IMG/VR virus record: IMGVR_UViG_3300032219_002227
Span: 96,001 to 160,000 of that record
Length of the DNA: 64,000 bases
From: a virus
Taxonomy: Duplodnaviria > Caudoviricetes
Direction: 5' to 3' (one strand)
Shown here: piece by piece, positions 1-64,000 of the stretch
How the letters are laid out: every line of letters begins with the position of its first letter
Numbering within the stretch: the first letter of the stretch is position 1
Translations under genes and position numbers: made by a program
The notes under the pieces: generated by a model
Told to the model about the DNA's origin: nothing
Database searches by the model: none
What the model saw: the letters and a program-made list of their open reading frames with translations, nothing else

Positions 1-1
1 A

Positions 2-349
2 AAATACACATGGTTAGCTAAAATTGGAGCTATTGGATATGATTTAGCATTATGGTTAAATAGACAATATAACAAATATCGCAAATGGCGTAAATTACCA
101 TATCAATCTATATCTCAAAAAATAAAAAATAGCATTAAAACCGCTACTAGTTATATTAATGATTTTGAAACTACAGCATTAAAAATGGCTGAAAAGAAAG
201 GCTGTGACGGAGTTATATGTGGTCATATACATCAACCCGAAGATAGAACTATTAATGGTAAAAGATACCTTAACAGTGGAGATTGGGTAGAAAATATGAG
301 TGCTATACTTATTGACACATACGGAAAAATTTACATTTATAATAATTAA
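2..349 (+). CDS. 3' part of LpxH/YbbF-like metallophosphoesterase (UDP-2,3-diacylglucosamine hydrolase-like), truncated by the window edge
   Basis: Manual translation of frame 2 gives ...GCDGVICGHIHQP...YLNSGDWVEN..., stop TAA 347-349. GHxH and NSGDW are C-terminal motifs of this calcineurin-like family. Confidence 0.8.
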   Translation, partial: KYTWLAKIGAIGYDLALWLNRQYNKYRKWRKLPYQSISQKIKNSIKTATSYINDFETTALKMAEKKGCDGVICGHIHQPEDRTINGKRYLNSGDWVENMSAILIDTYGKIYIYNN

Positions 350-352
350 ATT

Positions 353-478
353 ATGTATAAACTTATAAATTTGTTATTAAACTTTAATACAGGGACAAAA
401 TACAATTTTCAACGTGATATTACATGGGGTGTAATAATTATGTTATTATTATCTTTATTTGTTAATATTTATAGGTAA
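353..478 (+). CDS. 41-aa small membrane peptide
   Basis: ATG 353, TAA 476-478; hydrophobic stretch ITWGVIIMLLLSLFVNIY; fills the gap between neighbouring genes; not in the ORF track. Confidence 0.5.
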   Translation: MYKLINLLLNFNTGTKYNFQRDITWGVIIMLLLSLFVNIYR

Positions 479-496
479 TCATTTTGATTATCTATT

Positions 497-2089
497 ATGA
501 GTTTAGGAAAATATATAGCACAATTTTTATTAGAAGACGATTTCCTTGCCGAATACTCACAAAGTATCATCAATCAATTAGTTGATAAATTTAAGCAGGA
601 AAAACCTAATCTAGGAGTTGATACTATTAAAGCCTATATTAATCGCTTTAGCCAAATTAAAGATAGTCCTAGAGTAACTGAAAAAGATATTACTAAATAC
701 AATTGGAAGGATTTAGAAACTGTAGTTGATGCTAACCAACCAAAGCGTATCAAAGCAGGTAAAATAAATGATGGTGAACCTAGCAAAGATGCTAATTTAG
801 TTTATAATCAAAATGGATTAAGAATTTATGTTGGTAAAACTAAAAATGCCTGTGTTAAATATGGTAATGGTTATTCATTTTGTATTTCTGCTCGTGGTGA
901 GGATAATATGTATCATGACTATAGATATGGACAACAAGGAACACCATATTTTGTATTTGATGATACAAAATCATCTGAACAAGATGAAAATGGAAATTTT
1001 AAAGATATAACACATTTATTAGTAATATTTATCTACCCTGATCCAAATGGAGAAATGGTTGATGGTGGTAATATGTATTCAGACAATGGGATATTATATT
1101 ACACTGTAACAACAGCTGATAATCCGGGAGAAGATCAATATTCTTTCTTTAAAAATATAGAAGATAAATATCCTAGACTTAAAGGTTTAAAAAATGTATT
1201 TCAAGGTGCAGAAATAGACCCAAAAGAAAAAGCAGAATATGATCTTGATAGAAAATATGATGGTCTATTAGGCTATATTAATGAAAGTTACGGTAATATA
1301 AATGGTAAAAATTATCAAGAAGGATTTTGGGAAAAATATAGTTTTGATACTATTAAAGGAGCTAATACTAGAATTGATGATCTTATAAATGGTAAGATAG
1401 AAATATATCGTTTTGAAGGAGAACTTAAACCCGGAATAAAAGACGACGATTACATATCCACTTATGTAGCTCAAAGGAAATCAGGAAAAGATATAAAAGA
1501 ACTGTATAAAGAATTTACTGATAGTATAGTAATAATGTTATATAGGGGACCTGATACTAATCACAATATTATAGATGATTGGATTATAACATATGAAAAA
1601 ATAGACACTACAGAAACTCCAGGGTATAAAAAATACCTTAAAGATGTTAAACAATTAGTAGATAAATATAGAAATGATTTATCTAAACTAAGGTTAATGA
1701 AAGAAGGTTTAGAACGCAAAACCAAACTAAATGAAAGCGAAACAGCTACTATAGGTGAATTTGTAAAGTATGCGATTAAAAACTTGGAAATACAAAAACC
1801 CCCACGTAACTTAACCTTCTCATACGATAATGCGGCTGCTAAGGAGAAAAGGAGTTTTGGTTATTTTGATCCAAATGCTAATAAAATATGGGTTTATGTG
1901 AAGAATAGAAATATGGCTGATATATTAAGAACATTGGCTCATGAATTAGTTCATCATAAACAAAATTTAGATGGACGAATTGATTATAAAAGTGGAGAAA
2001 CTGGTTCTGATATTGAAAACGAAGCAAACGCTAAAGCAGGAATATTACTAAGAGATTTCGGGAAACAAAATAATGAAATATATCAATAA
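497..2089 (+). CDS. Putative head-internal protein: N-terminal 'CxxYG-x-[FW]CI' domain plus C-terminal zincin-like (HExxH) metallopeptidase domain
   Basis: NACVKYGNGYSFCIS motif shared with ORF 4957; LAHELVHHKQ...ENEANAKAG zincin motif; LLE/LAE/LNE sites flank the domains. Confidence 0.65.
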   Translation: MSLGKYIAQFLLEDDFLAEYSQSIINQLVDKFKQEKPNLGVDTIKAYINRFSQIKDSPRVTEKDITKYNWKDLETVVDANQPKRIKAGKINDGEPSKDANLVYNQNGLRIYVGKTKNACVKYGNGYSFCISARGEDNMYHDYRYGQQGTPYFVFDDTKSSEQDENGNFKDITHLLVIFIYPDPNGEMVDGGNMYSDNGILYYTVTTADNPGEDQYSFFKNIEDKYPRLKGLKNVFQGAEIDPKEKAEYDLDRKYDGLLGYINESYGNINGKNYQEGFWEKYSFDTIKGANTRIDDLINGKIEIYRFEGELKPGIKDDDYISTYVAQRKSGKDIKELYKEFTDSIVIMLYRGPDTNHNIIDDWIITYEKIDTTETPGYKKYLKDVKQLVDKYRNDLSKLRLMKEGLERKTKLNESETATIGEFVKYAIKNLEIQKPPRNLTFSYDNAAAKEKRSFGYFDPNANKIWVYVKNRNMADILRTLAHELVHHKQNLDGRIDYKSGETGSDIENEANAKAGILLRDFGKQNNEIYQ

Positions 2090-2092
2090 GTT

Positions 2093-2563
2093 ATGGATGC
2101 AATTTACTGCGATATGGATGGAGTCCTTGTCGATTTTAAAAAAGGTTATTACGATTTAACAAAGATAGATACTTCAAAATATGTTAAAGGTGATCACACT
2201 TTTTGGGCTCCGGTAGATAAAGAAGGCCCACAATGGTGGGCTAATTTAGATTGGATGCCTGATGGAAAAATATTATGGGATTATATTAAACCTTATAAAC
2301 CGCATATTTTATCATCTCCTTCAAAGAGTATATCTTCTAAAGTAGGTAAAGAGGCTTGGTGTAAAATCAATATCAACAACCAATATAAAAACTTATTATT
2401 ATACCCACGCCATGAAAAACAATTATTTTCAGGCAAATTCAGTATATTAATTGATGATTTAGAAGAAACTATTAAAGAATGGAATAAGCATGGAGGAATA
2501 GGTATCCACCATACTTCTGCTATTGATACAATTAAGCAACTTAAAGAATTAGGTTATGAGTGA
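2093..2563 (+). CDS. HAD-superfamily 5'(3')-deoxyribonucleotidase-like phosphatase
   Basis: DMDGVLVDF (motif I), ILSSP, ILIDD...I..W...GG.GI typical of phage NT5C-like proteins. Confidence 0.85.
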   Translation: MDAIYCDMDGVLVDFKKGYYDLTKIDTSKYVKGDHTFWAPVDKEGPQWWANLDWMPDGKILWDYIKPYKPHILSSPSKSISSKVGKEAWCKININNQYKNLLLYPRHEKQLFSGKFSILIDDLEETIKEWNKHGGIGIHHTSAIDTIKQLKELGYE

Positions 2564-3140
2564 TAATATGTTAAAGCGTGAATTTCGTGAACGTGACGTT
2601 CAACGTATGCGAAATATTATTACTAAGGATTATACTGCTAAAACAACAACGCAAGTTGGTTATTCTAAGGCCCAAATAGACCACAAAGAAGGTGATATAT
2701 GGGAGGAGAATGATAAACAATGGACTATTAAAAACGGTATTAAACAAACAGTTACGCGCTTAGATAAATTAAAACAAACATTAAACTTACCACTGACATG
2801 CCCTAAATGTGGTAAAGCAATGAAGAACCATAACTTAAATAAAAAGATGTGGTCTATTCATAAAATGTGCTTTGATTGTGTAATTACAATAGAAACTGAA
2901 TTAAAACGCACAGGACAGTACGAAGAATATGCACGCAGTTTAACAACACGCGGTGTTAAAGCATATATTAAAGATTTAGAAGATGTTGTATTAGAATTAG
3001 CTTTAGAAGATACTAATGAAGGATTTATTACTGAACAAGGCGATATTGAAAAATGGGCTGGTAAAGGATTAGACACTAAAAAACTAACCGAAGAAATACA
3101 GGAATATATACAGAAACTTAAAGATCACATTAGTGATTAA
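2556..3140 (+). CDS. Hypothetical protein with CxxC...CxxC zinc finger
   Basis: TCPKCG and MCFDC; overlaps the upstream stop. Confidence 0.7.
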   Translation: MSDNMLKREFRERDVQRMRNIITKDYTAKTTTQVGYSKAQIDHKEGDIWEENDKQWTIKNGIKQTVTRLDKLKQTLNLPLTCPKCGKAMKNHNLNKKMWSIHKMCFDCVITIETELKRTGQYEEYARSLTTRGVKAYIKDLEDVVLELALEDTNEGFITEQGDIEKWAGKGLDTKKLTEEIQEYIQKLKDHISD

Positions 3141-3181
3141 TATTTATAGGCAATGATTTACTAATTAAGTCAACCCTATAG

Positions 3182-3469
3182 ATGGAAAATAATATTTGGA
3201 CAGCCCTTATTACAGCTATAACAGTTTTGGGCGGAACTACAGCATTTAGATATTACGAAAGAAGAGCAATGCATCGTGAAAGAGATGAAGATTTTATTCG
3301 TCATGATTGTAAAGATCGCATATCAAAACTAGAAGCTCTATTAGAAGAATCATCAAAAGAAAAAGACGAAATGCGCCAGTTAATCCTTAAATTAACTGAG
3401 CAAGTTGCTGAGTTGAAAGTTAAGGTTGAATATCTTACTAGTGAAAATAACAAATTAAAAAAAGGATAA
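3182..3469 (+). CDS. Membrane protein, N-terminal TM helix plus coiled coil (possible lysis accessory)
   Basis: IWTALITAITVLGGTTAF hydrophobic segment, then heptad-rich C-terminus. Confidence 0.6.
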   Translation: MENNIWTALITAITVLGGTTAFRYYERRAMHRERDEDFIRHDCKDRISKLEALLEESSKEKDEMRQLILKLTEQVAELKVKVEYLTSENNKLKKG

Positions 3470-3702
3470 TGTATAGTCTACTTGAACTACTTAAGCTCCA
3501 AGAAGGTCCTATAGAATACCCAGATGATCATGAACCTGGTATGCGTGTAACTAAAGGTGGTTCTATGTGTGCTAACTGTGAGTATCATGAAGCTGAAGAT
3601 AATTTATGTAATAACAAATATTGGCTGAAATGGCATGATGGTGATGCCAAAATCCCAGCTCCAGCAGATGAATATTGTTGTAATTGGTGGCATGCAAAAT
3701 AA
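3469..3702 (+). CDS. Small Cys-rich protein with HiPIP-like Cys pattern; tagged putative internal protein
   Basis: MYSLLELLKLQE leader; CANCEY...C...I....YCCNWW. Confidence 0.55.
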   Translation: MYSLLELLKLQEGPIEYPDDHEPGMRVTKGGSMCANCEYHEAEDNLCNNKYWLKWHDGDAKIPAPADEYCCNWWHAK

Positions 3703-3708
3703 TATATT

Positions 3709-4218
3709 ATGATTAAATTATTAGATATACTACATGAAAATATTATAGGTGGTGAAATTGAATGTGAAAAGTGTGGACATACATGGGAATTAGCAGACGG
3801 AGGAGACAATCCATATATTTGTCATAATAAAACATCAGGAGAAGAATGTGGATATGATAATAGTGGACAAATAGAAGAGTACGATGTTGAAAATAAACAA
3901 GATTTAAGAGAATTTATCGAGTTTATGGAGTCATATCAAGATGAGCTTAATGAAGCTGATTGTGATTGTCTGTTAGAAGCTAAATATCAAGGTCGTACAG
4001 TACCGTTAGGTAAACCAATGCGTGGTGATAGTAAGAAATTTAAAGTATATGTTAAAAATCCTAAAACAGGTAAAGTTGTAAAAGTAAACTTTGGTGCTAA
4101 GGGAATGAATATTAAGAAAAATAATCCTAAACGCCGTAAAGCATTTAGAGCAAGACATAACTGCGATAATCCAGGACCACGTACTAAAGCAAGATACTGG
4201 TCATGTAGAAAATGGTAA
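3709..4218 (+). CDS. Putative internal protein: MIKLLDILHE tag, Zn ribbon, basic C-terminal domain (VNFG...RRKAFRARHNC...YWSC)
   Basis: CEKC...CH...C ribbon; the basic C-terminal domain is a type recurrent in large phages and giant viruses. Confidence 0.7.
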   Translation: MIKLLDILHENIIGGEIECEKCGHTWELADGGDNPYICHNKTSGEECGYDNSGQIEEYDVENKQDLREFIEFMESYQDELNEADCDCLLEAKYQGRTVPLGKPMRGDSKKFKVYVKNPKTGKVVKVNFGAKGMNIKKNNPKRRKAFRARHNCDNPGPRTKARYWSCRKW

Positions 4219-4232
4219 TATGATGTAAAAAA

Positions 4233-4550
4233 ATGATTAAACTAACTGACATACTAAAAGAAGTAAAAGAAACATTTGAAAATTTTGCTACTACTCGTGG
4301 TAAAGGTGCTGCTAAAATTGCAGCTACTGCTGAAAAGAAAGGTGGATTATCTTTATTAACATGGCATCATTTTAAAGTTAAGGCTCCATATTATAAAAAA
4401 GCTACTGAGGGTAAATTTGATAAAGAAGCTGCTAAAAAAGAGTTTGAAAAAACACTAAAAAGCATATCATTAAACATGACTCAAATAGAATTTCAACGTG
4501 AAGTTGGTCGTTTAGAGGTATTGGGTGAATTACTAATAAGAGACAAATGA
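4233..4550 (+). CDS. Putative internal protein, MIKLTDILKE tag
   Basis: First 11 aa identical to the next ORF; body unrelated. Confidence 0.7.
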   Translation: MIKLTDILKEVKETFENFATTRGKGAAKIAATAEKKGGLSLLTWHHFKVKAPYYKKATEGKFDKEAAKKEFEKTLKSISLNMTQIEFQREVGRLEVLGELLIRDK

Positions 4551-4957
4551 TTAAATTAACAGACATATTAAAAGAAGTATTAGAAGAAAAGAAAAAGAAA
4601 AAAGATCGATGTGCTCGTATTGCTAATCGCAAATACGATAAGCCATCCGCTTATAAATCAGGAGCTATTGTACGTTGTCGTAAAGGTAATATTTGGAAAG
4701 GATTAAAAGAGGAAATCGATCAATTAGACGAGAAAAAAAAAGAAACTCTTCATACCTGGTTTAAACGTAAAGGTGCACCTGGTAAAACAGGGGGTTGGGT
4801 TGATTGTAATACATGCCGTGAAGTAGACGGTAAAAAAAAATGTAAGCCTTGTGGCCGTAAAAAAGGTGAAACACGTACAAAATATCCTTCATGCCGTCCA
4901 ACACCTTCACAATGTTCAGATCCAGGTAAGGGTAAAAAATGGGGAAAAACTAAGTAA
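4547..4957 (+). CDS. Putative internal protein, MIKLTDILKE tag, very basic Cys-rich domains (DUF5872-like)
   Basis: DRC...PSAYKSGAIVRCRK and LHTWF...GGWVDC...KPCGR...KYPSCRP motifs. Confidence 0.7.
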   Translation: MIKLTDILKEVLEEKKKKKDRCARIANRKYDKPSAYKSGAIVRCRKGNIWKGLKEEIDQLDEKKKETLHTWFKRKGAPGKTGGWVDCNTCREVDGKKKCKPCGRKKGETRTKYPSCRPTPSQCSDPGKGKKWGKTK

Positions 4958-7896
4958 TGAAAAATATAGATAGATTTATATTACACGTTGTACAAAATTT
5001 ATTTCCTTTAAGTGAATATAAGGAAGGAGCATTTAATCAAATTTTAGCACATTATAAAGAAGAAGCTGAGGATAATAATATTAATATTACCGAGCCTCAA
5101 TTAAAAAAATATATTGAACTTTTTGATAAGAACAAGAAAAAGTTCATGGATAAAATAGGAACTGATCTAATAAAACCAGGACCTGGTGGTAAACTTGAAA
5201 TAGTAGTTCCTTTATCTACATTAATGAAATTAGCATCTGGTCTTTCTGGAAGTAATATCGAAGACGAAGAAGATCGAACCCTAGATGTAGTATTTCCTAA
5301 ACAAGGAGATCCTACTCCTCAAGAAGGAGAACCAGGATATAGAATGATAGTATATAATGGCAGTAAAGAAGGTAACTGTATTAGATACGGTCAAGGTGAA
5401 AAATGGTGTATAACTAGAGGTTCATATGGTAGTTATCGTTATAGAGCTGATAAAGGATACCCTACATTTTATCTAGCAAAAAATGATAACTTACCTGAAA
5501 CAGACAAAAATAGTTTTGTTGCTATCCAAGTTAGAGGTGAACGTGATGAAAGTAATAGATATGTTTATACAGATAGAAGTAATTCTCCTTATGAGTCTTC
5601 TGAAATGTCTTTTGAAGATCTAACTAGTCGAGTTCCATGGTTAAGAGATATTCCTAATTTAAAGAGTATTTTAAAATACATTCCTTTATCTTCTCAAGAA
5701 AAAAATACCCAAATATATAAAGATAAACCTGCAAGTATTAGAGACTGGATATACTTTCCAGATCTTAATACTAAACAACAATACTTAGTAGTAAGAGCAG
5801 GTAAACAAAAATTTAATGATATAAGTGATGAAAGATTTGTAAGAGATTATTTACCTGATTATCCGGATCTGGCTAGATTTTTAGCTATAACTCCAAATAT
5901 TATTAATACTGAGCTTTTATTACAATATCTAGATAAATTACCTCGTAATGATCAATCATCAGTTGTAGCTAATCTTAGAAGTAAAGTTTCTCCCAGATCA
6001 TTACCTTCAGCTGATTTATCTTTTACAGCAAAAAAATTAATAACATACAAAGATAAATGGAATCTAAGTCCAGACCAAAAAATATATGTTACAAAAGATG
6101 GTCAGTCTATTATTTTATTAACATTAGGAGATAATATTAAAATAGACCGATACACTGAAGAAAAGGATTTTCCTAATATTAAATTAAATCAACGTACATC
6201 AAAATATCTACTTGATTATCCTAATTTAGATGAAATTCCTTTAAAAAATTTAATTAAATTAGCTGAAGATGAAGTTGTTGATAAAGAATTTATTAATCGT
6301 ATATTAAATAAAGCTAAAGAAGATCCTAACTCATCTCTTATAGTTAAGTCAGTAGATGATGGTGAAATTATATTAGACTCAAATTCATTTTCTTCATATA
6401 AAGTAGGATCAGATGGTAAAATAACATCAGTACCATTTGATAATGAAGAAGTACAACAAGCTATTACTGATGTTGCTGATAATGAGACTTTTAAAGAAAA
6501 AGCTTTAAATTTATTTAAAACTAGAAATTATATTCCGACTACTGTAGATAAAAAAGGATTGTTTAATGTTATTAATTCACTTTCTTATAATGACAGAGAA
6601 TTTCAAATTGAAGGTGAAAACCCAGTAGTATTATTAACTTCTACTAGTGAAGAAATTCCTTTCTTTACTATAACTACTTCTCCTGCTAGATTTATCAGTG
6701 ATCCTAGTCCTCAAACAGTATATAACAACGCAGGAGAAACACGTGGTGGTTATAGTTTTTCTATTAATAATGAAGCAGCATCATCTTATTTTGATTATTT
6801 AAGACGAGGAAATAAATCATTTAATGATCTTGAATTAACACGTTTTTTAGGTAATAAAAATATTAGTATTGGAGCTAAAAAAACATTTATAAGAAACAAT
6901 CCTCCTACTGGTGAAAATAATGCCTTTAGAGCTATTATAAGTAATGATAGAGGTAGTGAAGAAATTTTTCTTATTGATACTAGAACGCCTAGTGATAGTT
7001 TTGTGTTATCTTCTGCTAGAAATAATTTAAAAGGTATAAATATACCTGCATCAAAAGCAAGACAAATGTTAGGTCAAGCAGCACCTGCTACTTTAGCGGC
7101 AGCTGCTGATGATCAAACTCGTAGAAGAGGTAGACCAGCAGGCCAAACAAATACTCCTCGTCCTGAACAACCAGTTGCTGTAGATGCAGGCGGCGGTGGT
7201 GGAGATATAGATGTAGCAGCTAGAATGGGAGAAGTTGGATTAGGTACTGCATTTATGCGATTACCTACATCTGATCGTAGAAGATTAATGGTGACAGATG
7301 GTGTACGTGTTAATCCTAATAACCATAATGGTAGTACTCGTCGTAATAATGTATTAGCTGGTGCTGGTAGAGTAGGACAAACAATTAAAATAGGTGATAG
7401 CTTTATTTATATTATTAGATTAACTAATCAACAGATAGTAGCATTTATCAATGTTCAACCAGTAAATAATAACTACCTATTAACAAGTAATGAAAATGGT
7501 AATGTAGTTGTTCCACTTAGTTCTCCAAGACTTCTATTACAAGCATTACAACAACGTAACTTAGCAGAAGTTCACCAATATATAGTAAATGAATATCTTG
7601 GAACATATCCAGAACATTTAAGTGAATTTAAAGAATTATTACGTAAACATATAAACGAAAAAAAGAAACAAGAAATGAACAAGAATAAATTAAAAGAAGC
7701 AATTCGTCAATTAGTAGACAAAGTGTTAACTGAAGAAATGACTAACAGTACATCAATGTCCACTGCACGAAAAATTGAAAACGACATTGAATCAGGTAAA
7801 TTAGACCCAGCTGAAGTAAAAGCCGCTGCTGAAAAAGCTGAAAAAGGCGATTCTACAGATCTAGCTATGTTAATGTTTACATACCTACAAAAATAA
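4957..7896 (+). CDS. 979-aa putative internal protein: 'CxxYG-x-WCI' domain, AT-hook, C-terminal tagged helical module
   Basis: NCIRYGQGEKWCITR paralogous to ORF 497; RRRGRP AT-hook; LKEAIRQLVDKVLTEE near the C-terminus. Confidence 0.65.
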   Translation: MKNIDRFILHVVQNLFPLSEYKEGAFNQILAHYKEEAEDNNINITEPQLKKYIELFDKNKKKFMDKIGTDLIKPGPGGKLEIVVPLSTLMKLASGLSGSNIEDEEDRTLDVVFPKQGDPTPQEGEPGYRMIVYNGSKEGNCIRYGQGEKWCITRGSYGSYRYRADKGYPTFYLAKNDNLPETDKNSFVAIQVRGERDESNRYVYTDRSNSPYESSEMSFEDLTSRVPWLRDIPNLKSILKYIPLSSQEKNTQIYKDKPASIRDWIYFPDLNTKQQYLVVRAGKQKFNDISDERFVRDYLPDYPDLARFLAITPNIINTELLLQYLDKLPRNDQSSVVANLRSKVSPRSLPSADLSFTAKKLITYKDKWNLSPDQKIYVTKDGQSIILLTLGDNIKIDRYTEEKDFPNIKLNQRTSKYLLDYPNLDEIPLKNLIKLAEDEVVDKEFINRILNKAKEDPNSSLIVKSVDDGEIILDSNSFSSYKVGSDGKITSVPFDNEEVQQAITDVADNETFKEKALNLFKTRNYIPTTVDKKGLFNVINSLSYNDREFQIEGENPVVLLTSTSEEIPFFTITTSPARFISDPSPQTVYNNAGETRGGYSFSINNEAASSYFDYLRRGNKSFNDLELTRFLGNKNISIGAKKTFIRNNPPTGENNAFRAIISNDRGSEEIFLIDTRTPSDSFVLSSARNNLKGINIPASKARQMLGQAAPATLAAAADDQTRRRGRPAGQTNTPRPEQPVAVDAGGGGGDIDVAARMGEVGLGTAFMRLPTSDRRRLMVTDGVRVNPNNHNGSTRRNNVLAGAGRVGQTIKIGDSFIYIIRLTNQQIVAFINVQPVNNNYLLTSNENGNVVVPLSSPRLLLQALQQRNLAEVHQYIVNEYLGTYPEHLSEFKELLRKHINEKKKQEMNKNKLKEAIRQLVDKVLTEEMTNSTSMSTARKIENDIESGKLDPAEVKAAAEKAEKGDSTDLAMLMFTYLQK

Positions 7897-7961
7897 GGCA
7901 ATAAATAACTTAGGTAAAATTTTATAATATTTATACACATAAACACAACAAAAATAAAATC

Positions 7962-8459
7962 ATGAATATCAACGAAGTACGCAGCATTATCCGCCAAGTA
8001 ATTGCTGAAGCAATTGAAGAAAAAAAAGGCGCACCTAAAAGTAATTTTAAGTTAGTAGAACTTAAAAAAGAAATGGAAAATTTAAGGAAAATGAAAGAAT
8101 CTTTAGGTCAATTTCAAATTTCTGAAGGCGGTGAACAACAATTTGTAGCTGAATATGCTCATATGCAAAAATTTGTTACTGAATATAATAAAATTAAAGA
8201 AGCTCACGCTCGTTTATCTGAAATGTTAGATAATCAAATTAGTGCTGTAGATACTAGAATCAAAACCGAAACTGACAAGATTAAGGAAATGATGGGTCTT
8301 ATCGAAAAAGCTAAAAAACCAACTGAAAAGAAGGAAAAGAAAGCTGACAAAGATACTTCTAAAAGTAAGCATGAAAAAGGTGAATCTGAGGAAGAAGAAG
8401 AAGAACATGATGAAGAGCCTAAACCAAAGAAAAAACCAGCCGTTAAAAAAGATAAATAA
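7962..8459 (+). CDS. Coiled-coil, charged putative head-core/internal protein
   Basis: VRSIIRQVIAE N-tag; KIKEMMGLIE; K/E-rich tail; ATATTTAT upstream. Confidence 0.65.
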   Translation: MNINEVRSIIRQVIAEAIEEKKGAPKSNFKLVELKKEMENLRKMKESLGQFQISEGGEQQFVAEYAHMQKFVTEYNKIKEAHARLSEMLDNQISAVDTRIKTETDKIKEMMGLIEKAKKPTEKKEKKADKDTSKSKHEKGESEEEEEEHDEEPKPKKKPAVKKDK

Positions 8460-8461
8460 CA

Positions 8462-8848
8462 ATGGATAACGCTTTAATAGGACAATTTATATCAACATTA
8501 ATGTCTGCCCGTACTCAGGCACACATTTTTCATCTACAAACTCCATCATTTGCTGCTCATAAAGCATTAAATGAATTTTATGAAGATATTGTAGATATGA
8601 TTGATACTTTAGTTGAATCTTATCAAGGTAAATACGGTATTGTTGAAGGATATGGTAACGTGTCTTTACAAGAGTATCAAAGCTGTGATGGTATTATAGC
8701 TTATTTTGCTACATTAGTAATGTTCATTGAAAAGAGTAGAAGTATGATCGCTCAAGACTCATACATTCAAAACCAAGTAGATGAACTCGTTGCTTTAATA
8801 TATTCTTTACTCTATAAATTACGTTTCTTAAGTGATAAAGCTAATTGA
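8462..8848 (+). CDS. Ferritin/Dps-like four-helix-bundle protein (DUF5856-type)
   Basis: HIFHLQT.SFAAHKALNEFYE...D.LVESYQGKYG...QNQVDE...YKLRFL. Confidence 0.8.
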   Translation: MDNALIGQFISTLMSARTQAHIFHLQTPSFAAHKALNEFYEDIVDMIDTLVESYQGKYGIVEGYGNVSLQEYQSCDGIIAYFATLVMFIEKSRSMIAQDSYIQNQVDELVALIYSLLYKLRFLSDKAN

Positions 8849-9581
8849 TTTAATTAATGAAGAAAAAATGACTCCTGCTCAAAAGAAAAAGCGCGGAGAA
8901 ATTTATGACAAGCTAACAGCAGACGGAATGTCTTCTAAAAAAGCAGGACCAATTGCTACATCAAAAGCTATGTCTGAAAAGAAAGGTATAGATAGAGATA
9001 AGGACGGTGATATAGATAGTGAGGATTGGAAAATAGGAAGGGATATTGCTATTAAAGCAAAATCTAAAAAAGTAAATGAAGAAAATATTCCAGCCCCATT
9101 AGCTTCTCTTTATGACTTAGTTGAAAAATTAATAGCACAAGATATTACTAAAGATGAAATATTACGAATAGTAAATTTTGCTACTGCTAAGTTAAATGAA
9201 GGATCAGACCATGAAGTATCAATGGCGGTATCTAGTTTAGAAGCAATTGCAAAAGCAATTATAGAATTAAGACAAAAACTAGGTAATGTAGAACGTAATA
9301 TTCCAGGCTGGATTCAAGATCACGTTGCTAAAGCAGAAAATTATATTGAACAAGCAGCTCAAGGATTTCATGAACTAAAAGATGATAAAATGAACGAAAC
9401 TAAAAGAATGCAACAATTAGCAGGTATGTTAAATGAAAATGATCAACCTGGTATCTATTTTGATATTGAACAAGATTTAATGCACGGTGAATTTGAAAGT
9501 ATTGATGATCAAGTTAACTATCTTCAAGATGTTATTAATTTCTGCAATGATAAAATAGCTGAATTACAAGCTAATGGATAA
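8832..9581 (+). CDS. Multi-module putative internal protein (GTG start)
   Basis: MIKLIDLINE tag; EF-hand-like DRDKDGDIDSED; DHEVSMA...IPGWIQDHVAKA module; RMQQLAGMLNE. Confidence 0.65.
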   Translation: MIKLIDLINEEKMTPAQKKKRGEIYDKLTADGMSSKKAGPIATSKAMSEKKGIDRDKDGDIDSEDWKIGRDIAIKAKSKKVNEENIPAPLASLYDLVEKLIAQDITKDEILRIVNFATAKLNEGSDHEVSMAVSSLEAIAKAIIELRQKLGNVERNIPGWIQDHVAKAENYIEQAAQGFHELKDDKMNETKRMQQLAGMLNENDQPGIYFDIEQDLMHGEFESIDDQVNYLQDVINFCNDKIAELQANG

Positions 9582-10104
9582 AAAATTAATACTAGAAAAA
9601 TACATTAAAGTAGCAGTACGTAAAGCACTTGCTGAACAAGAAGCAATGGAAAAACGTGCTACTAAATCTATGTATTTAATATATCGTTTTCCTGGTCTAA
9701 AAAAGGTTGTAGAAGAATTAATGTCTCCTGCTTTTGGTCGTTATATTACTGAAGTAGATATTGTTGCTCCTAAACCAACAACATTTAATATTAAATTAAT
9801 TAACGAACAAGAATTTACAGTTGTATATGATGGTAGAAAAAATTACACTGCTAAAGTAGCAGGTAAAAGATATAATGTACAATTACTAAGTGAATTAGAA
9901 AGAGCATCTCAAGCGATAGCAGACTTATTAGAATTAAATTATGCTATTGAAGAAAAAGGAGCTCCTGAACCTGACGCCGGAGCTGAAGCATTTACAGCAG
10001 CTAATGCTCCAGAAGCAAACTCACCAGCAGGAGGAGAAACACCACCAGCCGAAGAACCAGCTCCTGAAATACCAGATGAAGAAACTCCACTCGCTGGAGC
10101 TTAA
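9574..10104 (+). CDS. Putative internal protein with acidic Pro-rich tail
   Basis: LEKYIKVAVRKALAE N-tag; P/E/A-rich C-terminus. Confidence 0.65.
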   Translation: MDKKLILEKYIKVAVRKALAEQEAMEKRATKSMYLIYRFPGLKKVVEELMSPAFGRYITEVDIVAPKPTTFNIKLINEQEFTVVYDGRKNYTAKVAGKRYNVQLLSELERASQAIADLLELNYAIEEKGAPEPDAGAEAFTAANAPEANSPAGGETPPAEEPAPEIPDEETPLAGA

Positions 10105-10122
10105 TAAAACAAATAACAATTT

Positions 10123-10347
10123 ATGAAAGTACAACAGTATTTAAACGAAGTAAAAGCTACCCAAATAGCAGTAGGAAATCAATTTACTTTATCGGGAGAT
10201 ATAGGTAAATTTGTAAAAGGTGATAAAGTTGAAATAATAAAAGTAACACCTTTTGGGAATGATATAGAAATAAAACTAACTAATGAAGAAGGTACTACTG
10301 ATACCTTCTATTTAGATAAAAATGATGATTTTGAAGAATTAACTTAA
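10123..10347 (+). CDS. Small SH3-like protein with capsid-like N-terminus
   Basis: MKVQQYLNE resembles the capsid N-terminus MNVQQLLE; beta-rich body. Confidence 0.6.
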   Translation: MKVQQYLNEVKATQIAVGNQFTLSGDIGKFVKGDKVEIIKVTPFGNDIEIKLTNEEGTTDTFYLDKNDDFEELT

Positions 10348-10379
10348 TTTGGCTTGGGCAAAATTAGTTATTAAATTTC
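10348..10379 (+). promoter_or_regulatory. Bacteroidota-type sigma-A promoter candidate (TTTG-N20-TAAATTTC)
   Basis: Close to the TTTG(-33)/TAnnTTTG(-7) consensus; similar elements near 12503, 13097 and 58790. Confidence 0.5.
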
Positions 10380-10399
10380 ACTATTAATATAAGCTATCT

Positions 10400-11158
10400 A
10401 TGAGTCAGATTAAAAGGTTATTTTTTGATATAGAAACAAGTCCAAATATTGGACTTTTTTGGACTGCTGGCTACAGACAAACAATCAGTCCTGATAATAT
10501 CATTAAAGAAAGAGCAATTATTTGTATTTGTTATAAATGGGCAAGTAATGATAAAGTATATTCATTACAGTGGAATGAAAATCAAGACGATAAACAACTA
10601 TTAGAAAAATTCATAGAAATAGCTAATGAAGCTGATGAATTAATAGGTCACAATGGTGACAGATTTGATCTACCATGGATTAGAACTCGTTGTTTATATC
10701 ATAGAATTCCTGTATTTCCTAATTATACTACTTTAGATACATTAAAGTATGCCCGTTCTAAATTTAAATTTAATAGTAATAAATTAGATTACATTGCTAA
10801 ATTTTTAGGTATAGGACAGAAGACACATACCGGATATGATTTGTGGAAAAGAGTAGTACTTGAAAAGGATATAGAAGCATTAGATTATATGGTTGAATAC
10901 TGTAAAAATGATGTTGTATTACTTGAACAAGTATATAATGAAATGTCTACTTATGTTCCTGCTAAAACACACCATGGTGTAATAGCAGGCGGTGAAAAAC
11001 ATTCATGTCCTAACTGCAGTTCAGAAGATATGAAATTTTCACAGAGACGTTATACTGCATCTGGTACTCCAAGAATTCAATTACAATGTAAAAAATGTCA
11101 TACTTATCATACAATTTCAAATAAAATATATGTATCTATGACAGATAAAAACGACTAA
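10400..11158 (+). CDS. RNase H-like (DEDD/PolB-exonuclease-type) nuclease with C-terminal Zn ribbon
   Basis: FFDIETSP, GHNGDRFDLPWI, YCKNDV motifs; CPNC...CKKC. Confidence 0.85.
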   Translation: MSQIKRLFFDIETSPNIGLFWTAGYRQTISPDNIIKERAIICICYKWASNDKVYSLQWNENQDDKQLLEKFIEIANEADELIGHNGDRFDLPWIRTRCLYHRIPVFPNYTTLDTLKYARSKFKFNSNKLDYIAKFLGIGQKTHTGYDLWKRVVLEKDIEALDYMVEYCKNDVVLLEQVYNEMSTYVPAKTHHGVIAGGEKHSCPNCSSEDMKFSQRRYTASGTPRIQLQCKKCHTYHTISNKIYVSMTDKND

Positions 11159-11175
11159 ATAAAAATTATTAAAGT

Positions 11176-11568
11176 ATGGAAATGATAAATGAAATTAAAA
11201 GGATGCAAAAATTGGCTGGTATTCTTAAAGAACAAGACGAACCAGAACAAGAAGAAGTAGCAACTGAAGAAGCTCCAACTCCTGATCTTCCAGCTGGAAA
11301 TATTACTCAGGAACAAGCCGCTCAATTAATTAGAGATACAAAAGGTAAATTCTTTACTGTAACATTCATTAAAAAAGATGGCAGTACACGTGTAATGAAT
11401 GCTCGTTTAGGTGTTAAAGCCTACTTAAAGGGGGGTGAACTTCCATATAATCCAACAGCTAAAGGACTAATTCCAGTATATGATATGAAAGCGCGTGACT
11501 ATAGAATGGTGAATATCAATACTATTAAAAATCTAAAGATTGGTAATAACGAATATAACGTATCCTAA
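11176..11568 (+). CDS. SH3-barrel/WYL-like protein behind an RMQKLAGILKE tag and acidic linker
   Basis: FFTVTFIKKDGSTRVMNA...VYDM...YRMVN is a WYL/SH3 (DUF2693-like) pattern. Confidence 0.7.
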   Translation: MEMINEIKRMQKLAGILKEQDEPEQEEVATEEAPTPDLPAGNITQEQAAQLIRDTKGKFFTVTFIKKDGSTRVMNARLGVKAYLKGGELPYNPTAKGLIPVYDMKARDYRMVNINTIKNLKIGNNEYNVS

Positions 11569-12518
11569 TGAAATTTTTAGATAAGATACTTAATGAATGG
11601 TCATTTCGTTGCCATGATGGAATTGTTGATGTAAATGATTCTAAAAAACTTGATATTCTAAATGAAATTCTAGATGAATATAAAATTAAAGATTTCATTC
11701 TAGAATTATCTAATACAGATCATTTTGCTAAACGTTTAGGAGAACGCGGTAACGTATTAGATATATTAAATCTAAAAGATATACCTCTTAAAGATTACAA
11801 ATTTACTGAAGTAAAAGAAAAACTTAAAACTAATATATCAGAAGAACTAGTACAGCGTGCTGATAAAGTATTAAATAAAGATATACCATCATCTGTTATG
11901 TATGATGTAGGTATAAAAATACTTAAACCTGTACTTGTAGTTGATGGTGAAAAATATCCTCTTAGATTATTTGCAAAATCAACTAAAGAAATAAAAGATA
12001 AAGAAGGTAACGTAAAAGAAGTTATATTAGTAGATAATAAAGGTACATTATATTTTGCTACTGTTGCTGATAATCACGTAACTACATTATTATTGCTTGA
12101 TAAAGAAGACGATAATGACCTATATTTCCAAATTAAAGATCATGTAGATAGAAAAAAAGGAGGAGATAAAGAAGCTAAAATATTAACTCCACCAAATTAT
12201 ATCTATGAAATTGATCTAGATGTATTAATGGGTAAAGAAAAAGAACCACAACAAGGTCCTGCTTTAATAGATCCATCTACTTTACCTTATAAAGTAAGAA
12301 CTGATTATAGAGCCGGAGCTAACTTTGAACATGAAAAGTTTGGAACAGGTAAAATAGAAACTACATCAGCCGGTTCTGGAGGTAAAGGAGATTCTAGAGG
12401 AACACTTGATTGGGTTGATGTGAAATATCCAAAACCATTCCTTAAAGGAGGTAAATTAACAAATATACGTCGCTTTGATAATATACTTACTTTAGCTTCT
12501 CCTTTGTTGGCAAAGTAA
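11568..12518 (+). CDS. Putative internal protein with C-terminal PcrA/UvrD-type Tudor domain
   Basis: MKFLDKILNE tag; G...HEKFGTGKI...VDVKYPKP...IRR pattern. Confidence 0.6.
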   Translation: MKFLDKILNEWSFRCHDGIVDVNDSKKLDILNEILDEYKIKDFILELSNTDHFAKRLGERGNVLDILNLKDIPLKDYKFTEVKEKLKTNISEELVQRADKVLNKDIPSSVMYDVGIKILKPVLVVDGEKYPLRLFAKSTKEIKDKEGNVKEVILVDNKGTLYFATVADNHVTTLLLLDKEDDNDLYFQIKDHVDRKKGGDKEAKILTPPNYIYEIDLDVLMGKEKEPQQGPALIDPSTLPYKVRTDYRAGANFEHEKFGTGKIETTSAGSGGKGDSRGTLDWVDVKYPKPFLKGGKLTNIRRFDNILTLASPLLAK

Positions 12519-12536
12519 ATCTTATACATTTATTGT

Positions 12537-13019
12537 ATGAATATATTTTATATACACGTAGATCCAATTATTGCTGCACAACAACTTGCCGACGATCATA
12601 TCCGCAAAATGCAAATCGAATCAGCACAAATGTGTTGCACTACACATTGGGTGAATGGTGGTGAAGCACCATATAAGAAAGCTCATTATAATCACCCATC
12701 AACTAAATGGGTACGTGAATCAATTCAACATTATCGTTGGCTTGTACAACATGGTTTAGAAATTTGTAATGAATTTATTAAACGTTATGGAAAAATACAT
12801 AAAACTCAAGCAGTACTTGAATGGTGTCGTAACAATGAGCCAAATATCCCTGACAATGGGTTTACTCCTCCACCACAATGTATGCCAGATGAATACAAAA
12901 AAGACGATACTATTGTAGCTTATCGCGAATTTTATATAAAAGATAAAATAGGTATTAAAGGATTAGGATGGAAAAAATTAAATAATGCTCCTAAGTGGAT
13001 ATTTATTGAAAACATATAG
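12537..13019 (+). CDS. denV: Pyrimidine-dimer DNA glycosylase / endonuclease V family
   Basis: MNIF...DDHIRKMQIESAQM, YKKAHYNHPSTKWVRES, EFIKRYGKIH, PQCMPDEY. Confidence 0.8.
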   Translation: MNIFYIHVDPIIAAQQLADDHIRKMQIESAQMCCTTHWVNGGEAPYKKAHYNHPSTKWVRESIQHYRWLVQHGLEICNEFIKRYGKIHKTQAVLEWCRNNEPNIPDNGFTPPPQCMPDEYKKDDTIVAYREFYIKDKIGIKGLGWKKLNNAPKWIFIENI

Positions 13020-13094
13020 AACAGATTCATTGCCTGTTCGCTCGTAAGAGATAAAATATTGGAGTAGTGGCCCACCTAAAAGGTGGGCTTCTTT
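13011..13094 (+). ncRNA. Candidate structured small RNA (stem-loop, GNRA hairpin, potential pseudoknot, terminator)
   Basis: GAACAG/CTGTTC stem 13019-13039; CTC-GTAA-GAG 13041-13050; loop CATTGC can pair with GTAGTG 13064-13069; ATATTTAT at 12999. Confidence 0.5.
13070..13094 (+). terminator. Intrinsic terminator
   Basis: GCCCACC-TAAAA-GGTGGGC followed by TTCTTT. Confidence 0.7.
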
Positions 13095-13146
13095 AATTTG
13101 TATATGGCAAAGTTTTTTATTAAATTTATATATTCAATTTAAAATT

Positions 13147-14538
13147 ATGAGAAGTCATCAAAGAGCAATTAGAGGATGGAATAATATGATTAATAATGCT
13201 ATCCCGGCTGAAAGTAAAATTAAAACATTTGTACCATTACCTTCACAAGAACTTAAAAAAATTGTTATTGTAGGAGCGGGTGTAGCAGGTATTAATGCTG
13301 CTACTAAATTAGTTGATAATGGTTATCCTGGAGAACTAATTACTATTATAGACAAAGGAAATAATCCACATAATCGTTTACCTGAAGAAGTAATGACAGG
13401 TATGCTTGGTGCTGGTGGTTGGTCTGATGGTAAATTAACTCACCACACAGCAATTGGAGGACAACTAAACAAATATTGTGGTGATGAGAAAGCAATGGAA
13501 TTGATGGATCAAGTTATTTCTAATTTTAGACGCTTCCATCCAAAACCAGAAGAAATATTTATGTCTGATCCACAAAAAGAACCTGAATTTATTAAACCAT
13601 ATTTTGGTTTGAGAATGTTTCCTGTATGGCATATTGGTTCTAATTTCTTACATGAGATTGCTAAATCATGGTATCAATATTTAGTTGATAAAGGTGTTAA
13701 ATTTGAATGGAATACTGAAGTGAATAATATTGACTTTAAAAATAATTACATAATAGGAGTATATAATAATAAAAATTGTGACTATTATTATGATGAATTA
13801 ATATTCGCAGTAGGCAAATCAGGTATTGATTTTGCTCAAAAACTAGCAGATAATTACAAATTACCTAATGAACCTAAATCAGTACAAATTGGAGTTCGAT
13901 TTGAAGCACCACAAAAATACTTTCAAAAATTAATTGATGTATCATATGATTTTAAATTATACCAAAAATTTGATAACGTTAGTTTACGTTCATTTTGTAC
14001 TAATAATAATGCTGCCTATGTGGCTGTTGAAGAGACTTACGGAAACATTAGCTATAACGGACATGCTAAAAAAGGTAAGGAATTTGAGAATCAAATGACT
14101 AACTTTGGTATCTTAATGGAAATTAAAGGTATTGAAGATCCATTTAAATGGAGTAGAGATGTAGTTAAAAAACTTCAATCTAATAAAACAGGATTATACT
14201 ATTCACCTTCTCGCACCCCAGCATTAACATCAGAAGGAATGACAGTATCTTCTACTCAAATAGATAATTTATCTCCTGTAAGAAAAGCAATGGGTAAATA
14301 TTTTAATTATATTGAAGATTTTATCAATGATATGAACAAAGTATTTAACTTTGGTGATGATTGGGGAATGTATATTCCTGAAGTAAAATATCTATCACCT
14401 GAACCATTAATTAATTATAATGACTTATCACTTACAGAATATACTAATGTACATTTTGTAGGAGATGCACTTTCAGCTCGAGGTATTACAGTTAGTGGAG
14501 CTCAAGGTATTTATGTAGCAGAATCACTTTTAAAATAA
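13147..14538 (+). CDS. FAD-dependent oxidoreductase (COG2509-like NAD(FAD)-utilising dehydrogenase)
   Basis: IVIVGAGVAG Rossmann motif; GxxGAGGWSDGKL; RSFC; YNGH; FVGDA...RGI..S..QG. Confidence 0.85.
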   Translation: MRSHQRAIRGWNNMINNAIPAESKIKTFVPLPSQELKKIVIVGAGVAGINAATKLVDNGYPGELITIIDKGNNPHNRLPEEVMTGMLGAGGWSDGKLTHHTAIGGQLNKYCGDEKAMELMDQVISNFRRFHPKPEEIFMSDPQKEPEFIKPYFGLRMFPVWHIGSNFLHEIAKSWYQYLVDKGVKFEWNTEVNNIDFKNNYIIGVYNNKNCDYYYDELIFAVGKSGIDFAQKLADNYKLPNEPKSVQIGVRFEAPQKYFQKLIDVSYDFKLYQKFDNVSLRSFCTNNNAAYVAVEETYGNISYNGHAKKGKEFENQMTNFGILMEIKGIEDPFKWSRDVVKKLQSNKTGLYYSPSRTPALTSEGMTVSSTQIDNLSPVRKAMGKYFNYIEDFINDMNKVFNFGDDWGMYIPEVKYLSPEPLINYNDLSLTEYTNVHFVGDALSARGITVSGAQGIYVAESLLK

Positions 14539-14546
14539 AATATATT

Positions 14547-14783
14547 ATGTCCGGAGTAAAAAAATTAAAAACAGCAGATGGTACAGTAGCTTATTATTTA
14601 GATAATAAACTTCATAATTGGGATGGTCCCGCTCTTATCCCACAAGGTAATAAACGTTTAGCAGAATATTATCTATTTGGGCTTAAAAAAACTAAAGAAC
14701 AATGGGAAGACAGTAAAAAAGACAGTAACGGAGTTCCTTTCTATAAAACATCAGCAGGTAAAGCAGCAGGCGCTCGTGTATAA
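14547..14783 (+). CDS. Small protein with a single LHxxDGPA phage repeat
   Basis: YYLDNKLHNWDGPALI...EYYLFG. Confidence 0.7.
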   Translation: MSGVKKLKTADGTVAYYLDNKLHNWDGPALIPQGNKRLAEYYLFGLKKTKEQWEDSKKDSNGVPFYKTSAGKAAGARV

Positions 14784-14813
14784 TGGTCAAAATAAAAAAT
14801 ATATCTTTATTAC

Positions 14814-15026
14814 ATGAAAGATAGAAAATTCACTCGTGTATATGAAGACGATGAAACTATAGAAACATGGATCTTTGATTTAGATAAATTCGACAAAGGT
14901 CCTATTTCTGTTGATATTAAATACAAAGCAGGGGCAGAAAAAAAAATAAAAGCACGTGCTAAAGATAATAAACAAGTTAAAAAAATAGCACGGCAAATGA
15001 AAAAAATAAATAATAAAAATAAATGA
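14814..15026 (+). CDS. Small basic hypothetical protein
   Basis: Co-oriented ORF overlapping the next start; K-rich tail. Confidence 0.6.
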   Translation: MKDRKFTRVYEDDETIETWIFDLDKFDKGPISVDIKYKAGAEKKIKARAKDNKQVKKIARQMKKINNKNK

Positions 15027-15541
15027 GAATAGGATTAGCAGGTACAATGAGTGTAGGTAAAACTACATTAGCTAAAGTATTAGGTGAATTAGAACAATTT
15101 AAAGATTATACTATACAAACTGAACGTAGTAAATATTTAAATAGTTTAGGTATTCCACTTAATACTGATTCTACATTACGTGGTCAATTCGTATTTCTAG
15201 CTGAACGTGCTAGTGAATTACTTGCTGATAATATTGTTACTGACAGAACAATTTGGGATGTATGTTCATTTACATTATCAGCAAAATCAATAAGTGATTC
15301 TGAAAAGCGCGCTTTTGTCGAAGCAGCTATGTATCTTAGAGAATATTATGATGTAGTGATTTATGTTTCTCCTAATGGTGTTAATATGGAAGATAATGGT
15401 ATTCGTGAAACTGATTTAGATTATCGCATGAAAATTGATACTGCTATTCAAATGGCATTAGAAGAATTTAAACCTAAAAAATTAATTAGTGTAGAGGGCT
15501 CAACTGAGCAAAGAATAAATACTATATTAGCAAATATTTAA
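15023..15541 (+). CDS. P-loop kinase, NadR/AAA_28-like (possible nucleotide kinase)
   Basis: GTMSVGKTT Walker A; TDRT..D; EDNGIRE. Confidence 0.8.
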   Translation: MRIGLAGTMSVGKTTLAKVLGELEQFKDYTIQTERSKYLNSLGIPLNTDSTLRGQFVFLAERASELLADNIVTDRTIWDVCSFTLSAKSISDSEKRAFVEAAMYLREYYDVVIYVSPNGVNMEDNGIRETDLDYRMKIDTAIQMALEEFKPKKLISVEGSTEQRINTILANI

Positions 15542-15546
15542 AAGTT

Positions 15547-16716
15547 ATGGATATAATAAATGATATAAGCAAAGTTGCAAAACAACTTATGTTAAAGGAA
15601 CCTTTTTACGGAGTTTTTCTCTCAACATTAAACAAAAAAGTAGGTACGACTACTCCTACCGCTGGTGTTTGTTTAAATAACATTAATTATGAATTAATTG
15701 TTAATGAAGAGTTTTGGAACTCATTAGATAATGATAATAAAAAAATAGGATTACTTAAGCATGAATTATTACATATTTGTTTTAATCATTTGATTGATCG
15801 AGAAAATTATCCCGATCATATTTTACATAATATTGCTGCTGATATTGAAATAAATCAATATATAGACCCACAATATTATCCAACAGATCAACTTCTTCTC
15901 CCATCATCATTTCCAGAATTAAGTTTACCTGATAAAATGGGTACTAAATTCTATTATGATGCTTTAAATAAAGCTAAACAAGATGGTAGTAGCCCAACAT
16001 TAGATGGTATGCTAGATGATGATTTTCATTCAACTTGGGGAGAATTTGAATCATTATCTGAAGCAGATAAAAAATTAGTTAAAGCTCAAATCGACCATCA
16101 AATAAAAAGTATAGTAGAGTCTCAAAAAGATAGTGGTAGAGGTTTTGTACCGAATGAATTAAAAAATTATATTGATGGTTTATTTGAAATAATACCACCA
16201 TCATATGATTGGAGATCATATTTTAGAAGATTCTTTAGTTCATCCTCTAAAGTATATACTAAAAAAACACGCCGTAAATTAAATAAACGTTTCCAAGAAA
16301 ACCCAGCATTAAAAATAAAGCCAAAAAAGAAAGTATTAGTTGGGATAGATACTTCAGGATCAGTTGGTGAAAATGATATAAAGGAATTCTTTAATGAATT
16401 ACATCACATGCATAAAACAGGAGTATCAATTAATGTAGCAGAAGGGGATGCAAAAGTTCATAAAGTATATGAATACAGAGGAATGACTCCTGAATATATT
16501 ACAGGTAGAGGTGGTACAAATATGGATGTTTTTATAGACTATATAAATGAACATCGTGAATATAATAGTTTAATAATATTAACTGATGGATTTATAGGTA
16601 AAAGAGAATCCAAATCATTCAAACCAGTATTAACTGTAGTAAGTTCTAATGGTGAAAAATTAGAAACAGTAGTAGAAAATGAATGGGGAAATGTTATCAA
16701 GATAAATAAAAAATAA
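15547..16716 (+). CDS. HExxH metallopeptidase plus VWA domain protein (DUF2201-type)
   Basis: LKHELLH, NIAADIEIN, IDTSGS MIDAS, GRGGT, LTDG. Confidence 0.85.
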   Translation: MDIINDISKVAKQLMLKEPFYGVFLSTLNKKVGTTTPTAGVCLNNINYELIVNEEFWNSLDNDNKKIGLLKHELLHICFNHLIDRENYPDHILHNIAADIEINQYIDPQYYPTDQLLLPSSFPELSLPDKMGTKFYYDALNKAKQDGSSPTLDGMLDDDFHSTWGEFESLSEADKKLVKAQIDHQIKSIVESQKDSGRGFVPNELKNYIDGLFEIIPPSYDWRSYFRRFFSSSSKVYTKKTRRKLNKRFQENPALKIKPKKKVLVGIDTSGSVGENDIKEFFNELHHMHKTGVSINVAEGDAKVHKVYEYRGMTPEYITGRGGTNMDVFIDYINEHREYNSLIILTDGFIGKRESKSFKPVLTVVSSNGEKLETVVENEWGNVIKINKK

Positions 16717-16764
16717 GGCGGTCGAGACTCTTATTTTAAATTTAAATCATTAAAAAATTAAGTT

Positions 16765-17949
16765 ATGTCAAATAAAACAAAACAGGTTTCGCTCAACGTT
16801 AATGAAACAAAAACGTTTCTTAAACACATTATTAACAATAATCGTTTTCTACAATCTAATAGTAAACCACCAGTTGCTGTTGAAGTAGTAGGAGATTCAG
16901 GTATTGGTAAAACATCAACTATTATTCAATTAGCAAATGAATTGGATCTTAACTTTGTTAAACTAAATCTTGCTCAAATTGAAGAACTAGGTGACTTGGT
17001 TGGTTTTCCAATTCGTCAATTTGAAGTATGTAAAGATACAAATGATTGTATTTGGATTGATGAACATGCTGTAGACGAATATACAAAACAAGGATATAGA
17101 TTTACTGGTCAAAATCGTATGAGTTATTGTCCACCTGAATGGATTAGTGGTAAATCAAATGGTGGTATATTGTTATTAGATGACTGGAATCGCGCTGATG
17201 TTAGGTTTATTCAAGCTGTAATGGAACTAATAGATAGACAACAATATATTAGTTGGTCTCTACCTAAAGATTGGCATATTATTCTTACAAGTAATCCTGA
17301 TAATGGTGAATATTTAGTTAATAGTATAGATAACGCCCAAAAAACACGATTTATATCTATTAATCTTAAATTTGATATTAATTGTTGGGGTGAATGGGCT
17401 GAGAATAGTCAAATAGATAATAGATGTATTAATTTTCTTCTTAGACATCCCGAATTAGTTAGTACAAATACTAATTCTAGAAGTATTACAACATTTTTTA
17501 ATTCAATATCTTCATTATCTTCATTTGATTCTGAACTAGGTCTTATTCAAATGATCGGAGAAGGTAGTGTCGGACCTGAATTCACTACTATGTTTACAAT
17601 GTTTATCAATAATAAACTTGATAAAATTATATCTCCAGAGACTATTATGACACACGAAAGTTTAGATTATATTATTAATACCTTAAAAGGAATTATAGGT
17701 AAAGATAAAGAATATCGTGCAGATCTAGCATCTATTATTTCAACTCGTATTATAAACTTTAGTTTGTTTTTTGCTAAAAATAATAAAATTGAAAAAAGTT
17801 TTATAGATAGATTAGCATCACTTATTAATGAAGAATTGTTTGCTGTAGATTTGAAATATAATATTGTCAAATCAATTTATAATGGTAATCAATCCTCGTT
17901 TAAAAGTTTGACTTTAAATAAAACACTTCTTAATTTTATAATTAAATAA
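16765..17949 (+). CDS. MoxR-like AAA+ ATPase
   Basis: GDSGIGKT, ELGDLVGFP, LLLDDWNRA, TSNP, TRF; adjacent to the VWA gene. Confidence 0.85.
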   Translation: MSNKTKQVSLNVNETKTFLKHIINNNRFLQSNSKPPVAVEVVGDSGIGKTSTIIQLANELDLNFVKLNLAQIEELGDLVGFPIRQFEVCKDTNDCIWIDEHAVDEYTKQGYRFTGQNRMSYCPPEWISGKSNGGILLLDDWNRADVRFIQAVMELIDRQQYISWSLPKDWHIILTSNPDNGEYLVNSIDNAQKTRFISINLKFDINCWGEWAENSQIDNRCINFLLRHPELVSTNTNSRSITTFFNSISSLSSFDSELGLIQMIGEGSVGPEFTTMFTMFINNKLDKIISPETIMTHESLDYIINTLKGIIGKDKEYRADLASIISTRIINFSLFFAKNNKIEKSFIDRLASLINEELFAVDLKYNIVKSIYNGNQSSFKSLTLNKTLLNFIIK

Positions 17950-17957
17950 TAAAGGTT

Positions 17958-18965
17958 ATGTATAAAGAAATAACTAGTATAGTACAATCAAATTATGGTA
18001 TAAACAGTAATATTACTAAAACTATAAGTCCTAGTACTTCTTGGAGAGCGGTGAGTAGTCTAAAGTATATTACTAGAGAAATGATTGAAAAGTATAAAAA
18101 TATATACCAAAAAAACGCAAATAATAAATTACAAAATAATTCTACAGTACATTTTAGTCCATTATCTAACTTACCTCGATACAAATATAATAATTATATT
18201 GAAGAGAATAAATTAAATATTAAAAAAGTAAGAACTAAAGATAAAATAGATTCTTTAATAATTAGTAATACTCTAATAAATGAATATTATTTTAGTAATA
18301 TAAATACTAGAAAATACTATCTAGTACCACTATCATTATTAAGTATAAAAGAAAGTGAAAGAATTACTTCTTATTTTGTTAGAGAAGATCGAGTAGAAGA
18401 AGTTAAACAAGTTTCACCTCCATTGTATCAACAGCTAATTGAATGTCCTTCATTTACAGGAAGTATTATTGCTGATGGTTGGGGTACTACTCAAGGTTAT
18501 GCATTATTTGAATATTTTTCAACTCTTATTAATAACTATGATTTATCATCTTACAATATAATTTTTGATGAATCTATTAATAAAGAAATTAATCAAGGTT
18601 TAGTTATAGATATTGATACTTTTGACACACTATATAATATGCTGGCTAGTACTAATAAAGATAATTGGTCTTTAGCTTTAGAAATGATTGCTAATTGTGA
18701 TATTGAAGCTTCAAAACCTTATATATTATATTTAATATGGAATTTTGATTATTTGAAAAAGTTCAATAATAATAATAATTATAAATTTTGTTTAAAACTT
18801 TTAGATAAATATAGAAATATATATCATTCATCAACAATTGAAAAATTTATATCAAATCTAATCATAGTCAACCCAGAATTTAAACAAGATATATTTAATT
18901 GTTTTAAAATGCATATAAATGCGATAAATAAAAAGAATATTATACAGGAAATCAATGTTCTTTAA
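17958..18965 (+). CDS. Hypothetical protein, probably third member of the VWA/MoxR operon
   Basis: Long co-oriented ORF; conserved-looking DNWSLALEMIANC. Confidence 0.7.
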   Translation: MYKEITSIVQSNYGINSNITKTISPSTSWRAVSSLKYITREMIEKYKNIYQKNANNKLQNNSTVHFSPLSNLPRYKYNNYIEENKLNIKKVRTKDKIDSLIISNTLINEYYFSNINTRKYYLVPLSLLSIKESERITSYFVREDRVEEVKQVSPPLYQQLIECPSFTGSIIADGWGTTQGYALFEYFSTLINNYDLSSYNIIFDESINKEINQGLVIDIDTFDTLYNMLASTNKDNWSLALEMIANCDIEASKPYILYLIWNFDYLKKFNNNNNYKFCLKLLDKYRNIYHSSTIEKFISNLIIVNPEFKQDIFNCFKMHINAINKKNIIQEINVL

Positions 18966-18976
18966 TATTTATTTAC

Positions 18977-19444
18977 ATGAGCAAACCAAAAACCATAGTT
19001 CTATTAAGTTGTGTTGCAACAAAATTACCAAAACCAGCACCAGCTCGTGAACTTTATGCATCACCTTTATTTAAACGTTCATTAGAATATGCATTATCGT
19101 TAAATCCTGATGATATTTTAATATTATCTGCTAAATATTATGTGATTCCTTTAGACAAAGTAATTTCACCTTATGATAAGACATTGATAAACATGCCTAA
19201 AGAAGAAGTGAATGAGTGGGGTGTTAAAGTTTTAAATATTTTAGCTAATAAGTACGACTTAGAACATGATAAATTCATAATTTTAGCCGGAGAAAAATAC
19301 AGAAAATATATTACTCCTCAAATAAAACATTGGACTGCTCCATTAAAAGGATTAAGAATTGGAGAACAGTTATCATGGTATGTTAAAAAACTAGCTAAAA
19401 AAGTGAAAGAGGGCTTTATTAAATTATTAAATTTATTAAAATAA
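18977..19444 (+). CDS. DUF6884-like protein
   Basis: LLSCVATK...ARELYASPLF...ILSAKY...PYDKTL...LAGEKY...PLKGLRIGEQL. Confidence 0.75.
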   Translation: MSKPKTIVLLSCVATKLPKPAPARELYASPLFKRSLEYALSLNPDDILILSAKYYVIPLDKVISPYDKTLINMPKEEVNEWGVKVLNILANKYDLEHDKFIILAGEKYRKYITPQIKHWTAPLKGLRIGEQLSWYVKKLAKKVKEGFIKLLNLLK

Positions 19445-19683
19445 TGTCAAAACTAAATAAAATAATTGAACGCTATAAAGATGATGCAGATCATTTTGAT
19501 GATTTTGATGATTCAATTATAGGTGAAGTACTAGATAAATTAAATGAATCTTTATCAGTGTTAAAAGAAAACGATAACGCTGGCTATGCCCGTGCTATAA
19601 AAGAATATACAAATTCTCTTAATGGGGAGCGTAAAGAAGTTATGGAAGATTTTATAGAATATTCTAAACATTATAATAAATGA
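19444..19683 (+). CDS. Small acidic helical protein, possible internal protein
   Basis: MSKLNKIIE start; LNE and LKE sites. Confidence 0.55.
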   Translation: MSKLNKIIERYKDDADHFDDFDDSIIGEVLDKLNESLSVLKENDNAGYARAIKEYTNSLNGERKEVMEDFIEYSKHYNK

Positions 19684-20630
19684 AAAAATTACAACTCCAA
19701 AATTTAATTAAAGAAGCAATCCAAGAAATATTAGGTGAAAATTTAAAACAAGATGCTAGACAAAAGAAGTTAGTAGCTATTGATGCTGAAATTAAAGCAC
19801 TCCAAGGTGATAAAGTAAATATTACTACTGGCAAAGACGATATAGGAGAATCTCGTGGTCCTATTAAATTCAAACTAGCTGATGATTACGAAAATAAAAT
19901 ATCAGAATTACCATACAATAGCTCTGAAAAGAGAATGAGATGGGTCAACGGTATTGTTGATTATGTAGAGGAAAATGGAGCAGACGATATTACCACTATC
20001 GCTAGAAAAAAGTTTAATGTTCCTCAACCACGCATAGCTGACTATGCTAGGGATATGATTAGACTTGGAATTCTAGTTCCTGAAACTGAAGGAGTAACAC
20101 CTCAATTTATGAGACCTAGAGGTGAAGAAGACGAAGAATCACAAGCAGACCTAGGCCCAGAAGGTGGTATAGAAGGAAATATGAGTGATGAAGAAGTTGA
20201 TGCTTCATTTGCAAAAACAATGGCTAGTCAAAATGATGACTTTATTGATCTTCAAGCTACTCAAAGAGCAGCAGGCAGTAGACAATCTGCAGCTAAGACT
20301 TCTTCTATGTCAGATGAAGAACGTAAAGCTTGGATGCGTTATCAAGACTTAGAAACACGCTTAAGAGGAGTTGCCAGTAACTTAAATAGAGGATCTCGTA
20401 GTAAAAATAAACCAAGTGGTGATGATATTCAAGGTGGAGGTTCGCTATATAATATACCAAGTTTGAAAGATCTTCAAACCAGGATAAAAGATGAAATGAC
20501 AGCTATTGCTTCTAAATTTCCATCAGTTGTAAAAGGTGATAAAGATTCTAAAAATGAAGCTTCAAAAGCAGAACCATTAGATGAATGGACAATTAATAGA
20601 ATGCAGTATTATGCTGGTATTAAAAAATAA
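19680..20630 (+). CDS. Doubly tagged putative internal protein with central winged-HTH-like domain
   Basis: LQNLIKEAIQEILGE N-tag; ITTIARKKFNVPQPRIADYARDMIRLGIL; C-terminal LDEWTINRMQYYAGIKK. Confidence 0.65.
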   Translation: MKKLQLQNLIKEAIQEILGENLKQDARQKKLVAIDAEIKALQGDKVNITTGKDDIGESRGPIKFKLADDYENKISELPYNSSEKRMRWVNGIVDYVEENGADDITTIARKKFNVPQPRIADYARDMIRLGILVPETEGVTPQFMRPRGEEDEESQADLGPEGGIEGNMSDEEVDASFAKTMASQNDDFIDLQATQRAAGSRQSAAKTSSMSDEERKAWMRYQDLETRLRGVASNLNRGSRSKNKPSGDDIQGGGSLYNIPSLKDLQTRIKDEMTAIASKFPSVVKGDKDSKNEASKAEPLDEWTINRMQYYAGIKK

Positions 20631-20633
20631 TTT

Positions 20634-21305
20634 ATGAAAAATTTAGCGTTTGTTTTAGTTATAGTAATTTTGTTAGCTTGGGTTTTTGTAGGCAAATGTA
20701 ATTATAATGGTTTAAGTTCTGAATTTAAAGCAAAACAAGATAGTTTAAATCATACTGTGGATTCTTTAAAAGAAGATAATCATCAAAAAGACTTACAAAT
20801 AGGTGCTTTAGAACATCTTGATTATGATTTACAATATCAATTAGATCATCAAAAAACTAAAGTAATTACTATTACTAAATGGATTGATTCATCTAAAGGT
20901 AAAGTTGATACTTATTCTGAAGCAGAACTTATTACTTCATTTAATAATCGCTACCCAGAAGACACTATTACTAATCCACTTCCATTAGCACAACCCTTAT
21001 TAGTTAATGTTGCTAAAGATTTGATTGAATTAGATGGTGCTAAACAAACATTAGTAGTAAAAGATAGTGTTATAGTCTTAAATGAAAAAAGAATAGTAGG
21101 TAAAGATAGTGTTATAGTACTATTAAAAGAAAAAGATACTAATAACCAAGTAGTAATAACAGCACGCGAAAATCAAATCAAAGACTGGCAAGACCAATAC
21201 AAACAAATTGAACTCCAGAATAAAAAACTTAAAATACAAAATAAATTTACTAAAATAGGAACTGGAATTGTGATAGGAGGATTAGTATTTTTATTGATTA
21301 AGTAA
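20634..21305 (+). CDS. Membrane coiled-coil protein with hydrophobic N- and C-termini (spanin-like candidate)
   Basis: N-terminal hydrophobic signal ending in Cys22; coiled coils; C-terminal IGTGIVIGGLVFLLI. Confidence 0.5.
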   Translation: MKNLAFVLVIVILLAWVFVGKCNYNGLSSEFKAKQDSLNHTVDSLKEDNHQKDLQIGALEHLDYDLQYQLDHQKTKVITITKWIDSSKGKVDTYSEAELITSFNNRYPEDTITNPLPLAQPLLVNVAKDLIELDGAKQTLVVKDSVIVLNEKRIVGKDSVIVLLKEKDTNNQVVITARENQIKDWQDQYKQIELQNKKLKIQNKFTKIGTGIVIGGLVFLLIK

Positions 21306-21327
21306 CCTTTTGCATACCCCATACATC

Positions 21328-21356
21328 AGCCTGATCGATAAGATCAGGCTTTTTTT
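21328..21356 (+). terminator. Intrinsic terminator
   Basis: AGCCTGATC-GATAA-GATCAGGCT followed by a T-run. Confidence 0.85.
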
Positions 21357-21358
21357 AT

Positions 21359-21366
21359 ATATTTAT
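21359..21366 (+). promoter_or_regulatory. ATATTTAT putative late-promoter motif (example copy; about 21 gene-upstream copies)
   Basis: Same 8-mer at 465, 3140, 7927, 12999, 18965, 21359, 22955, 24883, 28577, 31496, 32195, 36684, 37491, 39805, 49930, 52591, 58815, 60162, 61958, 62536, 63581. Confidence 0.75.
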
Positions 21367-21370
21367 ATAC

Positions 21371-22951
21371 ATGAGTCAAACGCAAATCAAGGAAATAATT
21401 AAGCAGGAATATTTAAAGTGTGCAGTTGATCCTGTACATTTTTTCCGCAAATATTGTTATATTAACCATCCAATCAAAGGAAGAGTATTATTTCATCTAT
21501 ATCCATTTCAGCAAGAAGTATTAAATGATTTTAGAAATAATCGTTTTTGTATTATTAATAAATCAAGACAGTTAGGTATATCAACGTTAGTAGCTGGTTT
21601 TTCTTTATGGATGATGTTATTTCAAAAAGATAAAACAATACTTTGTATTGCAACAAAGCAAGAAACAGCTAGAGGAATGGTTGAGAAAGTACAATTTATG
21701 TATGAAAATCTTCCTAGCTGGTTAAAAGGTAATCAAAAACCTATATCAAATAACAAATTATCATTTAAGTTAGCTAATAATTCTCAAATAGTAGCTACAT
21801 CAGCAGCATCAGATGCAGGTAGATCTTACGCAGTATCTTTACTATTGATGGATGAGGCTGCATTTATTGAAGGTGTAGATAGAATCTATACGAGTATTAA
21901 ACCAACAATTGCAACCGGTGGAGGAGCAATTGCATTATCTTCTCCAAACGGTGTAGGTAATTGGTTTCATAGAATGTATTCTGAAGCTAAAATAGGTAAA
22001 AATGACTTTAAAGCAATTAAGTTGCCTTGGAGTCTCCACCCAGACCGAGATGAAGCTTGGGAGCAAAGAGAAAGAGCAAACATGTCACCTAGAGAATTCG
22101 CTCAGGAGTATGATTGTGACTTTTTAGGTTCTGGTAATTCGGTAGTTGAACCTGATTTATTATTATTCTATGAAGAAACTTATATTCAAGAGCCTGTGGA
22201 ACGTCGTTTTATGGGCGGTGATTTTTGGATATGGCAGTATCCTGATTATAGTAAGCAGTATCTTGTTTGCGCTGACGTTGCTCGTGGTGATGGCAGCGAT
22301 TATTCTGCATTTCACGTTATTGATGCAACAACGTGTGAGCAAGTGGCTGAGTACAAGTCCCAAGTGGATACTCGTACTTATGGAAATATGCTGGTATCTG
22401 TTGCTGCTGAGTATAATAATGCCTTACTGGTTGTGGAAAACGCAAACGTTGGGTGGGATGTTGTTAATACCATAATAGAAAAAAATTATCCTAAATTATA
22501 TTATTCACCTCGTGCTTATGGTGAAATGAGTATGGATAAATGGTTAGATAAAATGGATAAAGAACAAACAGTTCCTGGTTTTACTACATCAACTAAAACA
22601 AGACCTCTTGTTATCTCTAAAATGGAGTCGTATATTCGAGAGAAGGCTTTTATATTTCGTTCTAAACGTTTATTAGAGGAATTACGAGTATTTATCTGGC
22701 AAAACGGAAAAGCACAAGCACAGAATGGATATAACGATGATTTAGTAATGTCATTAGGAATTGGTTTATTTACTAGAGATACAGCAATGAAATTCTACGA
22801 ACAAGGAATGGATTTATCTAGAAATATGCTAGCTAGTGTTACTAAAACAGGCTATGTAGCCGGTCCAACTGCACCTTCAGGAATTTTAAATCCATATATG
22901 ATCAATGATGGACATGGGGGGTTTGAAGACATATCGTGGGTGCTAAGTTAA
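21371..22951 (+). CDS. terL: Terminase large subunit (T4 gp17-like)
   Basis: KSRQLGIST Walker A, LLMDEAAF Walker B, SSPNG, QEYDC.F, nuclease ADVARG and DDLVM. Confidence 0.95.
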   Translation: MSQTQIKEIIKQEYLKCAVDPVHFFRKYCYINHPIKGRVLFHLYPFQQEVLNDFRNNRFCIINKSRQLGISTLVAGFSLWMMLFQKDKTILCIATKQETARGMVEKVQFMYENLPSWLKGNQKPISNNKLSFKLANNSQIVATSAASDAGRSYAVSLLLMDEAAFIEGVDRIYTSIKPTIATGGGAIALSSPNGVGNWFHRMYSEAKIGKNDFKAIKLPWSLHPDRDEAWEQRERANMSPREFAQEYDCDFLGSGNSVVEPDLLLFYEETYIQEPVERRFMGGDFWIWQYPDYSKQYLVCADVARGDGSDYSAFHVIDATTCEQVAEYKSQVDTRTYGNMLVSVAAEYNNALLVVENANVGWDVVNTIIEKNYPKLYYSPRAYGEMSMDKWLDKMDKEQTVPGFTTSTKTRPLVISKMESYIREKAFIFRSKRLLEELRVFIWQNGKAQAQNGYNDDLVMSLGIGLFTRDTAMKFYEQGMDLSRNMLASVTKTGYVAGPTAPSGILNPYMINDGHGGFEDISWVLS

Positions 22952-22982
22952 CAAATATTTATACATATAAACAACAATTATA

Positions 22983-24875
22983 ATGGCAGAAAATCAACCA
23001 AATTTTGGTTTATTTGATAGGCTAAGAAGATTATTCAGTACAGACGTTATCATTAGAAATGTTGGTGGAAATCAACTTAGAACAGTTGATATCGATAAAA
23101 TTCAAGCCTACGGCAACGTAAAGACCAACGCTCTTATAGATAGATTTACAAAACTTCATCGCTATGGCGCTAACATGCCATATAACCCAACGATGAACTA
23201 CCAAACACTTCGTATCCAGTTATACACTGATTATGAAGCAATGGATACAGAATCAATCATAGCATCTACTCTTGATATTATTTCCGATGAATCTACTTTA
23301 AAGAACGAAGCTGGAGAAGTATTACAAATTAAATCTTCAGATGAAAATGTTCAGCGTATTCTCTATAATTTATTCTATGATGTATTAAACATCGAGTTTA
23401 ACTTATGGTTATGGATTCGCAATATGTGTAAATATGGTGATTTTTACTTACATCTTGATATTGCTGATAAATTTGGAGTATATAATGTAGTACCATTATC
23501 TGTTTATGATATGGTTCGTGAAGAAGGAGTTGATCCTAAAAATCCATCTTTAGTACGTTTTAGAATTGATCCAATGGTAATTTCAAACGGCGGGATGAAT
23601 TATGCTGATTATGAAAAAGATAAAGAAGGTAAAATTACATTCGATAACTACGAAATAGCTCACTTCAGGTTATTAACTGATGCTAACTATCTCCCATATG
23701 GTAGATCATATATTGAACCAGCACGTAAAACTTATAAACAATACGTACTAATGAAAGACGCGATGTTGTTACATCGCATCACTCGTGCTCCAGAAAAGCG
23801 CGTATTTACTGTAAACGTAGGTAATATTCCACCAAATGAAGTTGACGGATTCATGCAGAAAATAATGCAGAAGATGAAGAAAACTCCATATATTGATCAA
23901 CAAACTGGTGAGTATAATTTGCGTTATAATATGATGAACATGATGGAGGATTATTATCTTCCAACTCGTGGCAATGATACCGCAACTAAGATTGATACAA
24001 TTAAAGGTCTTGAATATAATGCAATTGAAGACGTAGCATTTTTACGTGATGAAATGTTAGCTGCGCTTAAAGTACCTAAAGCATTTTTTGGATTTGAAAA
24101 AGATTTGCAAGGTAAAGCTACATTAGCTGCTGAAGATATTCGCTTTGCTCGTACAGTAGAACGCATTCAGCGTATTGCTATTTCTGAATTATATAAAATA
24201 GCACTTGTGCATTTATATGTTCAAGGATATGATGGTGAAGCATTAGCTAATTTTGAACTTTCATTAACTACTCCATCTGTTATATACGAACAAGAGAAAG
24301 TAGCGTTATGGAAAGAAAAAATTGACTTAGCTAAATCAGTACAAGATACTAACCTAATGCCTTCAGATTGGATTTATCATAATGTATTCCAATTTAGTGA
24401 AGACCAATATGATGAAATGCGTGACTTAGTAATTGAAGATAAAAAACGCGTATTCCGTTTAGCTCAAATTGAAAACGAAGGTAACGACCCAGCTAAAACT
24501 GGTAGATCATTTGGTACACCACACGATTTAGCAGCATTGTATGGTAAAGGGAGAGCAGGAATGGATACAAATAGTCCTGTCCCTGCAGGATATGATGAAA
24601 AGAAACCAGGTCGTCCTAAAGAAAAAGCATCTATTATTGGAACTCAACGCGATCCATTAGGTAAAGATAGAACAGGTAAAATAGCAAATAATACTACATC
24701 AACACCAAACGAAACTGGAGAAGGTACACCTAAAGGGGGTTCACCTCTTGCATTAACTGAGTTGAAAAAACATAAAGGACTATTTAAAGGATTTAATGTA
24801 GTTCGTAAAGAATTATCTATAGAACCTATTCAGGAATCGTCATTATTAGACGAAAAAAATATCAAGAACATATAA
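22983..24875 (+). CDS. Portal protein (T4 gp20-like)
   Basis: YGRSYIEPARK, RITRAPEKRVF.VNVGNIPP, EDYYLP.RG, ALKVPK, EDIRFAR; follows terminase. Confidence 0.95.
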   Translation: MAENQPNFGLFDRLRRLFSTDVIIRNVGGNQLRTVDIDKIQAYGNVKTNALIDRFTKLHRYGANMPYNPTMNYQTLRIQLYTDYEAMDTESIIASTLDIISDESTLKNEAGEVLQIKSSDENVQRILYNLFYDVLNIEFNLWLWIRNMCKYGDFYLHLDIADKFGVYNVVPLSVYDMVREEGVDPKNPSLVRFRIDPMVISNGGMNYADYEKDKEGKITFDNYEIAHFRLLTDANYLPYGRSYIEPARKTYKQYVLMKDAMLLHRITRAPEKRVFTVNVGNIPPNEVDGFMQKIMQKMKKTPYIDQQTGEYNLRYNMMNMMEDYYLPTRGNDTATKIDTIKGLEYNAIEDVAFLRDEMLAALKVPKAFFGFEKDLQGKATLAAEDIRFARTVERIQRIAISELYKIALVHLYVQGYDGEALANFELSLTTPSVIYEQEKVALWKEKIDLAKSVQDTNLMPSDWIYHNVFQFSEDQYDEMRDLVIEDKKRVFRLAQIENEGNDPAKTGRSFGTPHDLAALYGKGRAGMDTNSPVPAGYDEKKPGRPKEKASIIGTQRDPLGKDRTGKIANNTTSTPNETGEGTPKGGSPLALTELKKHKGLFKGFNVVRKELSIEPIQESSLLDEKNIKNI

Positions 24876-24911
24876 TAAATACATATTTATAGTTAGTGTA
24901 CACTATTTCAT

Positions 24912-25766
24912 ATGAAAATCAAACACAGTAAGTTTAAAAATACAGGTATCTTATTTGAGCTATTGGTTCGCCAAATTGCTTCTGATACTGTATCTAATAA
25001 AGATTCTGCTGCTATTGGATTAGTTAAAAAATATTTTGGCAAATCCGAGTTAGCTAAAGAATATAAATTATACCAAACATTAGTATCTCCTAAATCATTA
25101 AGTGAAGCTAAAGCTGAATCGTTTATTAATGTAACGCTTGAAGCTTCTTTACGTTTAAATAAAACAGCTTTACGTAAAGAAAAATACAACTTAATTAAGG
25201 AAATACGTGAGCATTATAATATTGAAGACTTCTTCAAAGCCAAAATCAATAACTATTCACAGCATGCTGCTGTATATAATTTAATTGAAGCTCATAATTC
25301 ACTCGAATTCATAGCACCTCAGCAAATTATTGAAAATAAGATTACATTATTAGAGCATATTACACGTAAAGAAGTTGATAAGGAAGGTGTTAAGGATCGC
25401 GTAATGGAAGAATATCTTAAAATGGATAAAGGCTCTCGCATATTAGCTTATCGTGTTTTATTAGAAAAGTTTAACAACAAGTACTCTACTTTATCTGATC
25501 GCCAAAAATTAATATTAAAAGAATTTATTAATAATATCACTAATACAACTAAATTACGTGAATTTGTTAATACTAATTTTAAAACTATTACTGAAGAAAT
25601 TACCCAGTTAATCCCTTCAGTAGCTGACAAGACTACTCAGATTAAATTAGCTGAAGTAACTAATTTACTTCAACCATTAGATAAAAATCAAACTGTAAAA
25701 GATGAAAATATTATTTCATTATTGCAGTATTATCAATTGATTGAAGAATTAAAAGCAGTTAAATAA
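24912..25766 (+). CDS. Probable prohead core protein
   Basis: MKIKHSKFKNTGILFELL; helical; lies between portal and protease. Confidence 0.6.
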   Translation: MKIKHSKFKNTGILFELLVRQIASDTVSNKDSAAIGLVKKYFGKSELAKEYKLYQTLVSPKSLSEAKAESFINVTLEASLRLNKTALRKEKYNLIKEIREHYNIEDFFKAKINNYSQHAAVYNLIEAHNSLEFIAPQQIIENKITLLEHITRKEVDKEGVKDRVMEEYLKMDKGSRILAYRVLLEKFNNKYSTLSDRQKLILKEFINNITNTTKLREFVNTNFKTITEEITQLIPSVADKTTQIKLAEVTNLLQPLDKNQTVKDENIISLLQYYQLIEELKAVK

Positions 25767-26275
25767 TGGATATTAAAGAATATATCAAACAGCTTGTTCG
25801 TGAATTGCTAGACGAAGAAACTACATCTGGCGATGCTGGTCCTTATTCTACTCCATTAGCCTTTGCTAAAAAAGGACAAGGTCCAAATGCAGCAACTAAA
25901 CAAGCACAAAGATCAGGTTGGAAGTTAGCTAAAAAACCAACTACATCTGATATAGTTGATTATAAAAAAATATTTCAAGAAGTGAAACTAAATACATTAA
26001 TTAAGCAAGAATTACTTAACGAAGTAACTTATTCTAAGTTTAAGAACGACGTAAAACATAGAACTAAATCTGAACAATTACATAAAGCTATTCGTGAAGT
26101 AAAACGTAAGCTTCAAGAAATTGATCGTATCGTAGAATATACTTCTCGTATGAAACAGGAATTAAGTTTAGATGAAGGTGGTGTTTCTTATTGGAAAACT
26201 ACTGAATCTAATATTGGAAAAATTTCTGAAATGATGAATCATTTAAATAACAAAATTAAAAACTTGCATCAATAA
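25766..26275 (+). CDS. Probable prohead core/internal protein
   Basis: IKEYIKQLVRELLDEE tag; TSGDAGPYSTPLAF motif; LLNE site. Confidence 0.6.
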   Translation: MDIKEYIKQLVRELLDEETTSGDAGPYSTPLAFAKKGQGPNAATKQAQRSGWKLAKKPTTSDIVDYKKIFQEVKLNTLIKQELLNEVTYSKFKNDVKHRTKSEQLHKAIREVKRKLQEIDRIVEYTSRMKQELSLDEGGVSYWKTTESNIGKISEMMNHLNNKIKNLHQ

Positions 26276-26403
26276 TGGCTAAGGGATCTAAAGGCGGAGA
26301 TGCTCGCAAAGTTACTTTTGGTAAAAGAAAAAAAAGTAAAGCACAAAAATCATTTAACAAACATGATCGTTCAGAAAAGAACTATCGTGGACAAGGAAGA
26401 TAA
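26275..26403 (+). CDS. 42-aa basic protein ending YRGQGR (missing from the ORF track)
   Basis: ATG overlaps the upstream TAA; MAKGSKGGDARKVTFGKRKKSKAQKSFNKHDRSEKNYRGQGR*; YRGQG tails occur in small T4-like head-region proteins. Confidence 0.75.
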   Translation: MAKGSKGGDARKVTFGKRKKSKAQKSFNKHDRSEKNYRGQGR

Positions 26404-26405
26404 CT

Positions 26406-27938
26406 ATGAAAAGTATAGCAAACCAATATCGTGATTTGAAAGAAGGCAAAATGTCACAATTTAATTTTATGCGTAATTTACGTATGACTATGCCTCAATA
26501 TATTACTAATGTAACTTCATTTAAAGATGCTGTTAAAATTCTTAAAAATAAGTCTATTTTAAATGAAGCTGACGTTGCAGAAATGCGTTATCAATCCTCA
26601 GGCGGAGTAGATAATCCAGGAAGAGAAGATCAATCTAATTATGACATGGATAGTTTTATTAGAGAGCTGGATAGAGAACTAGAATACTATGAAAGAGAAT
26701 ATCCGGGTCTTGTAGCTTTTGTTGATAAATTAGGTAATAATGATGAAACAAATCCTAAATATCTCGATATTACAGATAGATACTTTGACGACCCAGCAGG
26801 CGCTGCTGCTGAATTTATTACCTTATTTAATAAACAAAACATTAATGAATTAGGCCCTGACGCAGAGAGAATGGCTGGTAACCCTGAAGAAGAGGCAGAA
26901 TATAGAGCAACTGCTATTAGAAAAAAAAGTAATGATGATGAAGATGATGAATTAGATGCTATTATTAAACAAATGGAAGATGAATTAGATAGTCCTGACA
27001 AATATAAAAATCAAGACTCTGAAGATGCATTAGGTGAGGATTTAAAAACTGTTAAAGAACCAAATCCAAATGCTGGTAAATGGAGATTGATGAGTATTGA
27101 TGGAAAAAGGGCATTAGCTAATAATTTTTTTGATTCTGAAAAAGATGCAAAAGAATACGCTAGAAAAAATATAAGAACAGATTATAAAACCGTAAAATTA
27201 AAGGATGAAAGATCTGTATACAGAAATATAGATGAAAGTAGAAAGAAAAAAGAACCAAAAAAAGAATTACATCCAAATCAAATTCATCCACAAGAATTAA
27301 GGATGGGTATTAAGGTTGAATTAGAACATACCGCTGATTTAGATAAAGCAAGAAAAATTGCTTTAGATCATTTAGCTGAAAATCCATTCTACTATACAGC
27401 TTTAAAATTAGCAGGTATTGAATCACCCTCAGCTCCTAAAGTTAAAGCACCTGTAGAGAAAAAGGCTAAAAAGAAAAAAGAAACAGCTGAATTAGTCGAT
27501 AAGGATAACCAAATGCAGAAGGTAAAAATGCCTAAAATTGTTAAAGAAGTTAGGTATAATACTTTAAAAGAACCAAGTCCTTTTATGAAAGAAGTTGAAG
27601 ACTTTATTGATAATACTCTTGGTTTAAATGTTATGTCTAAAAAACTAGAATTACAAGATACTCAAGATCCAAATAGAGTACTTTTAAGATATCAATACTG
27701 GGAAAAACTTCCTAAAGAAGCTCTTGATATTTTTAAAAACTCAGATAAGTTTAAAGTTGAAGAAGATATAGATGTAGAAGAAGAAAAAGCAGATTCATAT
27801 CTTTACTTTATAGAACCTAAATCTTCTTTATCTGAAAATCATTCTCGTCTTATGGCTAAATTAGAAGCATTAGTACGTGAAGCTATTAATGAATATTATG
27901 ATGGGCGTGATAATTTAGATGCCGAAAACGAATACTAA
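26406..27938 (+). CDS. Multi-module head-internal protein with a DUF5661-like domain
   Basis: ELRMGIKVELEH...KIALDHLAENPFYYT; modules separated by LNE/INE/IDE/VKE/LSE; C-terminal LEALVREAINE. Confidence 0.65.
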   Translation: MKSIANQYRDLKEGKMSQFNFMRNLRMTMPQYITNVTSFKDAVKILKNKSILNEADVAEMRYQSSGGVDNPGREDQSNYDMDSFIRELDRELEYYEREYPGLVAFVDKLGNNDETNPKYLDITDRYFDDPAGAAAEFITLFNKQNINELGPDAERMAGNPEEEAEYRATAIRKKSNDDEDDELDAIIKQMEDELDSPDKYKNQDSEDALGEDLKTVKEPNPNAGKWRLMSIDGKRALANNFFDSEKDAKEYARKNIRTDYKTVKLKDERSVYRNIDESRKKKEPKKELHPNQIHPQELRMGIKVELEHTADLDKARKIALDHLAENPFYYTALKLAGIESPSAPKVKAPVEKKAKKKKETAELVDKDNQMQKVKMPKIVKEVRYNTLKEPSPFMKEVEDFIDNTLGLNVMSKKLELQDTQDPNRVLLRYQYWEKLPKEALDIFKNSDKFKVEEDIDVEEEKADSYLYFIEPKSSLSENHSRLMAKLEALVREAINEYYDGRDNLDAENEY

Positions 27939-27939
27939 T

Positions 27940-28548
27940 ATGAAATTATTACTGATTGACCATACCCCATTTCAGCAAGCAAACCTTACCTTATTAGAAG
28001 GTAAAGGTAATAAAGATGGTTTAGTTACTCTTGTAGGTAAACTGCAAGCAGCTAACCAAGAAAATGGTAATAATCGTAAATATCCTTATAAAACTCTTAA
28101 GCGTGAAGTAGATAAATATATAGATGGTCCTATCAAAACACGTACTGCTTTAGGAGAATTAGATCATCCTGAAGCATCTGTTGTAAATTTAGCAAATACT
28201 TCTCACATTGTTACTAGTGTTTGGTGGGATGGAAATAATGTTATGGGTAAAATTCAATTATTACCTACACCTGCTGGCAACATTGCTAAAGCATTAGTAA
28301 TGGCTGGTATTCCACTTGGAATATCTTCACGCGGTATGGGTAGTGTTAAACAAATTGGAGAGGCAGTTGAAGTACAAGAAGATTTTGAATTATTATGTTG
28401 GGATCTAGTATCGGTACCATCAACACCAATGGCATACATGCAATTAGCTGAATCAAAGAAATTTAGACCCACAAAAGATTATAGTAAAGTAAATAGTTTA
28501 GTAACTGAAATTATTTGTAACCAAACAGGAGTTTGTCCTATTTGTTAA
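27940..28548 (+). CDS. Prohead core protease (T4 gp21-like)
   Basis: NGNNRKYP, GELDHP, GISSRGMGS, DLVSVPST; ATG 27940 preferred over 27919 because it avoids the overlap. Confidence 0.93.
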   Translation: MKLLLIDHTPFQQANLTLLEGKGNKDGLVTLVGKLQAANQENGNNRKYPYKTLKREVDKYIDGPIKTRTALGELDHPEASVVNLANTSHIVTSVWWDGNNVMGKIQLLPTPAGNIAKALVMAGIPLGISSRGMGSVKQIGEAVEVQEDFELLCWDLVSVPSTPMAYMQLAESKKFRPTKDYSKVNSLVTEIICNQTGVCPIC

Positions 28549-28590
28549 AATAATTCACGTCTTTACATATCTACATATATTTATAAGCAT

Positions 28591-28668
28591 CCTAAATAGG
28601 TTGCTAATTCTTATGCAACCTGGGTATATTACAAACCCCCTATTAAGATTGTCTAATAATCTTATTTC
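28591..28668 (+). promoter_or_regulatory. Structured 5' leader of the scaffold/capsid operon
   Basis: AGGTTGC/GCAACCT, GGGT/ACCC and TAAGATT/AATCTTA stems downstream of ATATTTAT at 28577. Confidence 0.5.
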
Positions 28669-28695
28669 CTCAATTAAATTTAAGGAGAACAATTT

Positions 28696-29793
28696 ATGTC
28701 AAACAAAGACTTATTCAAAGAGGCTATCGCCGACGCTAAAGCTGTCCGCGAAGCTGCGTTAGCAAACGCAAAAGCTGCTCTTGAAGAAGCTTTAGCTCCA
28801 GCAATTCAAAATATGATTTCTAGTAAATTACAAGAAATTGATGAAGATTTGGATGAAGTTGAAGATCTTGAAGAAGTAGATTTTATCTCAGCTAATGACA
28901 AAAGGAATGATTCTGATTTTATCAGAAAAAGAGCTATTGATGCAAGCCAAATGTCAGAAGGCGAAGAAGACCTAGAAGAAGATTTCGATTTATCTGAAAT
29001 TTTAGCTGAATTAAGTGAAGAAAATGAACTTGAAGAAGCTAAAGATAAGGATGAAAAGAAAGAAAATCTCTACGAAGATGAAGATGAAGAATCTGAATTA
29101 GAAACTGTAGGTGATTTAACCGTTGATGAATTTAAAGATGAAATCAGAGACATGATCAAAGATATTATCTCATCAGAAATGGGTGGTGGCGAAATGGCTG
29201 CTGCTGATGATGTAGTAGATGATGCTGAAGAAATGGCTGTTGATTTTAGCGATGAAACCGGCGGTGATGACTTACGTCAAGACACAGATGATGCTATAGC
29301 AAATGCTGAAGAAGATGACGAAGAAATCAACTTAGAAGAATTACTAGCTGAACTTGATTCTTTAGACGAAGCTAATGATACTGATGAAGTATATGAAGCT
29401 AAGAAAAAGAAAAAAACACCACAAGGCGAAGATAAAGAAGAAGAGATAAAAGAAGCTCTTAACACTATCAATACCCTTCGCACTGAACTTAACGAAGTAA
29501 ACTTGCTTAATGCTAAGTTACTTTATGTTAACAAAATTTTCAAGTCTAAGAACTTGAATGAATCACAAAAACTCAAAGTAATTGCTCAATTCGACAAAGC
29601 AACTACTGCGAAAGAAGCTAAAGTTATTTATGAATCTATGAGTAGTGCTATTGCAAAATCTGCTAAAAGCACAATCAAAGAATCATTAGGATTTGCTTCA
29701 AAAGCTGCTGGTATGGCTCCACAAAAACCAATTGTAGAAGTAAATGATACAGTTGCTAGATGGAAAATGTTAGCAGGTATTACTAAATTTTAA
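28696..29793 (+). CDS. Prohead scaffold protein (T4 gp22-like)
   Basis: LFKEAIADAKAVRE, very acidic centre with many LxE sites, LNEVNLLNAKLLY, C-terminal RWKMLAGI; immediately upstream of the capsid gene. Confidence 0.88.
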   Translation: MSNKDLFKEAIADAKAVREAALANAKAALEEALAPAIQNMISSKLQEIDEDLDEVEDLEEVDFISANDKRNDSDFIRKRAIDASQMSEGEEDLEEDFDLSEILAELSEENELEEAKDKDEKKENLYEDEDEESELETVGDLTVDEFKDEIRDMIKDIISSEMGGGEMAAADDVVDDAEEMAVDFSDETGGDDLRQDTDDAIANAEEDDEEINLEELLAELDSLDEANDTDEVYEAKKKKKTPQGEDKEEEIKEALNTINTLRTELNEVNLLNAKLLYVNKIFKSKNLNESQKLKVIAQFDKATTAKEAKVIYESMSSAIAKSAKSTIKESLGFASKAAGMAPQKPIVEVNDTVARWKMLAGITKF

Positions 29794-29824
29794 TTAACAA
29801 AACCCTCAATTTAAATCGTTTAAA

Positions 29825-31429
29825 ATGAACGTACAACAACTCCTCGAATCATCTAACCAATATAAAGTGGTGATGGATGACGCTAAAAAGTTGTCAAACA
29901 AGTGGGCTAAATCTGGCCTTTTAGAAGGTATTAGATCTACTAATGACAAAAATACAATGGCTATTTTGCTTGAAAACCAAGCTAAGCAATTAGTAACCGA
30001 AGCTAACGTAACTGGCGGTACTAATAGTATGAATGGTGCTGGATACAATGCTGAGAACTGGGCTGGCGTAGCTTTGCCTTTAGTTCGCCGCGTATTTGGT
30101 GAAATCGCAGCTAAAGAATTCGTTAGTGTACAACCAATGAACTTACCTTCTGGTCTTGTATTCTATCTTGATTTCAAGTATGCTAATAACATCAGACCTT
30201 TCCGTTCTGGTGATTCACTTTACAGTGCTAATAACAGCACTAACGTAACTGATTTTGCTAACACCGCTTCTCTTTATGGTGCTGGTCGCTTCGGTTACTC
30301 TATCAATCAGTATACAGCTTCTGTTACTAATGCTTCTACAGGATCTGCTCAATGGTCTGATTTTAATCTTGATTCTAACTACTCTGCTTCTGCAGCTTCT
30401 AGTCAGTACAAGAAAATTTCTGTTCCATTACCTTCTAACTACGACGTAAACGCGGTTCGTGGATTTGTAATTGTTTCTGGTACAATTGCTGCTACTGATG
30501 TATTGCAAGCTTTCACTACTGTAACTAACAACACTGCTTCTTTCATTGTTACTGGTTCTTTAGTAGCTAGAGACATGTCTCCCGCCGCTGCTACTGTAAC
30601 ATTGTTCTACGATATCCAGAACACTCCTGAAAGTCGTGGTGATTTCGAAGATGGTAAAGCTAAAACAAATGCTCCTACCACTATCGATATTCCTTCTATT
30701 GACGTTCAGTTAAAATCTGAAGCTATCGTTGCTAAAACTCGTAAGTTGAAAGCACAATGGACTCCAGAATTCGCTCAAGATTTGAATGCTTATCATTCAA
30801 TCGACGCTGAAGCTGAATTAACTGGTATCCTTTCTCAATATATCTCTATGGAAATCGATCTCGAACTCCTTGATATGTTAATCCAAAACGCTTATACTGT
30901 TGATTATTGGACTGCTGTTAATAACAAGTCTATCACTTCTGCAGGTGTAACTTCTGATTTGGGTTACTACAACACTCAAGGTGGTTGGTTCCAAACTTTA
31001 GGTACTAAGTTACAGAAAGTTTCCAATATTATCCATCAGTTAACTTTACGTGGTGGCGCTAACTTCCTCGTAGTTTCTCCAACCGTAGCAACTGTATTAG
31101 AATCAATTCCAGGCTTTGCTACTGATGGTGATGGTGAGAAAATGGAATTCAACTTCGGTATCCAAAAGATTGGTCAGTTGAATAGCCGTTACAAAGTATA
31201 CAAGAACCCATACATGACTGAGAACGTAATTCTTATGGGTTACAAAGGTGCTCAGTTTCTTGAGTGTGGTGCTGTATTTGCTCCATATGTTCCATTGATC
31301 ATGACTCCACTTCTTTACGATCCTAATACCTTCACACCAAGAAAAGGTTTGATGACTAGGTACGCTAAGAAGATGATCCGTCCTGACTATTATGGTAAAG
31401 TATATGTTGCTGGTTTAAATACTCTTTAA
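29825..31429 (+). CDS. Major capsid protein (T4 gp23-like)
   Basis: LLENQ, LPLVRRV, VQPMNLPSGLVFYL, TRKLKAQWTPEFAQDL.AYH, FAPYVPL, FTPRKGLMTRY; probable maturation cut LVTE59|A. Confidence 0.97.
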   Translation: MNVQQLLESSNQYKVVMDDAKKLSNKWAKSGLLEGIRSTNDKNTMAILLENQAKQLVTEANVTGGTNSMNGAGYNAENWAGVALPLVRRVFGEIAAKEFVSVQPMNLPSGLVFYLDFKYANNIRPFRSGDSLYSANNSTNVTDFANTASLYGAGRFGYSINQYTASVTNASTGSAQWSDFNLDSNYSASAASSQYKKISVPLPSNYDVNAVRGFVIVSGTIAATDVLQAFTTVTNNTASFIVTGSLVARDMSPAAATVTLFYDIQNTPESRGDFEDGKAKTNAPTTIDIPSIDVQLKSEAIVAKTRKLKAQWTPEFAQDLNAYHSIDAEAELTGILSQYISMEIDLELLDMLIQNAYTVDYWTAVNNKSITSAGVTSDLGYYNTQGGWFQTLGTKLQKVSNIIHQLTLRGGANFLVVSPTVATVLESIPGFATDGDGEKMEFNFGIQKIGQLNSRYKVYKNPYMTENVILMGYKGAQFLECGAVFAPYVPLIMTPLLYDPNTFTPRKGLMTRYAKKMIRPDYYGKVYVAGLNTL

Positions 31430-31442
31430 TCCGATCCATATA

Positions 31443-31495
31443 ATTTAACCCCGTAAGGTTAAATAGGCCCGAGCGTAAACTCGGGCTTTTTTTTT
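31443..31495 (+). terminator. Tandem hairpins; the second is the intrinsic terminator of the capsid operon
   Basis: ATTTAACC-CCGTAA-GGTTAAAT, then GCCCGAG-CGTAAA-CTCGGGC followed by T9. Confidence 0.88.
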
Positions 31496-31523
31496 ATATT
31501 TATATATAACCAAACAATTGTTC

Positions 31524-32192
31524 ATGAAGGAACCTAATCGTGAAAGAAAAAACGACATTAAAATTATCAATGCCGTTCAGTTAAATGAAGAGCAAAAGGA
31601 AGCAAAACGATTAATAGTAGAAAACCAAATTGTTATAGTAACAGGTAGAGCAGGATCAGGTAAATCATTAGTATGTGCTCAAGCCGCCTTAGATTTCCTT
31701 AAGAAAAAACAAATTAGCTGTATTTACAATACAAGAGCAGCCATTGAAGTAGGTAAAAGCCTAGGTTATTTACCAGGAGCATTAAGTGAAAAGTTTGATC
31801 CCTATATGGAAGCACTTGTTGAAAATCTTAATAAATGTTGTTCAAATAAAAACGAAGTACCTAACCTTATAGCTGAAGAAAAAGTAAAAGCATTACCTGT
31901 TCAGTTTATTCGTGGTAAAACAATTGACGATATTTTAATTGTAGAAGAAGCACAAAACCTAACTAAAGGTGAAATGCTAGCTATATTAACTCGCTTAGGT
32001 AAAACAGGTAAAATTGTCATTAATGGTGATAACGAACAAACTGATATCAAAACGTCAACGGGTGAAATAAACGGTTTAAGTTATGTTATCGAATTATCTA
32101 AAAAAATCGAAGAAATTAAGTGGATTAAATTGAAAGAGAACCACCGTTCCGACCTAGTAGGTAAAATACTCGAATACGAATACGGGAAGTAG
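31524..32192 (+). CDS. phoH: PhoH-family ATPase
   Basis: GRAGSGKS, LGYLPG...EK..PY, FIRG.T, EEAQN, LTRLG, GD..QTD, HRS.LV; ATG 31524 preferred over TTG 31518. Confidence 0.92.
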   Translation: MKEPNRERKNDIKIINAVQLNEEQKEAKRLIVENQIVIVTGRAGSGKSLVCAQAALDFLKKKQISCIYNTRAAIEVGKSLGYLPGALSEKFDPYMEALVENLNKCCSNKNEVPNLIAEEKVKALPVQFIRGKTIDDILIVEEAQNLTKGEMLAILTRLGKTGKIVINGDNEQTDIKTSTGEINGLSYVIELSKKIEEIKWIKLKENHRSDLVGKILEYEYGK

Positions 32193-32225
32193 TTATATTT
32201 ATATGTGTTAAATACTACTTAAATA

Positions 32226-33848
32226 ATGGGCGCTCAAGCAATCAATTTAAAAAGACTATGGGATGAATATTATGGCGACACGTCATATTTAAATCCTGTC
32301 AAATGTAATACACCATTTGAATATTACGACAATGATCCTGAGTTTGTTCGTGATGCAAAAAGCTGTACACGCTTTGTTGCACAACGATTAGGCGCTAGTG
32401 GATTAGGTCTTACACAACTTAATATTAGTGACCTTACAGTGTATGCTGCTTTTGAAGAAGCAGTTACTACATATGGTAACTTAGTTTATCAATATAAAAT
32501 CAGAGACAGTTATATCAATATTGAAGGATCACCTTCAGCTCCATTTAATAACAATACTGTTACTTATGTTAATAGTATTGATATAAACGCACCAGTAACT
32601 TGGTCAAGAGCTAGATTAGCTACTTGGACTAATATAGACAATAATGCTGCATTCTCTCAGTCTATTGTTGATCAAAACATATATGTAATTTCAGCTTCAG
32701 TTTCTAATTTTGTTTTACCAAATGAAGATTATGTAAAATCACTTACATTTGCTACTGAATATTACGATTCAAGCTCATTACAAACTATTGATTTAAGTGC
32801 TTATGTTTATAATCAATTAAACAAAATAGGAGGTCCTACAAGCGGCTCTACTATTACTTCTGGTAATAGTTTTGTTTATGTATTTACTACTTCACCTCAA
32901 ATAGCAGGTGGATCTGCAGTATTTGGTTCTGGATCTATTCCTACAGTTTATATTCAAGATAGTTTAGAACCTGAACTCAATAATAAAATATTAAGTAATA
33001 ATTTAGCTACTTTAACTACTACTATTGCTGAAGACTATGCTGCAGAAGCTGGAGTAGGAGGATATTATAATGTTATAACAGGAGCTATACCAATGGAAAG
33101 AGGAGTTCAAGACTATGATTTAAATACTTGGGCCGCTCAATCAGCATCATTAGAACCAGGCGATAGAATAGAAATTAGAAGAATATTTTATGAAGAACCA
33201 CCTGCAATTGTTCGTTACTTTGACCCATATGCCGGTACAGGTACTGGTATTCAATCATTGCTTGAATCGTTTGGCTTCGGTCAATTCTCTCCTGGTATTA
33301 ACTTCTTATTAATGCCTATTAACTTTGATGTACAAAAAATCCAAGCAATTGAATTTAATGATCAAATAAGAAAAGCAGCATATTCATTTAATTTAGTAAA
33401 CAATAAATTAAAAATATTTCCTATACCTGGTAGGGATATGAATTTATTTTTTGAATATGTAAAAATTAGTGATAAATTTAGCGTAATTAAGGATACTAGA
33501 AATAATGTTGTAACAGATATCATGAATGTACCTTATAGAAACCCAATTTATTCTAAAATTAATACTGTAGGTAGAACTTGGATATTCAAATATACATTAG
33601 CTTTAAGTAGAGAAATTGAAGCACATATTCGTATTCAATTTGCTAATGTTAATGTTCAAGGTGTAGGTTCACTTCAAGGATCTGAATTAGTAGCTGACGC
33701 TAGAACAGAAAAAGAACAATTAGTAACGGAGTTAAAGGAAATGTTAAATGAAACATCGCGTAAGGGACAATTAGAGCGTAAGCAACAAGAAGCCCAATTC
33801 CAGCGTGATACTTTACAACAAGTTCCTTTACCAATTTATATTTTCTAA
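32226..33848 (+). CDS. Neck/head-completion protein (T4 gp13-like) with a ~145-aa insertion
   Basis: AQRLG, YAAFEEAV, QDYDL, VRYFDPY, IQAIEFNDQIRK, WIFKYTLAL; position after capsid and PhoH. Confidence 0.75.
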   Translation: MGAQAINLKRLWDEYYGDTSYLNPVKCNTPFEYYDNDPEFVRDAKSCTRFVAQRLGASGLGLTQLNISDLTVYAAFEEAVTTYGNLVYQYKIRDSYINIEGSPSAPFNNNTVTYVNSIDINAPVTWSRARLATWTNIDNNAAFSQSIVDQNIYVISASVSNFVLPNEDYVKSLTFATEYYDSSSLQTIDLSAYVYNQLNKIGGPTSGSTITSGNSFVYVFTTSPQIAGGSAVFGSGSIPTVYIQDSLEPELNNKILSNNLATLTTTIAEDYAAEAGVGGYYNVITGAIPMERGVQDYDLNTWAAQSASLEPGDRIEIRRIFYEEPPAIVRYFDPYAGTGTGIQSLLESFGFGQFSPGINFLLMPINFDVQKIQAIEFNDQIRKAAYSFNLVNNKLKIFPIPGRDMNLFFEYVKISDKFSVIKDTRNNVVTDIMNVPYRNPIYSKINTVGRTWIFKYTLALSREIEAHIRIQFANVNVQGVGSLQGSELVADARTEKEQLVTELKEMLNETSRKGQLERKQQEAQFQRDTLQQVPLPIYIF

Positions 33849-34459
33849 TGGGACAATTTAGAGGAGTACAACGATATATTAATTTAGGAGACTGTGCTCT
33901 AGCAGATTTCCCGGATAGTGCTCCGACTGCTTCAGCAACAAAACCAGGTGTTCCTTCTGCTCCTCCTGAACCACCACCTGGAAGTAAAGGTGAAGGTGGA
34001 GGGCCAAACAATTATATAGATCAAGCAGCACAAGCTGCAATCAACTATTCTAATATGAAAGTTGGTTATTTTAAAATCGATTTGTATAAGACTAAAGTAA
34101 ATATGTATGGTGAATCAATTGAAAAGTGGTACTATCTACCATTTGAAATTAAATGTATGATTGAAAGAGGTGATTTTGCCTATACAGACACTGAATATGG
34201 ACCTGATGTTAATCAAAGTATAAAAGTAATTATACCTAAATTAAATCTAATTGATTTAAATTTTACTCCTGAAGTAGGAGATATAATGACTGACCAAGAA
34301 AAATATTATGAAGTTCATACTGTAGATAGATCATTTATAACAATACCAGGAAGTGGCTATGCAGGTTCTTCTTTAGGAACTCCAGGTCAAGTAGTACTAT
34401 TTACATTGAATGCTCATCTAACAAGAACAACAAAACTTAACTTAATTCAATATAGCTAA
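33848..34459 (+). CDS. Neck protein (T4 gp14-like head closure) with Pro/Gly-rich N-terminal region
   Basis: VGYFKIDL..TKVNMYGES..K, PEVGDI....KYYEV; follows the gp13-like gene. Confidence 0.7.
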   Translation: MGQFRGVQRYINLGDCALADFPDSAPTASATKPGVPSAPPEPPPGSKGEGGGPNNYIDQAAQAAINYSNMKVGYFKIDLYKTKVNMYGESIEKWYYLPFEIKCMIERGDFAYTDTEYGPDVNQSIKVIIPKLNLIDLNFTPEVGDIMTDQEKYYEVHTVDRSFITIPGSGYAGSSLGTPGQVVLFTLNAHLTRTTKLNLIQYS

Positions 34460-34800
34460 TGGGATTATTAGGTAAAATATTATTAAACGAAGGAATCACA
34501 GTTTTTAGATGTGATGTACTTATTAAAACATCTGCTGAACAAAATAAGGTAGAGATTTACAATGAGATCAGAGCTCTAGAAGGAGTAGTTGTTGTAACTA
34601 TTCAGCAAAGTGATTTTTTAGATGCTAAAGCAACTGATAGATATGAATATTCTTTACTTAAAATAAAATATATTGGTAGAGGAGACGCTAAAGGTTCGAT
34701 TAAAGAAATTGGTATAGACGCTGTAACTAAAAATAAAATTTCTGGTTTATTACAGTTTATACCTCGTTATAATACTATTACTAAAGTTGGATCATACTAA
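34459..34800 (+). CDS. Small ACT/ferredoxin-fold-like protein with a tagged N-terminus
   Basis: LLGKILLNE; EIYNEIRALEGVVVV. Confidence 0.6.
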   Translation: MGLLGKILLNEGITVFRCDVLIKTSAEQNKVEIYNEIRALEGVVVVTIQQSDFLDAKATDRYEYSLLKIKYIGRGDAKGSIKEIGIDAVTKNKISGLLQFIPRYNTITKVGSY

Positions 34801-34805
34801 TTATT

Positions 34806-35204
34806 ATGAAATTATTAGACCTTTTAAAAGAATTAGACAAACCAAAGAATATTTATGTTCCTGGTGCCGAAGAAGATAATGTAGTGAGTTCTAGTGGTAA
34901 ACTTACAATAGCTGATTTAAGTCCTAAACAGCGTGATGAACTATTTAGTAAAGGATCTATTATGGTATCTGTTAAAGATCCTAGTCGTCCTGAAGTTACT
35001 AGTGCTTCTCAAGTAATTAATCTACCTAGAATTGATCAAATAAGAAAAGATGTAAATAAAAGTAAACAAGAATTTAATGTGTTTATGTATTCTTCAGATG
35101 AAAATCTAAAAAATGCAGCTAAACAAGTAAATAAAGCTCATAATGATTTGCTTAACGCAATGAATGTTCTTGATAAAATGCTTAATCTTAAAAGAAAAGA
35201 GTAA
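34806..35204 (+). CDS. Putative internal protein, MKLLDLLKE tag
   Basis: N-terminus matches the MIKLxDILxE family. Confidence 0.65.
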   Translation: MKLLDLLKELDKPKNIYVPGAEEDNVVSSSGKLTIADLSPKQRDELFSKGSIMVSVKDPSRPEVTSASQVINLPRIDQIRKDVNKSKQEFNVFMYSSDENLKNAAKQVNKAHNDLLNAMNVLDKMLNLKRKE

Positions 35205-35210
35205 AGTATA

Positions 35211-36449
35211 ATGAGAGAAAGAAAACCAATACCAAAAAATCAATCAGAAATAGTACAAGATACTATTCATCCTTATTATCAGAATAAACCGATTAGTCAA
35301 AATGTATTTACTCATCGTGAAAATAGAGCATTAAACATTACTCGCAAAACTGATAAGATAAAGGATATTACTATTGGTTTAGAGGATATTGATTATGCTT
35401 TAATGTATTATTTTCAAAATGTTATTAAACCGACCGTAATACAAGATGGAAATAGACTAACAGTTCCTATAATGTATGGTTCTCCTGAACGTTGGCAATC
35501 AGTTCAAGCAGATGGATATTATAGAGATACAAATGGTAAAGCTATTTTTCCTCTTATAATGTTTAAAAGAAGCGGTATTGAAAAAAATAGAAATTTAGGT
35601 AATAAAATAGATGGTAACTTAGCTTCTTTATTTCAAGTATTTGAATCTAGATACAACCAGAGAAATCAATACGATAATTTTTCTGTTTTAACAAACAGAA
35701 TACCATCAAAACAATACTACGTTTCTGTAGTGCCTGATTATGTTACTATAACGTACGAGTGTGTTTTATTAACAAATTTTGTTGAACAAAATAATAAATT
35801 AATTGAGGCAATTGAGTATGCTGCTGACTCGTATTGGGGTGACGCTAATAGATGGCAATTTAGAACATCATTAGATAGTTTTGGAGTAACTAATATTATT
35901 ACTAATGGAGAAGATAGAGTATCATCCACTACTGTTAATTTAAAAGTAAATGGGTATCTTATAGCAGATAGTATCAATCAACATTTATCTGATACTAACA
36001 TGCATTACTCTCCAGCTCAAATTAAATTTACATTTGAAACTAGTGAAGCTGATTTAGATACTTTAGTAACAGCTCCTGCTCCTAAAACAGCTATGGGTGC
36101 TACTTCATTTGCAGATTCATATAATACAAACGTAACTACTCAAACTACAGTAGATGTAGATGCTGCTGTATTAGAATATTTAAATACTAGTATAACAAAA
36201 TACGCTACTACTATTACTTCAAATACAGCTTTATTTGCAGGTACTTTCCGTACGGCTCCATCACCATTACCTGCCACTTCAGTGACTAATTTTACTTTTT
36301 TTGTAAATGGTCAGTTAGTAGATTATAATTCAATAACTAGCTTTATTGATAATGGGAATGGAACTTGCTTATTAACAGTTAACACAGCTAATTTACAATA
36401 TAGTCTCGAATCAGATGATCAAGTTATAGCAGTAGGTAAATTTGTATAA
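35211..36449 (+). CDS. Tail terminator / sheath stabiliser (T4 gp15-like) with C-terminal beta extension
   Basis: IGLEDID.A, VPIMYGSPERW, PDYVTITY, VNGYL. Confidence 0.75.
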   Translation: MRERKPIPKNQSEIVQDTIHPYYQNKPISQNVFTHRENRALNITRKTDKIKDITIGLEDIDYALMYYFQNVIKPTVIQDGNRLTVPIMYGSPERWQSVQADGYYRDTNGKAIFPLIMFKRSGIEKNRNLGNKIDGNLASLFQVFESRYNQRNQYDNFSVLTNRIPSKQYYVSVVPDYVTITYECVLLTNFVEQNNKLIEAIEYAADSYWGDANRWQFRTSLDSFGVTNIITNGEDRVSSTTVNLKVNGYLIADSINQHLSDTNMHYSPAQIKFTFETSEADLDTLVTAPAPKTAMGATSFADSYNTNVTTQTTVDVDAAVLEYLNTSITKYATTITSNTALFAGTFRTAPSPLPATSVTNFTFFVNGQLVDYNSITSFIDNGNGTCLLTVNTANLQYSLESDDQVIAVGKFV

Positions 36450-36451
36450 CA

Positions 36452-36667
36452 ATGGCACAACTAAAATTAAAACAAGTATATTCTAGCTTAGCCTACCTTA
36501 GCGGTTCTCTTATCGTTAGTAGTAGTGGTAATATTCCAGCTATAGTTGTATCTGGTTCAACTATTATTGCTTCTTCTCCTAATTCTACAGGTTCCCTTAC
36601 AATTAATGGTGTAAATACTTTTGGGGACAGTACGGACTTCTTCGGAATGGATTTAGGAAGCTACTAA
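36452..36667 (+). CDS. Small fibre-associated structural protein
   Basis: MAQLKLKQ...SGSL repeats...MDLGSY. Confidence 0.55.
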   Translation: MAQLKLKQVYSSLAYLSGSLIVSSSGNIPAIVVSGSTIIASSPNSTGSLTINGVNTFGDSTDFFGMDLGSY

Positions 36668-36740
36668 TTACCCATGTTATAATATATTTATATGTAGGTT
36701 ATATATATAACCTAGAACCATTAGTATATACTAGACATAA

Positions 36741-37487
36741 ATGGCTAATCAATTTTTAAAATTACGCCGTAGTAGCGTACCCGGCAAAAGGCCTGATACA
36801 GGCTCCTTAGATTACGGTGAGATAGCTCTTAACACGTATGATGGTTTAGCCTTCATAAAAAAGTCTGGTTCTAATGGTGAAGAAATAGTTGCAATTGGTT
36901 CTACAGGTTCATTTACAGGTTCGTTTTTTGGGTCATTACAAGGTACTTCGAGTTGGGCTACTAATGCTCTAACAGCATCTTCAGCTGATAATTTTACAGT
37001 AAGAGGTACATTAACTGCTCAAACTATAGTAGTACAAGTTATTACTTCATCAACTGAGTTTGTTACTGGATCTTTAATTGTAAGTGGTGCTTTAAATGTA
37101 TTTGGTGGTATTACTGGTTCTTTAAATGGTACCGCTAGTTGGGCTACTAATGCAATATCTGCATCTTATGTTCCTGCTTCTGCTATTGTCGGATTAAATC
37201 TATCTAGAATAACAACGGGCAGTATTACTGCTAGTGTAGATGTAGATCCTAATAATTTATTTTTAATTAAATCAGGAAGTAACACTTATTTTAATATTGC
37301 TAATAATAGTAATATAACATTATATAGCAATCAATTCATCGTAAAAAATTTCACAACACAAGAACCTATTTTAACTATATCACAAAGTATAGTACAATTC
37401 GCAACTCAATCATTAAACCCTACTAACCCAGCAAAAGGTGGAGATGTTTGGTTTACTTCAACAGAATTGTATGTAGGTCTAAACTAG
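36741..37487 (+). CDS. Tail fibre subunit with T4 gp36/gp37-like N-terminal module
   Basis: LKLRRSSVPGKRP..L.YGEIALNTYDG; TGS/TASW repeats. Confidence 0.75.
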   Translation: MANQFLKLRRSSVPGKRPDTGSLDYGEIALNTYDGLAFIKKSGSNGEEIVAIGSTGSFTGSFFGSLQGTSSWATNALTASSADNFTVRGTLTAQTIVVQVITSSTEFVTGSLIVSGALNVFGGITGSLNGTASWATNAISASYVPASAIVGLNLSRITTGSITASVDVDPNNLFLIKSGSNTYFNIANNSNITLYSNQFIVKNFTTQEPILTISQSIVQFATQSLNPTNPAKGGDVWFTSTELYVGLN

Positions 37488-37526
37488 ATAATATTTATTA
37501 ACGTACAAATCTAAAATAAAAGTATA

Positions 37527-39548
37527 ATGCCAACTTGGAAAAAAGTCATAGTCTCCGGCAGTCAAGCTGAGCTAGCTACATTAAAAGTAGATAATTTAGT
37601 AAATGGTATTGTAACCGGTAGTGCTAACGGATCACTAGGAATAGCCCCAGTAAATGGTACCGGTGCTGTTACATTGACAACAAACGCTACTGGATTAGTC
37701 CATTCTGGTTCATTTAGTGGCTCATTTAGTGGATTACTTATTACTGCTTTACCTGCAGCTAGCCAACCTAACTTTGTTGCCTATAATGTTTCTACTGGAC
37801 AATTATCATATGCTGGTACTGGTTCATTTACAGCTGCAACAGCATCTTATATAACTTCTTCTAACGTTGATGGTCCTTTTGGACGTAATAGTATTTTAAC
37901 TGCCTCATATGCTGTGTTTGCTACTTCAGCATCATATGCTATAAATTCAGGCAACGCTCAAAGTGCTTCATTTGCAACAAATACAGTAAGTGCTTCTTAT
38001 GCATTAAATGCAGGCAACGCTCAATCAGCATCATTTGCAACAAACGCAGGTAGTGCTTCATATGCACTTAATGCTGGTAATGCGCAAACAGCATCTTTCG
38101 CTACAAACGCAAATAGTGCCTCATACGCTGTAAATGCTGGTAATGCTCAAACCGCTTCATTTGCTACTAATGCTGGTGCTGCAGTAACTGCTCAAACAGC
38201 ATCTTCAGCAGATAACTTTTTAGTTAGATCAAGTATTACAGCAACTGGCTCTTTCAACATATCAGGTAGTATTACTTCAACTGGTACTATTACCGCTCAA
38301 ACACTTGTAGTTCAAACAATTACTTCAAGTGTTGATTTCGTAACTGGTTCAACTCGCTTTGGTACTTTAGCTTCTAATACACACTTATTTACAGGAAGTG
38401 TTAGCATCAGTGGTAGTTTGACCGTTCAAGGTGCTGTTAGTGCCTCTAGCTTTACAGGTAGTTTATTAGGTAATGTAACTAGTGCCTCATTTGCTACAAC
38501 TGCTGTTTCATCTTCTTACTCATTAACAGCCACTTCAGCATCATATGCTGTAAATGCTGGTAATGCAATTTCAGCTTCATTCTCTACTAATGCTGTTTCA
38601 TCATCATACGCATTAAATGCAGGTAATGCTATTTCTGCTTCATTCTCAACAAACGCAGGAAGTGCATCATATGCTCTCAACGCAGGTAATGCAATTTCAG
38701 CTTCGTTTGCTACAAACGCAGGAAGTGCTTCATATGCTCTTAATGCAGGTAATGCTCAGAGTGCTTCATTTGCTACAAATGCTGCAAATGCTGCTACAGC
38801 GTCGTTTATCACATCTTCTAACGTAGTTGGTCCTAATGGTCCTAACACGATATTAAGTTCATCATTTGCTATAACAGCATCGTTTGCTCAAAACGGAGGT
38901 TCACTTACTAATGCCTTAACATTTGGTGTAGGCTTATCTGGTAGTGCTGCTTCATTTAATGGTGCTGCTGCAGTAACAGTTGCAATTTCAGGATCTAATT
39001 CCTTAACAACAGGTAACCATCCAAAATGGACAGGTACTGGATTCACAAATAGTCTTATTAGTGATAACGGTACTACAGTTACTATTGCTTCTGGATCTAC
39101 AATTACTGCTGGTGGATTAACAGTAACAGGTAATTCAACGTTTAATAATAATGTAACTATAGCCGGTGACTTAGCAGTTAATGGTACTACAACATTTATT
39201 AATACTACTAATACTTTTATTAAAGATCAGTTTGTATTAATTAATAGTGGTTCTAATACATTAAGTGATGGTGGTATTATAGTACAATATAGTACTGGTT
39301 CTGGAGCTGGACCTGTAGGTTCTGCAATTTTCCTTGAATCAGCAGCAGCTGGAACTTTTGGAAGATGGGCAGTTGCTTATGGAGTAACTGGTTCTCAAAC
39401 TGTAGTAGCTGCTGATGAATATATAGTAAGTACTATAATATCTGCTTCTTCCGCTTTACCAACAGCTCCAACTTGGGGTGGTGCTACAAACGGATTAGGT
39501 AACATGTTTATTAATAGTGTAAACGGTGATATATTTATTTATTCTTAG
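37527..39548 (+). CDS. Tail fibre protein with SAS(Y/F)A repeats
   Basis: MPTWKKVIVSGS start; two tracts of ~21-aa repeats; GDLAVNGTTTFINT.N..IKD motif. Confidence 0.8.
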   Translation: MPTWKKVIVSGSQAELATLKVDNLVNGIVTGSANGSLGIAPVNGTGAVTLTTNATGLVHSGSFSGSFSGLLITALPAASQPNFVAYNVSTGQLSYAGTGSFTAATASYITSSNVDGPFGRNSILTASYAVFATSASYAINSGNAQSASFATNTVSASYALNAGNAQSASFATNAGSASYALNAGNAQTASFATNANSASYAVNAGNAQTASFATNAGAAVTAQTASSADNFLVRSSITATGSFNISGSITSTGTITAQTLVVQTITSSVDFVTGSTRFGTLASNTHLFTGSVSISGSLTVQGAVSASSFTGSLLGNVTSASFATTAVSSSYSLTATSASYAVNAGNAISASFSTNAVSSSYALNAGNAISASFSTNAGSASYALNAGNAISASFATNAGSASYALNAGNAQSASFATNAANAATASFITSSNVVGPNGPNTILSSSFAITASFAQNGGSLTNALTFGVGLSGSAASFNGAAAVTVAISGSNSLTTGNHPKWTGTGFTNSLISDNGTTVTIASGSTITAGGLTVTGNSTFNNNVTIAGDLAVNGTTTFINTTNTFIKDQFVLINSGSNTLSDGGIIVQYSTGSGAGPVGSAIFLESAAAGTFGRWAVAYGVTGSQTVVAADEYIVSTIISASSALPTAPTWGGATNGLGNMFINSVNGDIFIYS

Positions 39549-39556
39549 TAAAATTT

Positions 39557-39790
39557 ATGTTTAATAAAATAAAAAAGTTTATGGGTTTCAGTTCAAAAAA
39601 TATGGTTGTGACTAATGATAGTAATACTCAACAATCTCAAAATACTCCAGTTCCTCATAGCGAATTTTCGCTACAGGAACTGGAGATTCTTTTAATTGCT
39701 TTAAAAGAATGTAATCTAAAAGGATCACAAATTGAGTTATTTTACAATTTAGTATTGAAAATACAAAATAAGTATTTAAGTCAAAAATAA
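39557..39790 (+). CDS. Small protein, possible fibre assembly chaperone
   Basis: Lies between fibre genes; helical C-terminus; start may be 39581. Confidence 0.5.
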   Translation: MFNKIKKFMGFSSKNMVVTNDSNTQQSQNTPVPHSEFSLQELEILLIALKECNLKGSQIELFYNLVLKIQNKYLSQK

Positions 39791-39815
39791 TTAAAAGAGG
39801 TTATATATTTATACC

Positions 39816-39894
39816 CACAACCATGTTGGCCCGAAAGGGAAGTAGGCATATACACGGCATAAGTGTATGTATCTAACCGCAGTATAAAGTTGTG
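39816..39894 (+). ncRNA. Candidate multi-stem structured leader RNA
   Basis: CACAAC/GTTGTG closing stem, CCC-GAAA-GGG, TAGG-C-ATATACAC/GTGTATGT-A-TCTA; directly after ATATTTAT 39805 and before ATG 39906. Confidence 0.55.
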
Positions 39895-39905
39895 AACAAA
39901 TTAAT

Positions 39906-42900
39906 ATGCCAAACTGGAAAAAAGTCATTGTATCTGGCTCAAATGCTACTTTAAACTCTTTATTCGTTAGCACTAGTGTTACGGCTAGTATATTTTCTGG
40001 TTCGGCCTTTACAGGTTCATTATTTGGTACTGCAAGTTGGGCTAATAATGCTACAACATCATCATTTGCAACAAATGCAGGAAGTGCATCTTATGCTCTT
40101 AATGCTGGCAACGCCCAATCCGCTTCATTCGCAGCAACCGCATCCTCAGCAGATAATTTCTTAGTTAGAGGCACGTTAACGGCTCAAACAATTGTAGCTC
40201 AAGTTATAACATCGTCTACTGATTTCGTAACTGGTTCTACTAGATTTGGTACATTACTTTCTAATACACATCAGTTTACTGGTAGTGTTAGTATTACGGG
40301 TAGCCTAGCAATGAATGGGGATATTAATGTAACACCAGATAAAATTATATCTGCAGGAGGTAATGGCTCCGCTCAAGCTGGTGTTTCTATGTGGGGTACA
40401 CAAAATGCTAGTCTTGGATGGGATGGATTTTTTGGTAGAAGTTTATATTATAGTGGATCTAACTATATATATTCATCAACAAATGCTGCTTCTTTATGGG
40501 GAACAGTAGCTGGAATTAGAGTTTTAGGATCAGTAGCAAGTGCTTTACAATTTATAGCTAGACCGGCAACTGAACAAGGGTTAAACGTAACTGCTTCTGA
40601 TATAGGTTCTTATACTAGAATGACTATATTATATGATGGTAATATTGGTATAGGTACAACATCACCAACAGCTACTCTTCATGTTTCTAACAGTACAACA
40701 CCATCAGTTTTCCGAGTAGATACTGCTGGAGGAGTAGGAAGTTTATTTGTTAGTGCAAGCAGTAATGTTGGTATAGGTACTACAACTCCATCAGCAAAAC
40801 TAGATGTTAATGGTAATACTGTAATTACAGGTTCCCTTACAGTCATCACAGGCAGTAATATTGAACTTCAAGTACTAAACACAGGAGTTAGAATAGGAAA
40901 CATCATTACTGATGTTCACACCGTAACAGGTTCACTTGGCGTTAGTGGTAGTGTAACTGCAACCAATTTTACAGGTTCTCTCTTCGGTACCGCTAGTTGG
41001 GCTAATAATGTTGTAAGTTCATCTTATGCACTGAATGCAGGTAATGCTCAAACAGCTTCGTTTGCTATAACTGCTTCTTTTGCTTTAAATGGAGGTGGAG
41101 GCCCCTCAGGTCCATCATCCGGAGCAGCATACACACATACTCAAGCAGCACCTTCTACAACTTGGACTGTAGATCATAATTTAAATAATTCATATCCGGT
41201 AGTTACTGTTTATGATTTTAGCGGATTTGTAGTTGTTCCTTTAAATATATCTTCGTCAAATGTAAATAGAACAACAATAACTTTCTCTTATGGAGCAACA
41301 GGTTATGCTACTGCTGTAGCTGCTGGAGTATCAAATATTATTTCAGCATCGTTTGCTACCAATGCAGCAACTGCTCAAACTGCTTCATTCTTTGGTGGTT
41401 CTATTTCAAGTGCAGTATCAGCATCATATGCTTCCTCTTCTACTTCAGCATCATTTGCTACAAATGCTGTAACAGCTCAAACTGCTTCTTTCTTTAGTGG
41501 AACTGTTACATCAGCATCATATGCTCTTAATGCAGGTAATACTCAAACTGCTTCATTTGCAACTAATGCAAACAGTGCTTCATATGCTTTGAATGCAGGT
41601 AATACTATCTCAGCATCATTCGCTACTAATACAAACAGTGCTTCATACGCATTAAATGCTGGTAATGCTCAATCAGCATCATTCGCTAATAATGCAGGTA
41701 GTGCTTCATATGCTCTGAATGCCGGTAATGCTCAATCATCATCGTTTGCAGCAACAGCCTCATCAGCAGATAACTTTACAGTTAGAGGTACATTAACTGC
41801 TCAAACTATTGTTGTTCAAACAATTACCTCAAGTACTGATTTTATAACTGGATCAACTAGGTTTGGTACTTTGGCTTCTAATACTCATGTGTTTACAGGT
41901 AGCGTTAGTATTAGTGGCAGTCTTACCGTTCAGGGAGCAATTAGTGGTTCTAATATTACTGGTAGTCTTTTAGGAACAGCATCATACGCTAACAATGCTC
42001 TAAGTTCATCTTATGCAGTAAATTCCGGTAATACAATTTCCGCTTCATTCTCAACAAATGCAGGTAGTTCATCATACGCTCTTAATGCTGGTAATACAAT
42101 CTCAGCTTCGTTTACTACAAACGCAGGCAGTGCTTCATACGCATTGAATGCTGGAAATTCTATTACAGCATCGTTTGCAACAAATGCAAACAGTGCTTCA
42201 TATGCATTGAATGCAGGTAATGCTCAAAGTGCTTCATTCGCTACAAATGCAGCAAATGCCTTTATACAAAATGGTAATTCATTTGGTGCACAAGCATTAC
42301 TTGGTACTAATGATGCTCAAAACTTAGCTTTCGAGACTAATGGTACGATTAGGATGACTGTTGATTCTAATGGAAATGTTGGTATTGGAACTAATGTACC
42401 TACTAGATCATTAGATATTAGAGGTGCTGCAAGAATTGAAACTGCAAGTACTACTGAATTTGATTTTATTGGTGGGGGAGGTAATATACTTCGTATTTCA
42501 TGTGGAGCAACCATACCATTTATTGGAACATTAACAAACGCACCCTTAGGCTTTTTTACTGGTGCAACTGAACGTGCACGTATTGATGCTAATGGAAACT
42601 TTGGTATAGGTACTACAGCTCCATCTGCTAGACTAGATGTTAGTGGTAGCACAGTAATTACAGGCTCACTTACAGTCATTACCGGTAGTAATATTGAACT
42701 TCAAGTACTAAATACAGGAGTAAGAATAGGAAATATTATTACTGATGTTCATACTATAACAGGCTCACTCGGTATTAGCGGTAGTGTTACAGCAACTAAT
42801 TTTACAGGTTCATTATTAGGCACTGCTTCATTTGCAACATCTGCTTCTTGGGCACCAGGAGGTGGAGGCGGAGGAACACCAGGAGGTTCAAATACACAAA

Positions 42901-43439
42901 TACAATATAATAATGCATCTACTTTTGGTGGAGTGCCAGTATTAACTTATGATGGTACTACATTAAGAGCAACAGGTTCATTTACTGGATCATTAACAGG
43001 AGCATTAATTGGTACAGCTTCATTTGCAACATCGGCATCATGGGCCCCAAGTGCTGGTGGATCTACATTTCCTTTTACTGGTACTGCTGTTATAACAGGC
43101 TCATTAGTTGTAACTGGATCTTTTGATCTTAATAATACTAGATTTAATTCTACTTCATCCGCAACAACAGCAGGTACAACAATAGTATCTTCTAATGCTA
43201 CTGGTTCTTTTAATTCAGCATTCTATAATTACTATATATCATCTGGTTCAAATGCTAGAGCAGGACAAATTATGTCTGTATGGAGTGGTAGTACAATAAA
43301 TTATACTGAAGTAACAACTACTGATATAGGAAATACAAATACAGCTTCTCTTGCTGTAACATTAGCTACAGGAAATGTGCGTTTAAGTTTTACAGCACCT
43401 GGTGTTTGGACAGTAAGATCAATTGTTAACCTATTATAA
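39906..43439 (+). CDS. Long tail fibre protein (SAS(Y/F)A repeats, GNVGIGT modules)
   Basis: MPNWKKVIVSGS start; duplicated modules; HTQ...TWTVDHNL...PVV; PGGSNTQIQYN. Confidence 0.85.
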   Translation: MPNWKKVIVSGSNATLNSLFVSTSVTASIFSGSAFTGSLFGTASWANNATTSSFATNAGSASYALNAGNAQSASFAATASSADNFLVRGTLTAQTIVAQVITSSTDFVTGSTRFGTLLSNTHQFTGSVSITGSLAMNGDINVTPDKIISAGGNGSAQAGVSMWGTQNASLGWDGFFGRSLYYSGSNYIYSSTNAASLWGTVAGIRVLGSVASALQFIARPATEQGLNVTASDIGSYTRMTILYDGNIGIGTTSPTATLHVSNSTTPSVFRVDTAGGVGSLFVSASSNVGIGTTTPSAKLDVNGNTVITGSLTVITGSNIELQVLNTGVRIGNIITDVHTVTGSLGVSGSVTATNFTGSLFGTASWANNVVSSSYALNAGNAQTASFAITASFALNGGGGPSGPSSGAAYTHTQAAPSTTWTVDHNLNNSYPVVTVYDFSGFVVVPLNISSSNVNRTTITFSYGATGYATAVAAGVSNIISASFATNAATAQTASFFGGSISSAVSASYASSSTSASFATNAVTAQTASFFSGTVTSASYALNAGNTQTASFATNANSASYALNAGNTISASFATNTNSASYALNAGNAQSASFANNAGSASYALNAGNAQSSSFAATASSADNFTVRGTLTAQTIVVQTITSSTDFITGSTRFGTLASNTHVFTGSVSISGSLTVQGAISGSNITGSLLGTASYANNALSSSYAVNSGNTISASFSTNAGSSSYALNAGNTISASFTTNAGSASYALNAGNSITASFATNANSASYALNAGNAQSASFATNAANAFIQNGNSFGAQALLGTNDAQNLAFETNGTIRMTVDSNGNVGIGTNVPTRSLDIRGAARIETASTTEFDFIGGGGNILRISCGATIPFIGTLTNAPLGFFTGATERARIDANGNFGIGTTAPSARLDVSGSTVITGSLTVITGSNIELQVLNTGVRIGNIITDVHTITGSLGISGSVTATNFTGSLLGTASFATSASWAPGGGGGGTPGGSNTQIQYNNASTFGGVPVLTYDGTTLRATGSFTGSLTGALIGTASFATSASWAPSAGGSTFPFTGTAVITGSLVVTGSFDLNNTRFNSTSSATTAGTTIVSSNATGSFNSAFYNYYISSGSNARAGQIMSVWSGSTINYTEVTTTDIGNTNTASLAVTLATGNVRLSFTAPGVWTVRSIVNLL

Positions 43440-43450
43440 AATAAAGGTAT

Positions 43451-45055
43451 ATGGCATTTCATTGTGGACCAAGACCAGAAAATATACTTCCTGTATTTTT
43501 ATTAAATAATTACCCAGGAGCGTCTGCTGCTTATTCTCTTAGAAAAGTAGATTCTGCATATGCTGGATCTGCTATTAAAGTAAGAAGATCGTCTGATAAT
43601 ACTGAACAGGATATAGGATTTGTCAATAATCGATTAGATACCGGATCTCTAACTACTTTTGTTGGATCTGGAAATGGATTTGTTTCTGTATGGTATGATC
43701 AATCTGGAAATGGTAGACACGTAAGTCAATCCGTTTTGACTAGTCAACCTCGAATAGTAAGTGCTAGTGTAATAGAAAATATAGGAGGAAGACCAGTATT
43801 AAATTGGCATACTTCTTCTGTCTATTTAAATAGACAAAATACAACATATAGTGCAAGTGCAGCTTTTTTTGTTGCACGAGCTAGTAGTTCTCATTTTAGT
43901 GCTTTTGCGCCTGTTTTTGGTGGTGCTAATTTAGGAGCATCAGCTGGAGCAATACGACTACAATTAACAACTACATATTATGCTGCTGTTTCTACTGGTG
44001 TTAATACTGGAGGTGATTTAACATTTTCTGATGGTCAGTTTTATATTAATGATAATATAATTAGTGCTAGTTTTGATAATAATAGAAAATATCATATAGG
44101 ATCTGTTATGGCCGGAAGTGCAAGTAGAGTCTTAACTGCTGTGCAAATAGGAGTAGAAAATCTAACTACTAGAACATGGGCTGGACAAATTCAAGAAATG
44201 ATTCTATATCCTAACGACCAATCAGCTAGTAGGGTTAACATCCAGAATAATATAAATAGCTACTACGTAGTATATGATACTACAGGATATAGACTAATAG
44301 ATCCATACATACGTGTTCCTGCAGCTTATTCTTTACGTTTAGTATCGTCAACTTATTATGATAGATTTGCTATCAGAGTAAGAAGATCATCTGATAATGC
44401 TGAACAAGATATTGGATTTGTAGGTGATGATTTAGATACAGCTTCCTTACTTTCATTTGCTGGTGCTGGAAGTGCATTTGTTACTACATGGTACGACCAA
44501 TCTGGTAATCAAAACCATGCTATACAAACAACATCAGCTAACCAACCAAGAATAGTAAATACAGGAAGTCTTGATACAGTAAATGGCAAACCAGCATTGT
44601 ACTTCTCAGGTACTTCAAGTACATTAAGTATAACTACAAATGTTTCATATACATCTAATAATGTTGTTTTTGTTGCAAAAACAGATACATCACCTACTGC
44701 ATATGCTGCTGTATATGCTGGTCAAGCCAATTCAAGAATCATACGATTAGAATTAACAAATGCCTATTATAGACTAAATGGAGTAACATCTGATAGTAAT
44801 GATTATTATTTCGGAGCTAGCATGTTTTTTAATGGAGGAGCAGCTTCAGTTAGTAATAATGCTTTAAACCAACATTTAGTATTTGCTAATAATGGATCTC
44901 CATCTACTTTAAATACTATAGTAGGAATTGGTTCTTATAATAATGCTGCTTTTTGGAAAGGTCATATTCAAGAATTAGTTGTATTTACTCAAAATGTATC
45001 TAGCAGCAGAGCAATAATAGAATCAAATATTAATTCATACTATTTAATATATTAA
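43451..45055 (+). CDS. Tandem ConA/arabinofuranosidase-B-like lectin domain protein (receptor binding)
   Basis: Two copies of AAYSLR...VRRSSDN.EQDIGF...WYDQSGN...QPRIV...W.G.IQE...NINSYY. Confidence 0.8.
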   Translation: MAFHCGPRPENILPVFLLNNYPGASAAYSLRKVDSAYAGSAIKVRRSSDNTEQDIGFVNNRLDTGSLTTFVGSGNGFVSVWYDQSGNGRHVSQSVLTSQPRIVSASVIENIGGRPVLNWHTSSVYLNRQNTTYSASAAFFVARASSSHFSAFAPVFGGANLGASAGAIRLQLTTTYYAAVSTGVNTGGDLTFSDGQFYINDNIISASFDNNRKYHIGSVMAGSASRVLTAVQIGVENLTTRTWAGQIQEMILYPNDQSASRVNIQNNINSYYVVYDTTGYRLIDPYIRVPAAYSLRLVSSTYYDRFAIRVRRSSDNAEQDIGFVGDDLDTASLLSFAGAGSAFVTTWYDQSGNQNHAIQTTSANQPRIVNTGSLDTVNGKPALYFSGTSSTLSITTNVSYTSNNVVFVAKTDTSPTAYAAVYAGQANSRIIRLELTNAYYRLNGVTSDSNDYYFGASMFFNGGAASVSNNALNQHLVFANNGSPSTLNTIVGIGSYNNAAFWKGHIQELVVFTQNVSSSRAIIESNINSYYLIY

Positions 45056-45057
45056 TC

Positions 45058-45933
45058 ATGGGAATAACAGGTGGACCAAATATAGTAAGAGATAGCAGTT
45101 TAATACTGGATTTAGATGCATCTGATGACAACAGTAATTATAGAACTAATGGTAGAATATGGAATGATTTAAGTGGAAATAGTAATACTGGATCTATTGT
45201 AAATGGAGCTGCTTTAAATAATGATAGTCTTGGTAGCTTTACCTTTAATGGTATAAATAGTTATATACTCCTACCAGCTAATTTTTTTAACAACAATGCA
45301 GGAACTCCTTTTACTGTTTCATTATGGTTTAAAACATCTACTGCTGGAATTATATTGGGGCAACAAGATACTAGTTCTCCTAATAGTGCATCTGGATATG
45401 TTCCTGCAATATACACCGATACTAATGGAAAGATTAGAACATCCTGTTTTTGGGGAGGTTCCACTACTAACCAATCAATATCTACATTAACTGTTACTGA
45501 TAATGCATGGCATAATATAACAGTTACTTTTGCTTCTAATTCTCAAATTAGTTATTTAGATGGAAATTCTTTTGCTACTTTAGCTAAAACTCAAACTACT
45601 TATGCTTCTGTATATTATTATTTCATAGGAACAGGAGCCTGGGTTGGTTGGCCATTCCCAGTGTTTAGTCCATTTTTTAGTGGAAGTATAGCAAACATGC
45701 TTTTCTATAATCGTGCCCTTAGTGCTACAGAAGTACAAGCAAACTATAATCAATTTCAATCTCGCTTTAGTTCAACAACATCAAATATAATCACATATGT
45801 AACATTAAACCAAGCAACAGCTATAGGTATATTCAACAATGATGGTATAGAATTTTCAAATATAATAGTTGGATACCCTTCATATGCATTAGCAAATGCT
45901 TTTGTTTTAGTAAATGAACAATCTACAATTTAA
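45058..45933 (+). CDS. LamG-like jelly-roll domain structural protein
   Basis: L.LDASD, WNDLSGN.N.G, FNG.NSY, FTVSLWFK, WHNI, YNRALS..EV..NY. Confidence 0.85.
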   Translation: MGITGGPNIVRDSSLILDLDASDDNSNYRTNGRIWNDLSGNSNTGSIVNGAALNNDSLGSFTFNGINSYILLPANFFNNNAGTPFTVSLWFKTSTAGIILGQQDTSSPNSASGYVPAIYTDTNGKIRTSCFWGGSTTNQSISTLTVTDNAWHNITVTFASNSQISYLDGNSFATLAKTQTTYASVYYYFIGTGAWVGWPFPVFSPFFSGSIANMLFYNRALSATEVQANYNQFQSRFSSTTSNIITYVTLNQATAIGIFNNDGIEFSNIIVGYPSYALANAFVLVNEQSTI

Positions 45934-45974
45934 CAGATATGTATTGTAAAGTATATATCCACAAATCAATATAA

Positions 45975-48900
45975 ATGGCAAAAAATTTAGTAAGAAATTA
46001 TACCTTTAATGCAGCTGCAAAAACAGTAGCATTCTCAGGTCACTACACTTTGAATCAATTATTATTGATTACAAATGCTACTCGCAACATTATTATCTAT
46101 AACTTTGCAGATGCTACTTTAGGAGCTACTAGAAGCTATAATAGTACAACTGACATTACAACATTTACATTAACATATAATACAGCAGCAGCTATGGCTA
46201 ATGCTGATATAATTCAAATATATGTAGATGATTTATACAATGAATTTAGACCGGATGCTGTATTATTAGATCCAGTTGATAAACAAAGGGTATCTACACC
46301 CCAAGCCTTAATTGATACTGACTTTGAATATGGTACTCAAATTACAAAATGGGAAAATCTCATCTTAACAAATAATAGACCGTTTGCTTTTGCTATTCCT
46401 ACTCAGATACCTAGTGTTTCTAGTATGACAATGAATACTAACTCTAGAATTGTAACTGCATCATTATCAGCGGGTGTAGCACCTGCAAACGGTACTCCAA
46501 TTACAGTTCAAGATACTATTTTAATTATAGCAAATGGTAACTATTTAATTGAAACTGGTGGTGGTACAAGTACATTTACATACACAGCTAGAGGCACAAA
46601 TACAACAACTATTACTTCTATATTTGATGCTAATAAAACAAATATATTTAGAGGCCAACTTTTTACAGGAGTTAATATTGGTGGTGCTCCTACAATGGCT
46701 TTTACTTCTTCAAAGATTGATGTTACAACAACAGTTCCTCATGGTCTTTCATTAGGTAATGAAATTGCAATAACTGGATCAACAGCTTCTACTAATGCTC
46801 CAAATGGGTCATTTATTGTTTCAACAATACAATCACCAACTCGATTTTCATATTATGTACCTACAGGATCTATTCCAACAGGTACTCTATCAGGAACTGG
46901 AGCTATAATATACGTAAGACCACCAGGCCAAGTATTACATAGACCATTCGATGGAGGTGTTCAGTTTTCAAGTAATGGTAGCTCAAATTATTCCCATACT
47001 CTTCGCCAAACAAGAAGGTATTTCCGTTACCAGTCAGGTAAAGGTATTCAAATAAGTTCTGGTACTATTTTAAAACCAAATTTCCAAATTGATAGTTTAA
47101 GATCATCTGGTACAACAGTAACTGTTCAAACAAAAGAACAACATAATATTATACCAAATGATACAATTACTGTTTTAGGTGCTAATGAATCTGCTTATAA
47201 TGGTACTTTCGTTGTATCAAACGTAACAGGATACAATACCTTTACTTATACTGCCTTAACAACTCCATCTGCCGCTATTGCATCTGGTCTTTTCTCTTTA
47301 TCAGTAGTAAACTGGTTTGGTGCTGTAAATAGATTAGGTATATTTGATAATCAAAATGGATTATTTTTTGAGTATGACGGTCAGACTCTAAGTGCTGTTA
47401 GAAGAACCTCTACATTTCAACTTTCAGGAGAAGTAACTGTAACTTCTGGTTCAAATACAGTTATTCAAACAAGTACTTCTTTTCCTACAATATTCTCAAA
47501 GCAATTAGTTCCTGGTGATAATATTGTAATTCGAGGTGCCTCTTATAGAGTAATAGATATAGCTAGTGACGTAAGTATGTCTATTAATCCATCTTATAGA
47601 GGAGCAACTTCCCAATTTGCTATTGTATCTAAAACACAAGATATTAAATTCCCTCAATCAACTTGGAACTTAGATAAATTGGATGGTACTGGACCTTCAG
47701 GCTATAATATAGATTTATCTAAAATGCAAATGTTCTATATTGATTATAGTTGGTATGGAGCTGGTTTTATTCGTTGGGGACTTAGAGGAGCTAATGGACA
47801 AGTTACATATTGCCATAAAGTAATAAACAATAATACCAATACAGAAGCATATATGAGATCAGGTAACTTACCTGCTCGTTATGAATCTTTAACTCAACCT
47901 CCAATTACAATATTATCAGCATCTTTTGATACTGCTGCTACAACATTGTTTGTTTCAAGTTCAGCTGGCTTCCCACTTTCAGGCACATTGTGTATTAGAG
48001 ATGCAAGCAAATATGAATTTGTAACTTATCAAGGCACAGGTTCAAATTCATTTAGTATCGTAAAAAGAGAACAATCTGGTTCCTTAGCCTTATCAATGAC
48101 TATGAATAGTGGCTCTAATATAGCCTCAATTGCTCCAGCAGCAACAGCAAGTTTACAAATTGGACAAAGAATTATAGGTCCTGCCTTTCCAGATGGGACA
48201 TTTATTAGTGCAATTTCAAGTTCATTTATAATACTTACTCAAGCATCAACAGGTTCAAACCCAATAGCAATAGCAGCACCAATGGGTGTAGGTACAGCAT
48301 CTAACTTTACATATGCAGCCGATGCTCCTGTAGCAGTTGAATTAGCATATCCAACATTTGCACCTTCAATATCACACTGGGGTACATCGATTATTATGGA
48401 TGGTAGATTCGATGATGATAAATCATTACTATTTACCTATGGCCAATCTATAGCTACAAATATTCCTGTTGGGCAAACAAGAGCTCTATTCTCAATTAGA
48501 ATTTCTCCTTCAGTTGATAGTGGAATACCGGCAGCATTTGGTGCTCGTGAATTAATAAACAGAATGCAGTTAGTATTAAGACAGTTAGGTGTTGCTACAA
48601 ACCAAACAGTTAGTGGTAGTAATATTAACCTACTTGTAAGAGCTAATCTTAACGGAACACCAAGTGGATCTGTAGCAAGAGCATGGACAAACGCAGTATC
48701 AGGTTCAACAACAGCCGTTAACTCATCTTTAGCCCAAATCGCTGACTATGCAGGTCAAAACTACCAAGTAGATGGTGGTGAAACAATAGCTGGTTTCTTT
48801 GTAGATGGTACAGGTACATCAGATCTTTCGCTAGTACGAGATTTAGGTAATTCAATCTTAGGTGGAGGTGGTGCTACATCAAATATTCAAATTTATCCTG

Positions 48901-48995
48901 ATGGTCCTGATATAGTAACTTTTATCGCACAAAACGTAGGTTTAAATACTGTAAACGTATTTGGTCGTATATCATGGACAGAATCACAAGCATAA
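45975..48995 (+). CDS. Large virion structural/fibre protein with HGL-type beta modules
   Basis: YTFNAAAKTV, LLLITN, DPVDKQRVSTPQALIDTDFEYG, PHGL..G..I.I.G, RQTRRYFRYQSGK, SWYGAG. Confidence 0.75.
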   Translation: MAKNLVRNYTFNAAAKTVAFSGHYTLNQLLLITNATRNIIIYNFADATLGATRSYNSTTDITTFTLTYNTAAAMANADIIQIYVDDLYNEFRPDAVLLDPVDKQRVSTPQALIDTDFEYGTQITKWENLILTNNRPFAFAIPTQIPSVSSMTMNTNSRIVTASLSAGVAPANGTPITVQDTILIIANGNYLIETGGGTSTFTYTARGTNTTTITSIFDANKTNIFRGQLFTGVNIGGAPTMAFTSSKIDVTTTVPHGLSLGNEIAITGSTASTNAPNGSFIVSTIQSPTRFSYYVPTGSIPTGTLSGTGAIIYVRPPGQVLHRPFDGGVQFSSNGSSNYSHTLRQTRRYFRYQSGKGIQISSGTILKPNFQIDSLRSSGTTVTVQTKEQHNIIPNDTITVLGANESAYNGTFVVSNVTGYNTFTYTALTTPSAAIASGLFSLSVVNWFGAVNRLGIFDNQNGLFFEYDGQTLSAVRRTSTFQLSGEVTVTSGSNTVIQTSTSFPTIFSKQLVPGDNIVIRGASYRVIDIASDVSMSINPSYRGATSQFAIVSKTQDIKFPQSTWNLDKLDGTGPSGYNIDLSKMQMFYIDYSWYGAGFIRWGLRGANGQVTYCHKVINNNTNTEAYMRSGNLPARYESLTQPPITILSASFDTAATTLFVSSSAGFPLSGTLCIRDASKYEFVTYQGTGSNSFSIVKREQSGSLALSMTMNSGSNIASIAPAATASLQIGQRIIGPAFPDGTFISAISSSFIILTQASTGSNPIAIAAPMGVGTASNFTYAADAPVAVELAYPTFAPSISHWGTSIIMDGRFDDDKSLLFTYGQSIATNIPVGQTRALFSIRISPSVDSGIPAAFGARELINRMQLVLRQLGVATNQTVSGSNINLLVRANLNGTPSGSVARAWTNAVSGSTTAVNSSLAQIADYAGQNYQVDGGETIAGFFVDGTGTSDLSLVRDLGNSILGGGGATSNIQIYPDGPDIVTFIAQNVGLNTVNVFGRISWTESQA

Positions 48996-49002
48996 AAATG
49001 TT

Positions 49003-49662
49003 ATGGCAACACAATTCGCATTTGGTAAAATAGTAACAGACGGATTAGTACTAGCATTAGATGCTGCTGATTCAAATTCATATGTTAGTGGAAGCACCAC
49101 ATGGGTTGATATGAGTGGAAATAATAATAGTGGTAGTTTAACTAATGGACCTACTTTTTCAAATAATAGTATTGTATTTGATGGAGTAGATGATAGGATT
49201 ACTTGTACAAATAATGCAAGTGTTCAAATAACAGTTGGAACTATCGGAGCATGGATAAACGCCAATTCAAATAATACCGGTTTTAGAGGTATAATAACAA
49301 AACAAAGTGCTTGGGGATTGTTCTTATCTGATAACGTATTAGTAACTTATGATTGGGGAGGAGGTGGAACACGTTCTACGGGAATTAATATAGGAAATAA
49401 TACTTGGAACTATGTGGCTATGAGTTTTACTGAAACCATCGGAACACCATCAAATAATGCAATTGTATATCTTAATGGAAATCCTATTTTAACTACAACT
49501 GTGAGGCATAGTAGTCATACAGTTACAGTACAAATAGGAGATGGAAATTCCGTTCAGTATTTTTCTGGAAGAATACCATCCGCACATATATATAATTTAG
49601 TTTTATCACCACAAGAAATTCTACAAAACTATAACGCACAAAAATCACGCTTTAATTTATAA
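49003..49662 (+). CDS. LamG-like jelly-roll domain structural protein
   Basis: IVTDGLVLALDAAD..SY..GSTTW.DMSGN, FDGVDD, IYN..LS..EILQNYNA; ATG 49003 preferred over TTG 48961. Confidence 0.85.
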   Translation: MATQFAFGKIVTDGLVLALDAADSNSYVSGSTTWVDMSGNNNSGSLTNGPTFSNNSIVFDGVDDRITCTNNASVQITVGTIGAWINANSNNTGFRGIITKQSAWGLFLSDNVLVTYDWGGGGTRSTGINIGNNTWNYVAMSFTETIGTPSNNAIVYLNGNPILTTTVRHSSHTVTVQIGDGNSVQYFSGRIPSAHIYNLVLSPQEILQNYNAQKSRFNL

Positions 49663-49665
49663 ACT

Positions 49666-49923
49666 ATGGCATACGAAAACAGAGAATTTATGATCTTCGA
49701 TGTATCCGAATTAGATACAATTAACTTTAATGAAGTGCTAGAAACATCAATTGATACAGTAAGAAAATCAGTAGATGGAACAAAAACATTTGTTAAATGG
49801 GATGGAACAACTATCCCCTCATCAGTAGACTCATTAACAACTAAAGAAGGACCATATACCTACAACGAAATATTAGACATCCTCGCAACATCAGAATGGA
49901 ATCAGCCTATGCCAATGTTATAA
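49666..49923 (+). CDS. Small protein accompanying the LamG genes
   Basis: ETS..TVRKSVDGTKTFVKW...PYT..EIL..L...EW. Confidence 0.7.
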   Translation: MAYENREFMIFDVSELDTINFNEVLETSIDTVRKSVDGTKTFVKWDGTTIPSSVDSLTTKEGPYTYNEILDILATSEWNQPMPML

Positions 49924-49971
49924 TCTGTTATATTTATTCGTAGCTGTTGGACAGTGAAAACAGTATAAATT

Positions 49972-50991
49972 ATGCCAAACGAATTCAAAGTCAAAAATGG
50001 CCTACTTGTCAGTGGGTCTGCAAATATTAACTCCTCCGGATCAAGTGTATTCACTGTTGACGGCACATCAGGCCGCCTATTTTCTGTTGATGATTCACTT
50101 TCTGGATCCTTATTTTCAGTCAATACAGCAGCTGGTCTTCCTATAATTGAAGCTTTTTCAGATAATACTGTTCGTATTGGACAGTTTGGACAAAGAGCAC
50201 TTTTTGTTTCTCAATCTAGAGTAGGTATAGGTAAAGAAACAGGATTAAATGCAACCTTAGATGTTAGTGGAAGTGCTATTTTATCTGGATCCTTTACTGT
50301 TTTTACTACTGGTAGTGGGGCAGAATTTCAAGTACTAAATACAGGTGTTAAAATTGGTAATATTATTACTGATATTCATGCAATAACTGGATCTATAAGT
50401 GTTTCTGGTTCAATTACAGGTTCATTATTTGGAACTTCTTCATTTGCTTTAACTGCTTCTTTTGCTTCAAATGCAGGCGGTGGTGGTACTGTAACAGGCC
50501 AAATCATACTAACTGCAGGTGGTGGTTGGCCTTCCATTACATCAGGATCTAATGCACCAATATTAGCAGAAACGGCAACTAATAGAGTCAACTTTTATTA
50601 TATAGGTTTTCCTGATACTGTTCAAACATTTGCAAACTGGGCAATGCCAATGCCCTCTGATTATAATGGTGGTACTATAACCGCAGTATTTTATTGGGTA
50701 GCAGGTAGTGCATCAACAAATAGTGTGCGTTGGGGGTTAGCAGCTAGGGCATACGCTGATAGTGACGCATTAGACCAAGCATTTGGTACCGCACAAGAAG
50801 TAACAGATGCAAACCAAGCGAATGATGACGTTAATATATCCGCAGCGACTTCGGCAATTACAATTGGAGGTACACCTACAGGAAGTAACTTTGTACAATT
50901 TAGAGCTTTTAGAAACCCAGCAGATGCTGCTGACACTTTAGCGGCAACTGCGGAACTTTTATCGATAAGAATAACATATACAAGAGCTTAA
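49972..50991 (+). CDS. Tail fibre-type protein: MPNEFKVKNGL head, fibre module, C-terminal beta-sandwich
   Basis: G..GRLFSV.DSLSGSLFSVN..GLP; poly-Gly linker; MPSDY.GGTI. Confidence 0.7.
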   Translation: MPNEFKVKNGLLVSGSANINSSGSSVFTVDGTSGRLFSVDDSLSGSLFSVNTAAGLPIIEAFSDNTVRIGQFGQRALFVSQSRVGIGKETGLNATLDVSGSAILSGSFTVFTTGSGAEFQVLNTGVKIGNIITDIHAITGSISVSGSITGSLFGTSSFALTASFASNAGGGGTVTGQIILTAGGGWPSITSGSNAPILAETATNRVNFYYIGFPDTVQTFANWAMPMPSDYNGGTITAVFYWVAGSASTNSVRWGLAARAYADSDALDQAFGTAQEVTDANQANDDVNISAATSAITIGGTPTGSNFVQFRAFRNPADAADTLAATAELLSIRITYTRA

Positions 50992-50994
50992 AAT

Positions 50995-52287
50995 ATGCCA
51001 TTAAATTTCGCACATGGTTCAGTTCAATGGTTAACAACAGATATATTAAATGCAACTAAAGTTGTAACCGGATTAGGATTTACTCCTAAAGCATTAAGAT
51101 TTTATTGGGTTGGTTTACAATCTAACTCACCAACAAACGCAGTAGCAGGTAATGTAAACGAAAGACGTGGTGTTGGATTTGCAGTAAGTGCTGCAAGTAG
51201 AAGATGTGTTGGTACTTTTTCATTAGATAATGATAACGGAGGTGCTCAGTGCGGTTCAGTTGCTATGAATACTTGTATTGCAGTCACAGTAACTGCGGCA
51301 GGTGCTGTTGACGGACAATTAGATCTAAGTAGTCTTGATGCGGACGGATTTACTTTGATTGTAGATGACGTAACACCTGCAAACATTACAGTATTTTGGG
51401 AAGCTTGGGGAGGTAGTGATATTACATCGGCTGTGATAGGAGATATTGCAGAACCTGCAGCTACAGGAACACAAAACTATACTGTAAGTGGTTTTACAAG
51501 CGATGGACTGAATCAGTGTGTTATGTTTGCCGGGGTACAATCCGTAAATGCTGTTAATACAGGACAGGCTCAAGACTCAGGTTTGTGTGTTGGATTTGCA
51601 AGTTCAACAGCATCTGCAAACAACGTTGTTGTAGTTGGCAACTCAGACGTAGGTTCAGACTCGACTGATACAGACGGATATTGTCAACAAGGAGAATGTT
51701 TAGCTCAAATTGTTATAGCAGGTGGTAACCCAGATGCAAGAGCAAATCTTTCAGCGTGGGGAACTGATCTATTCACTCTTAACTGGACCAATAGAGCAAC
51801 CACGAATAGAAGAAATATTTTTTTAGCAATCAAAGGTGGAAGTTGGACAGCATCTTCATATACAATTGCTGGTAACACATTAAACTCAACTACTACAGTC
51901 TCTGAATTACCTTTTTTCTTAAAAGGTATATCTCTTATTGGTAGAATGACAGCGCAAAGTACTGCTGGGACTTCAACAGCCCAAGATAGAATTGGCTTTG
52001 GTAGTGGATTATCAACAGCATCAAGAAACTCAGCAGGAATTATAGACGCGAATAACCAAGATCCAACAGAAATTGGTACAATTGTACAATATAACTCTGT
52101 TCTATCTTTTCCAACCTCAGCTGGTGGTGTTACAACAACTTATGATATAAATGCATTTAATTTAAACGAATTTCAGATTATTGTTGATACAGCTGGCGGT
52201 GTAGCATCAGAGTTTCATGGATATTTAGCTTTCGGTGATCAAATGTTTCCGAGAATCCAAAGTGTTGGACATCCGTTTATAATTTAA
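50995..52287 (+). CDS. Beta-rich structural/receptor-binding protein
   Basis: VTGLGFTPKA repeats; located in the fibre cluster. Confidence 0.6.
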   Translation: MPLNFAHGSVQWLTTDILNATKVVTGLGFTPKALRFYWVGLQSNSPTNAVAGNVNERRGVGFAVSAASRRCVGTFSLDNDNGGAQCGSVAMNTCIAVTVTAAGAVDGQLDLSSLDADGFTLIVDDVTPANITVFWEAWGGSDITSAVIGDIAEPAATGTQNYTVSGFTSDGLNQCVMFAGVQSVNAVNTGQAQDSGLCVGFASSTASANNVVVVGNSDVGSDSTDTDGYCQQGECLAQIVIAGGNPDARANLSAWGTDLFTLNWTNRATTNRRNIFLAIKGGSWTASSYTIAGNTLNSTTTVSELPFFLKGISLIGRMTAQSTAGTSTAQDRIGFGSGLSTASRNSAGIIDANNQDPTEIGTIVQYNSVLSFPTSAGGVTTTYDINAFNLNEFQIIVDTAGGVASEFHGYLAFGDQMFPRIQSVGHPFII

Positions 52288-52299
52288 AAATATAACAAT

Positions 52300-52575
52300 A
52301 TGAGTTACACTACAAACGATTTTATTTACATTAGTACAGAATTAACAGGAGAAGAATCTACTAAGATTGTTACTTTTGAGTATATGAATTTTGTTTACTC
52401 TGTTAGATGTTTTGAAAACATAATTCAATATATAGGAGGACAAAGACATACCGAACCGCTAACAAATGGAGACATTCCTACCTATGAACAAGGCTTAGAA
52501 CATGACCTCAGAAGAGAATTGTACAATGGAGATCATCAACCATTACAAGAATGGATAGATAGTAATAATTACTAA
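52300..52575 (+). CDS. Hypothetical protein
   Basis: Co-oriented ORF filling the gap. Confidence 0.6.
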   Translation: MSYTTNDFIYISTELTGEESTKIVTFEYMNFVYSVRCFENIIQYIGGQRHTEPLTNGDIPTYEQGLEHDLRRELYNGDHQPLQEWIDSNNY

Positions 52576-52619
52576 TAACATAACTTTAAAATATTTATAC
52601 TAGATAATCACAATACAAT

Positions 52620-55600
52620 ATGTTAATAGATAGTGGATTTGTCACGAGTTCGTTTAGAGTTAGTGGATCATATGCCCAAACTGGAAATGCTGTAATTACA
52701 GGATCTTTAAATGTAACTGCAGGCATCACTGGATCTCTATTTGGAACTTCGTCTCATGCTGTCACTGCTTCTTTCTTTGGTGGATCTATTTCATCAGCAA
52801 CATCCGCTTCATATGCTTCATCCTCTACATCAGCATCATACGCAATAAATGCAGGCAATGCTCAATCAGCTTCGTTTACAACAAACGCAAACAGTGCATC
52901 ATATGCTTTAAATGCAGGTAATACTCAAACTGCATCTTTTGCTACTAACGCAGCAACTGCCTTTATTCAAAACGGAAATAGTTTTGGAGCAGCTGCGCTT
53001 TTAGGTACAAATGATTCTCAATCATTACAGTTTGAAACTAGCGGCTCTATTAGAATGACTATTAGCGGTAGTGGACCTATTGGTATAGGTACTACTACTC
53101 CAACTCTAGCATTATTACAAGTTCAAGGTAACGTATCTGCTTCATCTTATTCCGGCTCATTATTAGGTACAGCATCATTCGCTACTAACGCAATATCTTC
53201 TTCTTTTCCAATAACAGTAACAGGAAGTACTTTAAGATCTGTTAGTCCTGAAGCTGGAGTTGGTGCTAATATTAATACAAGTATATTTTTAGGACTTGAT
53301 GCTGGAGGTCAAGCAACAAACGCATCTAATTCAATTTTTTTAGGATGGTACGCTGGTGCTTCAGCATCAAACTCGTCTAATTCAAATTTTTTAGGAACCG
53401 ACGCTGGATCCCTTGCAACTGAAGCAAATCAATCAAACTTTTTAGGAAGAGAGGCTGGAATTCTTGCAATAAATGCTTCTAGTTCAAATTTCTTTGGAAA
53501 TAGAGCAGGATACCAAGCATTCAAAGCAAATCATTCAAACTTTTTAGGAAAAGATGCTGGAATGAGTGCAATTAGCGCATCATACTCTACTTTAATAGGT
53601 TATCAAGTTGGACGTAATGTAGTAGGCTTAGAGGGAACTAGTATTAAATCTAATAATATTATTATTGGTACTAACATAACTTTACCTAATGGAACACAAA
53701 ATAGTATTAATTTAGGAGCAATCATATTTGCAACTGGTTCCTATTCAACAATAACAGGAACCCCATTTTCAGGATCAGCAAATGGTAGAGTAGGTATTAA
53801 TGTAATTAATCCTACAAATACTTTAGAAGTAGCAGGTAATGTATCTGCATCTGCTTTTACAGGATCTTTATTAGGTACAGCTTCATTTGCAACAAATGCT
53901 AATAGCTCCTCGTATGCATTAAACGCAGGTACTACTATTTCATCATCTTTTTCAACAAATGCAGGTAGTGCATCATATGCAACAAATGCAGGTACTACTA
54001 TTTCATCATCTTTTTCAACAAATGCAGGTAGTGCATCATATGCAACAAATGCAGGTAACGCTCAATCATCTTCATTTGCTTCAACAGCCTCTTCAGCTGA
54101 TAACTTTACTGTAAGAAATACTCTTACTGCTACTACAATAGTAGTACAAACTATAACTTCAAGTGTTAATTTCGTAACTGGTTCAACTCGCTTCGGTATT
54201 TTAGCCTCTAATACTCATGTATTTACAGGAAGTGTAAGTATATCAGGTAGCTTAACAGTTCAAGGTGCTATAAGCGGATCTAATATTACAGGTAGTCTTT
54301 TAGGTACTGCCTCATACGCTAATAATGCTCTTTCATCTTCATATGCAGTAAATGCAGGAAATGCTATTTCAGCATCCTTCTCAACAAATGTGGGGAGTGC
54401 ATCTTATGCTTTAAATGCAGGTAATACCCAAACTGCTTCGTTTGCAACAAATGCAAATAGTGCTTCGTATGCCCTAAATGCAGGTAATGCTCAAACTGCT
54501 TCGTTTGCTACTAACGTAGCAAACGCCTTTATCCAAAACGGAAATAGTTTTGGTGCTGCTGCTCTTTTAGGTACTAATGATGCTCAAAACTTACAATTCG
54601 AAACTAATGGTACTGTTAGAATGACTATTAGTTCTAGTGGTGATATTGGTATAGGTACTACAGTAACAGATGCAAGATTAAGAGTAGCAGGTACTATTAA
54701 TGCAACACATTCAATATTTGGTAATACAGATGGAAGAGGATTAGCAATTCAAACAGTACTCGTAGCAGGAACAAATGAAGCCGGTAGTATTTTAAATGCA
54801 AGGGGTGTAGGAGCAGGTACATTAATATTTCAAACAGATAATACTGAAAGAGTACGTATTGCTGCTGATGGTAAGGTTGGTATTGGTACTACTTCACCCA
54901 GTAGCTTACTAGATGTAAGAGGACAAACAACTATTATCTCAAACGCAGCTACTCTTCAACTATCTGGAAGTGATCATACTTATATAGAATTATATCCATC
55001 AAACTCTATTGGTAGACAAGCATATATTGGATTCCCAGCAGCTGGCTCTAAAGATTTACAAATTGTTAATGAATCAACAACAGGTAATTTAAATTTATTT
55101 ACTAATAATTCAACAAGAGTAACAATATTAACTAATGGTAATGTAGGTATTAGCACTACTTCACCAGCTTATAAATTAGATGTTAGTGGTACTTTAAGAA
55201 CAACAGGTAATGTACTTGCAAGTAATGTAATAAATTTAATAGGTACTGAAAATAGTTCTGCTAAAATCAAAGCTGGTAAGTTTTTATCAATAGCTGATGA
55301 TGGATTTACTGTAGGTATAAACTATAACTCAGATTCAATACCTTTTGGCGGGTTTATTACCATGATAAGTGGTAGTACTTATAATAGTGGAAATATTGTA
55401 GCAAATGGAAATATTGGTGTAGGGATTACAGCACCTACTTATAATCTTCATGTTTCTAGCTCATCTAGCCCTACTATAATGGTTCAATCAGCTAACAATA
55501 TAGGAGGTCAATTTAGAGCAAAAAATACAACTGGTGAATATGTTAAAGGTATAGAAGGTAATACTAGTGGTGGTTGGATGGATTATGATATAATTAATAG

Positions 55601-57194
55601 TCAGTATATAACTTTATATAGAACTGGGTCAGCCGGTTATTATGCTATATACACTAACGGCGGTGAAAGAATAACAGTAAGTGGTAGTGGTAATGTAGGT
55701 ATAGGCCAAACATCACCAGCATCAAAACTAGACGTTAATGGAATTATATTTGCTGGTAGTAATTCAGCAACAGAAGGAACTCTTATATTACAAGATCAAT
55801 ATAGTTCAGGCCATTTAACAAATTTTGGAACTAATAGATCATCAGGAGGTCCTGTAATAGGATATGGAGTATATCCTAGTGCTGGTGCTACTAATGCCTT
55901 TAGCTCTTCTGTACATTCAACAATTACTATAGCTAGATCTGCGTTTTCTATGGATAGTGAGTTTAGATGGTATACTGGAGGTTCACAAACAGTAAGTATA
56001 GGAGCTGCTGCTACTCTATCTCAAAGAATGGTTTTAGATAATAATGGTAATCTAGGTATAGGAGCTACATCACCGGGGGCAAGATTTGAAATCAAATCAT
56101 CTGCAGCAAATAATCTTGGTGGATTATTATTACGAGCTACTTCTACAGCCAACTTCCCGGCATTATTATATGAAAATTCAACTAATGGAGGTGCATTAGA
56201 TTTATATAATAATGCTACTTTAGTTTCTCGTATAGCAGCAAATGGTGATTCTTATGTTAGTTCTAGTGGTAATTTTGGTGTAGGTACTACAACACCTACT
56301 GAAAAACTCCATGTAGTAGGAGGCAATATAAAAGTAAATAATGCATATGCTATGTATTTTGGCGATTCCGCCAATAATAATGGAGGTAGAATATATTGTG
56401 CGAGTGCAACTAATGATTTCTATATTAATCAAGTTAATAACAGCCCATTATATTTAGCTACAAATAATAATGTAAGACTTACAATACTTGGTGGTGGTGA
56501 TGTTGGAATAGGTACTACCTCTCCATATGATAAATTAGAAGTATTAGGAGCTATAGCAGCAACTGGAGCTTCTACTGGTACTAGCGCACAAGGCACAGCT
56601 ACTATAATATCAGTAGAGAGTGGAGTAGGTTATTTACGAGCAGTTGATTGGGGTGCCGAATATAAATCTTTAGTTGTAGAAGGACAAACTATCTCCTTAC
56701 AAACAGGGGTTGGATCTACTACTCCTAGAGTGATTATTACCTCTGGAGGTAATGTTGGTATAAATACTACCCCTTCGTATAGACTAGATGTAAGTGGAAG
56801 TGCTAGAATTACAGGTTCACTAGCAGTAGGTAATATTGCTCCAAGCGCAACAGCAGGTAGAATAGATGCCTCAAATGATGTAGTAGCATTTAGTACTTCA
56901 GATGCTCGTTTTAAAACTAACATAACCCCAATTTCAAATGCATTAAATAAAATAACTCAAATTGGTGGATATGAATTTGATTGGATACCAAATCAAGAAT
57001 ATCACGGATTTGAAGGACATGATGTTGGAGTTATAGCTCAAGAAATAGAAAAAGTATTACCTGAAGTAGTAAAAGAAAGAGATAATGGTTATAAAGCAGT
57101 AAAATATGAAAAAATAGTACCATTACTTATTGAAGCAATTAAAGAACAACAAAAACAAATAGACGAATTAAAATATTTATTACAAAGCAAATAA
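52620..57194 (+). CDS. Long tail fibre with C-terminal intramolecular chaperone (peptidase S74)
   Basis: SASYA repeats, SNFLG..AG beta-roll repeats, about eight GNVGIG-type modules, SDARFKTNI...GVIAQEIEKVLPEVV...LIEAIKEQQ. Confidence 0.92.
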   Translation: MLIDSGFVTSSFRVSGSYAQTGNAVITGSLNVTAGITGSLFGTSSHAVTASFFGGSISSATSASYASSSTSASYAINAGNAQSASFTTNANSASYALNAGNTQTASFATNAATAFIQNGNSFGAAALLGTNDSQSLQFETSGSIRMTISGSGPIGIGTTTPTLALLQVQGNVSASSYSGSLLGTASFATNAISSSFPITVTGSTLRSVSPEAGVGANINTSIFLGLDAGGQATNASNSIFLGWYAGASASNSSNSNFLGTDAGSLATEANQSNFLGREAGILAINASSSNFFGNRAGYQAFKANHSNFLGKDAGMSAISASYSTLIGYQVGRNVVGLEGTSIKSNNIIIGTNITLPNGTQNSINLGAIIFATGSYSTITGTPFSGSANGRVGINVINPTNTLEVAGNVSASAFTGSLLGTASFATNANSSSYALNAGTTISSSFSTNAGSASYATNAGTTISSSFSTNAGSASYATNAGNAQSSSFASTASSADNFTVRNTLTATTIVVQTITSSVNFVTGSTRFGILASNTHVFTGSVSISGSLTVQGAISGSNITGSLLGTASYANNALSSSYAVNAGNAISASFSTNVGSASYALNAGNTQTASFATNANSASYALNAGNAQTASFATNVANAFIQNGNSFGAAALLGTNDAQNLQFETNGTVRMTISSSGDIGIGTTVTDARLRVAGTINATHSIFGNTDGRGLAIQTVLVAGTNEAGSILNARGVGAGTLIFQTDNTERVRIAADGKVGIGTTSPSSLLDVRGQTTIISNAATLQLSGSDHTYIELYPSNSIGRQAYIGFPAAGSKDLQIVNESTTGNLNLFTNNSTRVTILTNGNVGISTTSPAYKLDVSGTLRTTGNVLASNVINLIGTENSSAKIKAGKFLSIADDGFTVGINYNSDSIPFGGFITMISGSTYNSGNIVANGNIGVGITAPTYNLHVSSSSSPTIMVQSANNIGGQFRAKNTTGEYVKGIEGNTSGGWMDYDIINSQYITLYRTGSAGYYAIYTNGGERITVSGSGNVGIGQTSPASKLDVNGIIFAGSNSATEGTLILQDQYSSGHLTNFGTNRSSGGPVIGYGVYPSAGATNAFSSSVHSTITIARSAFSMDSEFRWYTGGSQTVSIGAAATLSQRMVLDNNGNLGIGATSPGARFEIKSSAANNLGGLLLRATSTANFPALLYENSTNGGALDLYNNATLVSRIAANGDSYVSSSGNFGVGTTTPTEKLHVVGGNIKVNNAYAMYFGDSANNNGGRIYCASATNDFYINQVNNSPLYLATNNNVRLTILGGGDVGIGTTSPYDKLEVLGAIAATGASTGTSAQGTATIISVESGVGYLRAVDWGAEYKSLVVEGQTISLQTGVGSTTPRVIITSGGNVGINTTPSYRLDVSGSARITGSLAVGNIAPSATAGRIDASNDVVAFSTSDARFKTNITPISNALNKITQIGGYEFDWIPNQEYHGFEGHDVGVIAQEIEKVLPEVVKERDNGYKAVKYEKIVPLLIEAIKEQQKQIDELKYLLQSK
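53925..54050 (+). repeat. Exact 63-bp tandem duplication (21 aa)
   Basis: 53925-53987 is identical to 53988-54050. Confidence 0.9.
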
Positions 57195-57195
57195 T

Positions 57196-57513
57196 ATGGC
57201 AATAACTTACACATGGAATTTTAACCCACTAGAATCATATCCTACAGCATCAGGACAAACAGATGTAGTATTTTTAGTGCATTGGCAAGCATATGGTTCT
57301 ACAGGATCATATCAAGGATCATCAATTGGAACTCAACCAGTAACTTATGATAGTGGTTCTGCATTTGTTCCATTTGAAGAATTAACATACCAAATCGTAT
57401 ATGATTGGGTAAGTAGTTCTATGGATATGAGTAGAATAGAAGAAAATATAGCTCAACAAATAGAAAATCAAATTAATCCACCCGTATTAGTTCAACAAGC
57501 CCCTTGGCTATAA
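57196..57513 (+). CDS. Probable tail-fibre assembly/accessory protein
   Basis: ITYTW...VV..VHW...FVPFEELT...V..WV...PW; follows the S74 fibre. Confidence 0.6.
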   Translation: MAITYTWNFNPLESYPTASGQTDVVFLVHWQAYGSTGSYQGSSIGTQPVTYDSGSAFVPFEELTYQIVYDWVSSSMDMSRIEENIAQQIENQINPPVLVQQAPWL

Positions 57514-57523
57514 AATTTAAATT

Positions 57524-57706
57524 ATGTATATTGTATTAATGCAATTTATCCCAGGAAACGATCAGATTTGGGTAGCTAAACTTAACCTAGAAGATCCAGA
57601 ATATATCTATCCTACTGAACAAGAGGCAATAGATAAAGCAGCTGAATTACAAGCTGCTGATCTTAATGGAAGAGAATATAAAGCTGCTCCTTACGGTCAA
57701 ATATAA
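57524..57706 (+). CDS. Hypothetical protein
   Basis: Co-oriented small ORF. Confidence 0.6.
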   Translation: MYIVLMQFIPGNDQIWVAKLNLEDPEYIYPTEQEAIDKAAELQAADLNGREYKAAPYGQI

Positions 57707-57712
57707 AATAAT

Positions 57713-58393
57713 ATGGCATTACCAAGTAGTGGACAAATATCGTTTAATGATGTAAGAACAGAAACATCTCAAAGTACATTTACTAGCTATACATTTTCAA
57801 AATGGGCTTCAGGAACTAATTCTGGGTGTATTGGTCTTGGAGCTAATGCAGATTATGCTCCTATTAATTTAATATCTTCAGGAAGCGGAAGTGGAACTAA
57901 TGCTCTTAGATATTCTCCTAATATGACAATGAGTGCTCCTTTAAGATTATCTGATTGGTATTTGTATGACCACATAATAGGTATTAATACAGAAGCAACT
58001 GCTAGTTTATATAGTCATTTTGATGGAGTATTAAATTTTCAATGTAATGGATTTACATCTATGGTACCTGTTGATGTTGGCACATCAGCTACAACTTTAA
58101 GTCTTAATATATCGGGAAGTCCTATTACAGGAAGCAGTGCAGATACTGGCTGTTGGATGATATTTTATGGAAAACCATGGACACAAACAGGAGTAAGTGA
58201 TACTACTATGACTGGCTGCGGATATGTATATTCATCAGCAACAGCAATTCTTATAGATAGTGGATCTATAAGAGATAATGTTAATAAAAAAATATCATAT
58301 AATTACAATTATAATGCTACTTACGGGAATTACATATATTATGTAGTAATTCGTCAATTAAATGATTGTTTTTGTGTACCTGGTGGTTGTTAA
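57713..58393 (+). CDS. Fibre-tip/adhesin-like protein
   Basis: MALPSSGQISFNDVRTE...P..LSDWY.YDH N-terminal module typical of fibre-tip proteins; Cys-containing variable body. Confidence 0.6.
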   Translation: MALPSSGQISFNDVRTETSQSTFTSYTFSKWASGTNSGCIGLGANADYAPINLISSGSGSGTNALRYSPNMTMSAPLRLSDWYLYDHIIGINTEATASLYSHFDGVLNFQCNGFTSMVPVDVGTSATTLSLNISGSPITGSSADTGCWMIFYGKPWTQTGVSDTTMTGCGYVYSSATAILIDSGSIRDNVNKKISYNYNYNATYGNYIYYVVIRQLNDCFCVPGGC

Positions 58394-58414
58394 TAATAAT
58401 TAAAATAATTAAAT

Positions 58415-58783
58415 ATGCCTGCTTCTTTTAAAATATGGGTACAAACAACACCAAGTTATTTAGTAACAATATATGGTAAATTAACTGGGATTGGTCTTCC
58501 TATTACATTTGAATATTCATTAGATGGTGGAACTAACTGGCTTAGTGCTGGTTCTTCATTTGATAGTACTAGTTGTGCTTCAAGAGGATCATTTTTAGTA
58601 GTATCAGGAAATTCAGCTTCAATAAGAGGATCAGATGGATCCAATACATATTTTATGTCTAGAACACTTAACTCAACTACTTGTCCTGGCAGTCCATATA
58701 CTTCCTGTGAAGTTTTAGTATCTAATGTTACTTCTAATAGAAACGTAGCTATTACAGTAGATACTAATGGTTCTACTTGTTAA
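58415..58783 (+). CDS. Small Cys-containing beta protein, possible fibre-tip partner
   Basis: YSLDGGTNW; four Cys residues. Confidence 0.55.
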   Translation: MPASFKIWVQTTPSYLVTIYGKLTGIGLPITFEYSLDGGTNWLSAGSSFDSTSCASRGSFLVVSGNSASIRGSDGSNTYFMSRTLNSTTCPGSPYTSCEVLVSNVTSNRNVAITVDTNGSTC

Positions 58784-58848
58784 AATAAATTTGGTTGTTT
58801 TCTACTTTCTTTATATATTTATATACGTAAACCAAAAAATAAAAATTT

Positions 58849-59169
58849 ATGTTACAAGTTATTATTGTTCTTGCTTTAGCCGTAGCTGCATTCATTGCTT
58901 TCTCTCTTAGAAAAAAATCATCTCATGATGATGTAAAAACATCTGGTCCTGTTAACCCAATTGTAGTTGAAAATGCAACTCCTGACCCAACAGTATTTGT
59001 TCCAGTAGTAGAAGAACCAGTAGCTACTCCAGAACAAAAAGCAGAAAGAAAAGCAAATGCTGCTAAACAAGGAGCCGCTAAACAAGGAACCGCTAAACAA
59101 GGAACCTCTAAACAAGGAACTGCTAAACAAAGTGCTGTTAAAAAAACAGTTGTTAAAAAAACTAAGTAA
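58849..59169 (+). CDS. Membrane-anchored protein with Pro-rich linker and basic KQG repeats
   Basis: N-terminal TM helix; (A/T)(A/S)KQ(G/S) x5. Confidence 0.7.
   Translation: MLQVIIVLALAVAAFIAFSLRKKSSHDDVKTSGPVNPIVVENATPDPTVFVPVVEEPVATPEQKAERKANAAKQGAAKQGTAKQGTSKQGTAKQSAVKKTVVKKTK
59059..59133 (+). repeat. 15-bp tandem repeat x5
   Basis: gctgctaaacaagga/gccgctaaacaagga/accgctaaacaagga/acctctaaacaagga/actgctaaacaaagt. Confidence 0.9.
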
Positions 59170-59174
59170 TTAGT

Positions 59175-59636
59175 ATGGAAAAAGTTACGTTAAAATTACA
59201 AGAATTTTATTCTTTAGAAAGTGAACTAAATGGAGTAGCTAACAACCAAACTGGTGAAACTACATCTAAAGGTCTATTATCTGAAAAAATTAAACTTACT
59301 ACTAAGTATTGGCTGTATGATCTTTTTAAAAAAGTTTCTACTGAGAAAGAATCAATAGAAAAACTTAGGGAAGAACTAATCAAAAAATACGGTGTTGAAA
59401 AAGACGGTGCTGTTAGCATCCCTGTTTATATCAATGAAGTAATTGATGATGATACTAAAGAAATAATTTCTCGTGAAATAAATCCTAGTTTTGTCTTATT
59501 TCAAAATGACTTTAATTCATTACTTCAAGAAGAACGTGAATTAGAATATCATCCATTCAAATTAGCAGAATTTGAAAATGTAGAAACAAATGGTGTCTAT
59601 ACTACTTTCTTCAAATTAATTAAAATTGATGAATAA
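59175..59636 (+). CDS. Hypothetical helical protein (DUF1617-like)
   Basis: KYWL..L...V..E....EKLREELIKKYG...F..LL.EE.EL. Confidence 0.55.
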   Translation: MEKVTLKLQEFYSLESELNGVANNQTGETTSKGLLSEKIKLTTKYWLYDLFKKVSTEKESIEKLREELIKKYGVEKDGAVSIPVYINEVIDDDTKEIISREINPSFVLFQNDFNSLLQEERELEYHPFKLAEFENVETNGVYTTFFKLIKIDE

Positions 59637-59859
59637 AATTTCAGAAATATTTCAAGCGTGGGTAACAGCAGCTAATCCAACATCTGAAGAACAAGCACTG
59701 GCTGAATATAGATCTGGTATTTGTGATTCATGTGATAAAAAAACTCATGTTCCTGCACTTAATATATTAGTATGCAGTGAATGTGGCTGTCCACTAAGTA
59801 AAAAAGTATTTAGTCCTAGAGGTCCTGAAGCTTGCCCATTAGCTAAATGGGAAAAATAA
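59626..59859 (+). CDS. Small Zn-binding protein (CxxC...CxxCGC...CP..KW)
   Basis: R..ICDSC...CSECGCPL.KK...CPLAKW. Confidence 0.7.
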   Translation: MMNKISEIFQAWVTAANPTSEEQALAEYRSGICDSCDKKTHVPALNILVCSECGCPLSKKVFSPRGPEACPLAKWEK

Positions 59860-59866
59860 AAACGTT

Positions 59867-60133
59867 ATGGCACAATTAACACAAGAAGAATTACAACCAG
59901 TTAGAGATTTACAATCAAAGTACAACCAAACCTTATTTGAAATTGGTGTAGCTGAAGCACAGCGCTTAGCATTGTTAGAACAAGTTGAAAAACTTGAATC
60001 TAGTAAAAAAGCATTATTAGGTGATTTAGCTACAATCGAACAAAAAGAAAATGAACTAACTAAATCTCTTCAGGAAAAGTATGGTACTGGCTCAATTAAT
60101 TCAGAAACCGGGGAAATCACACCTATTCAATAA
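59867..60133 (+). CDS. Coiled-coil protein
   Basis: LT.EEL; coiled coil; LQEKYG.GSIN.ETGEI. Confidence 0.7.
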   Translation: MAQLTQEELQPVRDLQSKYNQTLFEIGVAEAQRLALLEQVEKLESSKKALLGDLATIEQKENELTKSLQEKYGTGSINSETGEITPIQ

Positions 60134-60210
60134 TAGTTCCGCGTTTTATAATAGTTTTTAGATATTTATCGATAGGTCAATCCTATTAAATTTCAAAAAC
60201 AATTATAAAA

Positions 60211-61941
60211 ATGGGCGAAAAAATTTTATCTCCTGGTGTATTCCAAAATGAATCAGATCAATCGCTGGTTCAAAGAGGCATTGTAGGTTCAGCAACAGCT
60301 ATTGTTGGTCCAACTGTATTAGGCCAACCATATGTTCCTACCTATGTTACTTCATATAGTGAATATGTATCTAAATTTGGAGAATCATTTAAAAGTGGTA
60401 GTTATTATTACGAATACTTTACATCATTAACCGCTAAAGATTTCTTCCAAAATGGCGGTCAAACCTTACTTGTTACTAGAATAATTAACGGCAGCGGCAG
60501 CGCAACTGTAAGTACTTATGCTAGCGCTTCTGTTCGTTCTATATTACACCCAGACTCATCATCATTTGTTCTTGAAACTTTAGCTTGGGGTGATATTTTA
60601 AATAACGTTGGTCCTATTGTAAGTGGTGCTTTAGAAAGTGGAAGTGCTTCTAACGTTCGTTGGGAAATAACTAATGTAAATACAAGCAGTGGTGTATTTA
60701 ATCTAGCTATTCGTTTAGGTAATGACAATACTGCTCAACCTAACTATATCGAAACATGGCCTAATTTATCATTAGACCCAGCATTACCTAACTTTATTTC
60801 TCGCGTGATTGGTGATATTAAACCAGTTTATCGTGAAGATAGTAACTTTGTTCCGTATATTGATTTTACAGGTTCTTATGCTAATGCTTCTCAGTATGTG
60901 CGTGTTAAATCAGTAAATAATATTCAAGTAGACTCTATTGATAATAATGGTAATTTTAAATCAGGATCTTATGCAACTGGATTACCTCAAGCAGGTAGTG
61001 GTTCATTAGCTGGTGCTTTTGCAGGTGGTATAGCAGCTACAAGTACTCAAGCATTAATGAATGAAGCTATTACTACAAGTAATATTCAAGGATTTTCACC
61101 AGTAAATTATATTAGTGCTTTTAATTTATTATCAAATCAAGACGAATACAGATTTAATGTATTATTAGCTCCTGGTATTTCATTAGATAATAGTGCTGCA
61201 TCTACTATGATTTCTACTTGTGAAGGTAGAGGCGATGCAATTGCTGTTTTAGATACTAAAATATACGGTGCAAATATTACATCAGCTGCTAACGCTGCTG
61301 CTGGTCAATCTAGTAATTATGCTACAACATATTGGCCTTGGGTTCAATTGTTTAGCTCAACATTAGGAAAATCAGTATGGTGTCCTCCAACTACAGTAAT
61401 TGGTGGTGTTTATGCATTTAATGATCAAGTTGCTGCTAGCTGGTTTGCTCCTGCAGGTTTAAACCGTGGTGGTGTTCCTTCAGTATTACGTGCTGAAAGA
61501 AAATTATCTCAAAATGATCGTGATTTATTATATCAAGCAAATGTTAATCCATTAGCTACATTCCCTGGAGAAGGTGTTGTAGTATTTGGTCAGAAAACAT
61601 TGCAGAAAAAATCAACAGCTCTTGACCGCGTAAATGTTCGTCGTTTATTGATTGCATTGAAAGATTATATTGGTCAAGTAGGTAATAACTTAGTATTTGA
61701 ACAAAATACAAATGTAACTCGTAATAGATTCTTATCTCAAGTTAACCCATATCTTGAATCAGTAGTACAACGTCAAGGCTTATATGCTTATAAGGTAGTA
61801 ATGGATGATTCCAACAACACACCTGATGTAATCGATAGAAATCAATTAGTAGGTCAGATTTATATTCAACCAACTAAAACTGCTGAATTCATTATCTTGA
61901 ACTTTAACGTACAACCAACTGGCGCTACATTCCCTGCATAG
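60211..61941 (+). CDS. Contractile tail sheath protein (T4 gp18-like)
   Basis: SPGV...E.D, YWPWV, WFAPAGLNRG, VNP, GQKTL, RVNVRRL, FEQN, EFI.LNF. Confidence 0.96.
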   Translation: MGEKILSPGVFQNESDQSLVQRGIVGSATAIVGPTVLGQPYVPTYVTSYSEYVSKFGESFKSGSYYYEYFTSLTAKDFFQNGGQTLLVTRIINGSGSATVSTYASASVRSILHPDSSSFVLETLAWGDILNNVGPIVSGALESGSASNVRWEITNVNTSSGVFNLAIRLGNDNTAQPNYIETWPNLSLDPALPNFISRVIGDIKPVYREDSNFVPYIDFTGSYANASQYVRVKSVNNIQVDSIDNNGNFKSGSYATGLPQAGSGSLAGAFAGGIAATSTQALMNEAITTSNIQGFSPVNYISAFNLLSNQDEYRFNVLLAPGISLDNSAASTMISTCEGRGDAIAVLDTKIYGANITSAANAAAGQSSNYATTYWPWVQLFSSTLGKSVWCPPTTVIGGVYAFNDQVAASWFAPAGLNRGGVPSVLRAERKLSQNDRDLLYQANVNPLATFPGEGVVVFGQKTLQKKSTALDRVNVRRLLIALKDYIGQVGNNLVFEQNTNVTRNRFLSQVNPYLESVVQRQGLYAYKVVMDDSNNTPDVIDRNQLVGQIYIQPTKTAEFIILNFNVQPTGATFPA

Positions 61942-61990
61942 GGGAATGTAGTTGCTAATATTTATTAATAGCAATAAAACACAACATAAA

Positions 61991-62476
61991 ATGGCAGTAT
62001 TAGACGCTAACGAAATAATGTTTACAGCATTCGAACCTAAAGTTCAGAATCGCTTTATCATGTATGTCGATGGTATTCCAGCATATTTGATTAAAGCAGC
62101 AGCCGCTCCTGGATTTGAAGCTGGTGAGATTATTTTAGATCACATCAACGTTTACCGTAAAGTAAAAGGTAAAGTTAGATGGAATGATATGCAATTAAGT
62201 TTATACGATCCCGTAACTCCATCTGGTGCACAAGCCGTAATGGAATGGGCTCGTTTAGCACACGAATCAGTAACAGGCCGCGATGGTTACTCTGATTTCT
62301 ACAAGAAAGATTTAACATTAGATATTTTAGGACCAGTAGGTGATGTAGTAGGTGAATGGATTATTAAAGGCGCTTATGTAAAAACAGCTACATTCGGTGA
62401 ATACGATTGGGCTAACGAAGCAGCTATTAACTTAACCGTTAACATTGCTATGGATTATTGTGTACTCAACTTCTAA
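61991..62476 (+). CDS. Tail tube protein (T4 gp19-like)
   Basis: FEPK..NRF, KGK..W, QAVMEW, YKKD..L..LGP.G..V.EW...GA; ATG 61991 preferred over TTG 61952. Confidence 0.92.
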   Translation: MAVLDANEIMFTAFEPKVQNRFIMYVDGIPAYLIKAAAAPGFEAGEIILDHINVYRKVKGKVRWNDMQLSLYDPVTPSGAQAVMEWARLAHESVTGRDGYSDFYKKDLTLDILGPVGDVVGEWIIKGAYVKTATFGEYDWANEAAINLTVNIAMDYCVLNF

Positions 62477-62500
62477 TCTACATTTCATATTTTTTTCTTT

Positions 62501-62529
62501 AAGTGTCTGCTTTCGCAGACACTTTTTTT
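62501..62529 (+). terminator. Intrinsic terminator
   Basis: AAGTGTCTGC-TTTC-GCAGACACTT followed by a T-run. Confidence 0.85.
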
Positions 62530-62565
62530 CTGCGTATATTTATATATATAAAAATAAAATAGTTT

Positions 62566-63303
62566 ATGGCCGAATTAAAAATCCCAACAGAAACAGTTTC
62601 GTTACCTTCAAAAGGATTATTGTATCCCGAGACATCACCACTCGCTAAAGGTGAAATTGAAATGAAATATATGACAGCAAGAGAAGAAGATATTCTTACT
62701 AATGCTAACTATATTCGTCAAGGTACTGTAATTGATAAGTTACTCCAATCATTAATTATTACATCAATCGATTATAATGAATTATTAATTGGTGATAAAA
62801 ACGCAATTATCATCGCAGCTCGTGTTTTAGGTTATGGTAAAGATTATAAATTTAATTATGGGGGAAAAGAATACACAGCAGATTTATCTAAATTAGAAGA
62901 TAAAAAAGTTGATTATTCATTATTTAAAAGAGGAATGAATGAATTTTCATTTACTCTACCTCAATCAGGTAATAATGTTACTTTTAAGTTACTTACTCAT
63001 GGTGATGAACAAAAAATAGAAGCTGAAATTAAAGGCTTACAAAAAATTAATCCTAATTCATCTCCAGATCTTACTACTCGTTTAAAATATATGATTACCT
63101 CAGTTGAAGGTAGACGTGAACAAAAAGATATTCGTGATTTTGTTGATAATTATTTATTAGCTCAAGATTCAAGAGCATTACGTAAATACTACAACGAAAT
63201 AACACCAGATGTAGATACAATTCATTATCCTGAAGGCGATGACTATACAGAGGAGGGTATAGATATTCCGGTATCTATTAACTTTTTTTGGCCTGACGCC
63301 TAG
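62566..63303 (+). CDS. Baseplate hub / tail assembly chaperone (T4 gp26-like)
   Basis: V.LPSKG..YP, MTAREEDIL, GD.NAI...AR..GYG, FKLLTHGDE, C-terminal FFWP. Confidence 0.75.
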   Translation: MAELKIPTETVSLPSKGLLYPETSPLAKGEIEMKYMTAREEDILTNANYIRQGTVIDKLLQSLIITSIDYNELLIGDKNAIIIAARVLGYGKDYKFNYGGKEYTADLSKLEDKKVDYSLFKRGMNEFSFTLPQSGNNVTFKLLTHGDEQKIEAEIKGLQKINPNSSPDLTTRLKYMITSVEGRREQKDIRDFVDNYLLAQDSRALRKYYNEITPDVDTIHYPEGDDYTEEGIDIPVSINFFWPDA

Positions 63304-63571
63304 TTATAGACTGCAGTTATTTTCTCAAATACATGAAATAGTATTTCATGGAAATGGTGGGTATGATTGGAATACTATATATAATATGCCCATATGGTTG
63401 CGTAGATTTACGTTTGAAACATTAAAGGAGCATTATGAAAAACAAAGAGAAGAAGCAGAAAAACAACAAAATCTATTAAGAAATACAGCACCCAATGAAA
63501 TAGCACGACCAAATGTATCTTCTGCTAATACTAAAAAACCCACATATGTAGCTAAAGCGCCCAAGAAATAG
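63284..63571 (+). CDS. gp51-like chaperone extension, probably reached by a +1/-2 frameshift from the upstream gene (ATG 63386 would truncate it)
   Basis: Frame is open from the T7 run: GLTPSYRLQLFSQIHEIVFHGNGGYDWNTIYNMPIWLRRF... Confidence 0.65.
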   Translation, partial: FFGLTPSYRLQLFSQIHEIVFHGNGGYDWNTIYNMPIWLRRFTFETLKEHYEKQREEAEKQQNLLRNTAPNEIARPNVSSANTKKPTYVAKAPKK

Positions 63572-63580
63572 GGCGCTTTA
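63554..63580 (+). terminator. Hairpin, probable terminator
   Basis: AAAGCGCCC-AAGAAATA-GGGCGCTTT spanning the stop codon. Confidence 0.65.
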
Positions 63581-63606
63581 ATATTTATACGTAGTATTGT
63601 TTACTT

Positions 63607-64000
63607 ATGGATCCTAAAGAACAATTAGAACAACTCAGAAAACAGATAGATGATCTTAACAGACGAGTAGCATCGTTAGGAGGATCATTTTTTAAAGATG
63701 TAGACCAAGCTATAGCTAGTTTTGGAGGCGGTGTTGCTGGAGCAGAAGCTGCTTTAAAGTCTATTAGAAAAGAAATGAGTGGTTTAGATACTGATACTAA
63801 CTACTTTTATGAATCGTTAAAAAGAGTAACAGGGGAATTAAAAGGACAAAAAAGTTTTAATAGAGATATAACTGCTTCTTATTCTAAATTATCATCTATA
63901 GCAGGCAAATTAAAATTTGACCAGGATGGTATATCAGAATTATCTAAAAAAGATCTTGATACAATCAAGAAAAAAATTGGTGCTCAACGTACTGAATTAC
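63607..64000 (+). CDS. 5' part of probable tape measure protein (runs off the window)
   Basis: ATG 63607, open to the end: MDPKEQLEQLRKQIDDLNRRVASLGG..., helical; follows the tail chaperones; ATATTTAT at 63581. Confidence 0.6.
   Translation, partial: MDPKEQLEQLRKQIDDLNRRVASLGGSFFKDVDQAIASFGGGVAGAEAALKSIRKEMSGLDTDTNYFYESLKRVTGELKGQKSFNRDITASYSKLSSIAGKLKFDQDGISELSKKDLDTIKKKIGAQRTEL

Follow-up and report, generated by a model that had tools for sequence, protein, structure and literature searches.

Why should unrelated proteins of one phage begin with the same short peptides? The question is raised by a window of 64,000 nucleotides (the whole stretch of DNA analysed) from an uncultured T4-like phage with a 173-kb genome, and it extends to a large group of aquatic relatives in which the same tagged system is seen. 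The reading favored here, with a probability of roughly 70%, is that these tags (classes A, B, and C, and a fourth class, D, found in relatives) are prohead anchors releasable by a protease, an expanded form of the T4 capsid-targeting sequence (CTS) that is partly a copy of the scaffold. Loading of proteins into the head by such end tags is the most likely role in this phage and its relatives, because one tag copies the end of the scaffold and a site of the cleavable type separates tag from protein.

Tag A, M-I-K-L-x-D-[I/L]-L-x-E, heads five proteins of the genome and has no internal occurrences. It starts ORFs 3709, 4233, 4547, and 8832, together with one gene outside the window (genome position 4514), and a short form is found at 34806:

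3709..3738, plus strand: tag A, 10 codons; ORF 3709-4218, 169 aa; matrix score 27.3
4233..4262, plus strand: tag A; ORF 4233-4550, 105 aa, the most conserved tagged protein
4547..4576, plus strand: tag A; ORF 4547-4957, a basic 136-aa DUF5872 protein
8832..8861, plus strand: tag A, GTG start; ORF 8832-9581, a 249-aa fusion protein
34806..34832, plus strand: short form of tag A, one residue less; ORF 34806-35204, 132 aa, in the neck/head-completion module

Scored with a position matrix made from other phages only, the five tag A proteins reach 27-34 bits, against an internal best of 6.9 among about 50,000 positions. The strict motif is carried by 135 proteins of 46 body families in 80 related loci, and a loose version matches 257 N-termini versus 18 positions elsewhere in relatives, an N-terminal enrichment of more than 200-fold. 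Pairs of similar N-termini (score of at least 32) number 14, versus 2-3 in internal and C-terminal controls. The 3709 protein matches phrog_7595 in its C-terminal part, while the 4233 protein has 376 relatives in IMG/VR. In an AF2 model of the latter, the tag is predicted to form a separate helix (residues 4-10), with a break at residues 11-14 directly after the Glu; a PDB comparison of the model, which has a helical body after the break, gave no match. The short tag of 34806 recurs, at the same position, in the head-module locus of a relative (L101).

Tag C, R-M-Q-x-L-A-G-I followed by [L/I]-x-E, has a specificity on par with that of tag A, scoring 35-40 at 11176, at genome position 64185, and at residues 191-202 of the 8832 protein, and at most 3 everywhere else. 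A new observation is that its core is the same as the conserved peptide at the very end of the gp22-like scaffold protein:

11176..11232, plus strand: tag C, 19 codons, ends L-K-E; ORF 11176-11568, 130 aa; score 35.4
9402..9437, plus strand: internal tag C with an L-N-E site, the fusion joint at residues 191-202 of the 8832 protein; score 38.6
28696..29793, plus strand: gp22-like scaffold protein, assigned by position, acidic coiled-coil composition, and 100 relatives
29731..29790, plus strand: scaffold C-terminus, I-V-E and then the conserved anchor R-W-K-M-L-A-G-I-T-K-F
20577..20627, plus strand: end of the 19680 protein, L-D-E, then the scaffold-type anchor R-M-Q-Y-Y-A-G-I-K-K, then the C-terminus

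The scaffold ending, R-[M/W/F]-Q-x-L-A-G-I-(K)-K, is kept in 74 homologues with identities down to 28%, and is present in Microcystis phage Mel-JY01 too. A C-terminal anchor of this type, preceded by [L/I/V]-x-E, is also found on at least 10 non-scaffold families, including the 19680 protein, for which homology to the scaffold itself is not detectable. At both protein ends, the cut-site motif lies on the payload side: [L/I/V/M]-x-E occurs no more than 6 residues downstream of N-terminal tag C in 34 of 37 cases, and no more than 16 residues upstream of the C-terminal anchor in 49 of 61 (unique anchor sequences, from scaffolds and other proteins; background 28%). The 11176 protein is WYL_2/Sm-like (Pfam PF10902).

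Tag B is real but looser than tags A and C. It is found at four N-termini and inside the 4957 protein:

7962..8009, plus strand: tag B-type amphipathic N-terminus, ends I-A-E; 165-aa protein; score 9.7, moderate
9574..9636, plus strand: tag B-type N-terminus, ends L-A-E; 176-aa protein
19680..19739, plus strand: tag B; ORF 19680-20630, 316-aa protein; score 17.6
25766..25816, plus strand: tag B; 169-aa protein; score 14.8
7675..7734, plus strand: tag B inside the protein of ORF 4957-7896 (979 aa), at residues 907-926 and with a Met of its own; score 15.5

In related loci, tags B, C, and D have about 25 N-terminal matches each, in 18-20 families and with an N-terminal enrichment of about 30-fold. 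Tag B is not specific: chance-level internal matches, the N-terminus of the terminase, and a tail protein score equally high, which counts against the anchor reading. The family of the 9574 protein counts 47 members, with varied amphipathic N-termini.

Together with the scaffold identity of tag C, the position of tagged ORFs among the portal, protease, scaffold, and capsid genes, where small tagged ORFs are inserted in relatives, indicates that the tag system is tied to the head. Their presence within head modules, and in units led by a promoter motif of the structural genes, is new. The features concerned are:

27919..28548, plus strand: prohead protease, Peptidase_S77 of the T4 gp21 type (PF03420, E 5.9e-33)
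29825..30001, plus strand: residues 1-59 of the major capsid protein, a predicted propeptide that ends V-T-E and aligns with the T4-type gp23 site
26406..26444, plus strand: candidate 13-residue propeptide, ends L-K-E, of a conserved 510-aa head-module protein, DUF5661 (Pfam)
3140..3148, plus strand: promoter motif A-T-A-T-T-T-A-T-A, heading unit 3182-7896 with four tagged genes

The gp21 homologue named in the first-pass annotation is indeed an S77 protease. It is now seen to have its catalytic motifs intact, with G-E-L-D-H-P (around the His) and S-S-R-G (around the Ser) invariant when aligned with RB27 gp21. Also new is the match of the T4 gp23 cleavage site to Glu59 of the capsid protein, invariant in 34 homologues. 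Most homologues of the 26406 protein retain [L/I/V]-x-E-G. The first conserved L-I-x site in the N-terminus of the protease, however, has Asp where T4 has Glu, which counts against the anchor reading. The promoter motif, with 49 copies on the plus strand versus 5 on the minus strand, precedes all structural operons, and further copies stand ahead of other tagged units at 465, 7927, and 18965, the 7962 ORF lying directly downstream of one. Units of this kind contain 12 of the 13 core tagged genes, versus 138 of all 233 genes (Fisher p 0.017). The motif also heads non-structural units, which again counts against the anchor reading, and the late timing of the tagged genes is therefore putative.

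The same neighborhood suits another explanation, unlikely but the best surviving of the alternatives, in which the tagged proteins would enter the prohead as accessories of its core or scaffold, in the manner of T4 gp67/gp68, and would then be degraded by the protease and expelled instead of staying in the head as payload for the host. Several tagged genes lie at the exact gp67/gp68 place, between portal and protease; 25766 is there, and its homologues in the head modules of relatives retain the tag B N-terminus. The 19680 protein copies both scaffold ends. The predicted mature tagged proteins are not basic, with no shift to high pI, unlike the T4 internal proteins, and this counts against the anchor reading as well. 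However, dozens of unrelated and fast-exchanged families, including WYL_2, metallopeptidase-like, nucleotidase, and NMNAT-like proteins, make unlikely scaffolds, and most tagged proteins have one terminal site instead of many internal ones.

It is less probable again that the tags serve a different machine as docking sites or leaders, be it a degradation system, a modifying enzyme, or a complex of several enzymes, and that the link to the head is a coincidence. Such a role would fit the nucleotide-metabolism enzymes among the tagged relatives and the tag B-like helices of non-head proteins such as the terminase, but not the sharing of the tag C core with the scaffold's own C-terminal peptide, the cut-site motif between anchor and payload at both protein ends, or the tagged ORFs in head modules; moreover, the annotated stretches examined show no conserved partner enzyme beside the tagged genes except head genes. 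As for the neighboring enzymes, which had been described as lacking tags, this is correct, as are the annotations, for the exonuclease, DenV, the FAD oxidoreductase, and the AAA/MoxR-like protein; the HAD nucleotidase at 2093 is untagged too, but in relatives its homologues either bear a tag or are joined to a protein that does. Some payload relatives are housekeeping-type enzymes (HAD nucleotidase, NMNAT-like) whose role inside a capsid is not obvious, a further point against anchoring.

How the tags are combined with their payloads bears on what they encode. A new finding is that the tag in front of homologous mature domains differs from phage to phage, being A, B, C, or D, with the joint falling directly after the Glu. 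The exchanges A/D, A/B, A/C, C/B, and short tag/C were all found, and one domain of about 65 aa occurs behind all four tags. Homologues of the 4547 protein, including the orthologue in the cultured relative immuto, have a tag B-type N-terminus instead of tag A, and those of the 11176 protein have tag B in place of tag C. The tags therefore look interchangeable rather than like distinct addresses, contrary to the combinatorial address code proposed in the first-pass annotation. Its idea of multi-domain ORFs as polyproteins fared better, as two large ORFs, 4957 and 8832, are newly recognized as fusions of separate tagged genes, with tags at the joints. Residues 1-190 of the 8832 protein match free-standing proteins of 146-160 aa in relatives, and what follows the joint matches part of another protein, one with a tag C-like start (Asn for the Gly of the motif). 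The 7675..7734 region belongs to a small tagged gene fused onto the 4957 ORF; in relatives, the large 4957-type protein stops just upstream of this point, and a separate 82-aa ORF (locus L011) starts with the tag B of the 4957 protein.

Selection on these modules acts on the peptide. Among 115 tag A genes, several synonymous codons are used at every conserved position, positions 5 and 9 are free to vary, and the upstream DNA is not conserved; the tags of 4233 and 4547 share 11 identical residues with three synonymous differences in 33 nt. Family counts and codons thus agree with the earlier view of portable, peptide-selected N-terminal modules ending in (L/I)-x-E on unrelated proteins. That the shared starts are DNA-level features, serving either as linkers for recombining cassettes or as signals for translation initiation, is very improbable and largely refuted by this codon variation; moreover, the four unrelated tag sequences have only peptide logic in common. 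In its favor, tags border the swapped cassettes, and for the internal-protein loci of T-even phages the possibility of shuffling at a conserved CTS has been raised (PMC3012670).

Under the anchor reading, a protein made late would bear one of two kinds of anchor, a short helix at its N-terminus (tag A, B, or C, and in relatives also D) or a scaffold-type peptide at its C-terminus. The anchor would bind a component of the scaffold core or of the inner shell, so that the protein would be enclosed on closure of the capsid shell. The protease, S77 and gp21-type, would then cut after the Glu of the (L/I/V)-x-E that always stands between anchor and payload, freeing the payload within the head, for possible delivery to the host, while the small anchor peptide exits. 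Tag A would be the counterpart of the 10-residue T4 CTS. Tag C and the C-terminal anchors would be copies of the conserved scaffold peptide, their proteins thereby entering by scaffold imitation. That the two can be parted at the cut site would explain why, during evolution, anchors are swapped and payloads are fused into short polyproteins.

The closest known system is the CTS of T4 IPI, IPII, IPIII, and Alt, which is removed by gp21 (Mullaney & Black 1996; PMC9026906, PMC3012670, PMC8442874), and in which positions 4 and 7 matter in targeting and positions 8 and 10 in processing (PMC9026906). The likeness of tag A to this sequence was upheld, and includes the gp24 propeptide: all three are 10 residues long and end in Glu, with an acidic sixth residue and hydrophobic ones at positions 4, 7, and 8. 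Both systems have an N-terminal peptide on unrelated proteins, an (L/I)-x-E cut pattern, an S77 protease, and diverse, fast-changing payload genes behind a conserved tag. Unlike T4, with its single class, the present phages have at least four interchangeable classes on dozens of families across a large aquatic clade; one class copies the scaffold C-terminus, anchors occur at C-termini too, and short polyproteins have arisen by fusion of tagged genes. The putative payloads have no homology to the T4 internal proteins and are not generally basic.

Processed head proteins and ejection proteins are also described for phiKZ, 201phi2-1, and SPN3US (PMC5694885, PMC7411985, PMC10052503). These phages similarly have a large internal protein load and many propeptides removed after Glu by a gp21-related protease; the propeptides, however, are long, family-specific, and defined by proteomics, whereas the tags are short, common to unrelated families, and swappable. 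In P22, a C-terminal helix-turn-helix of the scaffolding protein binds the coat protein, and this handle, fused to a foreign protein, loads cargo into capsids (bioRxiv 10.1101/2022.12.13.520362; PMC9962691). A natural equivalent of such a scaffold-derived handle is apparently found in tag C and the C-terminal anchors, although sequences and folds are unrelated, and the putative handle here has about 10 residues, stands at either protein end, and is paired with a protease site. Encapsulin cargo-loading peptides are likewise short terminal peptides that send unrelated cargo into an HK97-fold shell, but they operate without protease release, scaffold, or DNA. They have no known sequence relation to the tags.

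All motifs listed in the first-pass annotation are present where it placed them. Its figure of about 20 cargo proteins was too high, since about ten in the window are robustly tagged, another six have weak tags, and helices resembling tag B arise by chance as well. The six variants are there, but none rises individually above background:

497..535, plus strand: weak variant tag, ends L-L-E; 530-aa protein; not significant alone
3469..3504, plus strand: weak variant tag; 77-aa protein; score 3.4, within noise
10123..10149, plus strand: weak short tag, ends L-N-E; 74-aa protein
11568..11597, plus strand: weak variant tag, ends L-N-E; 316-aa protein; score 2.0, within noise
19444..19470, plus strand: weak variant; 79-aa protein
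34459..34491, plus strand: weak variant, ends L-N-E; 113-aa protein; position and sequence kept in relatives

For the 19444 variant, comparison with relatives gave no support. The 497 protein has a metallopeptidase-like C-terminal domain, and its N-terminus recurs heading NMNAT-like multidomain proteins in relatives. In one homologue of the 3469 protein, a clear N-terminus of the tag A type stands where the variant does, a homologue of the 10123 protein has a full tag C instead of the short tag, and the immuto orthologue of the 11568 protein also has [I/L]-x-E directly ahead of the conserved body.

Unrelated proteins of this T4-like phage and its relatives share short terminal peptides, here called tags A to D, each of which ends in an [L/I/V]-x-E-type site. 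Compared with known phage systems, these tags are best explained as a T4-type prohead-loading and protease-release system, which would have diversified into several interchangeable anchors, one of them apparently copied from the end of the scaffold protein. In what follows, proteins are named by the start of their ORF in the window, and positions preceded by "genome" are counted along the whole phage genome. All the peptides listed in a first-pass annotation were found where it had placed them. Tag A (M-I-K-L-x-D-[I/L]-L-x-E) begins five of the phage's proteins (window 3709, 4233, 4547 and 8832, and genome 4514) and a shorter form of it begins 34806, while no copy was found at internal positions of this genome. 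Position matrices made from related phages only were then scanned over this genome, with the following scores.

Matrix scores of the tags in this genome
Tag A: accepted matches 27-34; best other match 6.9, over about 50,000 internal positions
Tag C: accepted matches 35-40 (11176, genome 64185 and inside the 8832 protein); best other match below 3
Tag B: accepted matches 10-18 (19680, 25766, 7962 and genome 82076); comparable scores at the terminase N-terminus (13.1) and in an internal tail-protein segment (14.4)
Tag D: no match in this genome

Tag B is a looser class, because the terminase N-terminus and the tail-protein segment score comparably. The large terminase subunit indeed opens (21371-21420) with a tag B-like amphipathic helix, kept in Flavobacterium phage vB_FspM_immuto (immuto), and this class of helix is therefore not diagnostic by itself. 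Across the proteome, similar pairs of N-termini are several-fold more frequent than similar pairs of internal or C-terminal segments (14 versus 2-3 at the strictest cut-off). The tag observation is real and, for tags A and C, far beyond chance. Six further variants proposed for tag A (497, 3469, 10123, 11568, 19444 and 34459) are individually within the noise of the matrix scan, and the original figure of about 20 cargo proteins becomes about ten robustly tagged proteins in the window and three elsewhere in the genome, besides a handful of weak candidates. The neighbouring enzymes had been correctly identified and none is tagged; these include a PolB-type exonuclease, DenV, an FAD oxidoreductase and AAA proteins, to which PhoH can be added.

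The tags extend well beyond this genome. A search with the 4233 protein returned 376 relatives in IMG/VR, and 80 of their loci were read, up to 10 kb per side. In these loci and immuto, the strict form of tag A stands on 135 proteins, which make up 46 families when classed by the remaining sequence; the clustering used was stricter than single linkage, which chained 520 proteins together. A looser form of the pattern gives 257 N-terminal matches versus 18 elsewhere, most of the latter being ORF starts called too early or gene fusions. The other three classes each have about 25 N-terminal occurrences in 18-20 families, with an N-terminal enrichment of about 30-fold.

Tag classes other than A
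Tag B: M-K-K-S-E-L-K-x-L-I-R-E type
Tag C: R-M-Q-x-L-A-G-I, followed by [I/L]-x-E
Tag D: F-D-L-K-K-F-L-V-E-N type, present in immuto and others, absent from this genome

The expansion of tag A is uneven, since complete related genomes hold 0-3 strict copies and this genome holds five. Among 115 tag A genes, Leu4, Ile/Leu7, Leu8 and Glu10 never vary, and many different residues occur at positions 5 and 9. Synonymous codons alternate at the conserved sites: five are used for Leu4, three each for Ile2 and Leu8, and two each for Lys3, Asp6 and Glu10. The 18 bases upstream of these genes are not conserved. Taken together, the codon usage, the free positions and the unconserved upstream bases indicate that selection acts on the peptide. 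The same had been argued from the tags of 4233 and 4547, which are indeed identical over 11 residues and differ by three synonymous changes.

Four findings link the tags to the head: the likeness of tag A to T4 propeptides, the prohead protease with its kept capsid-protein site, the scaffold end, and the position of tagged ORFs in head modules. The phage genome has 173,246 bp (the window being bases 96,001-160,000) and 31% G+C, with nearly all genes on one strand. It encodes a T4 gp23-type major capsid protein, the closest cultured relatives being immuto, with 60% identity, and Microcystis phage Mel-JY01, with 50%.

Head module in the window
21371-22951: terminase
22983-24875: T4-type portal (PF07230)
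24912, 25766 and 26406 (ORF starts): three conserved proteins between portal and protease
27919-28548: S77 prohead protease (PF03420, E 5.9e-33)
28696-29793: acidic scaffold, similar to T4 gp22
29825-31429: capsid protein

The catalytic His and Ser motifs of the S77 protease are invariant in an alignment with gp21 from phage RB27. The T4-type maturation site of gp23 aligns with V-T-E at residues 57-59 of the capsid protein, where Glu59 is invariant in 34 homologues. Thus, the features of the T4-type system that are also found here comprise a short peptide starting at residue 1 of unrelated proteins, its (L/I)-x-E end, an S77 protease and the kept gp23 site. Tag A further shares with the capsid-targeting sequence (CTS) of T4, in the form given in PMC8442874, and with the 10-residue gp24 propeptide read from RB27, a length of 10, hydrophobic residues at positions 4, 7 and 8, an acidic residue in position 6 and a Glu in position 10. 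For T4, positions 4 and 7 are important in targeting, as determinants in the internal protein IPIII, and positions 8 and 10 in processing (PMC9026906). Tag A is hydrophobic at CTS positions 4 and 7, a comparison that is inapplicable to tags B-D. In an AF2 model of the 4233 protein, residues 4-10 of the tag form a helix of their own and a break lies at residues 11-14, an arrangement that would be consistent with an exposed cut site.

To our knowledge, no binding partner of the T4 CTS has been identified. Tag C, if it works as a copy of the scaffold end, would offer a concrete and testable mechanism for the way in which such targeting peptides locate the prohead. Of 100 relatives returned for the scaffold, 74 carry R-[M/W/F]-Q-x-L-A-G-I-(K)-K at their extreme C-terminus, down to 28% identity, and the scaffold of Mel-JY01 ends in the same peptide. 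Tag C has this conserved end as its core, and the same peptide closes at least 10 non-scaffold proteins, 19680 among them. At the N-terminus, tag C occurs in 38 distinct sequences, and a protease-type motif follows within 6 residues in 34 of 37 distinct cases. At the other end, such a motif precedes the scaffold-type C-terminal peptides, or anchors, by at most 16 residues in 49 of 61 cases, compared with 28% of random segments. In either case, the motif separates the anchor from the body of the protein. The 19680 protein carries tag B at one end and L-D-E followed by the anchor at the other. A likeness of tag B to the N-terminal helix of the scaffold is only suggestive, with the scaffold N-terminus in 16th place of 234 when compared with the tag B seeds; as high a score is reached by only 3% of internal control segments. 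A complex prediction that paired the capsid protein (34-row alignment) with a tag C segment (35-row alignment) scored 0.00 and is uninformative in either direction. In relatives, the genes for portal, protease, scaffold and capsid protein have small tagged ORFs inserted among them, at the place occupied in T4 by the core proteins gp67 and gp68; in the window, 25766 is a small tagged gene in such a position.

The same mature domain, that is, the part of the protein past the predicted cut site, can be found behind different tags, with the homology starting directly after the tag Glu. One family of mature domains occurs with tags A or D, two with A or B, and one with A or C. Similarly, the WYL_2 family of 11176 has tag C here and tag B elsewhere, the small 10123 family has a short tag here and full tag C elsewhere, and the immuto orthologue of 4547 has a B-type start and aligns from residue 20 only. 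A domain of about 65 residues from the 8832 protein (approximately residues 120-186) occurs behind all four tags. Such swapping is what functionally equivalent, detachable pro-sequences predict, and it argues against the "combinatorial" address code proposed in the first-pass annotation. A true address code would have non-redundant tag classes, each binding a different component of the prohead (the N-terminal bundle of the scaffold, the inner capsid surface through the scaffold-end peptide, or the core close to the portal) and together setting copy number, position and order of ejection. This version is considered unlikely; if it were true, the sequences of thousands of uncultured aquatic phages would reveal which proteins they inject, and the tags would form a natural, orthogonal set of protease-releasable loading signals. 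Sec or lipoprotein signal peptides were rejected, since the tags are amphipathic, with conserved Asp/Glu, and have no hydrophobic core of at least 10 residues after a basic N-terminus, and the true signal peptides of these phages cluster apart from them.

Several tagged proteins are joined to others. The large 4957 protein stops just before residue 907 in relatives, and the tag B that is internal to it here begins a separate ORF of 82 residues in one related locus (L011), so both genes are fused in this genome. The 8832 protein consists of a tag A protein, free-standing in relatives with 146-160 residues, and a module behind tag C. The idea that multi-domain ORFs act as polyproteins thus stands as anatomy, with the 4957 and 8832 fusions joined at tags, the cutting itself being only predicted. 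Relatives also join an NMNAT-like domain, the C-terminal domain of 497 and a HAD nucleotidase, placing them behind a 497-like tag in proteins as long as 844 residues. The HAD 5'-nucleotidase is free-standing here (2093-2563), and is the last domain of 660-844-residue proteins at L006:6712, L007:6300, L019:4028 and L036:1165, where the NMNAT-like domain (G-G-F-K-P-P-H-x-G-H) and the metallopeptidase-like domain of 497 also lie behind the tag. The HAD gene at 2093 is untagged, as originally described, but free-standing nucleotidases in relatives are often tagged; with the fusions, this places the gene in the tagged set elsewhere.

The tagged genes tend to lie in units headed by the motif A-T-A-T-T-T-A-T-[A/T], which is probably the late-type promoter of this phage. 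Genome-wide, it has 49 copies on the coding strand versus five on the opposite one (window copies 465-63588), mostly at a distance of 12-45 nt from the start codon that follows, and every structural operon has a copy in front of it. "Late" timing would be an inference from sequence, because the motif also heads some non-structural units.

Promoter motif copies heading units with tagged genes (window)
465
3140
7927
18965

Two tagged genes outside the window, genome 64185 and 82076, have the motif immediately in front of them. In total, 12 of 13 core tagged genes are in motif-headed units, whereas the figure for all genes is 138 of 233 (Fisher p 0.017). Untagged conserved genes are also found inside tagged transcription units, at 8462-8848 and 18977-19444 (DUF5856, DUF6884). 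Two very small acidic proteins in a region of small early-type genes (genome 65909 and 74114) open with tag A-like peptides, the motif lying immediately upstream of both.

The payloads behind the tags have few recognizable functions. Pfam and PHROG searches matched only DUF5872, DUF5661, WYL_2, a weak metallopeptidase-like domain and phrog_7595, and a Foldseek search with the AF2 model of 4233 gave no significant PDB match. The predicted mature proteins have a median pI of 6.5, versus 5.9 for other proteins (p 0.59), so the basic character expected of T4-like internal proteins is not seen. Among cultured phages, tblastn with the 4233 and 4547 proteins found immuto only, and there is therefore no proteomics-based annotation for either; the literature yielded no virion proteomics for this phage, immuto or Mel-JY01. 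Literature searches with "capsid targeting sequence" and the motif strings found no description of this tag variant in the papers covered, and those on the tag motifs themselves nothing relevant.

If the tags work as proposed, the head-carried and probably injected proteins of abundant freshwater and marine phages could be listed from sequence alone, giving access to a large, fast-evolving pool of likely host-takeover or anti-defence proteins. The tags would also provide natural, short and self-removing handles with which foreign proteins could be loaded into T4-like capsids. The system is directly testable in the cultured relative immuto, which grows on Flavobacterium sp. LMO8.

The head genes show some peculiarities of their own. 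At the N-terminus of the protease (27919-27990), the first conserved L-I-x site has Asp, where T4 and several relatives have Glu, and about 20 residues into the protein, a second site of the form [L/I]-x-E is retained. In one relative (L103:5878-8637), a single ORF of 920 codons covers both the scaffold and a major capsid protein 75% identical to that of the window, which would be either a natural fusion or an assembly error deleting the stop codon. In Mel-JY01 (L166:10149-10376), a gene for ribosomal protein S21 is annotated between those of the prohead protease and the scaffold.

Follow-up and report, generated by a model that had tools for sequence, protein, structure and literature searches.

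A kissing-loop RNA element upstream of denV and FAD oxidoreductase genes in T4-like phages: a candidate antiterminator/terminator switch

The fluoride and ZTP riboswitches are terminator-based ON switches in which a strand of the pseudoknot overlaps the 5' strand of the terminator. The leader of gene 32 in phages T4 and T2 contains an H-type pseudoknot that nucleates binding of the gene's own product, leading to translational repression. Pistol ribozymes consist of a hairpin, an A-rich linker, a pseudoknot strand and a second hairpin. The PeSL elements of T4-like phages are short and occupy many sites per genome. Each of them is a stem-loop terminator followed by a promoter (PMC4122927; PMC2839356). 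A pairing strand overlapping the 5' strand of the terminator is typical of terminator-based ON riboswitches (PMC7736828). In the guanidine-IV riboswitch (mepA), two hairpins are proposed to kiss via their loops, and the RNA is an ON switch with an intrinsic terminator (PMC7736828).

The element considered here is approximately 80 nt long and comes from the 173-kb genome of a T4-like phage, of which a 64-kb stretch (the window) was analysed. It is situated between a denV-like gene and a gene of an FAD-dependent oxidoreductase, and the locus contains the following features:

12537..13019, + strand: denV-like pyrimidine-dimer DNA glycosylase (Pfam PF03013, Pyr_excise; phrog_624)
12999..13006, + strand: ATATTTAT, candidate late-type phage promoter motif within the last codons of the denV-like ORF
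13009..13018, + strand: conserved 5' box, consensus TAAC-ATATAG, with stop codons in two frames
13019..13039, + strand: hairpin P1, stem 13019-13024 with 13034-13039 (GAACAG/CUGUUC)
13041..13050, + strand: P2, an optional CUC-GUAA-GAG hairpin in the variable linker
13051..13059, + strand: A/U-rich single-stranded linker, conserved in composition and not in sequence or length
13060..13074, + strand: hairpin P3 (putative antiterminator), 3 bp (U13060-A13074, G13061-C13073, G13062-C13072)
13069..13099, + strand: intrinsic terminator from a terminator scan, stem 13069-13076 with 13082-13089
13097..13128, + strand: promoter-like element for the downstream gene, TTTG at 13097-13100, 20 nt, TAAATTTA at 13121-13128
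13147..14538, + strand: FAD-dependent oxidoreductase, COG2509-like (Pfam: Rossmann-type matches alone)

All features listed in the initial annotation were found in their places when the sequence was read directly, and the element is present as it was described there, including ATATTTAT inside the end of denV, the GAACAG/CUGUUC stem and the A-rich linker.

With a covariance model of the element (R1), a single copy is detected in the 173-kb genome, with E of 1e-19. The next best match in the window has E of 0.2, and no second copy was found nearby or elsewhere in the 64 kb. The same model recovers at least about 165 distinct versions of the element from viral contigs of IMG/VR. The copy in the window folds with a z-score of -3.3, and none of 200 shuffled sequences folds equally well. 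Copies were detected on phage contigs alone and in none of the bacterial genomes sampled. A total of 120 stretches of bacterial genomes matching the pattern yielded 80 loci, none of which scored with the covariance model (best E 0.11), and these stretches are chance matches. The model has no match in three Bacteroidota and 151 sampled Flavobacteriaceae genomes, although this negative is weak, few candidates having been scored per genome. A blastn search of the region against GenBank phages gave no match, and no close relative of this phage lineage was found in the GenBank phage collection searched, from which near relatives may be missing.

The initial annotation had failed to match the element to preQ1, SAM-II, fluoride or pistol consensus, and an Rfam search leads to the same outcome. 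Neither the whole window nor 15 homologous loci have a match at the gathering score of Rfam 15, the families without a match including preQ1, SAM-II/V, fluoride, ZTP, guanidine-I to IV and pistol. With E up to 10, the region 12800-13300 produces terminator-driven chance matches alone (SprD, Phe and Trp leaders, tracrRNA). A leader-peptide attenuator was considered and rejected: in the sample of loci chosen by the element, the ORFs upstream are complete genes of 56-550 aa without relation to one another, and the leader matches are far below the gathering scores (15.9 versus 55 bits for the Phe leader, 15 versus 41 bits for the Trp leader). A type III toxin-antitoxin RNA was rejected as well, as the element is a single unit with no tandem repeat array and the downstream gene encodes a flavoenzyme. 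The earlier suggestion of an antitoxin mimic thus finds no support, there being neither a repeat array nor a toxin-like neighbour.

The 5' end of the element is formed by the conserved box, in which A10 and G11 never vary and conservation reaches at least 90% at A3, A4, T7 and A8 (alignment A1). The stop codon of denV in the window, a TAG at 13017-13019, overlaps the first base of the P1 stem. The P1 loop, AUUCAUUGC, has 9 nt (13025-13033). All four pairs of the P1 core are paired in 100% of cells, three of them show compensatory changes, and one pair occurs as all four Watson-Crick types (UA29/AU27/GC11/CG10). The GNRA hairpin P2, which had also been proposed from the single sequence, is present in the window but is not conserved: only 62.6% of cells pair, and a minority of relatives carry it, most having a shorter A/U-rich linker instead. 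A helix enclosing the whole element, formed by the 5' box and the tail after the terminator, shows no covariation in a mutual-information scan. A role in frameshifting or stop-codon readthrough of the upstream ORF was rejected, since these ORFs have no relation to each other, the position of their stops varies, and indels in the linker are not multiples of three.

The central feature is a pairing between positions 13027-13033 of the P1 loop and 13064-13070. The initial annotation described it as a pseudoknot of six pairs between the P1 loop and GUAGUG (13064-13069); the pairing indeed covaries, but has 7 bp rather than 6, U13027-G13070 being added. The two strands can pair in 99.6-100% of cells, AU49/UA21 and CG65/UA5 being among the compensatory changes, and in an RNAalifold prediction from 70 homologues this pairing is the sole consensus helix chosen. 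The expected conservation and covariation of the pairing are thus observed in the collected homologues. In addition, there is a short helix, P3, that was absent from the earlier description and covaries strongly. The 3' strand of the long-range helix falls in the 9-nt loop of P3 (13063-13071), so that the tertiary contact is a loop-loop interaction and the "pseudoknot" is a kissing-loop complex. P3 has the top mutual information of the alignment; G13062-C13072 is represented by GC36/CG24/UA5/AU3/UG2 with 100% of cells paired, and in an independent sample all three P3 pairs are compensatory (GC35/UA27, GC54/AU21, GC44/CG22/UA7/AU4). The gene 32 leader pseudoknot of T4 and T2 is similarly compact, has a 7-bp second helix and precedes a gene of a T4-type phage; however, it is not coupled to a terminator, has no homology to the element and is followed by a different gene.

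Several controls support these helices. Across P1, P3 and the loop-loop helix, 94-100% of cells pair and compensatory changes are present. For P1 and the loop pairing, sliding the partner strands by 1-3 columns leaves at most 41% of cells paired. The covariation scores of P1 and of the loop pairing are reached by none of 500 shuffles. When mapped on the tree of the adjacent protein, the compensatory changes in P1 and the loop-loop helix require at least 12-22 events, with at least 20 state changes in P1, and thus do not stem from one inherited event. Finally, the invariant U-G wobbles would become A-C mismatches on the opposite strand, hence the functional strand is the + strand.

The terminator hairpin has the loop UAAAA and the tail UCUUUAAUUU. 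It also covaries, for instance at C13072-G13086 (CG34/GC13/GU11/AU5). Its 5' strand includes the 3' strand of P3 as well as the end of the loop-loop strand. Position 13072 covaries both with 13062 in P3 and with 13086 in the terminator, and position 13074 covaries both with 13060 in P3 and with 13084 in the terminator. Since the 3' strand of P3 lies within the 5' strand of the terminator and both pairings covary there, the predicted P3/kissing fold and terminator are mutually exclusive and, as judged by covariation, both are under selection. Comparison of the homologues thus establishes both alternative structures and their covariation. All three bases of the P3 3' strand are paired in the terminator in 119 of the 125 relatives with a detectable terminator. 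The overlap of the terminator with the loop-loop strand is 2-7 nt across the relatives, all seven bases being covered in 20 of them; in the window the terminator covers just two loop-loop bases, together with the three bases of P3. The expression platform is variable, with short and long terminators and one subfamily that has none, while the aptamer-like part is constant; five relatives have no recognisable terminator. The computed energies are -15 kcal/mol for the terminator, -0.7 for P3 and approximately -5 to -7.4 for the loop-loop duplex, and these values fit a candidate kinetic switch with OFF as the default.

The gene linkage was assessed in a sample of 82 loci selected by the element and not by the genes. 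In 81 of them, the first two ORFs downstream and in the same orientation include the FAD oxidoreductase and/or denV; the first downstream ORF is the FAD gene in 62 loci, denV in 11 and another gene in nine. The linkage is established by gene order in this sample. In the window denV is upstream of the element, whereas many relatives have it downstream, followed by the FAD gene. The upstream ORFs are variable and mostly unrelated to each other. PF21688 is detected in 21 of 64 homologues of the FAD oxidoreductase. The AlphaFold model of this protein (pLDDT 92.4) has its best fold match in 3NLC (E 3e-21), an uncharacterised structural-genomics protein, and the sequence and fold searches lead only to this protein, giving no clue to a ligand from the enzyme's function. 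In GenBank phages, tblastn with the FAD protein finds at best 25-29% identity, in Campylobacter T4-like phages and human faecal phage contigs. The COG2509-type family as such is large: 7,932 of 8,000 scored metagenomic protein clusters (90% identity) match it with E <= 1e-5. As a separate observation, bearing on the idea that the P1 loop might mask the downstream start codon, at least 6 nt of complementarity to this loop are found at 45% of the downstream starts versus 18% of gene starts genome-wide, mostly due to the conserved ATGAAT start of the homologous genes.

Two kinds of promoter motifs occur around the element. The + strand of the 173-kb genome carries 58 copies of ATATTTAT and the - strand 13, versus approximately 27.5 expected, and most copies are 5-37 nt before ORF starts, including genes of the scaffold/capsid region. 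The copy at 12999 predicts a leader RNA starting near 13012-13014. However, ATATTTAT is at the right distance from the element in only 8 of 164 distinct versions, namely the window and seven relatives, where it precedes P1 by 15-32 nt with the same spacing behind unrelated upstream genes; the other 156 versions have no recognisable promoter of their own. The second motif is downstream of the terminator. Promoter-like elements of this type, with a -33 element spaced from the -7 box, have been reported for Bacteroidota. The host-type promoter candidate of the initial annotation at 13097-13128 has the TAnnTTTG-type architecture and can be refined to TTTG-N20-TAAATTTA. A TTG-N19/20-TAnnTTT[AGT] consensus match before the downstream ATG is present in 81 of 165 distinct elements, compared with 1.1% of random 60-nt windows. 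In Flavobacterium, the -7 box recognised by sigma-A is TAnnTTTG at -12 to -5 (PMC9723704). In these versions a promoter-like sequence thus separates the candidate switch from the gene.

Taken together, these data point to a cis-acting, riboswitch-like antiterminator/terminator RNA switch upstream of the denV and FAD genes, a reading to which we assign a probability of about 0.5. The element shows the generic traits of riboswitches: a covarying domain, bases shared with the expression platform, and a consistent set of genes on the same strand. During transcription P1 would fold first and P3 next, and the P3 loop would pair with that of P1 to form the 7-bp kissing complex. This complex would sequester 13064-13074, a region that also serves as the 5' half of the terminator. 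If it is stabilised by a small molecule, an ion or a protein, the terminator would be blocked near the U-tract, resulting in read-through (ON). Otherwise the more stable terminator would displace P3 and transcription would stop near 13096, making OFF the default. As a promoter usually stands between the terminator and the gene, the switch would act only on transcription arriving from upstream, that is, late-gene mRNAs in most relatives and the transcript from its own ATATTTAT in the window phage; its probable role is to control whether late transcription from upstream continues past the terminator. In this scheme, the switch direction, the presence of an effector and the time of action are inferred. 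The original suggestion of a riboswitch-like switch over the FAD oxidoreductase is thus favoured by the covarying aptamer-like part, the competition between P3 and the terminator, the linkage in 81 of 82 loci and the variable platform beside a constant aptamer-like part, but its ligand part is conjecture.

The element resembles terminator-based ON riboswitches in having a structured domain and a long-range pairing whose 3' strand joins the 5' strand of the terminator, in the terminator being the more stable fold, and in its position upstream of a consistent gene set. It differs from them in that the long-range pairing is a loop-loop one closed by a 3-bp helix, a promoter usually separates the terminator from the gene, Rfam contains no matching family, and the element is confined to phage contigs among the genomes sampled. 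With guanidine-IV it shares two kissing hairpins coupled to an intrinsic terminator. However, the terminator of guanidine-IV is at the same time its second kissing hairpin and a steric mechanism is assumed, whereas here a separate P3 competes for the terminator bases; the gene context is also different, and the guanidine-IV family of Rfam does not match. It is tempting to consider a new riboswitch class of these T4-like phages, in which an aptamer of approximately 55 nt (P1, P3 and the 7-bp helix) would bind a metabolite or ion and switch on late read-through into the UV-repair glycosylase and the COG2509 flavoenzyme, but this proposal is tentative. Against a switch in general, a promoter-like TTG-N19/20-TAnnTTTA follows the terminator in at least half of the versions, so that the downstream gene need not rely on read-through, which is unusual for a riboswitch. 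Moreover, P3 has just three pairs, few unpaired bases are conserved that could form a ligand pocket, and the downstream genes come down to essentially a single module (denV and the FAD enzyme, with an insert now and then) rather than many unrelated families. The small overlap of the terminator with the loop-loop strand in the window and the five relatives lacking a recognisable terminator also speak against a switch, as does an enzyme that suggests no ligand.

Other explanations have to be weighed. The RNA might be a standalone sRNA of approximately 85 nt that acts in trans on a host or phage factor, or as a partner or substrate of the flavoenzyme, either initiated at a promoter of its own or processed out of the upstream mRNA's 3' end, with the terminator as its end point; the alternation of P3 and terminator would then be a folding intermediate. 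A promoter motif at constant spacing in eight genomes agrees with this, as does the strong terminator directly after the element with a separate promoter serving the next gene, which is what an independent transcription unit should look like, and the tight co-inheritance with the FAD gene would also suit an RNA-protein partnership. The late sRNA of the initial annotation thus retains its own ATATTTAT in a few genomes, but elsewhere a recognisable promoter is lacking and the upstream ORF usually ends 7-8 nt before the stem. A trans-acting RNA would have no reason to maintain P3, which its own terminator must destroy, and the variability of the terminator beside constant P1, P3 and loops would be unexplained; besides, the best-conserved bases all take part in pairing with one another, which leaves no free seed region. 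We therefore regard this possibility as unlikely. The promoter-like sequence that immediately follows the terminator is also what one expects of a PeSL-type boundary cassette, which would insulate variable upstream late or cargo genes from denV and FAD and serve as a recombination anchor, the extra structure protecting the mRNA 3' end or aiding termination. Like PeSLs, the element marks junctions where T4-like genes are gained, lost and swapped: its upstream neighbours are highly variable, denV is before or after it depending on the phage, and GIY-YIG genes are inserted right after it. Duplicated and truncated copies flank inserted genes, with two copies in some genomes (L075, L108/L136, L110, L114) and 5' half-copies before inserted ORFs (L051:2444-2513, L111:1584-1651). 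Yet the window genome has a single copy tied to one gene module, not a dispersed family, and the covarying P1/P3 kissing-loop domain of approximately 55 nt sets it apart from PeSLs; a plain insulator needs neither a covarying kissing loop nor a covarying helix competing with the terminator, and use in recombination may follow from conservation rather than be the function. We likewise regard a cassette of this kind as unlikely.

The position of the upstream stop codons suggests a translation-coupled attenuator, in which a ribosome at the stop 0-12 nt before P1 would melt P1 and prevent the kissing complex, so that the terminator forms; the RNA would report the distance between ribosome and RNA polymerase and need no ligand. 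Among the 146 elements having an upstream ORF, the stop of this ORF falls 7-8 nt ahead of the P1 core in 65 and no more than 12 nt ahead of the stem in 104, and in the window it overlaps the first base pair of P1, the 5' box providing stops in two frames. On the other hand, such spacing may reflect compaction or recombination at the edge of a conserved element, the distance is larger in 42 of the 146, a further 18 elements have no ORF nearby, and regulatory codons like those of leader peptides are missing, which makes this mechanism improbable. A small self-cleaving ribozyme is suggested by the topology, since a hairpin loop pairs with a strand beside a second hairpin as in pistol, and by the invariant A10, G11, G16, A17, U18, A55 and G56. 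However, neither Pistol nor any other ribozyme family is matched at E up to 10 or in the 15 homologous loci, the mutual-information scan reveals no covariation for the required helix between the linker and the 3' tail, and the second hairpin, with its U-tract, acts like a terminator; we consider a ribozyme extremely improbable.

Orphan RNAs with covariation both in the sensing domain and in a competing terminator are rare, and are the best starting points for new ligands. This one is abundant, with more than 160 distinct versions, and the enzyme family linked to it is widespread. If it senses a metabolite, the phage would tune a module of DNA repair and flavoenzyme genes to the chemical state of the infected cell. 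If the element is indeed a riboswitch, its ligand would be the first functional clue, pointing to the substrate, for the widespread uncharacterised COG2509 flavoprotein family. And if the RNA has no ligand, the element would remain a clear illustration of how the border between late and host-type transcription units can be regulated while doubling as an anchor for recombination.

A conserved RNA element of about 80 nt lies on the + strand between the denV-like and FAD oxidoreductase genes, which are separated by a 127-nt spacer. The locus has the following parts, all on the + strand:

12537-13019, denV-like ORF (Pfam Pyr_excise)
12999-13006, ATATTTAT, candidate late-type promoter
13019-13024 with 13034-13039, stem of the first hairpin, P1, with loop AUUCAUUGC
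13041-13050, CUC-GUAA-GAG hairpin of the GNRA type
13027-13033 with 13064-13070, long-range loop pairing, including GUAGUG at 13064-13069
13060-13062 with 13072-13074, helix P3
13069-13076 with 13082-13089, terminator stem, then a U-rich tail
13097-13128, promoter-like element: TTTG (13097-13100), 20 nt and TAAATTTA (13121-13128)
13147-14538, FAD-dependent oxidoreductase ORF, 463 aa, the downstream flank of the element

The initial annotation had described ATATTTAT, P1, the GNRA hairpin, an A-rich linker after it, GUAGUG and the terminator. All are present at the positions given, and the observation as a whole is confirmed and extended. The GNRA hairpin is found in the window but is optional, as it is paired in 63% of cells and absent from most relatives. 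The element folds better than all 200 of 200 shuffled sequences (z = -3.3).

The source record is a complete virus of 173,246 bp with terminal repeats and a G+C content of 31%. It encodes a Gp23-family capsid protein and thus is T4-like. Gene orientation is nearly uniform (165 ORFs of at least 100 aa on one strand vs 4 on the other). Several very long ORFs at 36900-56800 of the window contain large families of degenerate 27-, 36- and 63-nt direct repeats and are rich in serine, alanine, asparagine and glycine codons; they probably encode fibre proteins with repeated motifs.

Homologous loci were gathered by the two flanking proteins, and about 90 of them matched the spacer in blastn searches. 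A covariance model (R1) built on 70 distinct copies (alignment A1) finds just one copy, in the window as in the whole genome (E 1e-19, next best match E 0.2), and 122 matches among the related loci gathered in this way; the distant denV loci L143-L160 gave no match. Since these loci had been picked by neighbouring genes, the search was repeated starting from the element, by scanning viral contigs for a DNA pattern. This yielded at least 120 matching stretches; all 80 of the 80 loci listed contain an R1 match, with 82 matches altogether. In total, there are at least about 165 distinct versions among the matches listed. The element matches no Rfam 15 family: none was matched at the gathering score in the window or in 15 homologous loci, and none near the element with the E limit relaxed to 10. 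No convincing copy was seen in the sampled bacterial loci and genomes, a weak negative as the genome-wide pattern is too loose, and no description of the element was found in the literature searched. The element, which Rfam 15 lacks, is a novel structured RNA whose general kind is known. Its layout is unusual and composite: an aptamer-like kissing loop, then a terminator, then a promoter.

The core of P1 is paired in 100% of cells, with compensatory changes in three of four pairs (one pair in the second sample: UA29/AU27/GC11/CG10). The proposed pairing between the P1 loop and GUAGUG is supported by covariation and extends to 13027-13033 with 13064-13070; it is the sole consensus helix found by RNAalifold on the MAFFT alignment. 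It is paired in 99.6% of cells (AU49/UA21, CG65/UA5, GC45/GU19/AU4). None of 500 shuffles attained the covariation score observed, and at most 52% of cells pair when the partners are slid by 1-3 columns (three alignments). Two U-G wobbles in the loop pairing are nearly invariant and would become A-C mismatches on the opposite strand, hence the + strand RNA is the functional molecule.

An all-against-all mutual-information scan of the alignment columns gave its top score to G13062 with C13072, a pair absent from the initial proposal. It is the innermost pair of the 3-bp helix P3 (U13060-A13074, G13061-C13073, G13062-C13072), and in A1 it is paired in every copy (GC36/CG24/UA5/AU3/UG2). In the independent element-first sample all three P3 pairs have compensatory changes (GC35/UA27, GC54/AU21, GC44/CG22/UA7/AU4). 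The 9-nt loop closed by P3 (13063-13071) holds the 3' strand of the long-range pairing, and therefore the "pseudoknot" is a kissing complex of the P1 and P3 loops. Mapped onto a FastTree phylogeny of 90 distinct FAD proteins from adjacent genes, the pair states must change at least 22 times in the inner P3 pair, 12 times in the AU/UA loop pair and 20 times in P1, counts that recombination or tree error may inflate. Even so, the compensatory changes cannot be one inherited event.

The 3' strand of P3 (CCA, 13072-13074) sits in the middle of the 5' strand of the terminator, and its positions covary with their terminator partners as well (13072 with 13086: CG34/GC13/GU11/AU5). Such complementarity of one nucleotide to two alternative partners marks a pair of selected folds that exclude each other. 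A simple finder detected a terminator in 125 versions, and in 119 of them all three bases of this strand are paired in the terminator hairpin. Across relatives the terminator overlaps 2-7 of the 7 bases of the loop-pairing strand; in 20 versions (e.g. L299, L321, L345) the entire strand GCUGUGGC is the 5' strand of the terminator, paired with GCCACAGC and followed by a U run. The energies computed for the window are -15 kcal/mol for the terminator, -0.7 for P3 and about -5 for the loop pairing as a plain duplex (consensus -7.4), and thus the terminator is the ground state. The kissing fold could form first during transcription and would need stabilisation to persist. Bases shared by the structured domain and the terminator, as found here, are the usual layout of terminator-based ON riboswitches (PMC7736828).

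In one subfamily (L288:2229-2321, L306:6678-6767, L333:1303-1392, L359:4768-4858, L360:2868-2957) P1, P3 and the loops are intact and there is no U-tract terminator. Here the 5' strand of P3, GGG, could pair instead with a downstream UCCC, a segment that is itself paired with GGGG in a hairpin including the TATATTTA box. This subfamily may have a different expression platform.

In the 82 element-first copies listed, the element is followed first by the FAD oxidoreductase gene (62 copies), by denV (11) or by another ORF (nine). The FAD gene comes next after denV, except in three copies with a contig end or another ORF; it also comes next in eight of the nine remaining cases. Hence denV or the FAD gene lies within two ORFs in 81 of 82 copies listed, the exception being a truncated copy. 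The upstream ORFs are mostly unrelated to that of the window (63 without a match in the element-first sample listed). Gene orders vary: denV-element-FAD in the window, element-denV-FAD, and element-denV-element-FAD (L110, L114). Two full copies per contig are found in L110:2893-3877, L114:2889-4080, L108:167-877 (same contig as L136) and L075:1589-2311. One copy stands ahead of denV (ahead of the remnant of a broken FAD gene in L075), and the second ahead of the FAD gene or of an inserted ORF. Losing either copy would account for the position of denV, ahead of the element in the window and behind it elsewhere.

The ORFs inserted after the element include a GIY-YIG endonuclease (L330:4931-5458, Pfam E 3.5e-10) and four ORFs with a GIY...YVGK-like N-terminus by eye and no Pfam GIY-YIG match (L031:2345-2992, L075:2322-2990, L340:531-1169, L113:2483-2956). 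All five resemble genes for free-standing homing endonucleases that exploit this intergenic site. Other inserts encode a different pyrimidine-dimer glycosylase (L351) and a weak P-loop protein below the Pfam cut-off (L334). Truncated copies (L051:2444-2513; L111:1584-1651, same as L338:4585-4652) keep P1 and the linker and lack P3 and the terminator; the inserted ORF that follows each of them has an RMQ(x)LAG motif close to the N-terminus. These copies resemble scars left by recombination inside the element. As inserted ORFs follow full copies or truncated 5' halves, the element is also a recombination anchor.

The suspected host-type promoter at 13097-13128 proved to be a recurrent motif: TTG-N19/20-TAnnTTT[AGT] lies between the terminator and the following start codon in 81 of the 165 versions listed, compared to 1.1% of random 60-nt windows. 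It lies 4-7 nt from the ATG of denV and short FAD forms and 12-24 nt from that of long FAD forms. A -33 TTG element at this spacing is familiar from Bacteroidetes promoters. The Flavobacterium sigma-A -7 box has the form TAnnTTTG at -12 to -5 (PMC9723704). The genome has no Shine-Dalgarno signal (SD-like motifs at 8 of 165 gene starts vs 9% background). Together, the promoter type and the missing Shine-Dalgarno sequences (PMC6847099) suggest that the host may be one of the Bacteroidota. Gene starts in this genome are A-rich at -10 to -13. Both denV and the FAD gene are preceded (12503-12536, 13097-13146) by TTTG-N18/20-TAnnTTTA with a common GGCAAAG spacer. These traits, too, suggest promoters and translation of the Bacteroidota type.

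The P1 loop AUUCAUAGC (13025-13033) has its complement, (CU)AUGAAU, where denV and many short-form FAD genes start, and the loop-pairing strand GCUGUGG resembles this start region with G replacing A. Complementarity of at least 6 nt is seen at 45% of downstream starts vs 18% of all gene starts; its weight is doubtful, as homologous ATGAAT starts account for the greater part of the signal.

Upstream, ATATTTAT is a plausible candidate for a phage late-type promoter, different from the T4 late promoter TATAAATA. The whole genome contains 58 copies on the + strand and 13 on the - strand, with about 27.5 expected; those in the window span 465-63581 (e.g. 28577, 31496, 32195). They typically lie 5-37 nt ahead of ORF starts, including those of scaffold, capsid and adjacent structural genes. 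At 15-32 nt before P1, ATATTTAT is found in only eight of the 164 versions listed. In some of these the upstream gene is an unrelated one, suggesting that the promoter is real but confined to certain lineages. Most versions have an ORF whose end lies close upstream of the element: its stop ends 7-8 nt ahead of the P1 core in 65 of the 146 listed and within 12 nt in 104, which makes the RNA a 3' extension of the upstream message.

Of the two alternatives initially offered, a riboswitch-like switch and a standalone small RNA, the comparisons make the former the better supported, with a putative effector, direction of switching and discrete transcript. The small RNA is kept as the most plausible rival. 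It would have its own ATATTTAT in this phage. Next comes a boundary cassette similar to the PeSLs, composite terminator/promoter cassettes of T4-like phages that have likewise been described as recombination anchors; unlike them, the element is single-copy here and has an extra structured domain. Translation-coupled attenuation is less plausible and a ribozyme still less so.

The enzyme gives no hint of a ligand for the switch, as its matches are generic and uncharacterised: Rossmann-type matches only, PF21688 in its homologues, the name "uncharacterized FAD-dependent dehydrogenase" in the sources, and, for a confident predicted model (pLDDT 92.4), an uncharacterised Vibrio protein as the best fold match (3NLC, E 3e-21). 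The main difficulty for a simple riboswitch is the promoter between the terminator and the gene, since it could free the downstream gene from any need for read-through. In the most economical model, the host-type promoter would give switch-independent expression of this gene, and the switch would decide whether transcription arriving from upstream (that of late genes or, in this phage, that started at the element's own ATATTTAT) goes on into the denV/FAD module.

Follow-up and report, generated by a model that had tools for sequence, protein, structure and literature searches.

The window, the whole stretch of 64,000 nucleotides analysed here, comprises genome positions 96001-160000 of an uncultured phage of 173,246 bp, and all of its genes are on the plus strand. 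The head module is T4-like in its arrangement, with a large terminase gene at 21371 and a gp20-type portal gene at 22983, then the genes of an S77 protease, the scaffold and the major capsid protein (Table 1). The closest cultured relative is Flavobacterium phage vB_FspM_immuto (hereafter immuto), with Flavobacterium sp. LMO8 as its host and a capsid protein identity of 60%. More distant capsid proteins are found in Microcystis phage Mel-JY01 and the huge phage LR756508 (~50% identity) as well as in Rhodothermus phage RM378 (37%). IMG/VR holds at least 599 capsid genes that are related to the capsid gene of the source phage.

Table 1. Features of the head module and of the motif-bearing genes, with positions in the window
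Feature	Position	Strand	Basis or description
Prohead protease, T4 gp21 type (Peptidase_S77)	27919-28548	+	Pfam E 5.9e-33; PHROG 207 E 1.5e-54
Head scaffold, gp22-like	28696-29793	+	365 aa; position between S77 protease and gp23 capsid gene
Scaffold tail peptide VNDTVARWKMLAGITKF	29740-29790 (stop to 29793)	+	Residues 349-365, directly after predicted cut site IVE348
Major capsid protein, gp23 type	29825-31429	+	Pfam Gp23 E 2.7e-77
Predicted capsid propeptide, residues 1-59	29825-30001	+	Cut-site alignment; candidate receptor
o8832, 249 aa	8832-9581	+	Conserved HEVSMA...GWIQDH domain and 63-residue extension from Met187
Tag inside o8832, MNETKRMQQLAGMLNE, residues 187-202	9390-9437	+	Cut site LNE202
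Tagged protein o11176, 130 aa	11176-11568	+	Tag MEMINEIKRMQKLAGILKE up to the predicted cut, acidic Pro-rich linker, WYL_2 Sm-like beta-barrel
N-terminal tag of o11176, residues 1-19	11176-11232	+	Ends in predicted cut site LKE19
o19680, 316 aa	19680-20630	+	Tail-bearing, mostly helical; two genes upstream of large terminase
Variant tail WTINRMQYYAGIKK	20586-20627	+	After predicted cut site LDE302

The scaffold and its C-terminal tail

The scaffold protein is acidic and mostly of low complexity, with a conserved C-terminal third, and its C-terminal 110 residues match the products of the genes at the same position in immuto, Mel-JY01 and LR756508. Searches of Pfam and PHROG gave no match above threshold, so that the protein is called gp22-like by its position and composition only. 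The T4 prohead protease gp21 cuts after L/I-x-E (PMC9026906), and we infer the same specificity for the S77 protease of the source phage. Sites of the form [ILV]xE are abundant in the scaffold (23 compared to 11.4 expected). The capsid protein has five of them, at residues 8, 34, 50 and 59 and just one in its other 475 residues. The site at VTE59/A is the aligned counterpart of the T4 gp23 maturation site LTE65/A, and the N-terminus thus delimited, a predicted propeptide of 59 residues, belongs to the best-conserved parts of the protein.

A first-pass annotation of the sequence had placed a scaffold-tail peptide at 29740-29793. This is borne out as the end of the 365-aa open reading frame, which terminates in IVE, the predicted cut, VNDTVARWKMLAGITKF and the stop codon. 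Corresponding tails, each running to the stop codon, are SRWQKLAGIIK in immuto, ERMKKLAGIVK in Mel-JY01, SRMQKLADIS in LR756508 and RIKRLAGL in RM378. The tail is kept in ~60 of the 71 scaffold-capsid pairs extracted from IMG/VR, the remainder being mis-paired reading frames. Alignment of 49 distinct pairs gave the consensus IKE-SLGFASKAAGVAPKKxIVE-xNDxxxRMQKLA[G/N]IxK-stop, in which R30, L34 and A35 are invariant, the IVE site is positioned six residues ahead of the tail arginine, and a second conserved block, GFASKAAG, adjoins the tail. The RM378 tail belongs to Rm378p142 (L428:1574-2422), an unannotated acidic protein encoded upstream of the capsid gene and ending in LLDLERIKRLAGL, and the tail motif is thus conserved through the whole far-T4 lineage, down to 37% capsid identity. 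An alignment-based prediction of the complex between the capsid protein and the 40-residue scaffold tail, run without controls, returned a score of 0.01, which argues neither for nor against an interaction.

Copies of the motif in the source genome

A six-frame scan of the whole genome with the core pattern [KR][MW]xx[LY]AG[ILMV] retrieved five copies, all of them in plus-strand coding frames; for this pattern, which was chosen after the data had been seen, the composition-based expectation is 0.026 matches in 55,219 residues (Poisson P ~1e-10). Besides the scaffold tail, the copies reported in the first-pass annotation for the N-terminus of o11176 (RMQKLAGI, residues 9-16) and the C-terminus of o19680 (RMQYYAGI, residues 307-314, two residues before the stop) are present as described. 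The copy reported for o8832 likewise exists (RMQQLAGM, residues 192-199), but its description as internal does not hold in the same way, the carrier being probably a fused or nested N-tagged reading frame. The fifth copy is located outside the window, at genome position 64185, and is N-terminal (MKKQLNEIKRMQQLAGLLKE). A loose copy had further been proposed in o7962. The peptide in question, KIKEMMGLIE, has none of the R, A and G of the motif and was rejected as a member; it is conserved in just this form in one relative, and o7962 itself had nothing above threshold in Pfam and PHROG. Directly upstream of the protease gene, window positions 26406-27938 encode a 510-aa protein with a DUF5661 domain ending LKLAGIE, a partial look-alike of the motif without R-[M/W]; because it has 16 [ILV]xE sites, this protein may be another core protein.

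The barrel of o11176 is a match to PF10902 (E 3.9e-8). The AF2 model of the protein comprises a helix (residues 2-19, pLDDT only 53-59), a disordered segment (20-40) and the barrel (41-129). The PHROG 2267 profile begins at residue 42, and tag and linker are therefore seen as an add-on to the barrel. The [ILV]xE sites of the protein occur only at residues 6 and 19, both within the tag, and the L081 orthologue keeps the tag as RRWQQLAGILKE. A gene for a DNA-polymerase exonuclease subunit (10400-11158; PHROG 403, E 4.8e-62) stands between o8832 and o11176, showing that the stretch mixes replication genes with putative head-cargo genes. The location of o11176 next to this gene, outside the head module, counts against a role of the protein in the head.

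The orthologues of o8832 in the relatives G002 and G003 carry no tag. The G002 orthologue stops seven residues past FHEL and the G003 orthologue has a different, untagged C-terminus beyond it; the extension in the source genome starts four residues past FHEL. Comparison of o8832 with Pfam and PHROG gave nothing above threshold. Because the extension is missing from the orthologues and has its own Met together with a standard tag, the C-terminal 63 residues (9390-9581) look like a separate small N-tagged gene, either fused in frame or nested.

We read o19680 as another scaffold-like protein of the core, one whose tail is a variant of the scaffold tail. The 54 matches to RMQYYAGI in IMG/VR are, every one, two residues from the end of a reading frame, which has 300-411 residues where complete (some are cut by contig ends). 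Across 31 members of the o19680 family, none of the eight residues of RMQYYAGI varies; [L/V/M]-[D/N]-E is placed four to five residues upstream of them, and the tail is kept in the G004 orthologue at 32% identity. In the AF2 model long helices predominate, with a small alpha/beta domain spanning residues 64-134; the model ends in a helix (302-311) and a GIKK coil (pLDDT ~76). Searches with this model (Foldseek pdb and VIA-align wide) retrieved nothing beyond helical hairpins of a generic kind (best Z 8.0) and pointed to no family, and Pfam and PHROG gave nothing above threshold for the sequence. A second common N-terminal peptide, hydrophobic-hydrophobic-[R/K]-x-A-[I/V]-x-E-[A/I]-[I/L]-x-E, begins at residue 9 in o7962 (7962-8021), in o19680 (19680-19739) and in a 107-aa reading frame at genome position 82076. 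It has 40 matches in 2.7 Mb of related loci; 36 of them are N-terminal, and 30 of these 36 are members of the o19680 family. It may be a second head-targeting leader.

Occurrence of the motif across the phage clade

A degenerate DNA pattern for KRMQxLAG retrieved at least 120 loci from IMG/VR, to which six complete genomes were added. Nearly all matches are situated either at the N-terminus of a reading frame of 70-220 residues or at the extreme C-terminus of a scaffold of 320-470 residues. The 167 distinct copies, counted among the matches listed and the six genomes, divide into 111 N-terminal tags, 48 scaffold tails and 8 others; among the matches listed, the N-terminal copies lie 2-16 residues from the Met of small reading frames. 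In immuto, two unrelated small proteins begin with MKKQILSEQF[K/R]RMQxLAGIITE. Five complete relatives (immuto and G001-G004) each combine a scaffold tail of this type with one to five tags, and the source genome has two or three tags. The first-pass annotation had considered the tag to be position-independent, which is at odds with this distribution (111 of 167 N-terminal and 48 of 167 scaffold tails in the matches listed).

Sharing of the peptide far exceeds chance and is specific to the present phage clade. When five complete or large relatives were scanned, the pattern occurred on the coding strand only, and the reversed pattern gave zero matches. The invariant L, A and G are encoded by freely varying codons, indicating that selection acts on the peptide. 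In cellular genomes (596 Gb) there were scattered internal matches, mostly in GC-rich unrelated proteins, and no N-terminal tag with a cut site; the sole true scaffold tail in this collection was on a mis-binned phage contig. In L033, L067 and L098, all from IMG/VR, matches to KRMQALAGL belong to large proteins and lack a cut site, and these were disregarded as being unrelated or due to chance. Their segments of 187-686 residues have ...GFTxTGIDxSGxKRMQALAG[LF] ~24 residues from the start and represent either another family with the same core or a chance occurrence. A tblastn search of cultured phages with the 25-residue tag, too short a query, gave no match. Papers containing the motif (as RMQQLAG, RMQKLAG, MQQLAGI or MQKLAGI) did not turn up in the literature searched, nor did a targeting sequence described for this clade (CTS searched together with Flavobacterium, cyanophage or metagenomic) or virion proteomics for immuto or Mel-JY01.

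Anatomy of tags and tails

The consensus of the N-terminal tag is MKKQLNEIKRMQQLAGIIKE. Aligned on the arginine, the tags read M-K-K-Q-[I/L]-N-E-[I/F/A]-K-R-M-Q-x-L-A-G-[I/L]-[I/L]-x-E and the tails I-V-E-x-N-D-x-[V/I]-x-R-[M/W]-Q-x-L-A-[G/N]-I-[I/K]-K-stop. They are the same from position -2 to +8, giving hydrophobic-x-R-M-Q-x-L-A-G-I-I as their common core. The tags keep G where many scaffold tails of the same contig have N (LANI), so that tags and tails are not strictly co-varying, a point against the explanation preferred below.

Among the matches listed, 102 of the 111 tags have [ILV]xE within 0-3 residues after the motif, compared to a background of 6%, and 45 of the 48 tails have it up to 12 residues upstream, typically exactly six before the arginine. 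The cut motif is thus on opposite sides of the core in tags and tails, in each case between anchor and body, as would fit an anchor that is later cut off. Such placement is not what a docking site (exosite) of the protease with a fixed geometry would give. It was claimed in the first-pass annotation that the tag is distinct from T4 N-terminal targeting; the [ILV]xE following 102 of the 111 tags in the matches listed is, to the contrary, the T4 layout.

The tagged proteins

The 106 full-length tagged proteins among the matches listed fall into 87 BLASTP clusters, and the set of tagged genes turns over fast between close relatives. Pfam matches were obtained for 5 of 100 proteins scanned, including WYL_2 twice (o11176 being one) and DUF6926 once. 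A further one of these five matches identifies a tagged protein as an anti-CBASS 2H phosphoesterase of the Acb1 type (L059:4266-4826, plus strand; 29.1 bits compared to a cut-off of 27), which suggests that some relatives may carry an Acb1-type counter-defence enzyme in the head. The contig concerned is 3300021962_000936 of IMG/VR, and the protein begins with MENQEFKRMQKLAGLIVE. Genes for the protease, the terminase or the portal block lie no further than 1.5 kb from around 30 of 104 tag genes in the matches listed, and several tag genes are placed directly between protease and scaffold. The tagged bodies are mostly acidic (median pI 4.5), and this counts against their being cargo: the internal proteins of T4 are basic, and acidic proteins sit less easily among packed DNA.

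Avoidance of cut sites was evaluated on the bodies of 104 tagged proteins, with the expectation taken from shuffles within each protein. Among the matches listed, [IL]xE occurs 132 times in these bodies compared to 174.9 times expected (ratio 0.75, z -3.6), whereas the look-alike [IL]xD is enriched in them (1.32). In untagged reading frames of the same loci [IL]xE stands at 1.30 (z +8), and in the scaffold at twice expectation. The tagged proteins therefore appear to be under selection against being cut, which is sensible only if they meet the prohead protease and should survive it.

A sequence box, ATATTTAT, is strongly strand-biased in the genome (58 forward and 13 reverse) and is located upstream of nearly all structural operons, for example at 7926, 18964, 21358, 22954 and 28576 of the window and at genome position 64152. 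In the relatives, it precedes 44% of tag genes compared to 24% of control reading frames. Since the box is also found before non-structural genes, late expression of the tag genes is not proven by it.

Discussion

As judged from sequence, the last ten residues of the putative scaffold recur on the ends of many unrelated small proteins in the source phage and in hundreds of aquatic relatives. We consider it probable that the peptide is a removable anchor, serving as an address for head loading, with binding, cleavage, packaging and injection as the presumed stages of its use. The module hydrophobic-x-R-[M/W]-Q-x-L-A-G-[I/L]-[I/L] would form a short helix by which a protein is anchored within the prohead during assembly. 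It would do so from the extreme C-terminus of the scaffold and, as the variant RMQYYAGIKK, from that of o19680; in the Flavobacterium-phage subclade, it would have been copied onto the N-termini of fast-changing small and mostly acidic proteins. After closure of the shell, cleavage by the prohead protease would release each body from its anchor. Scaffold fragments would then exit, while the cargo bodies, owing to their few cut sites, would survive, remain in the head and presumably be delivered together with the DNA.

The earlier proposal that unrelated proteins mimic the scaffold C-terminus gains support from the sharing of the peptide and from selection at the peptide level. The further proposal that the scaffold is the original is also likely, the tail being the older form (RM378, Mel-JY01 and LR756508). 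In Mel-JY01 and LR756508, both of which were checked, the motif is on the scaffold only and there are no tags bearing it, and tags are restricted to the Flavobacterium-phage subclade, with capsids at least 55% identical to that of the source phage. With the tail extending out to RM378 and the tags confined to one subclade, the tags are probably copies of the scaffold tail.

As a guess drawn by analogy with phage 80alpha, the anchor could bind the capsid protein, and within it perhaps the strongly conserved propeptide of 59 residues; a receptor in the scaffold core may apply just as well. In a rival explanation built on the latter, the anchor binds the scaffold core by tail-to-scaffold or tail-to-tail contact, so that the tagged proteins would join the core and not the inner surface of the capsid. 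The T4 precedent speaks for it, as the targeting sequence sends proteins into the core and the internal proteins co-purify with gp22 (PMC9026906). In addition, the N-terminus of T4 gp22 (MLKEQLIAE) resembles the IPII/IPIII tag (MKTYQEFIAE), and the conserved GFASKAAG block beside the scaffold tail could take part. The solved scaffold C-termini known to us (80alpha and P22), however, contact the capsid protein (PMC5644958). The present data fit either receptor, and we regard this explanation as rather unlikely, if far from negligible.

The tagged proteins could alternatively be expendable parts of assembly or of the core, degraded or expelled like the scaffold and not delivered to the host. They share acidity with the scaffold, and o19680, o7962 and o25766 combine a helical build with many cut sites. 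The N-tagged bodies, however, are depleted in cut sites, opposite to the scaffold; their 87 clusters in 106 proteins among the matches listed, as well as their turnover, are a misfit with conserved assembly roles, and one of them is an Acb1-type anti-defence enzyme. The probability left for such a disposable role is small. Least of all do we credit a docking motif with no relation to the head (for some other factor of phage or host, such as a chaperonin, the protease as exosite or a replication protein) or the by-product of a conserved gene-start DNA cassette, for while some tag genes sit among replication genes and T4-type phages are known for small swappable genes with conserved starts, the motif closes the scaffold in all relatives as far as RM378, the peptide is conserved and the DNA is not, the cut site changes sides between tags and tails, the cargo bodies avoid cut sites, and 596 Gb of cellular genomes contained no copy in tag form.

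Returning to the removable anchor, it is possible, and proposed here tentatively, that the scaffold's own capsid-binding tail was made into a portable address, such that an N-terminal ...KRMQxLAG[IL][IL]xE would read out all proteins which are loaded into the head and injected. If so, the set spans hundreds of families of no assigned role, the Acb1-type anti-CBASS enzyme included, and would constitute a ready catalogue of the first-strike counter-defence proteins of a large clade of aquatic Bacteroidota phages. It would also imply that a cargo-loading signal can evolve by copying of a scaffold terminus. The tag would offer a route, by sequence only, to listing the likely injected proteins of a large and mostly uncultured phage clade, and a cleavable address of ~20 residues could serve to load proteins into phage heads in Bacteroidota systems.

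The T4 targeting sequence has been used for decades and, to our knowledge, what it binds is still unclear; the identity of tag and scaffold tail in the phages considered here names a concrete candidate for the binding partner. In T4, the CTS is found on the internal proteins IPI-IPIII and Alt and is removed by the gp21 prohead protease (PMC9026906, PMC3012670); the internal proteins are diverse and the targeting sequence is their sole common feature (PMC3012670). Both systems involve a short N-terminal peptide that ends in L/I-x-E and is borne by unrelated, fast-evolving small proteins, and they agree further in their prohead protease (S77, gp21 type), scaffold (gp22-like) and capsid protein (gp23 type), the last with a homologous propeptide cut site. 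Distinct from T4, the tag is unlike MKTYQEFIAE in sequence, has roughly double its length, and has a core identical to the C-terminal tail of the scaffold; the predicted cargo, moreover, is mostly acidic, where that of T4 is basic. That T4 gene 22 (L128:118-927) begins with MLKEQLIAE and the IPII/IPIII tags (T4 65689-66415) with MKTYQEFIAE hints, if weakly, that a resemblance of cargo tags to a scaffold terminus might be general, T4 included, the likeness being partly just the protease motif.

In phage 80alpha, some 16 residues at the C-terminus of the scaffold fold into an amphipathic helix with a hook whose end is RIIK, and these bind the N-arm of the capsid protein (PMC5644958). The CpmB protein of SaPI1 copies this tail, uses the same site and resizes the capsid (PMC5644958; PDB 6B0X, 6B23). 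The scaffold tail ends in I-I-K in both cases (RIIK in 80alpha, G-I-I-K here), and in both an unrelated protein carries the same tail. The mimic from SaPI1 is, however, a parasite's alternative scaffold, whereas the mimics here are encoded by the phage itself, carry the tag mostly at the N-terminus, are spread over hundreds of families and are apparently set up for being cut loose. Binding to the capsid N-arm was shown for 80alpha and would, for the tail described here, be a prediction.

Herpesviruses provide another analogy. Their protease UL26 and scaffold UL26.5 share a C-terminal capsid-binding tail by way of in-frame nested genes; UL26 enters the procapsid by this tail, which is later removed by the maturation protease. 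The common feature is a non-scaffold protein bearing the scaffold tail peptide with cleavage between the two, as is predicted here. Unlike the herpesvirus tail, the peptide of the present phages is an independent module that unrelated genes encode, in most cases at the opposite protein terminus. Encapsulins, finally, use a short terminal peptide to send varied cargo inside a shell of the HK97 fold (PMC8346489, PMC8802124). The use of such a peptide as an address to the interior of a shell appears to be shared; but the cargo-loading peptides of encapsulins are unrelated in sequence, are uncleaved, are usually C-terminal and have no scaffold to mimic.

Follow-up and report, generated by a model that had tools for sequence, protein, structure and literature searches.

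Neck protein of an uncultured T4-like phage carries a probable diverged homologue of the capsid protein's insertion-region barrel

The neck protein encoded by an uncultured, Immutovirus-related T4-like myovirus is 540 aa long, against 309 aa for T4 gp13, and it carries an insert of ~140 residues in its N-terminal half, which raises the question of where this insert came from. A preliminary description of the locus had proposed, from an alignment made by eye, that the insert is a copy of the insertion domain found in the major capsid protein of the same phage. We investigated this proposal with family profiles, phylogenetics, and structure prediction. The window, i.e., the whole stretch of DNA that was analysed, comprises 64,000 nucleotides (positions 96,001 to 160,000 of IMG/VR record IMGVR_UViG_3300032219_002227), and its source is a single contig of 173,246 bp with a G+C content of ~31%. 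On its + strand lies a T4-like head-neck module in which the protease, the scaffold-like ORF, the capsid protein, PhoH, and the neck ORF follow one another in that order. The features are as follows (window positions).

27919-28548, + strand: prohead protease (phrog_207, E 1.5e-54)
28696-29793, + strand: acidic scaffold-like ORF
29825-31429, + strand: gp23-like major capsid protein gene, 534 aa (Pfam Gp23, E 2.7e-77; phrog_138, E 2.2e-72)
30302-30622, + strand: capsid insertion-domain beta-barrel, aa 160-266 (core of the AF2 model, between the segments aligned to T4 gp23)
31518-32192, + strand: PhoH gene
32226-33848, + strand: gp13-type neck (head-tail adaptor) protein gene, 540 aa (T4 gp13 profile match, phrog_211, PF26809)
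32226-32540, + strand: part of the neck gene 5' of the insert (profile positions 24-56 align to T4 gp13 16-48)
32541-32975, + strand: lineage-specific insert, aa ~106-250, with a predicted beta-barrel core at aa ~125-245
32976-33848, + strand: C-terminal core of the neck protein, with the rest of domain II, the C-terminal helices, and the portal-binding end (profile positions 270-327 align to T4 gp13 241-297)

This position within the head-neck module, downstream of the genes for protease, scaffold, and capsid protein, is also that of the T4 neck gene. None of the ORFs downstream of the neck gene was recognised as a gp14 homologue, and a second gp23-like gene of the gp24 (vertex) type was not found in the 173,246-bp genome, where 29825-31429 is the sole gp23-like ORF. 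The neck gene was detected in one sequencing run labelled "metagenome" (0.93 of the sampled words), with small shares in freshwater, lake, and sediment runs, and we assign no habitat on this basis.

The identity of the neck protein was examined with a profile of 29 insert-less IMG/VR homologues, which matched T4 gp13 chains in the PDB (9mkb_A6 of entry 9mkb and 9lu4_D of entry 9lu4) at E 5e-9. The profile gave two collinear matches to T4 gp13, one in the N-terminal helices and the other in the C-terminal helices, at the positions listed above, and these helical segments of T4 gp13 (9mkb, 9mof, 9lu4) are homologous to, and collinear with, those of the neck ORF. When the neck family was compared with T4 gp13 by hhalign, the C-terminal helices alone were aligned, with a probability of 95.2% and E 2.8e-8. 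The family phrog_211, "head-tail adaptor Ad2," was assigned to all 29 insert-less relatives and to the neck ORF itself at E 1.7e-5. PF26809 (Phage_T4_gp13), for which we found no mention in the literature, is the precomputed Pfam label of the neck ORF and of all its listed relatives, and the name given in the ESM Atlas is also Phage_T4_gp13. The family has more than 7,900 members in the protein collection, many of them metagenomic. Cultured relatives are Microcystis phage Mel-JY01 and Flavobacterium phage immuto, in which the protein is annotated as "putative head completion protein." Based on the profile, hhalign, and phrog_211 results, the label "gp13-like" that the preliminary description had given to this ORF is correct.

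[quoted passage not shown] We identified no counterpart of domain III in the neck ORF. What the neck ORF does contain, soon after its second helix, is a predicted beta-barrel of ~140 aa that is lacking from T4 gp13 and from 70 of the 84 closer homologues. The barrel enters at approximately T4 gp13 residue 65-75, which is ~20 residues past the second helix, early in domain II, and at the periphery of the ring; because hhalign aligned the C-terminal helices only, this T4-numbered position is extrapolated from the N-terminal profile alignment. The middle peripheral region of T4 gp13 likewise tolerates lineage-specific additions, as its domain III illustrates.

We determined the extent and the distribution of the insert. 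Window positions 32541-32975 correspond to aa 106-250 of the neck ORF, as had been described previously. Alignment with the neck proteins of three database phages showed ~140 residues in the present ORF against ~20 in all three. In a larger set, made up of the present ORF and 83 homologues (phmmer, MAFFT), a loop of ~20 residues replaced query residues ~113-250 in the 70 insert-less sequences. The remaining 14 sequences, i.e., the present ORF and 13 homologues, contained 166-310 residues at the position of the loop. The preliminary description had held that canonical gp13 has no such domain and had suggested checking whether neck homologues lack it, and both the 70 insert-less sequences and the 309-aa length of T4 gp13 agree with that statement. 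A maximum-likelihood tree was built from the neck core of full-length homologues, with the insert columns removed beforehand. All 13 insert-bearing rows fell into one clade (SH-aLRT 100, stem length 0.59), which nests among insert-less lineages. Thus, a single gain, in the ancestor of one subclade, accounts for the insert. When the insert alone was searched exhaustively with phmmer against 1.84 billion representative proteins, only 10 clusters were matched, and the full sequences of six of them were all neck orthologues with the insert at the same position. A Pfam search with the insert alone returned a sole match, to Peptidase_M26_C (E 0.023), which was below the family cutoff and was discarded.

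Some members of the insert-bearing clade, with proteins of 666-684 aa, contain a second domain of 122-137 aa nested inside the insert. This nested domain was gained or lost repeatedly, and since the insert accepts it in some members, the insert is likely solvent-exposed. We also asked whether the nested domain duplicates either the capsid domain or the base insert, and hhalign probabilities of 0.6% and 0.1%, respectively, led us to reject both.

We also examined the selection acting on the insert. Compared with three close relatives, dN/dS was 0.07-0.13 for the core, and values of 0.28-0.38 were obtained for the insert, indicating that the insert is maintained under purifying selection and evolves faster than the core. 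The insert might instead be non-functional, either as the decaying remnant of a mobile element or an intein or as a low-complexity expansion, and its S/T/N-rich composition, the lack of a Pfam family, and a rate of evolution 2-4 times that of the core would fit such an origin. However, none of the 14 insert-bearing sequences has an interrupted reading frame, sequences down to ~35% identity share invariant W, S, Q, N, and Y residues, the DNA composition of the insert is like that of the remaining neck gene, and AF2 predicted a compact fold in which strands and helices are ordered. Together with the dN/dS values, these observations make a non-functional insert very improbable, and this explanation is already largely refuted.

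The presumed source of the domain was then examined. The capsid ORF matched T4 gp23 chains at E 3e-29, and its residues 122-293 fall between the segments aligned to T4 gp23 63-133 and 252-478. In the AF2 model of this region, a core at aa 160-264 (model residues 51-155) was predicted with a pLDDT of ~90, and the barrel was flanked by low-confidence linkers at aa ~122-159 and ~267-293. The stretch for which the preliminary description had claimed similarity, window positions 30302-30622, corresponds to aa 160-266 and coincides with this high-confidence core. The region was present in all 47 capsid proteins examined, and a homologous region is contained in the head protein of Rhodothermus phage RM378, which belongs to the same clade.

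The preliminary description had also taken the capsid domain to be a T4-like insertion domain. In T4 gp23, the I domain consists of 60 residues in the E loop and is clamped onto the neighbouring subunit (PMC9958956). The capsid domain occupies the same position in the chain as the I domain of T4 gp23 and gp24, and the low-confidence linkers on its two sides have a parallel in the long linkers (E-loop) that flank the T4 domain (PMC9958956). It is larger, however, with ~105 residues against 60, and T4 gp23 or gp24 was listed as a neighbour of neither the capsid domain nor the insert in the sequence, PDB, and BFVD searches, although the domains may still be related. The sole strong BFVD match to the capsid domain was the head protein of RM378, a member of the present clade, and profile searches of the PDB sequences with the capsid domain, and likewise with the insert, gave no meaningful match. 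Because no search linked the domain to the T4 I domain, the name "insertion domain" rests on position and not on homology. The T4-like position was thus borne out, and a likeness to the T4 I domain was not detected. The domain would define a clade-specific capsid insertion-domain fold distinct from that of T4.

To compare the neck insert with the capsid domain, we started from pairwise alignments. The two share ~13% identity. BLASTP with the whole proteins and with both segments found no significant neck-capsid match (E ≥ 4), and phmmer --max with each segment against all 268 ORFs of the window returned self matches only. The strings matched by eye in the preliminary description lie at residues 132, 166, 216, and 239 of the neck protein and at 175, 207, 238, and 260 of the capsid protein. 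Its ungapped 25-mer has six identities and a score of 26, a score reached by 79% of shuffles, whose best ungapped 25-mer scored 29 ± 4.4 on average. By pairwise measures, therefore, the alignment made by eye is at the level of chance.

Comparison of families by hhalign gave a different result. An alignment of 18 insert sequences, which is shallow (Neff ~2.7), matched the full-length alignment of 47 capsid proteins with a probability of 73-88% and E values of 3e-5 to 3.5e-6. The match fell on the insertion region, in the register that had been proposed by eye, including its three shorter matches. Against capsid residues 110-300 alone, the probability rose to 94.4% (E 9.4e-8) over 79 columns, aligning neck ~129-205 with capsid ~172-250; this is the HHalign comparison of the two segments that the preliminary description had called for. 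The match was not confined to capsid domains of the phages that carry the neck insert (88.7%), as capsid domains of phages without it gave 92.1%. When the HMM of the capsid domain was run over the genome, the best non-self match was the neck ORF in the same register, at a non-significant E of 0.36, and no other ORF of the 173-kb genome matched the profile of either the insert or the capsid domain.

Chance or convergence, in which the insert is a small barrel unrelated to the capsid domain but similar in composition and the matches stem from a widespread type of fold, has to be weighed against these profile matches. It would account for the lack of pairwise similarity by BLASTP, phmmer, and the 25-mer comparison. 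It is also consistent with the composition of the two domains, which are both rich in S, T, N, A, and G and contain few charged residues. Shared composition could inflate similarity, and column shuffles, which preserve composition, control for this. In 150 column shuffles of the capsid-domain alignment, the hhalign score was 12.0 ± 2.2 (maximum 18.9), whereas the real alignment scored 42.3, ~14 SD higher; a reversed template scored 12.8. We also compared the insert with 12 neighbouring gene families. The capsid family scored 50.5, the overlap with the neck protein's own flank scored 36, and the others, with scores of 7-16, gave no match. These results confirm that the resemblance between insert and capsid domain is real and that the evidence visible to the preliminary description was non-significant by itself. 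The register seen by eye was recovered by the profiles (73-94%, E 3e-5 to 9e-8), and the pairwise similarity on which it had been based was not.

The insert and the capsid region were folded separately with AF2; no templates were supplied, and each model was built from the alignment of its own family. The insert model had a mean pLDDT of 58, with 60-78 in the core. When the DSSP strings of the two models were mapped onto each other through the hhalign alignment, the three-state agreement was 67% over 128 positions, compared with 34-55% in slid registers. The order of secondary-structure elements was identical in both models, and an 8-residue helix fell on identical aligned positions. These results are consistent with a predicted fold shared by the insert and the capsid domain.

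Structure libraries were searched with both models. In BFVD (Foldseek), the insert model had one strong match, to an entry of 523 aa (E 1.3e-3, probability 1.00, TMq 0.43; next match E 0.1), Foldseek naming the protein and not the part of it that was aligned. The capsid-domain model had a sole strong match, to the same entry (E 9.9e-7, TMq 0.47). We identify this entry as the major head protein of Rhodothermus phage RM378, because its length equals that of Rm378p141, the length of a second entry among the matches, with 661 aa, equals that of Rm378p119, and the gap between the two UniParc identifiers equals the gap between the gene numbers. In the ESM Atlas, the best row for the insert model was a Gp23 cluster (PF07068 in 45% of members), with a TM of 0.51 and 124 residues aligned. 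The preliminary description had named the lack of profile similarity, together with a TM below about 0.4, as the outcome that would speak against its proposal; the profile match was at E 9.4e-8 and the nearest structural neighbours were of the gp23 family, with the TMq and TM values given above.

In the PDB (VIA-align), both models were superposed on the same ranges of the same chains, for example 7d3e_A (1270-1371 and 1270-1369), 8ram_O (1176-1286 and 1176-1284), 6k2l_B (6-127 and 6-126), and 8i4m_A (599-684 and 596-684). The Z scores were modest, at most 5.5 for one model and 3.7 for the other. The neighbours of both models were six-stranded barrels, i.e., DUOX1, 8i4m_A, and the best superpositions, which were the FNR-type FAD-binding domain, the CusB/MexA barrel, the riboflavin synthase/LumP barrel, and domain 1B of Upf1/Sen1. 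The fold is a common small barrel type. CBM3 modules, retrieved when the insert model was searched against the PDB with Foldseek, had a best E of only 0.25 and were not used.

Generic six-stranded barrels at low Z are what a convergent origin would yield, and the modest pLDDT of the insert model also leaves room for it. On the other hand, the top matches in two structure libraries were gp23-family proteins and not generic barrels, and the register found by hhalign is the register of secondary structure in two independently built models. With the shuffle and neighbour-family controls, these findings make convergence or chance an unlikely account of the resemblance.

A further possibility is that the capsid domain and the insert were separately derived from a mobile accessory barrel of phage structural proteins. 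Accessory domains, Ig-like ones among them, move among phage structural proteins, and Fraser et al., in 2006, reportedly described promiscuous Ig-like accessory domains on such proteins. Like the domain studied here, Ig-like domains are accessory beta domains common to different virion proteins (capsid, tail, and neck decorations), and they are likewise surface-exposed and gained by or lost from otherwise conserved scaffolds. The present domain is not Ig-like, however, its neighbours being six-stranded barrels of the FNR FAD-binding, membrane-fusion-protein, and Upf1-1B types, and it is integral to the capsid chain in every member of the clade, whereas the Ig-like domain is an optional terminal appendage. 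The very low identity between insert and capsid domain, implying an old split or fast divergence, would suit derivation from a third party, as would rows 2-4 of the ESM Atlas search with the insert model, which are unnamed clusters of 167-188 aa, of unknown origin, with a TM of ~0.5. Against it, of the 10 clusters matched among the 1.84 billion representatives, those that were checked included neither capsid proteins nor another family, no other ORF of the genome matched either profile, and the named structural neighbours were of the gp23 family only. We consider such a third-party source quite unlikely.

Taken together, these results suggest that the neck insert and the capsid barrel of the clade are diverged homologues and that the insert was acquired once by one neck subclade and has been kept as an exposed accessory domain, a reading to which we assign a probability of roughly 75%. 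We infer that the transfer was from the capsid gene to the neck gene, since every capsid protein examined has the domain (47 of 47) and the neck insert is limited to one clade. The claim that the domain had been recruited into the neck fits this pattern of a single gain in one neck clade and a domain in every capsid protein examined, with the direction inferred. In T4, no copy of the I domain is known outside the capsid proteins.

By homology with T4, twelve copies of the neck protein would lie under the portal. In each copy, a module of ~140 residues with a barrel core would replace the loop of ~20 residues early in peripheral domain II, and a crown of twelve barrels would surround the neck ring on its outside, immediately beneath the capsid. 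By analogy with the contact between the T4 gp13 anchor region and gp23, the most likely role of the barrels would be that of a protein-protein clamp that holds the shell around the portal at the head-neck junction. Alternatively, they may bind a partner for which the capsid domain serves as a docking site as well. The function of the barrels, as a clamp or as a common docking site, is the weakest part of the interpretation. Prediction of a complex between capsid residues 60-534 and insert residues 20-150 gave a score of 0.00; controls were not run, and this score speaks neither for nor against binding. It is possible, but doubtful, that the barrels reproduce a patch of the capsid surface below the portal vertex. 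They would then either extend the inter-subunit clamp of the capsid to the neck, so that the unique vertex is braced and sealed, or attract to the neck whichever decoration or fibre protein binds the insertion domain of the capsid; sealing of the vertex and a docking site had both been suggested in the preliminary description.

Lineage-specific additions to gp13, such as T4 domain III, and the sharing of accessory domains among phage structural proteins, such as the Ig-like domains, are already known. Literature searches returned no case of a neck or adaptor protein with a homologue of a capsid insertion domain. The usual view treats neck adaptors and HK97-fold capsid proteins as conserved modules that are separate from each other, and descriptions of the T4-type insertion domain have been limited to the capsid protein. 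The comparison also indicates that an alignment made by eye, even at the level of pairwise chance, can still flag genuine remote homology. For this family, the neck insert would be a case of one part of the virion borrowing a module from another, in which integral capsid domains, and not just Ig-like appendages, can be redeployed within the virion. Sister lineages with and without the domain, some of them with a further nested domain, provide a natural experiment on the stabilisation or decoration of the portal vertex. If the barrels do reproduce a capsid surface patch, an interaction of the capsid lattice would recur in a different part of the virion, one with mismatched symmetry, as the result of copying.

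Three further open reading frames lie near the neck gene of the window:

31518-32192, + strand: PhoH-like ATPase gene, between the capsid and neck genes (Pfam PhoH, E 3.4e-49)
33848-34459, + strand: 203-aa ORF whose start overlaps the stop of the neck gene
26406-27938, + strand: highly charged 510-aa ORF upstream of the prohead protease gene (DUF5661 match, E 6.6e-11)

A structural module is an unusual place for a PhoH-like ATPase gene, and the same arrangement between the capsid and neck genes was found in the cultured relatives immuto and Mel-JY01. The 203-aa product has a proline/glycine-rich N-terminal stretch and matched no Pfam or PHROG family; its position makes it a putative second neck protein of the gp14 type, although homology was not detected. 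The 510-aa product was not assigned to any PHROG family. In Flavobacterium phage immuto, the scaffold position is occupied by a gene annotated as follows:

L001:863-2104 (NC_055915): 'DNA polymerase phi-like protein', just upstream of the capsid gene

This gene is probably a prohead scaffold gene, misannotated from a low-complexity acidic region.

A second domain was found nested in the neck insert of seven of the 13 insert-bearing neck proteins, and the tree indicated at least two to three gains or losses. The carriers among the loci of related phages, together with two further proteins, were:

L007:2480-3379: nested second domain
L008:6319-7194: nested second domain
L010-L013: nested second domain
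L015:2395-3339: nested second domain
P0133: nested second domain
P0132: shorter, more divergent extra segment

The nested domain is 122-137 aa long in the seven loci and in P0133 and is rich in S, T and G, with recurring TGS motifs; the extra segment of P0132 is shorter and more divergent than that of the other carriers. By hhalign, the nested domain was related neither to the base neck insert nor to the capsid protein.

When the genome of the window's phage (173,246 bp) was searched with an HMM of the full-length capsid protein, no gp24-like capsid paralogue was detectable, the next match having an E value of 0.43, and its pentons are therefore presumably built from the same capsid protein or from one diverged beyond recognition. 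Whereas this genome contains a single capsid gene, a relative with a neck protein of 83% identity (L006, IMGVR_UViG_3300028025_003477) contains two in tandem:

L006:1260-2861: first full-length gp23-like capsid gene
L006:2918-4612: second full-length gp23-like capsid gene

The two capsid proteins are 79% identical overall, with strong divergence and indels at residues ~120-300, the insertion-domain region; the rest is nearly identical. This arrangement points either to two capsid variants that are distinguished by the surface domain alone or to a specialised vertex subunit.
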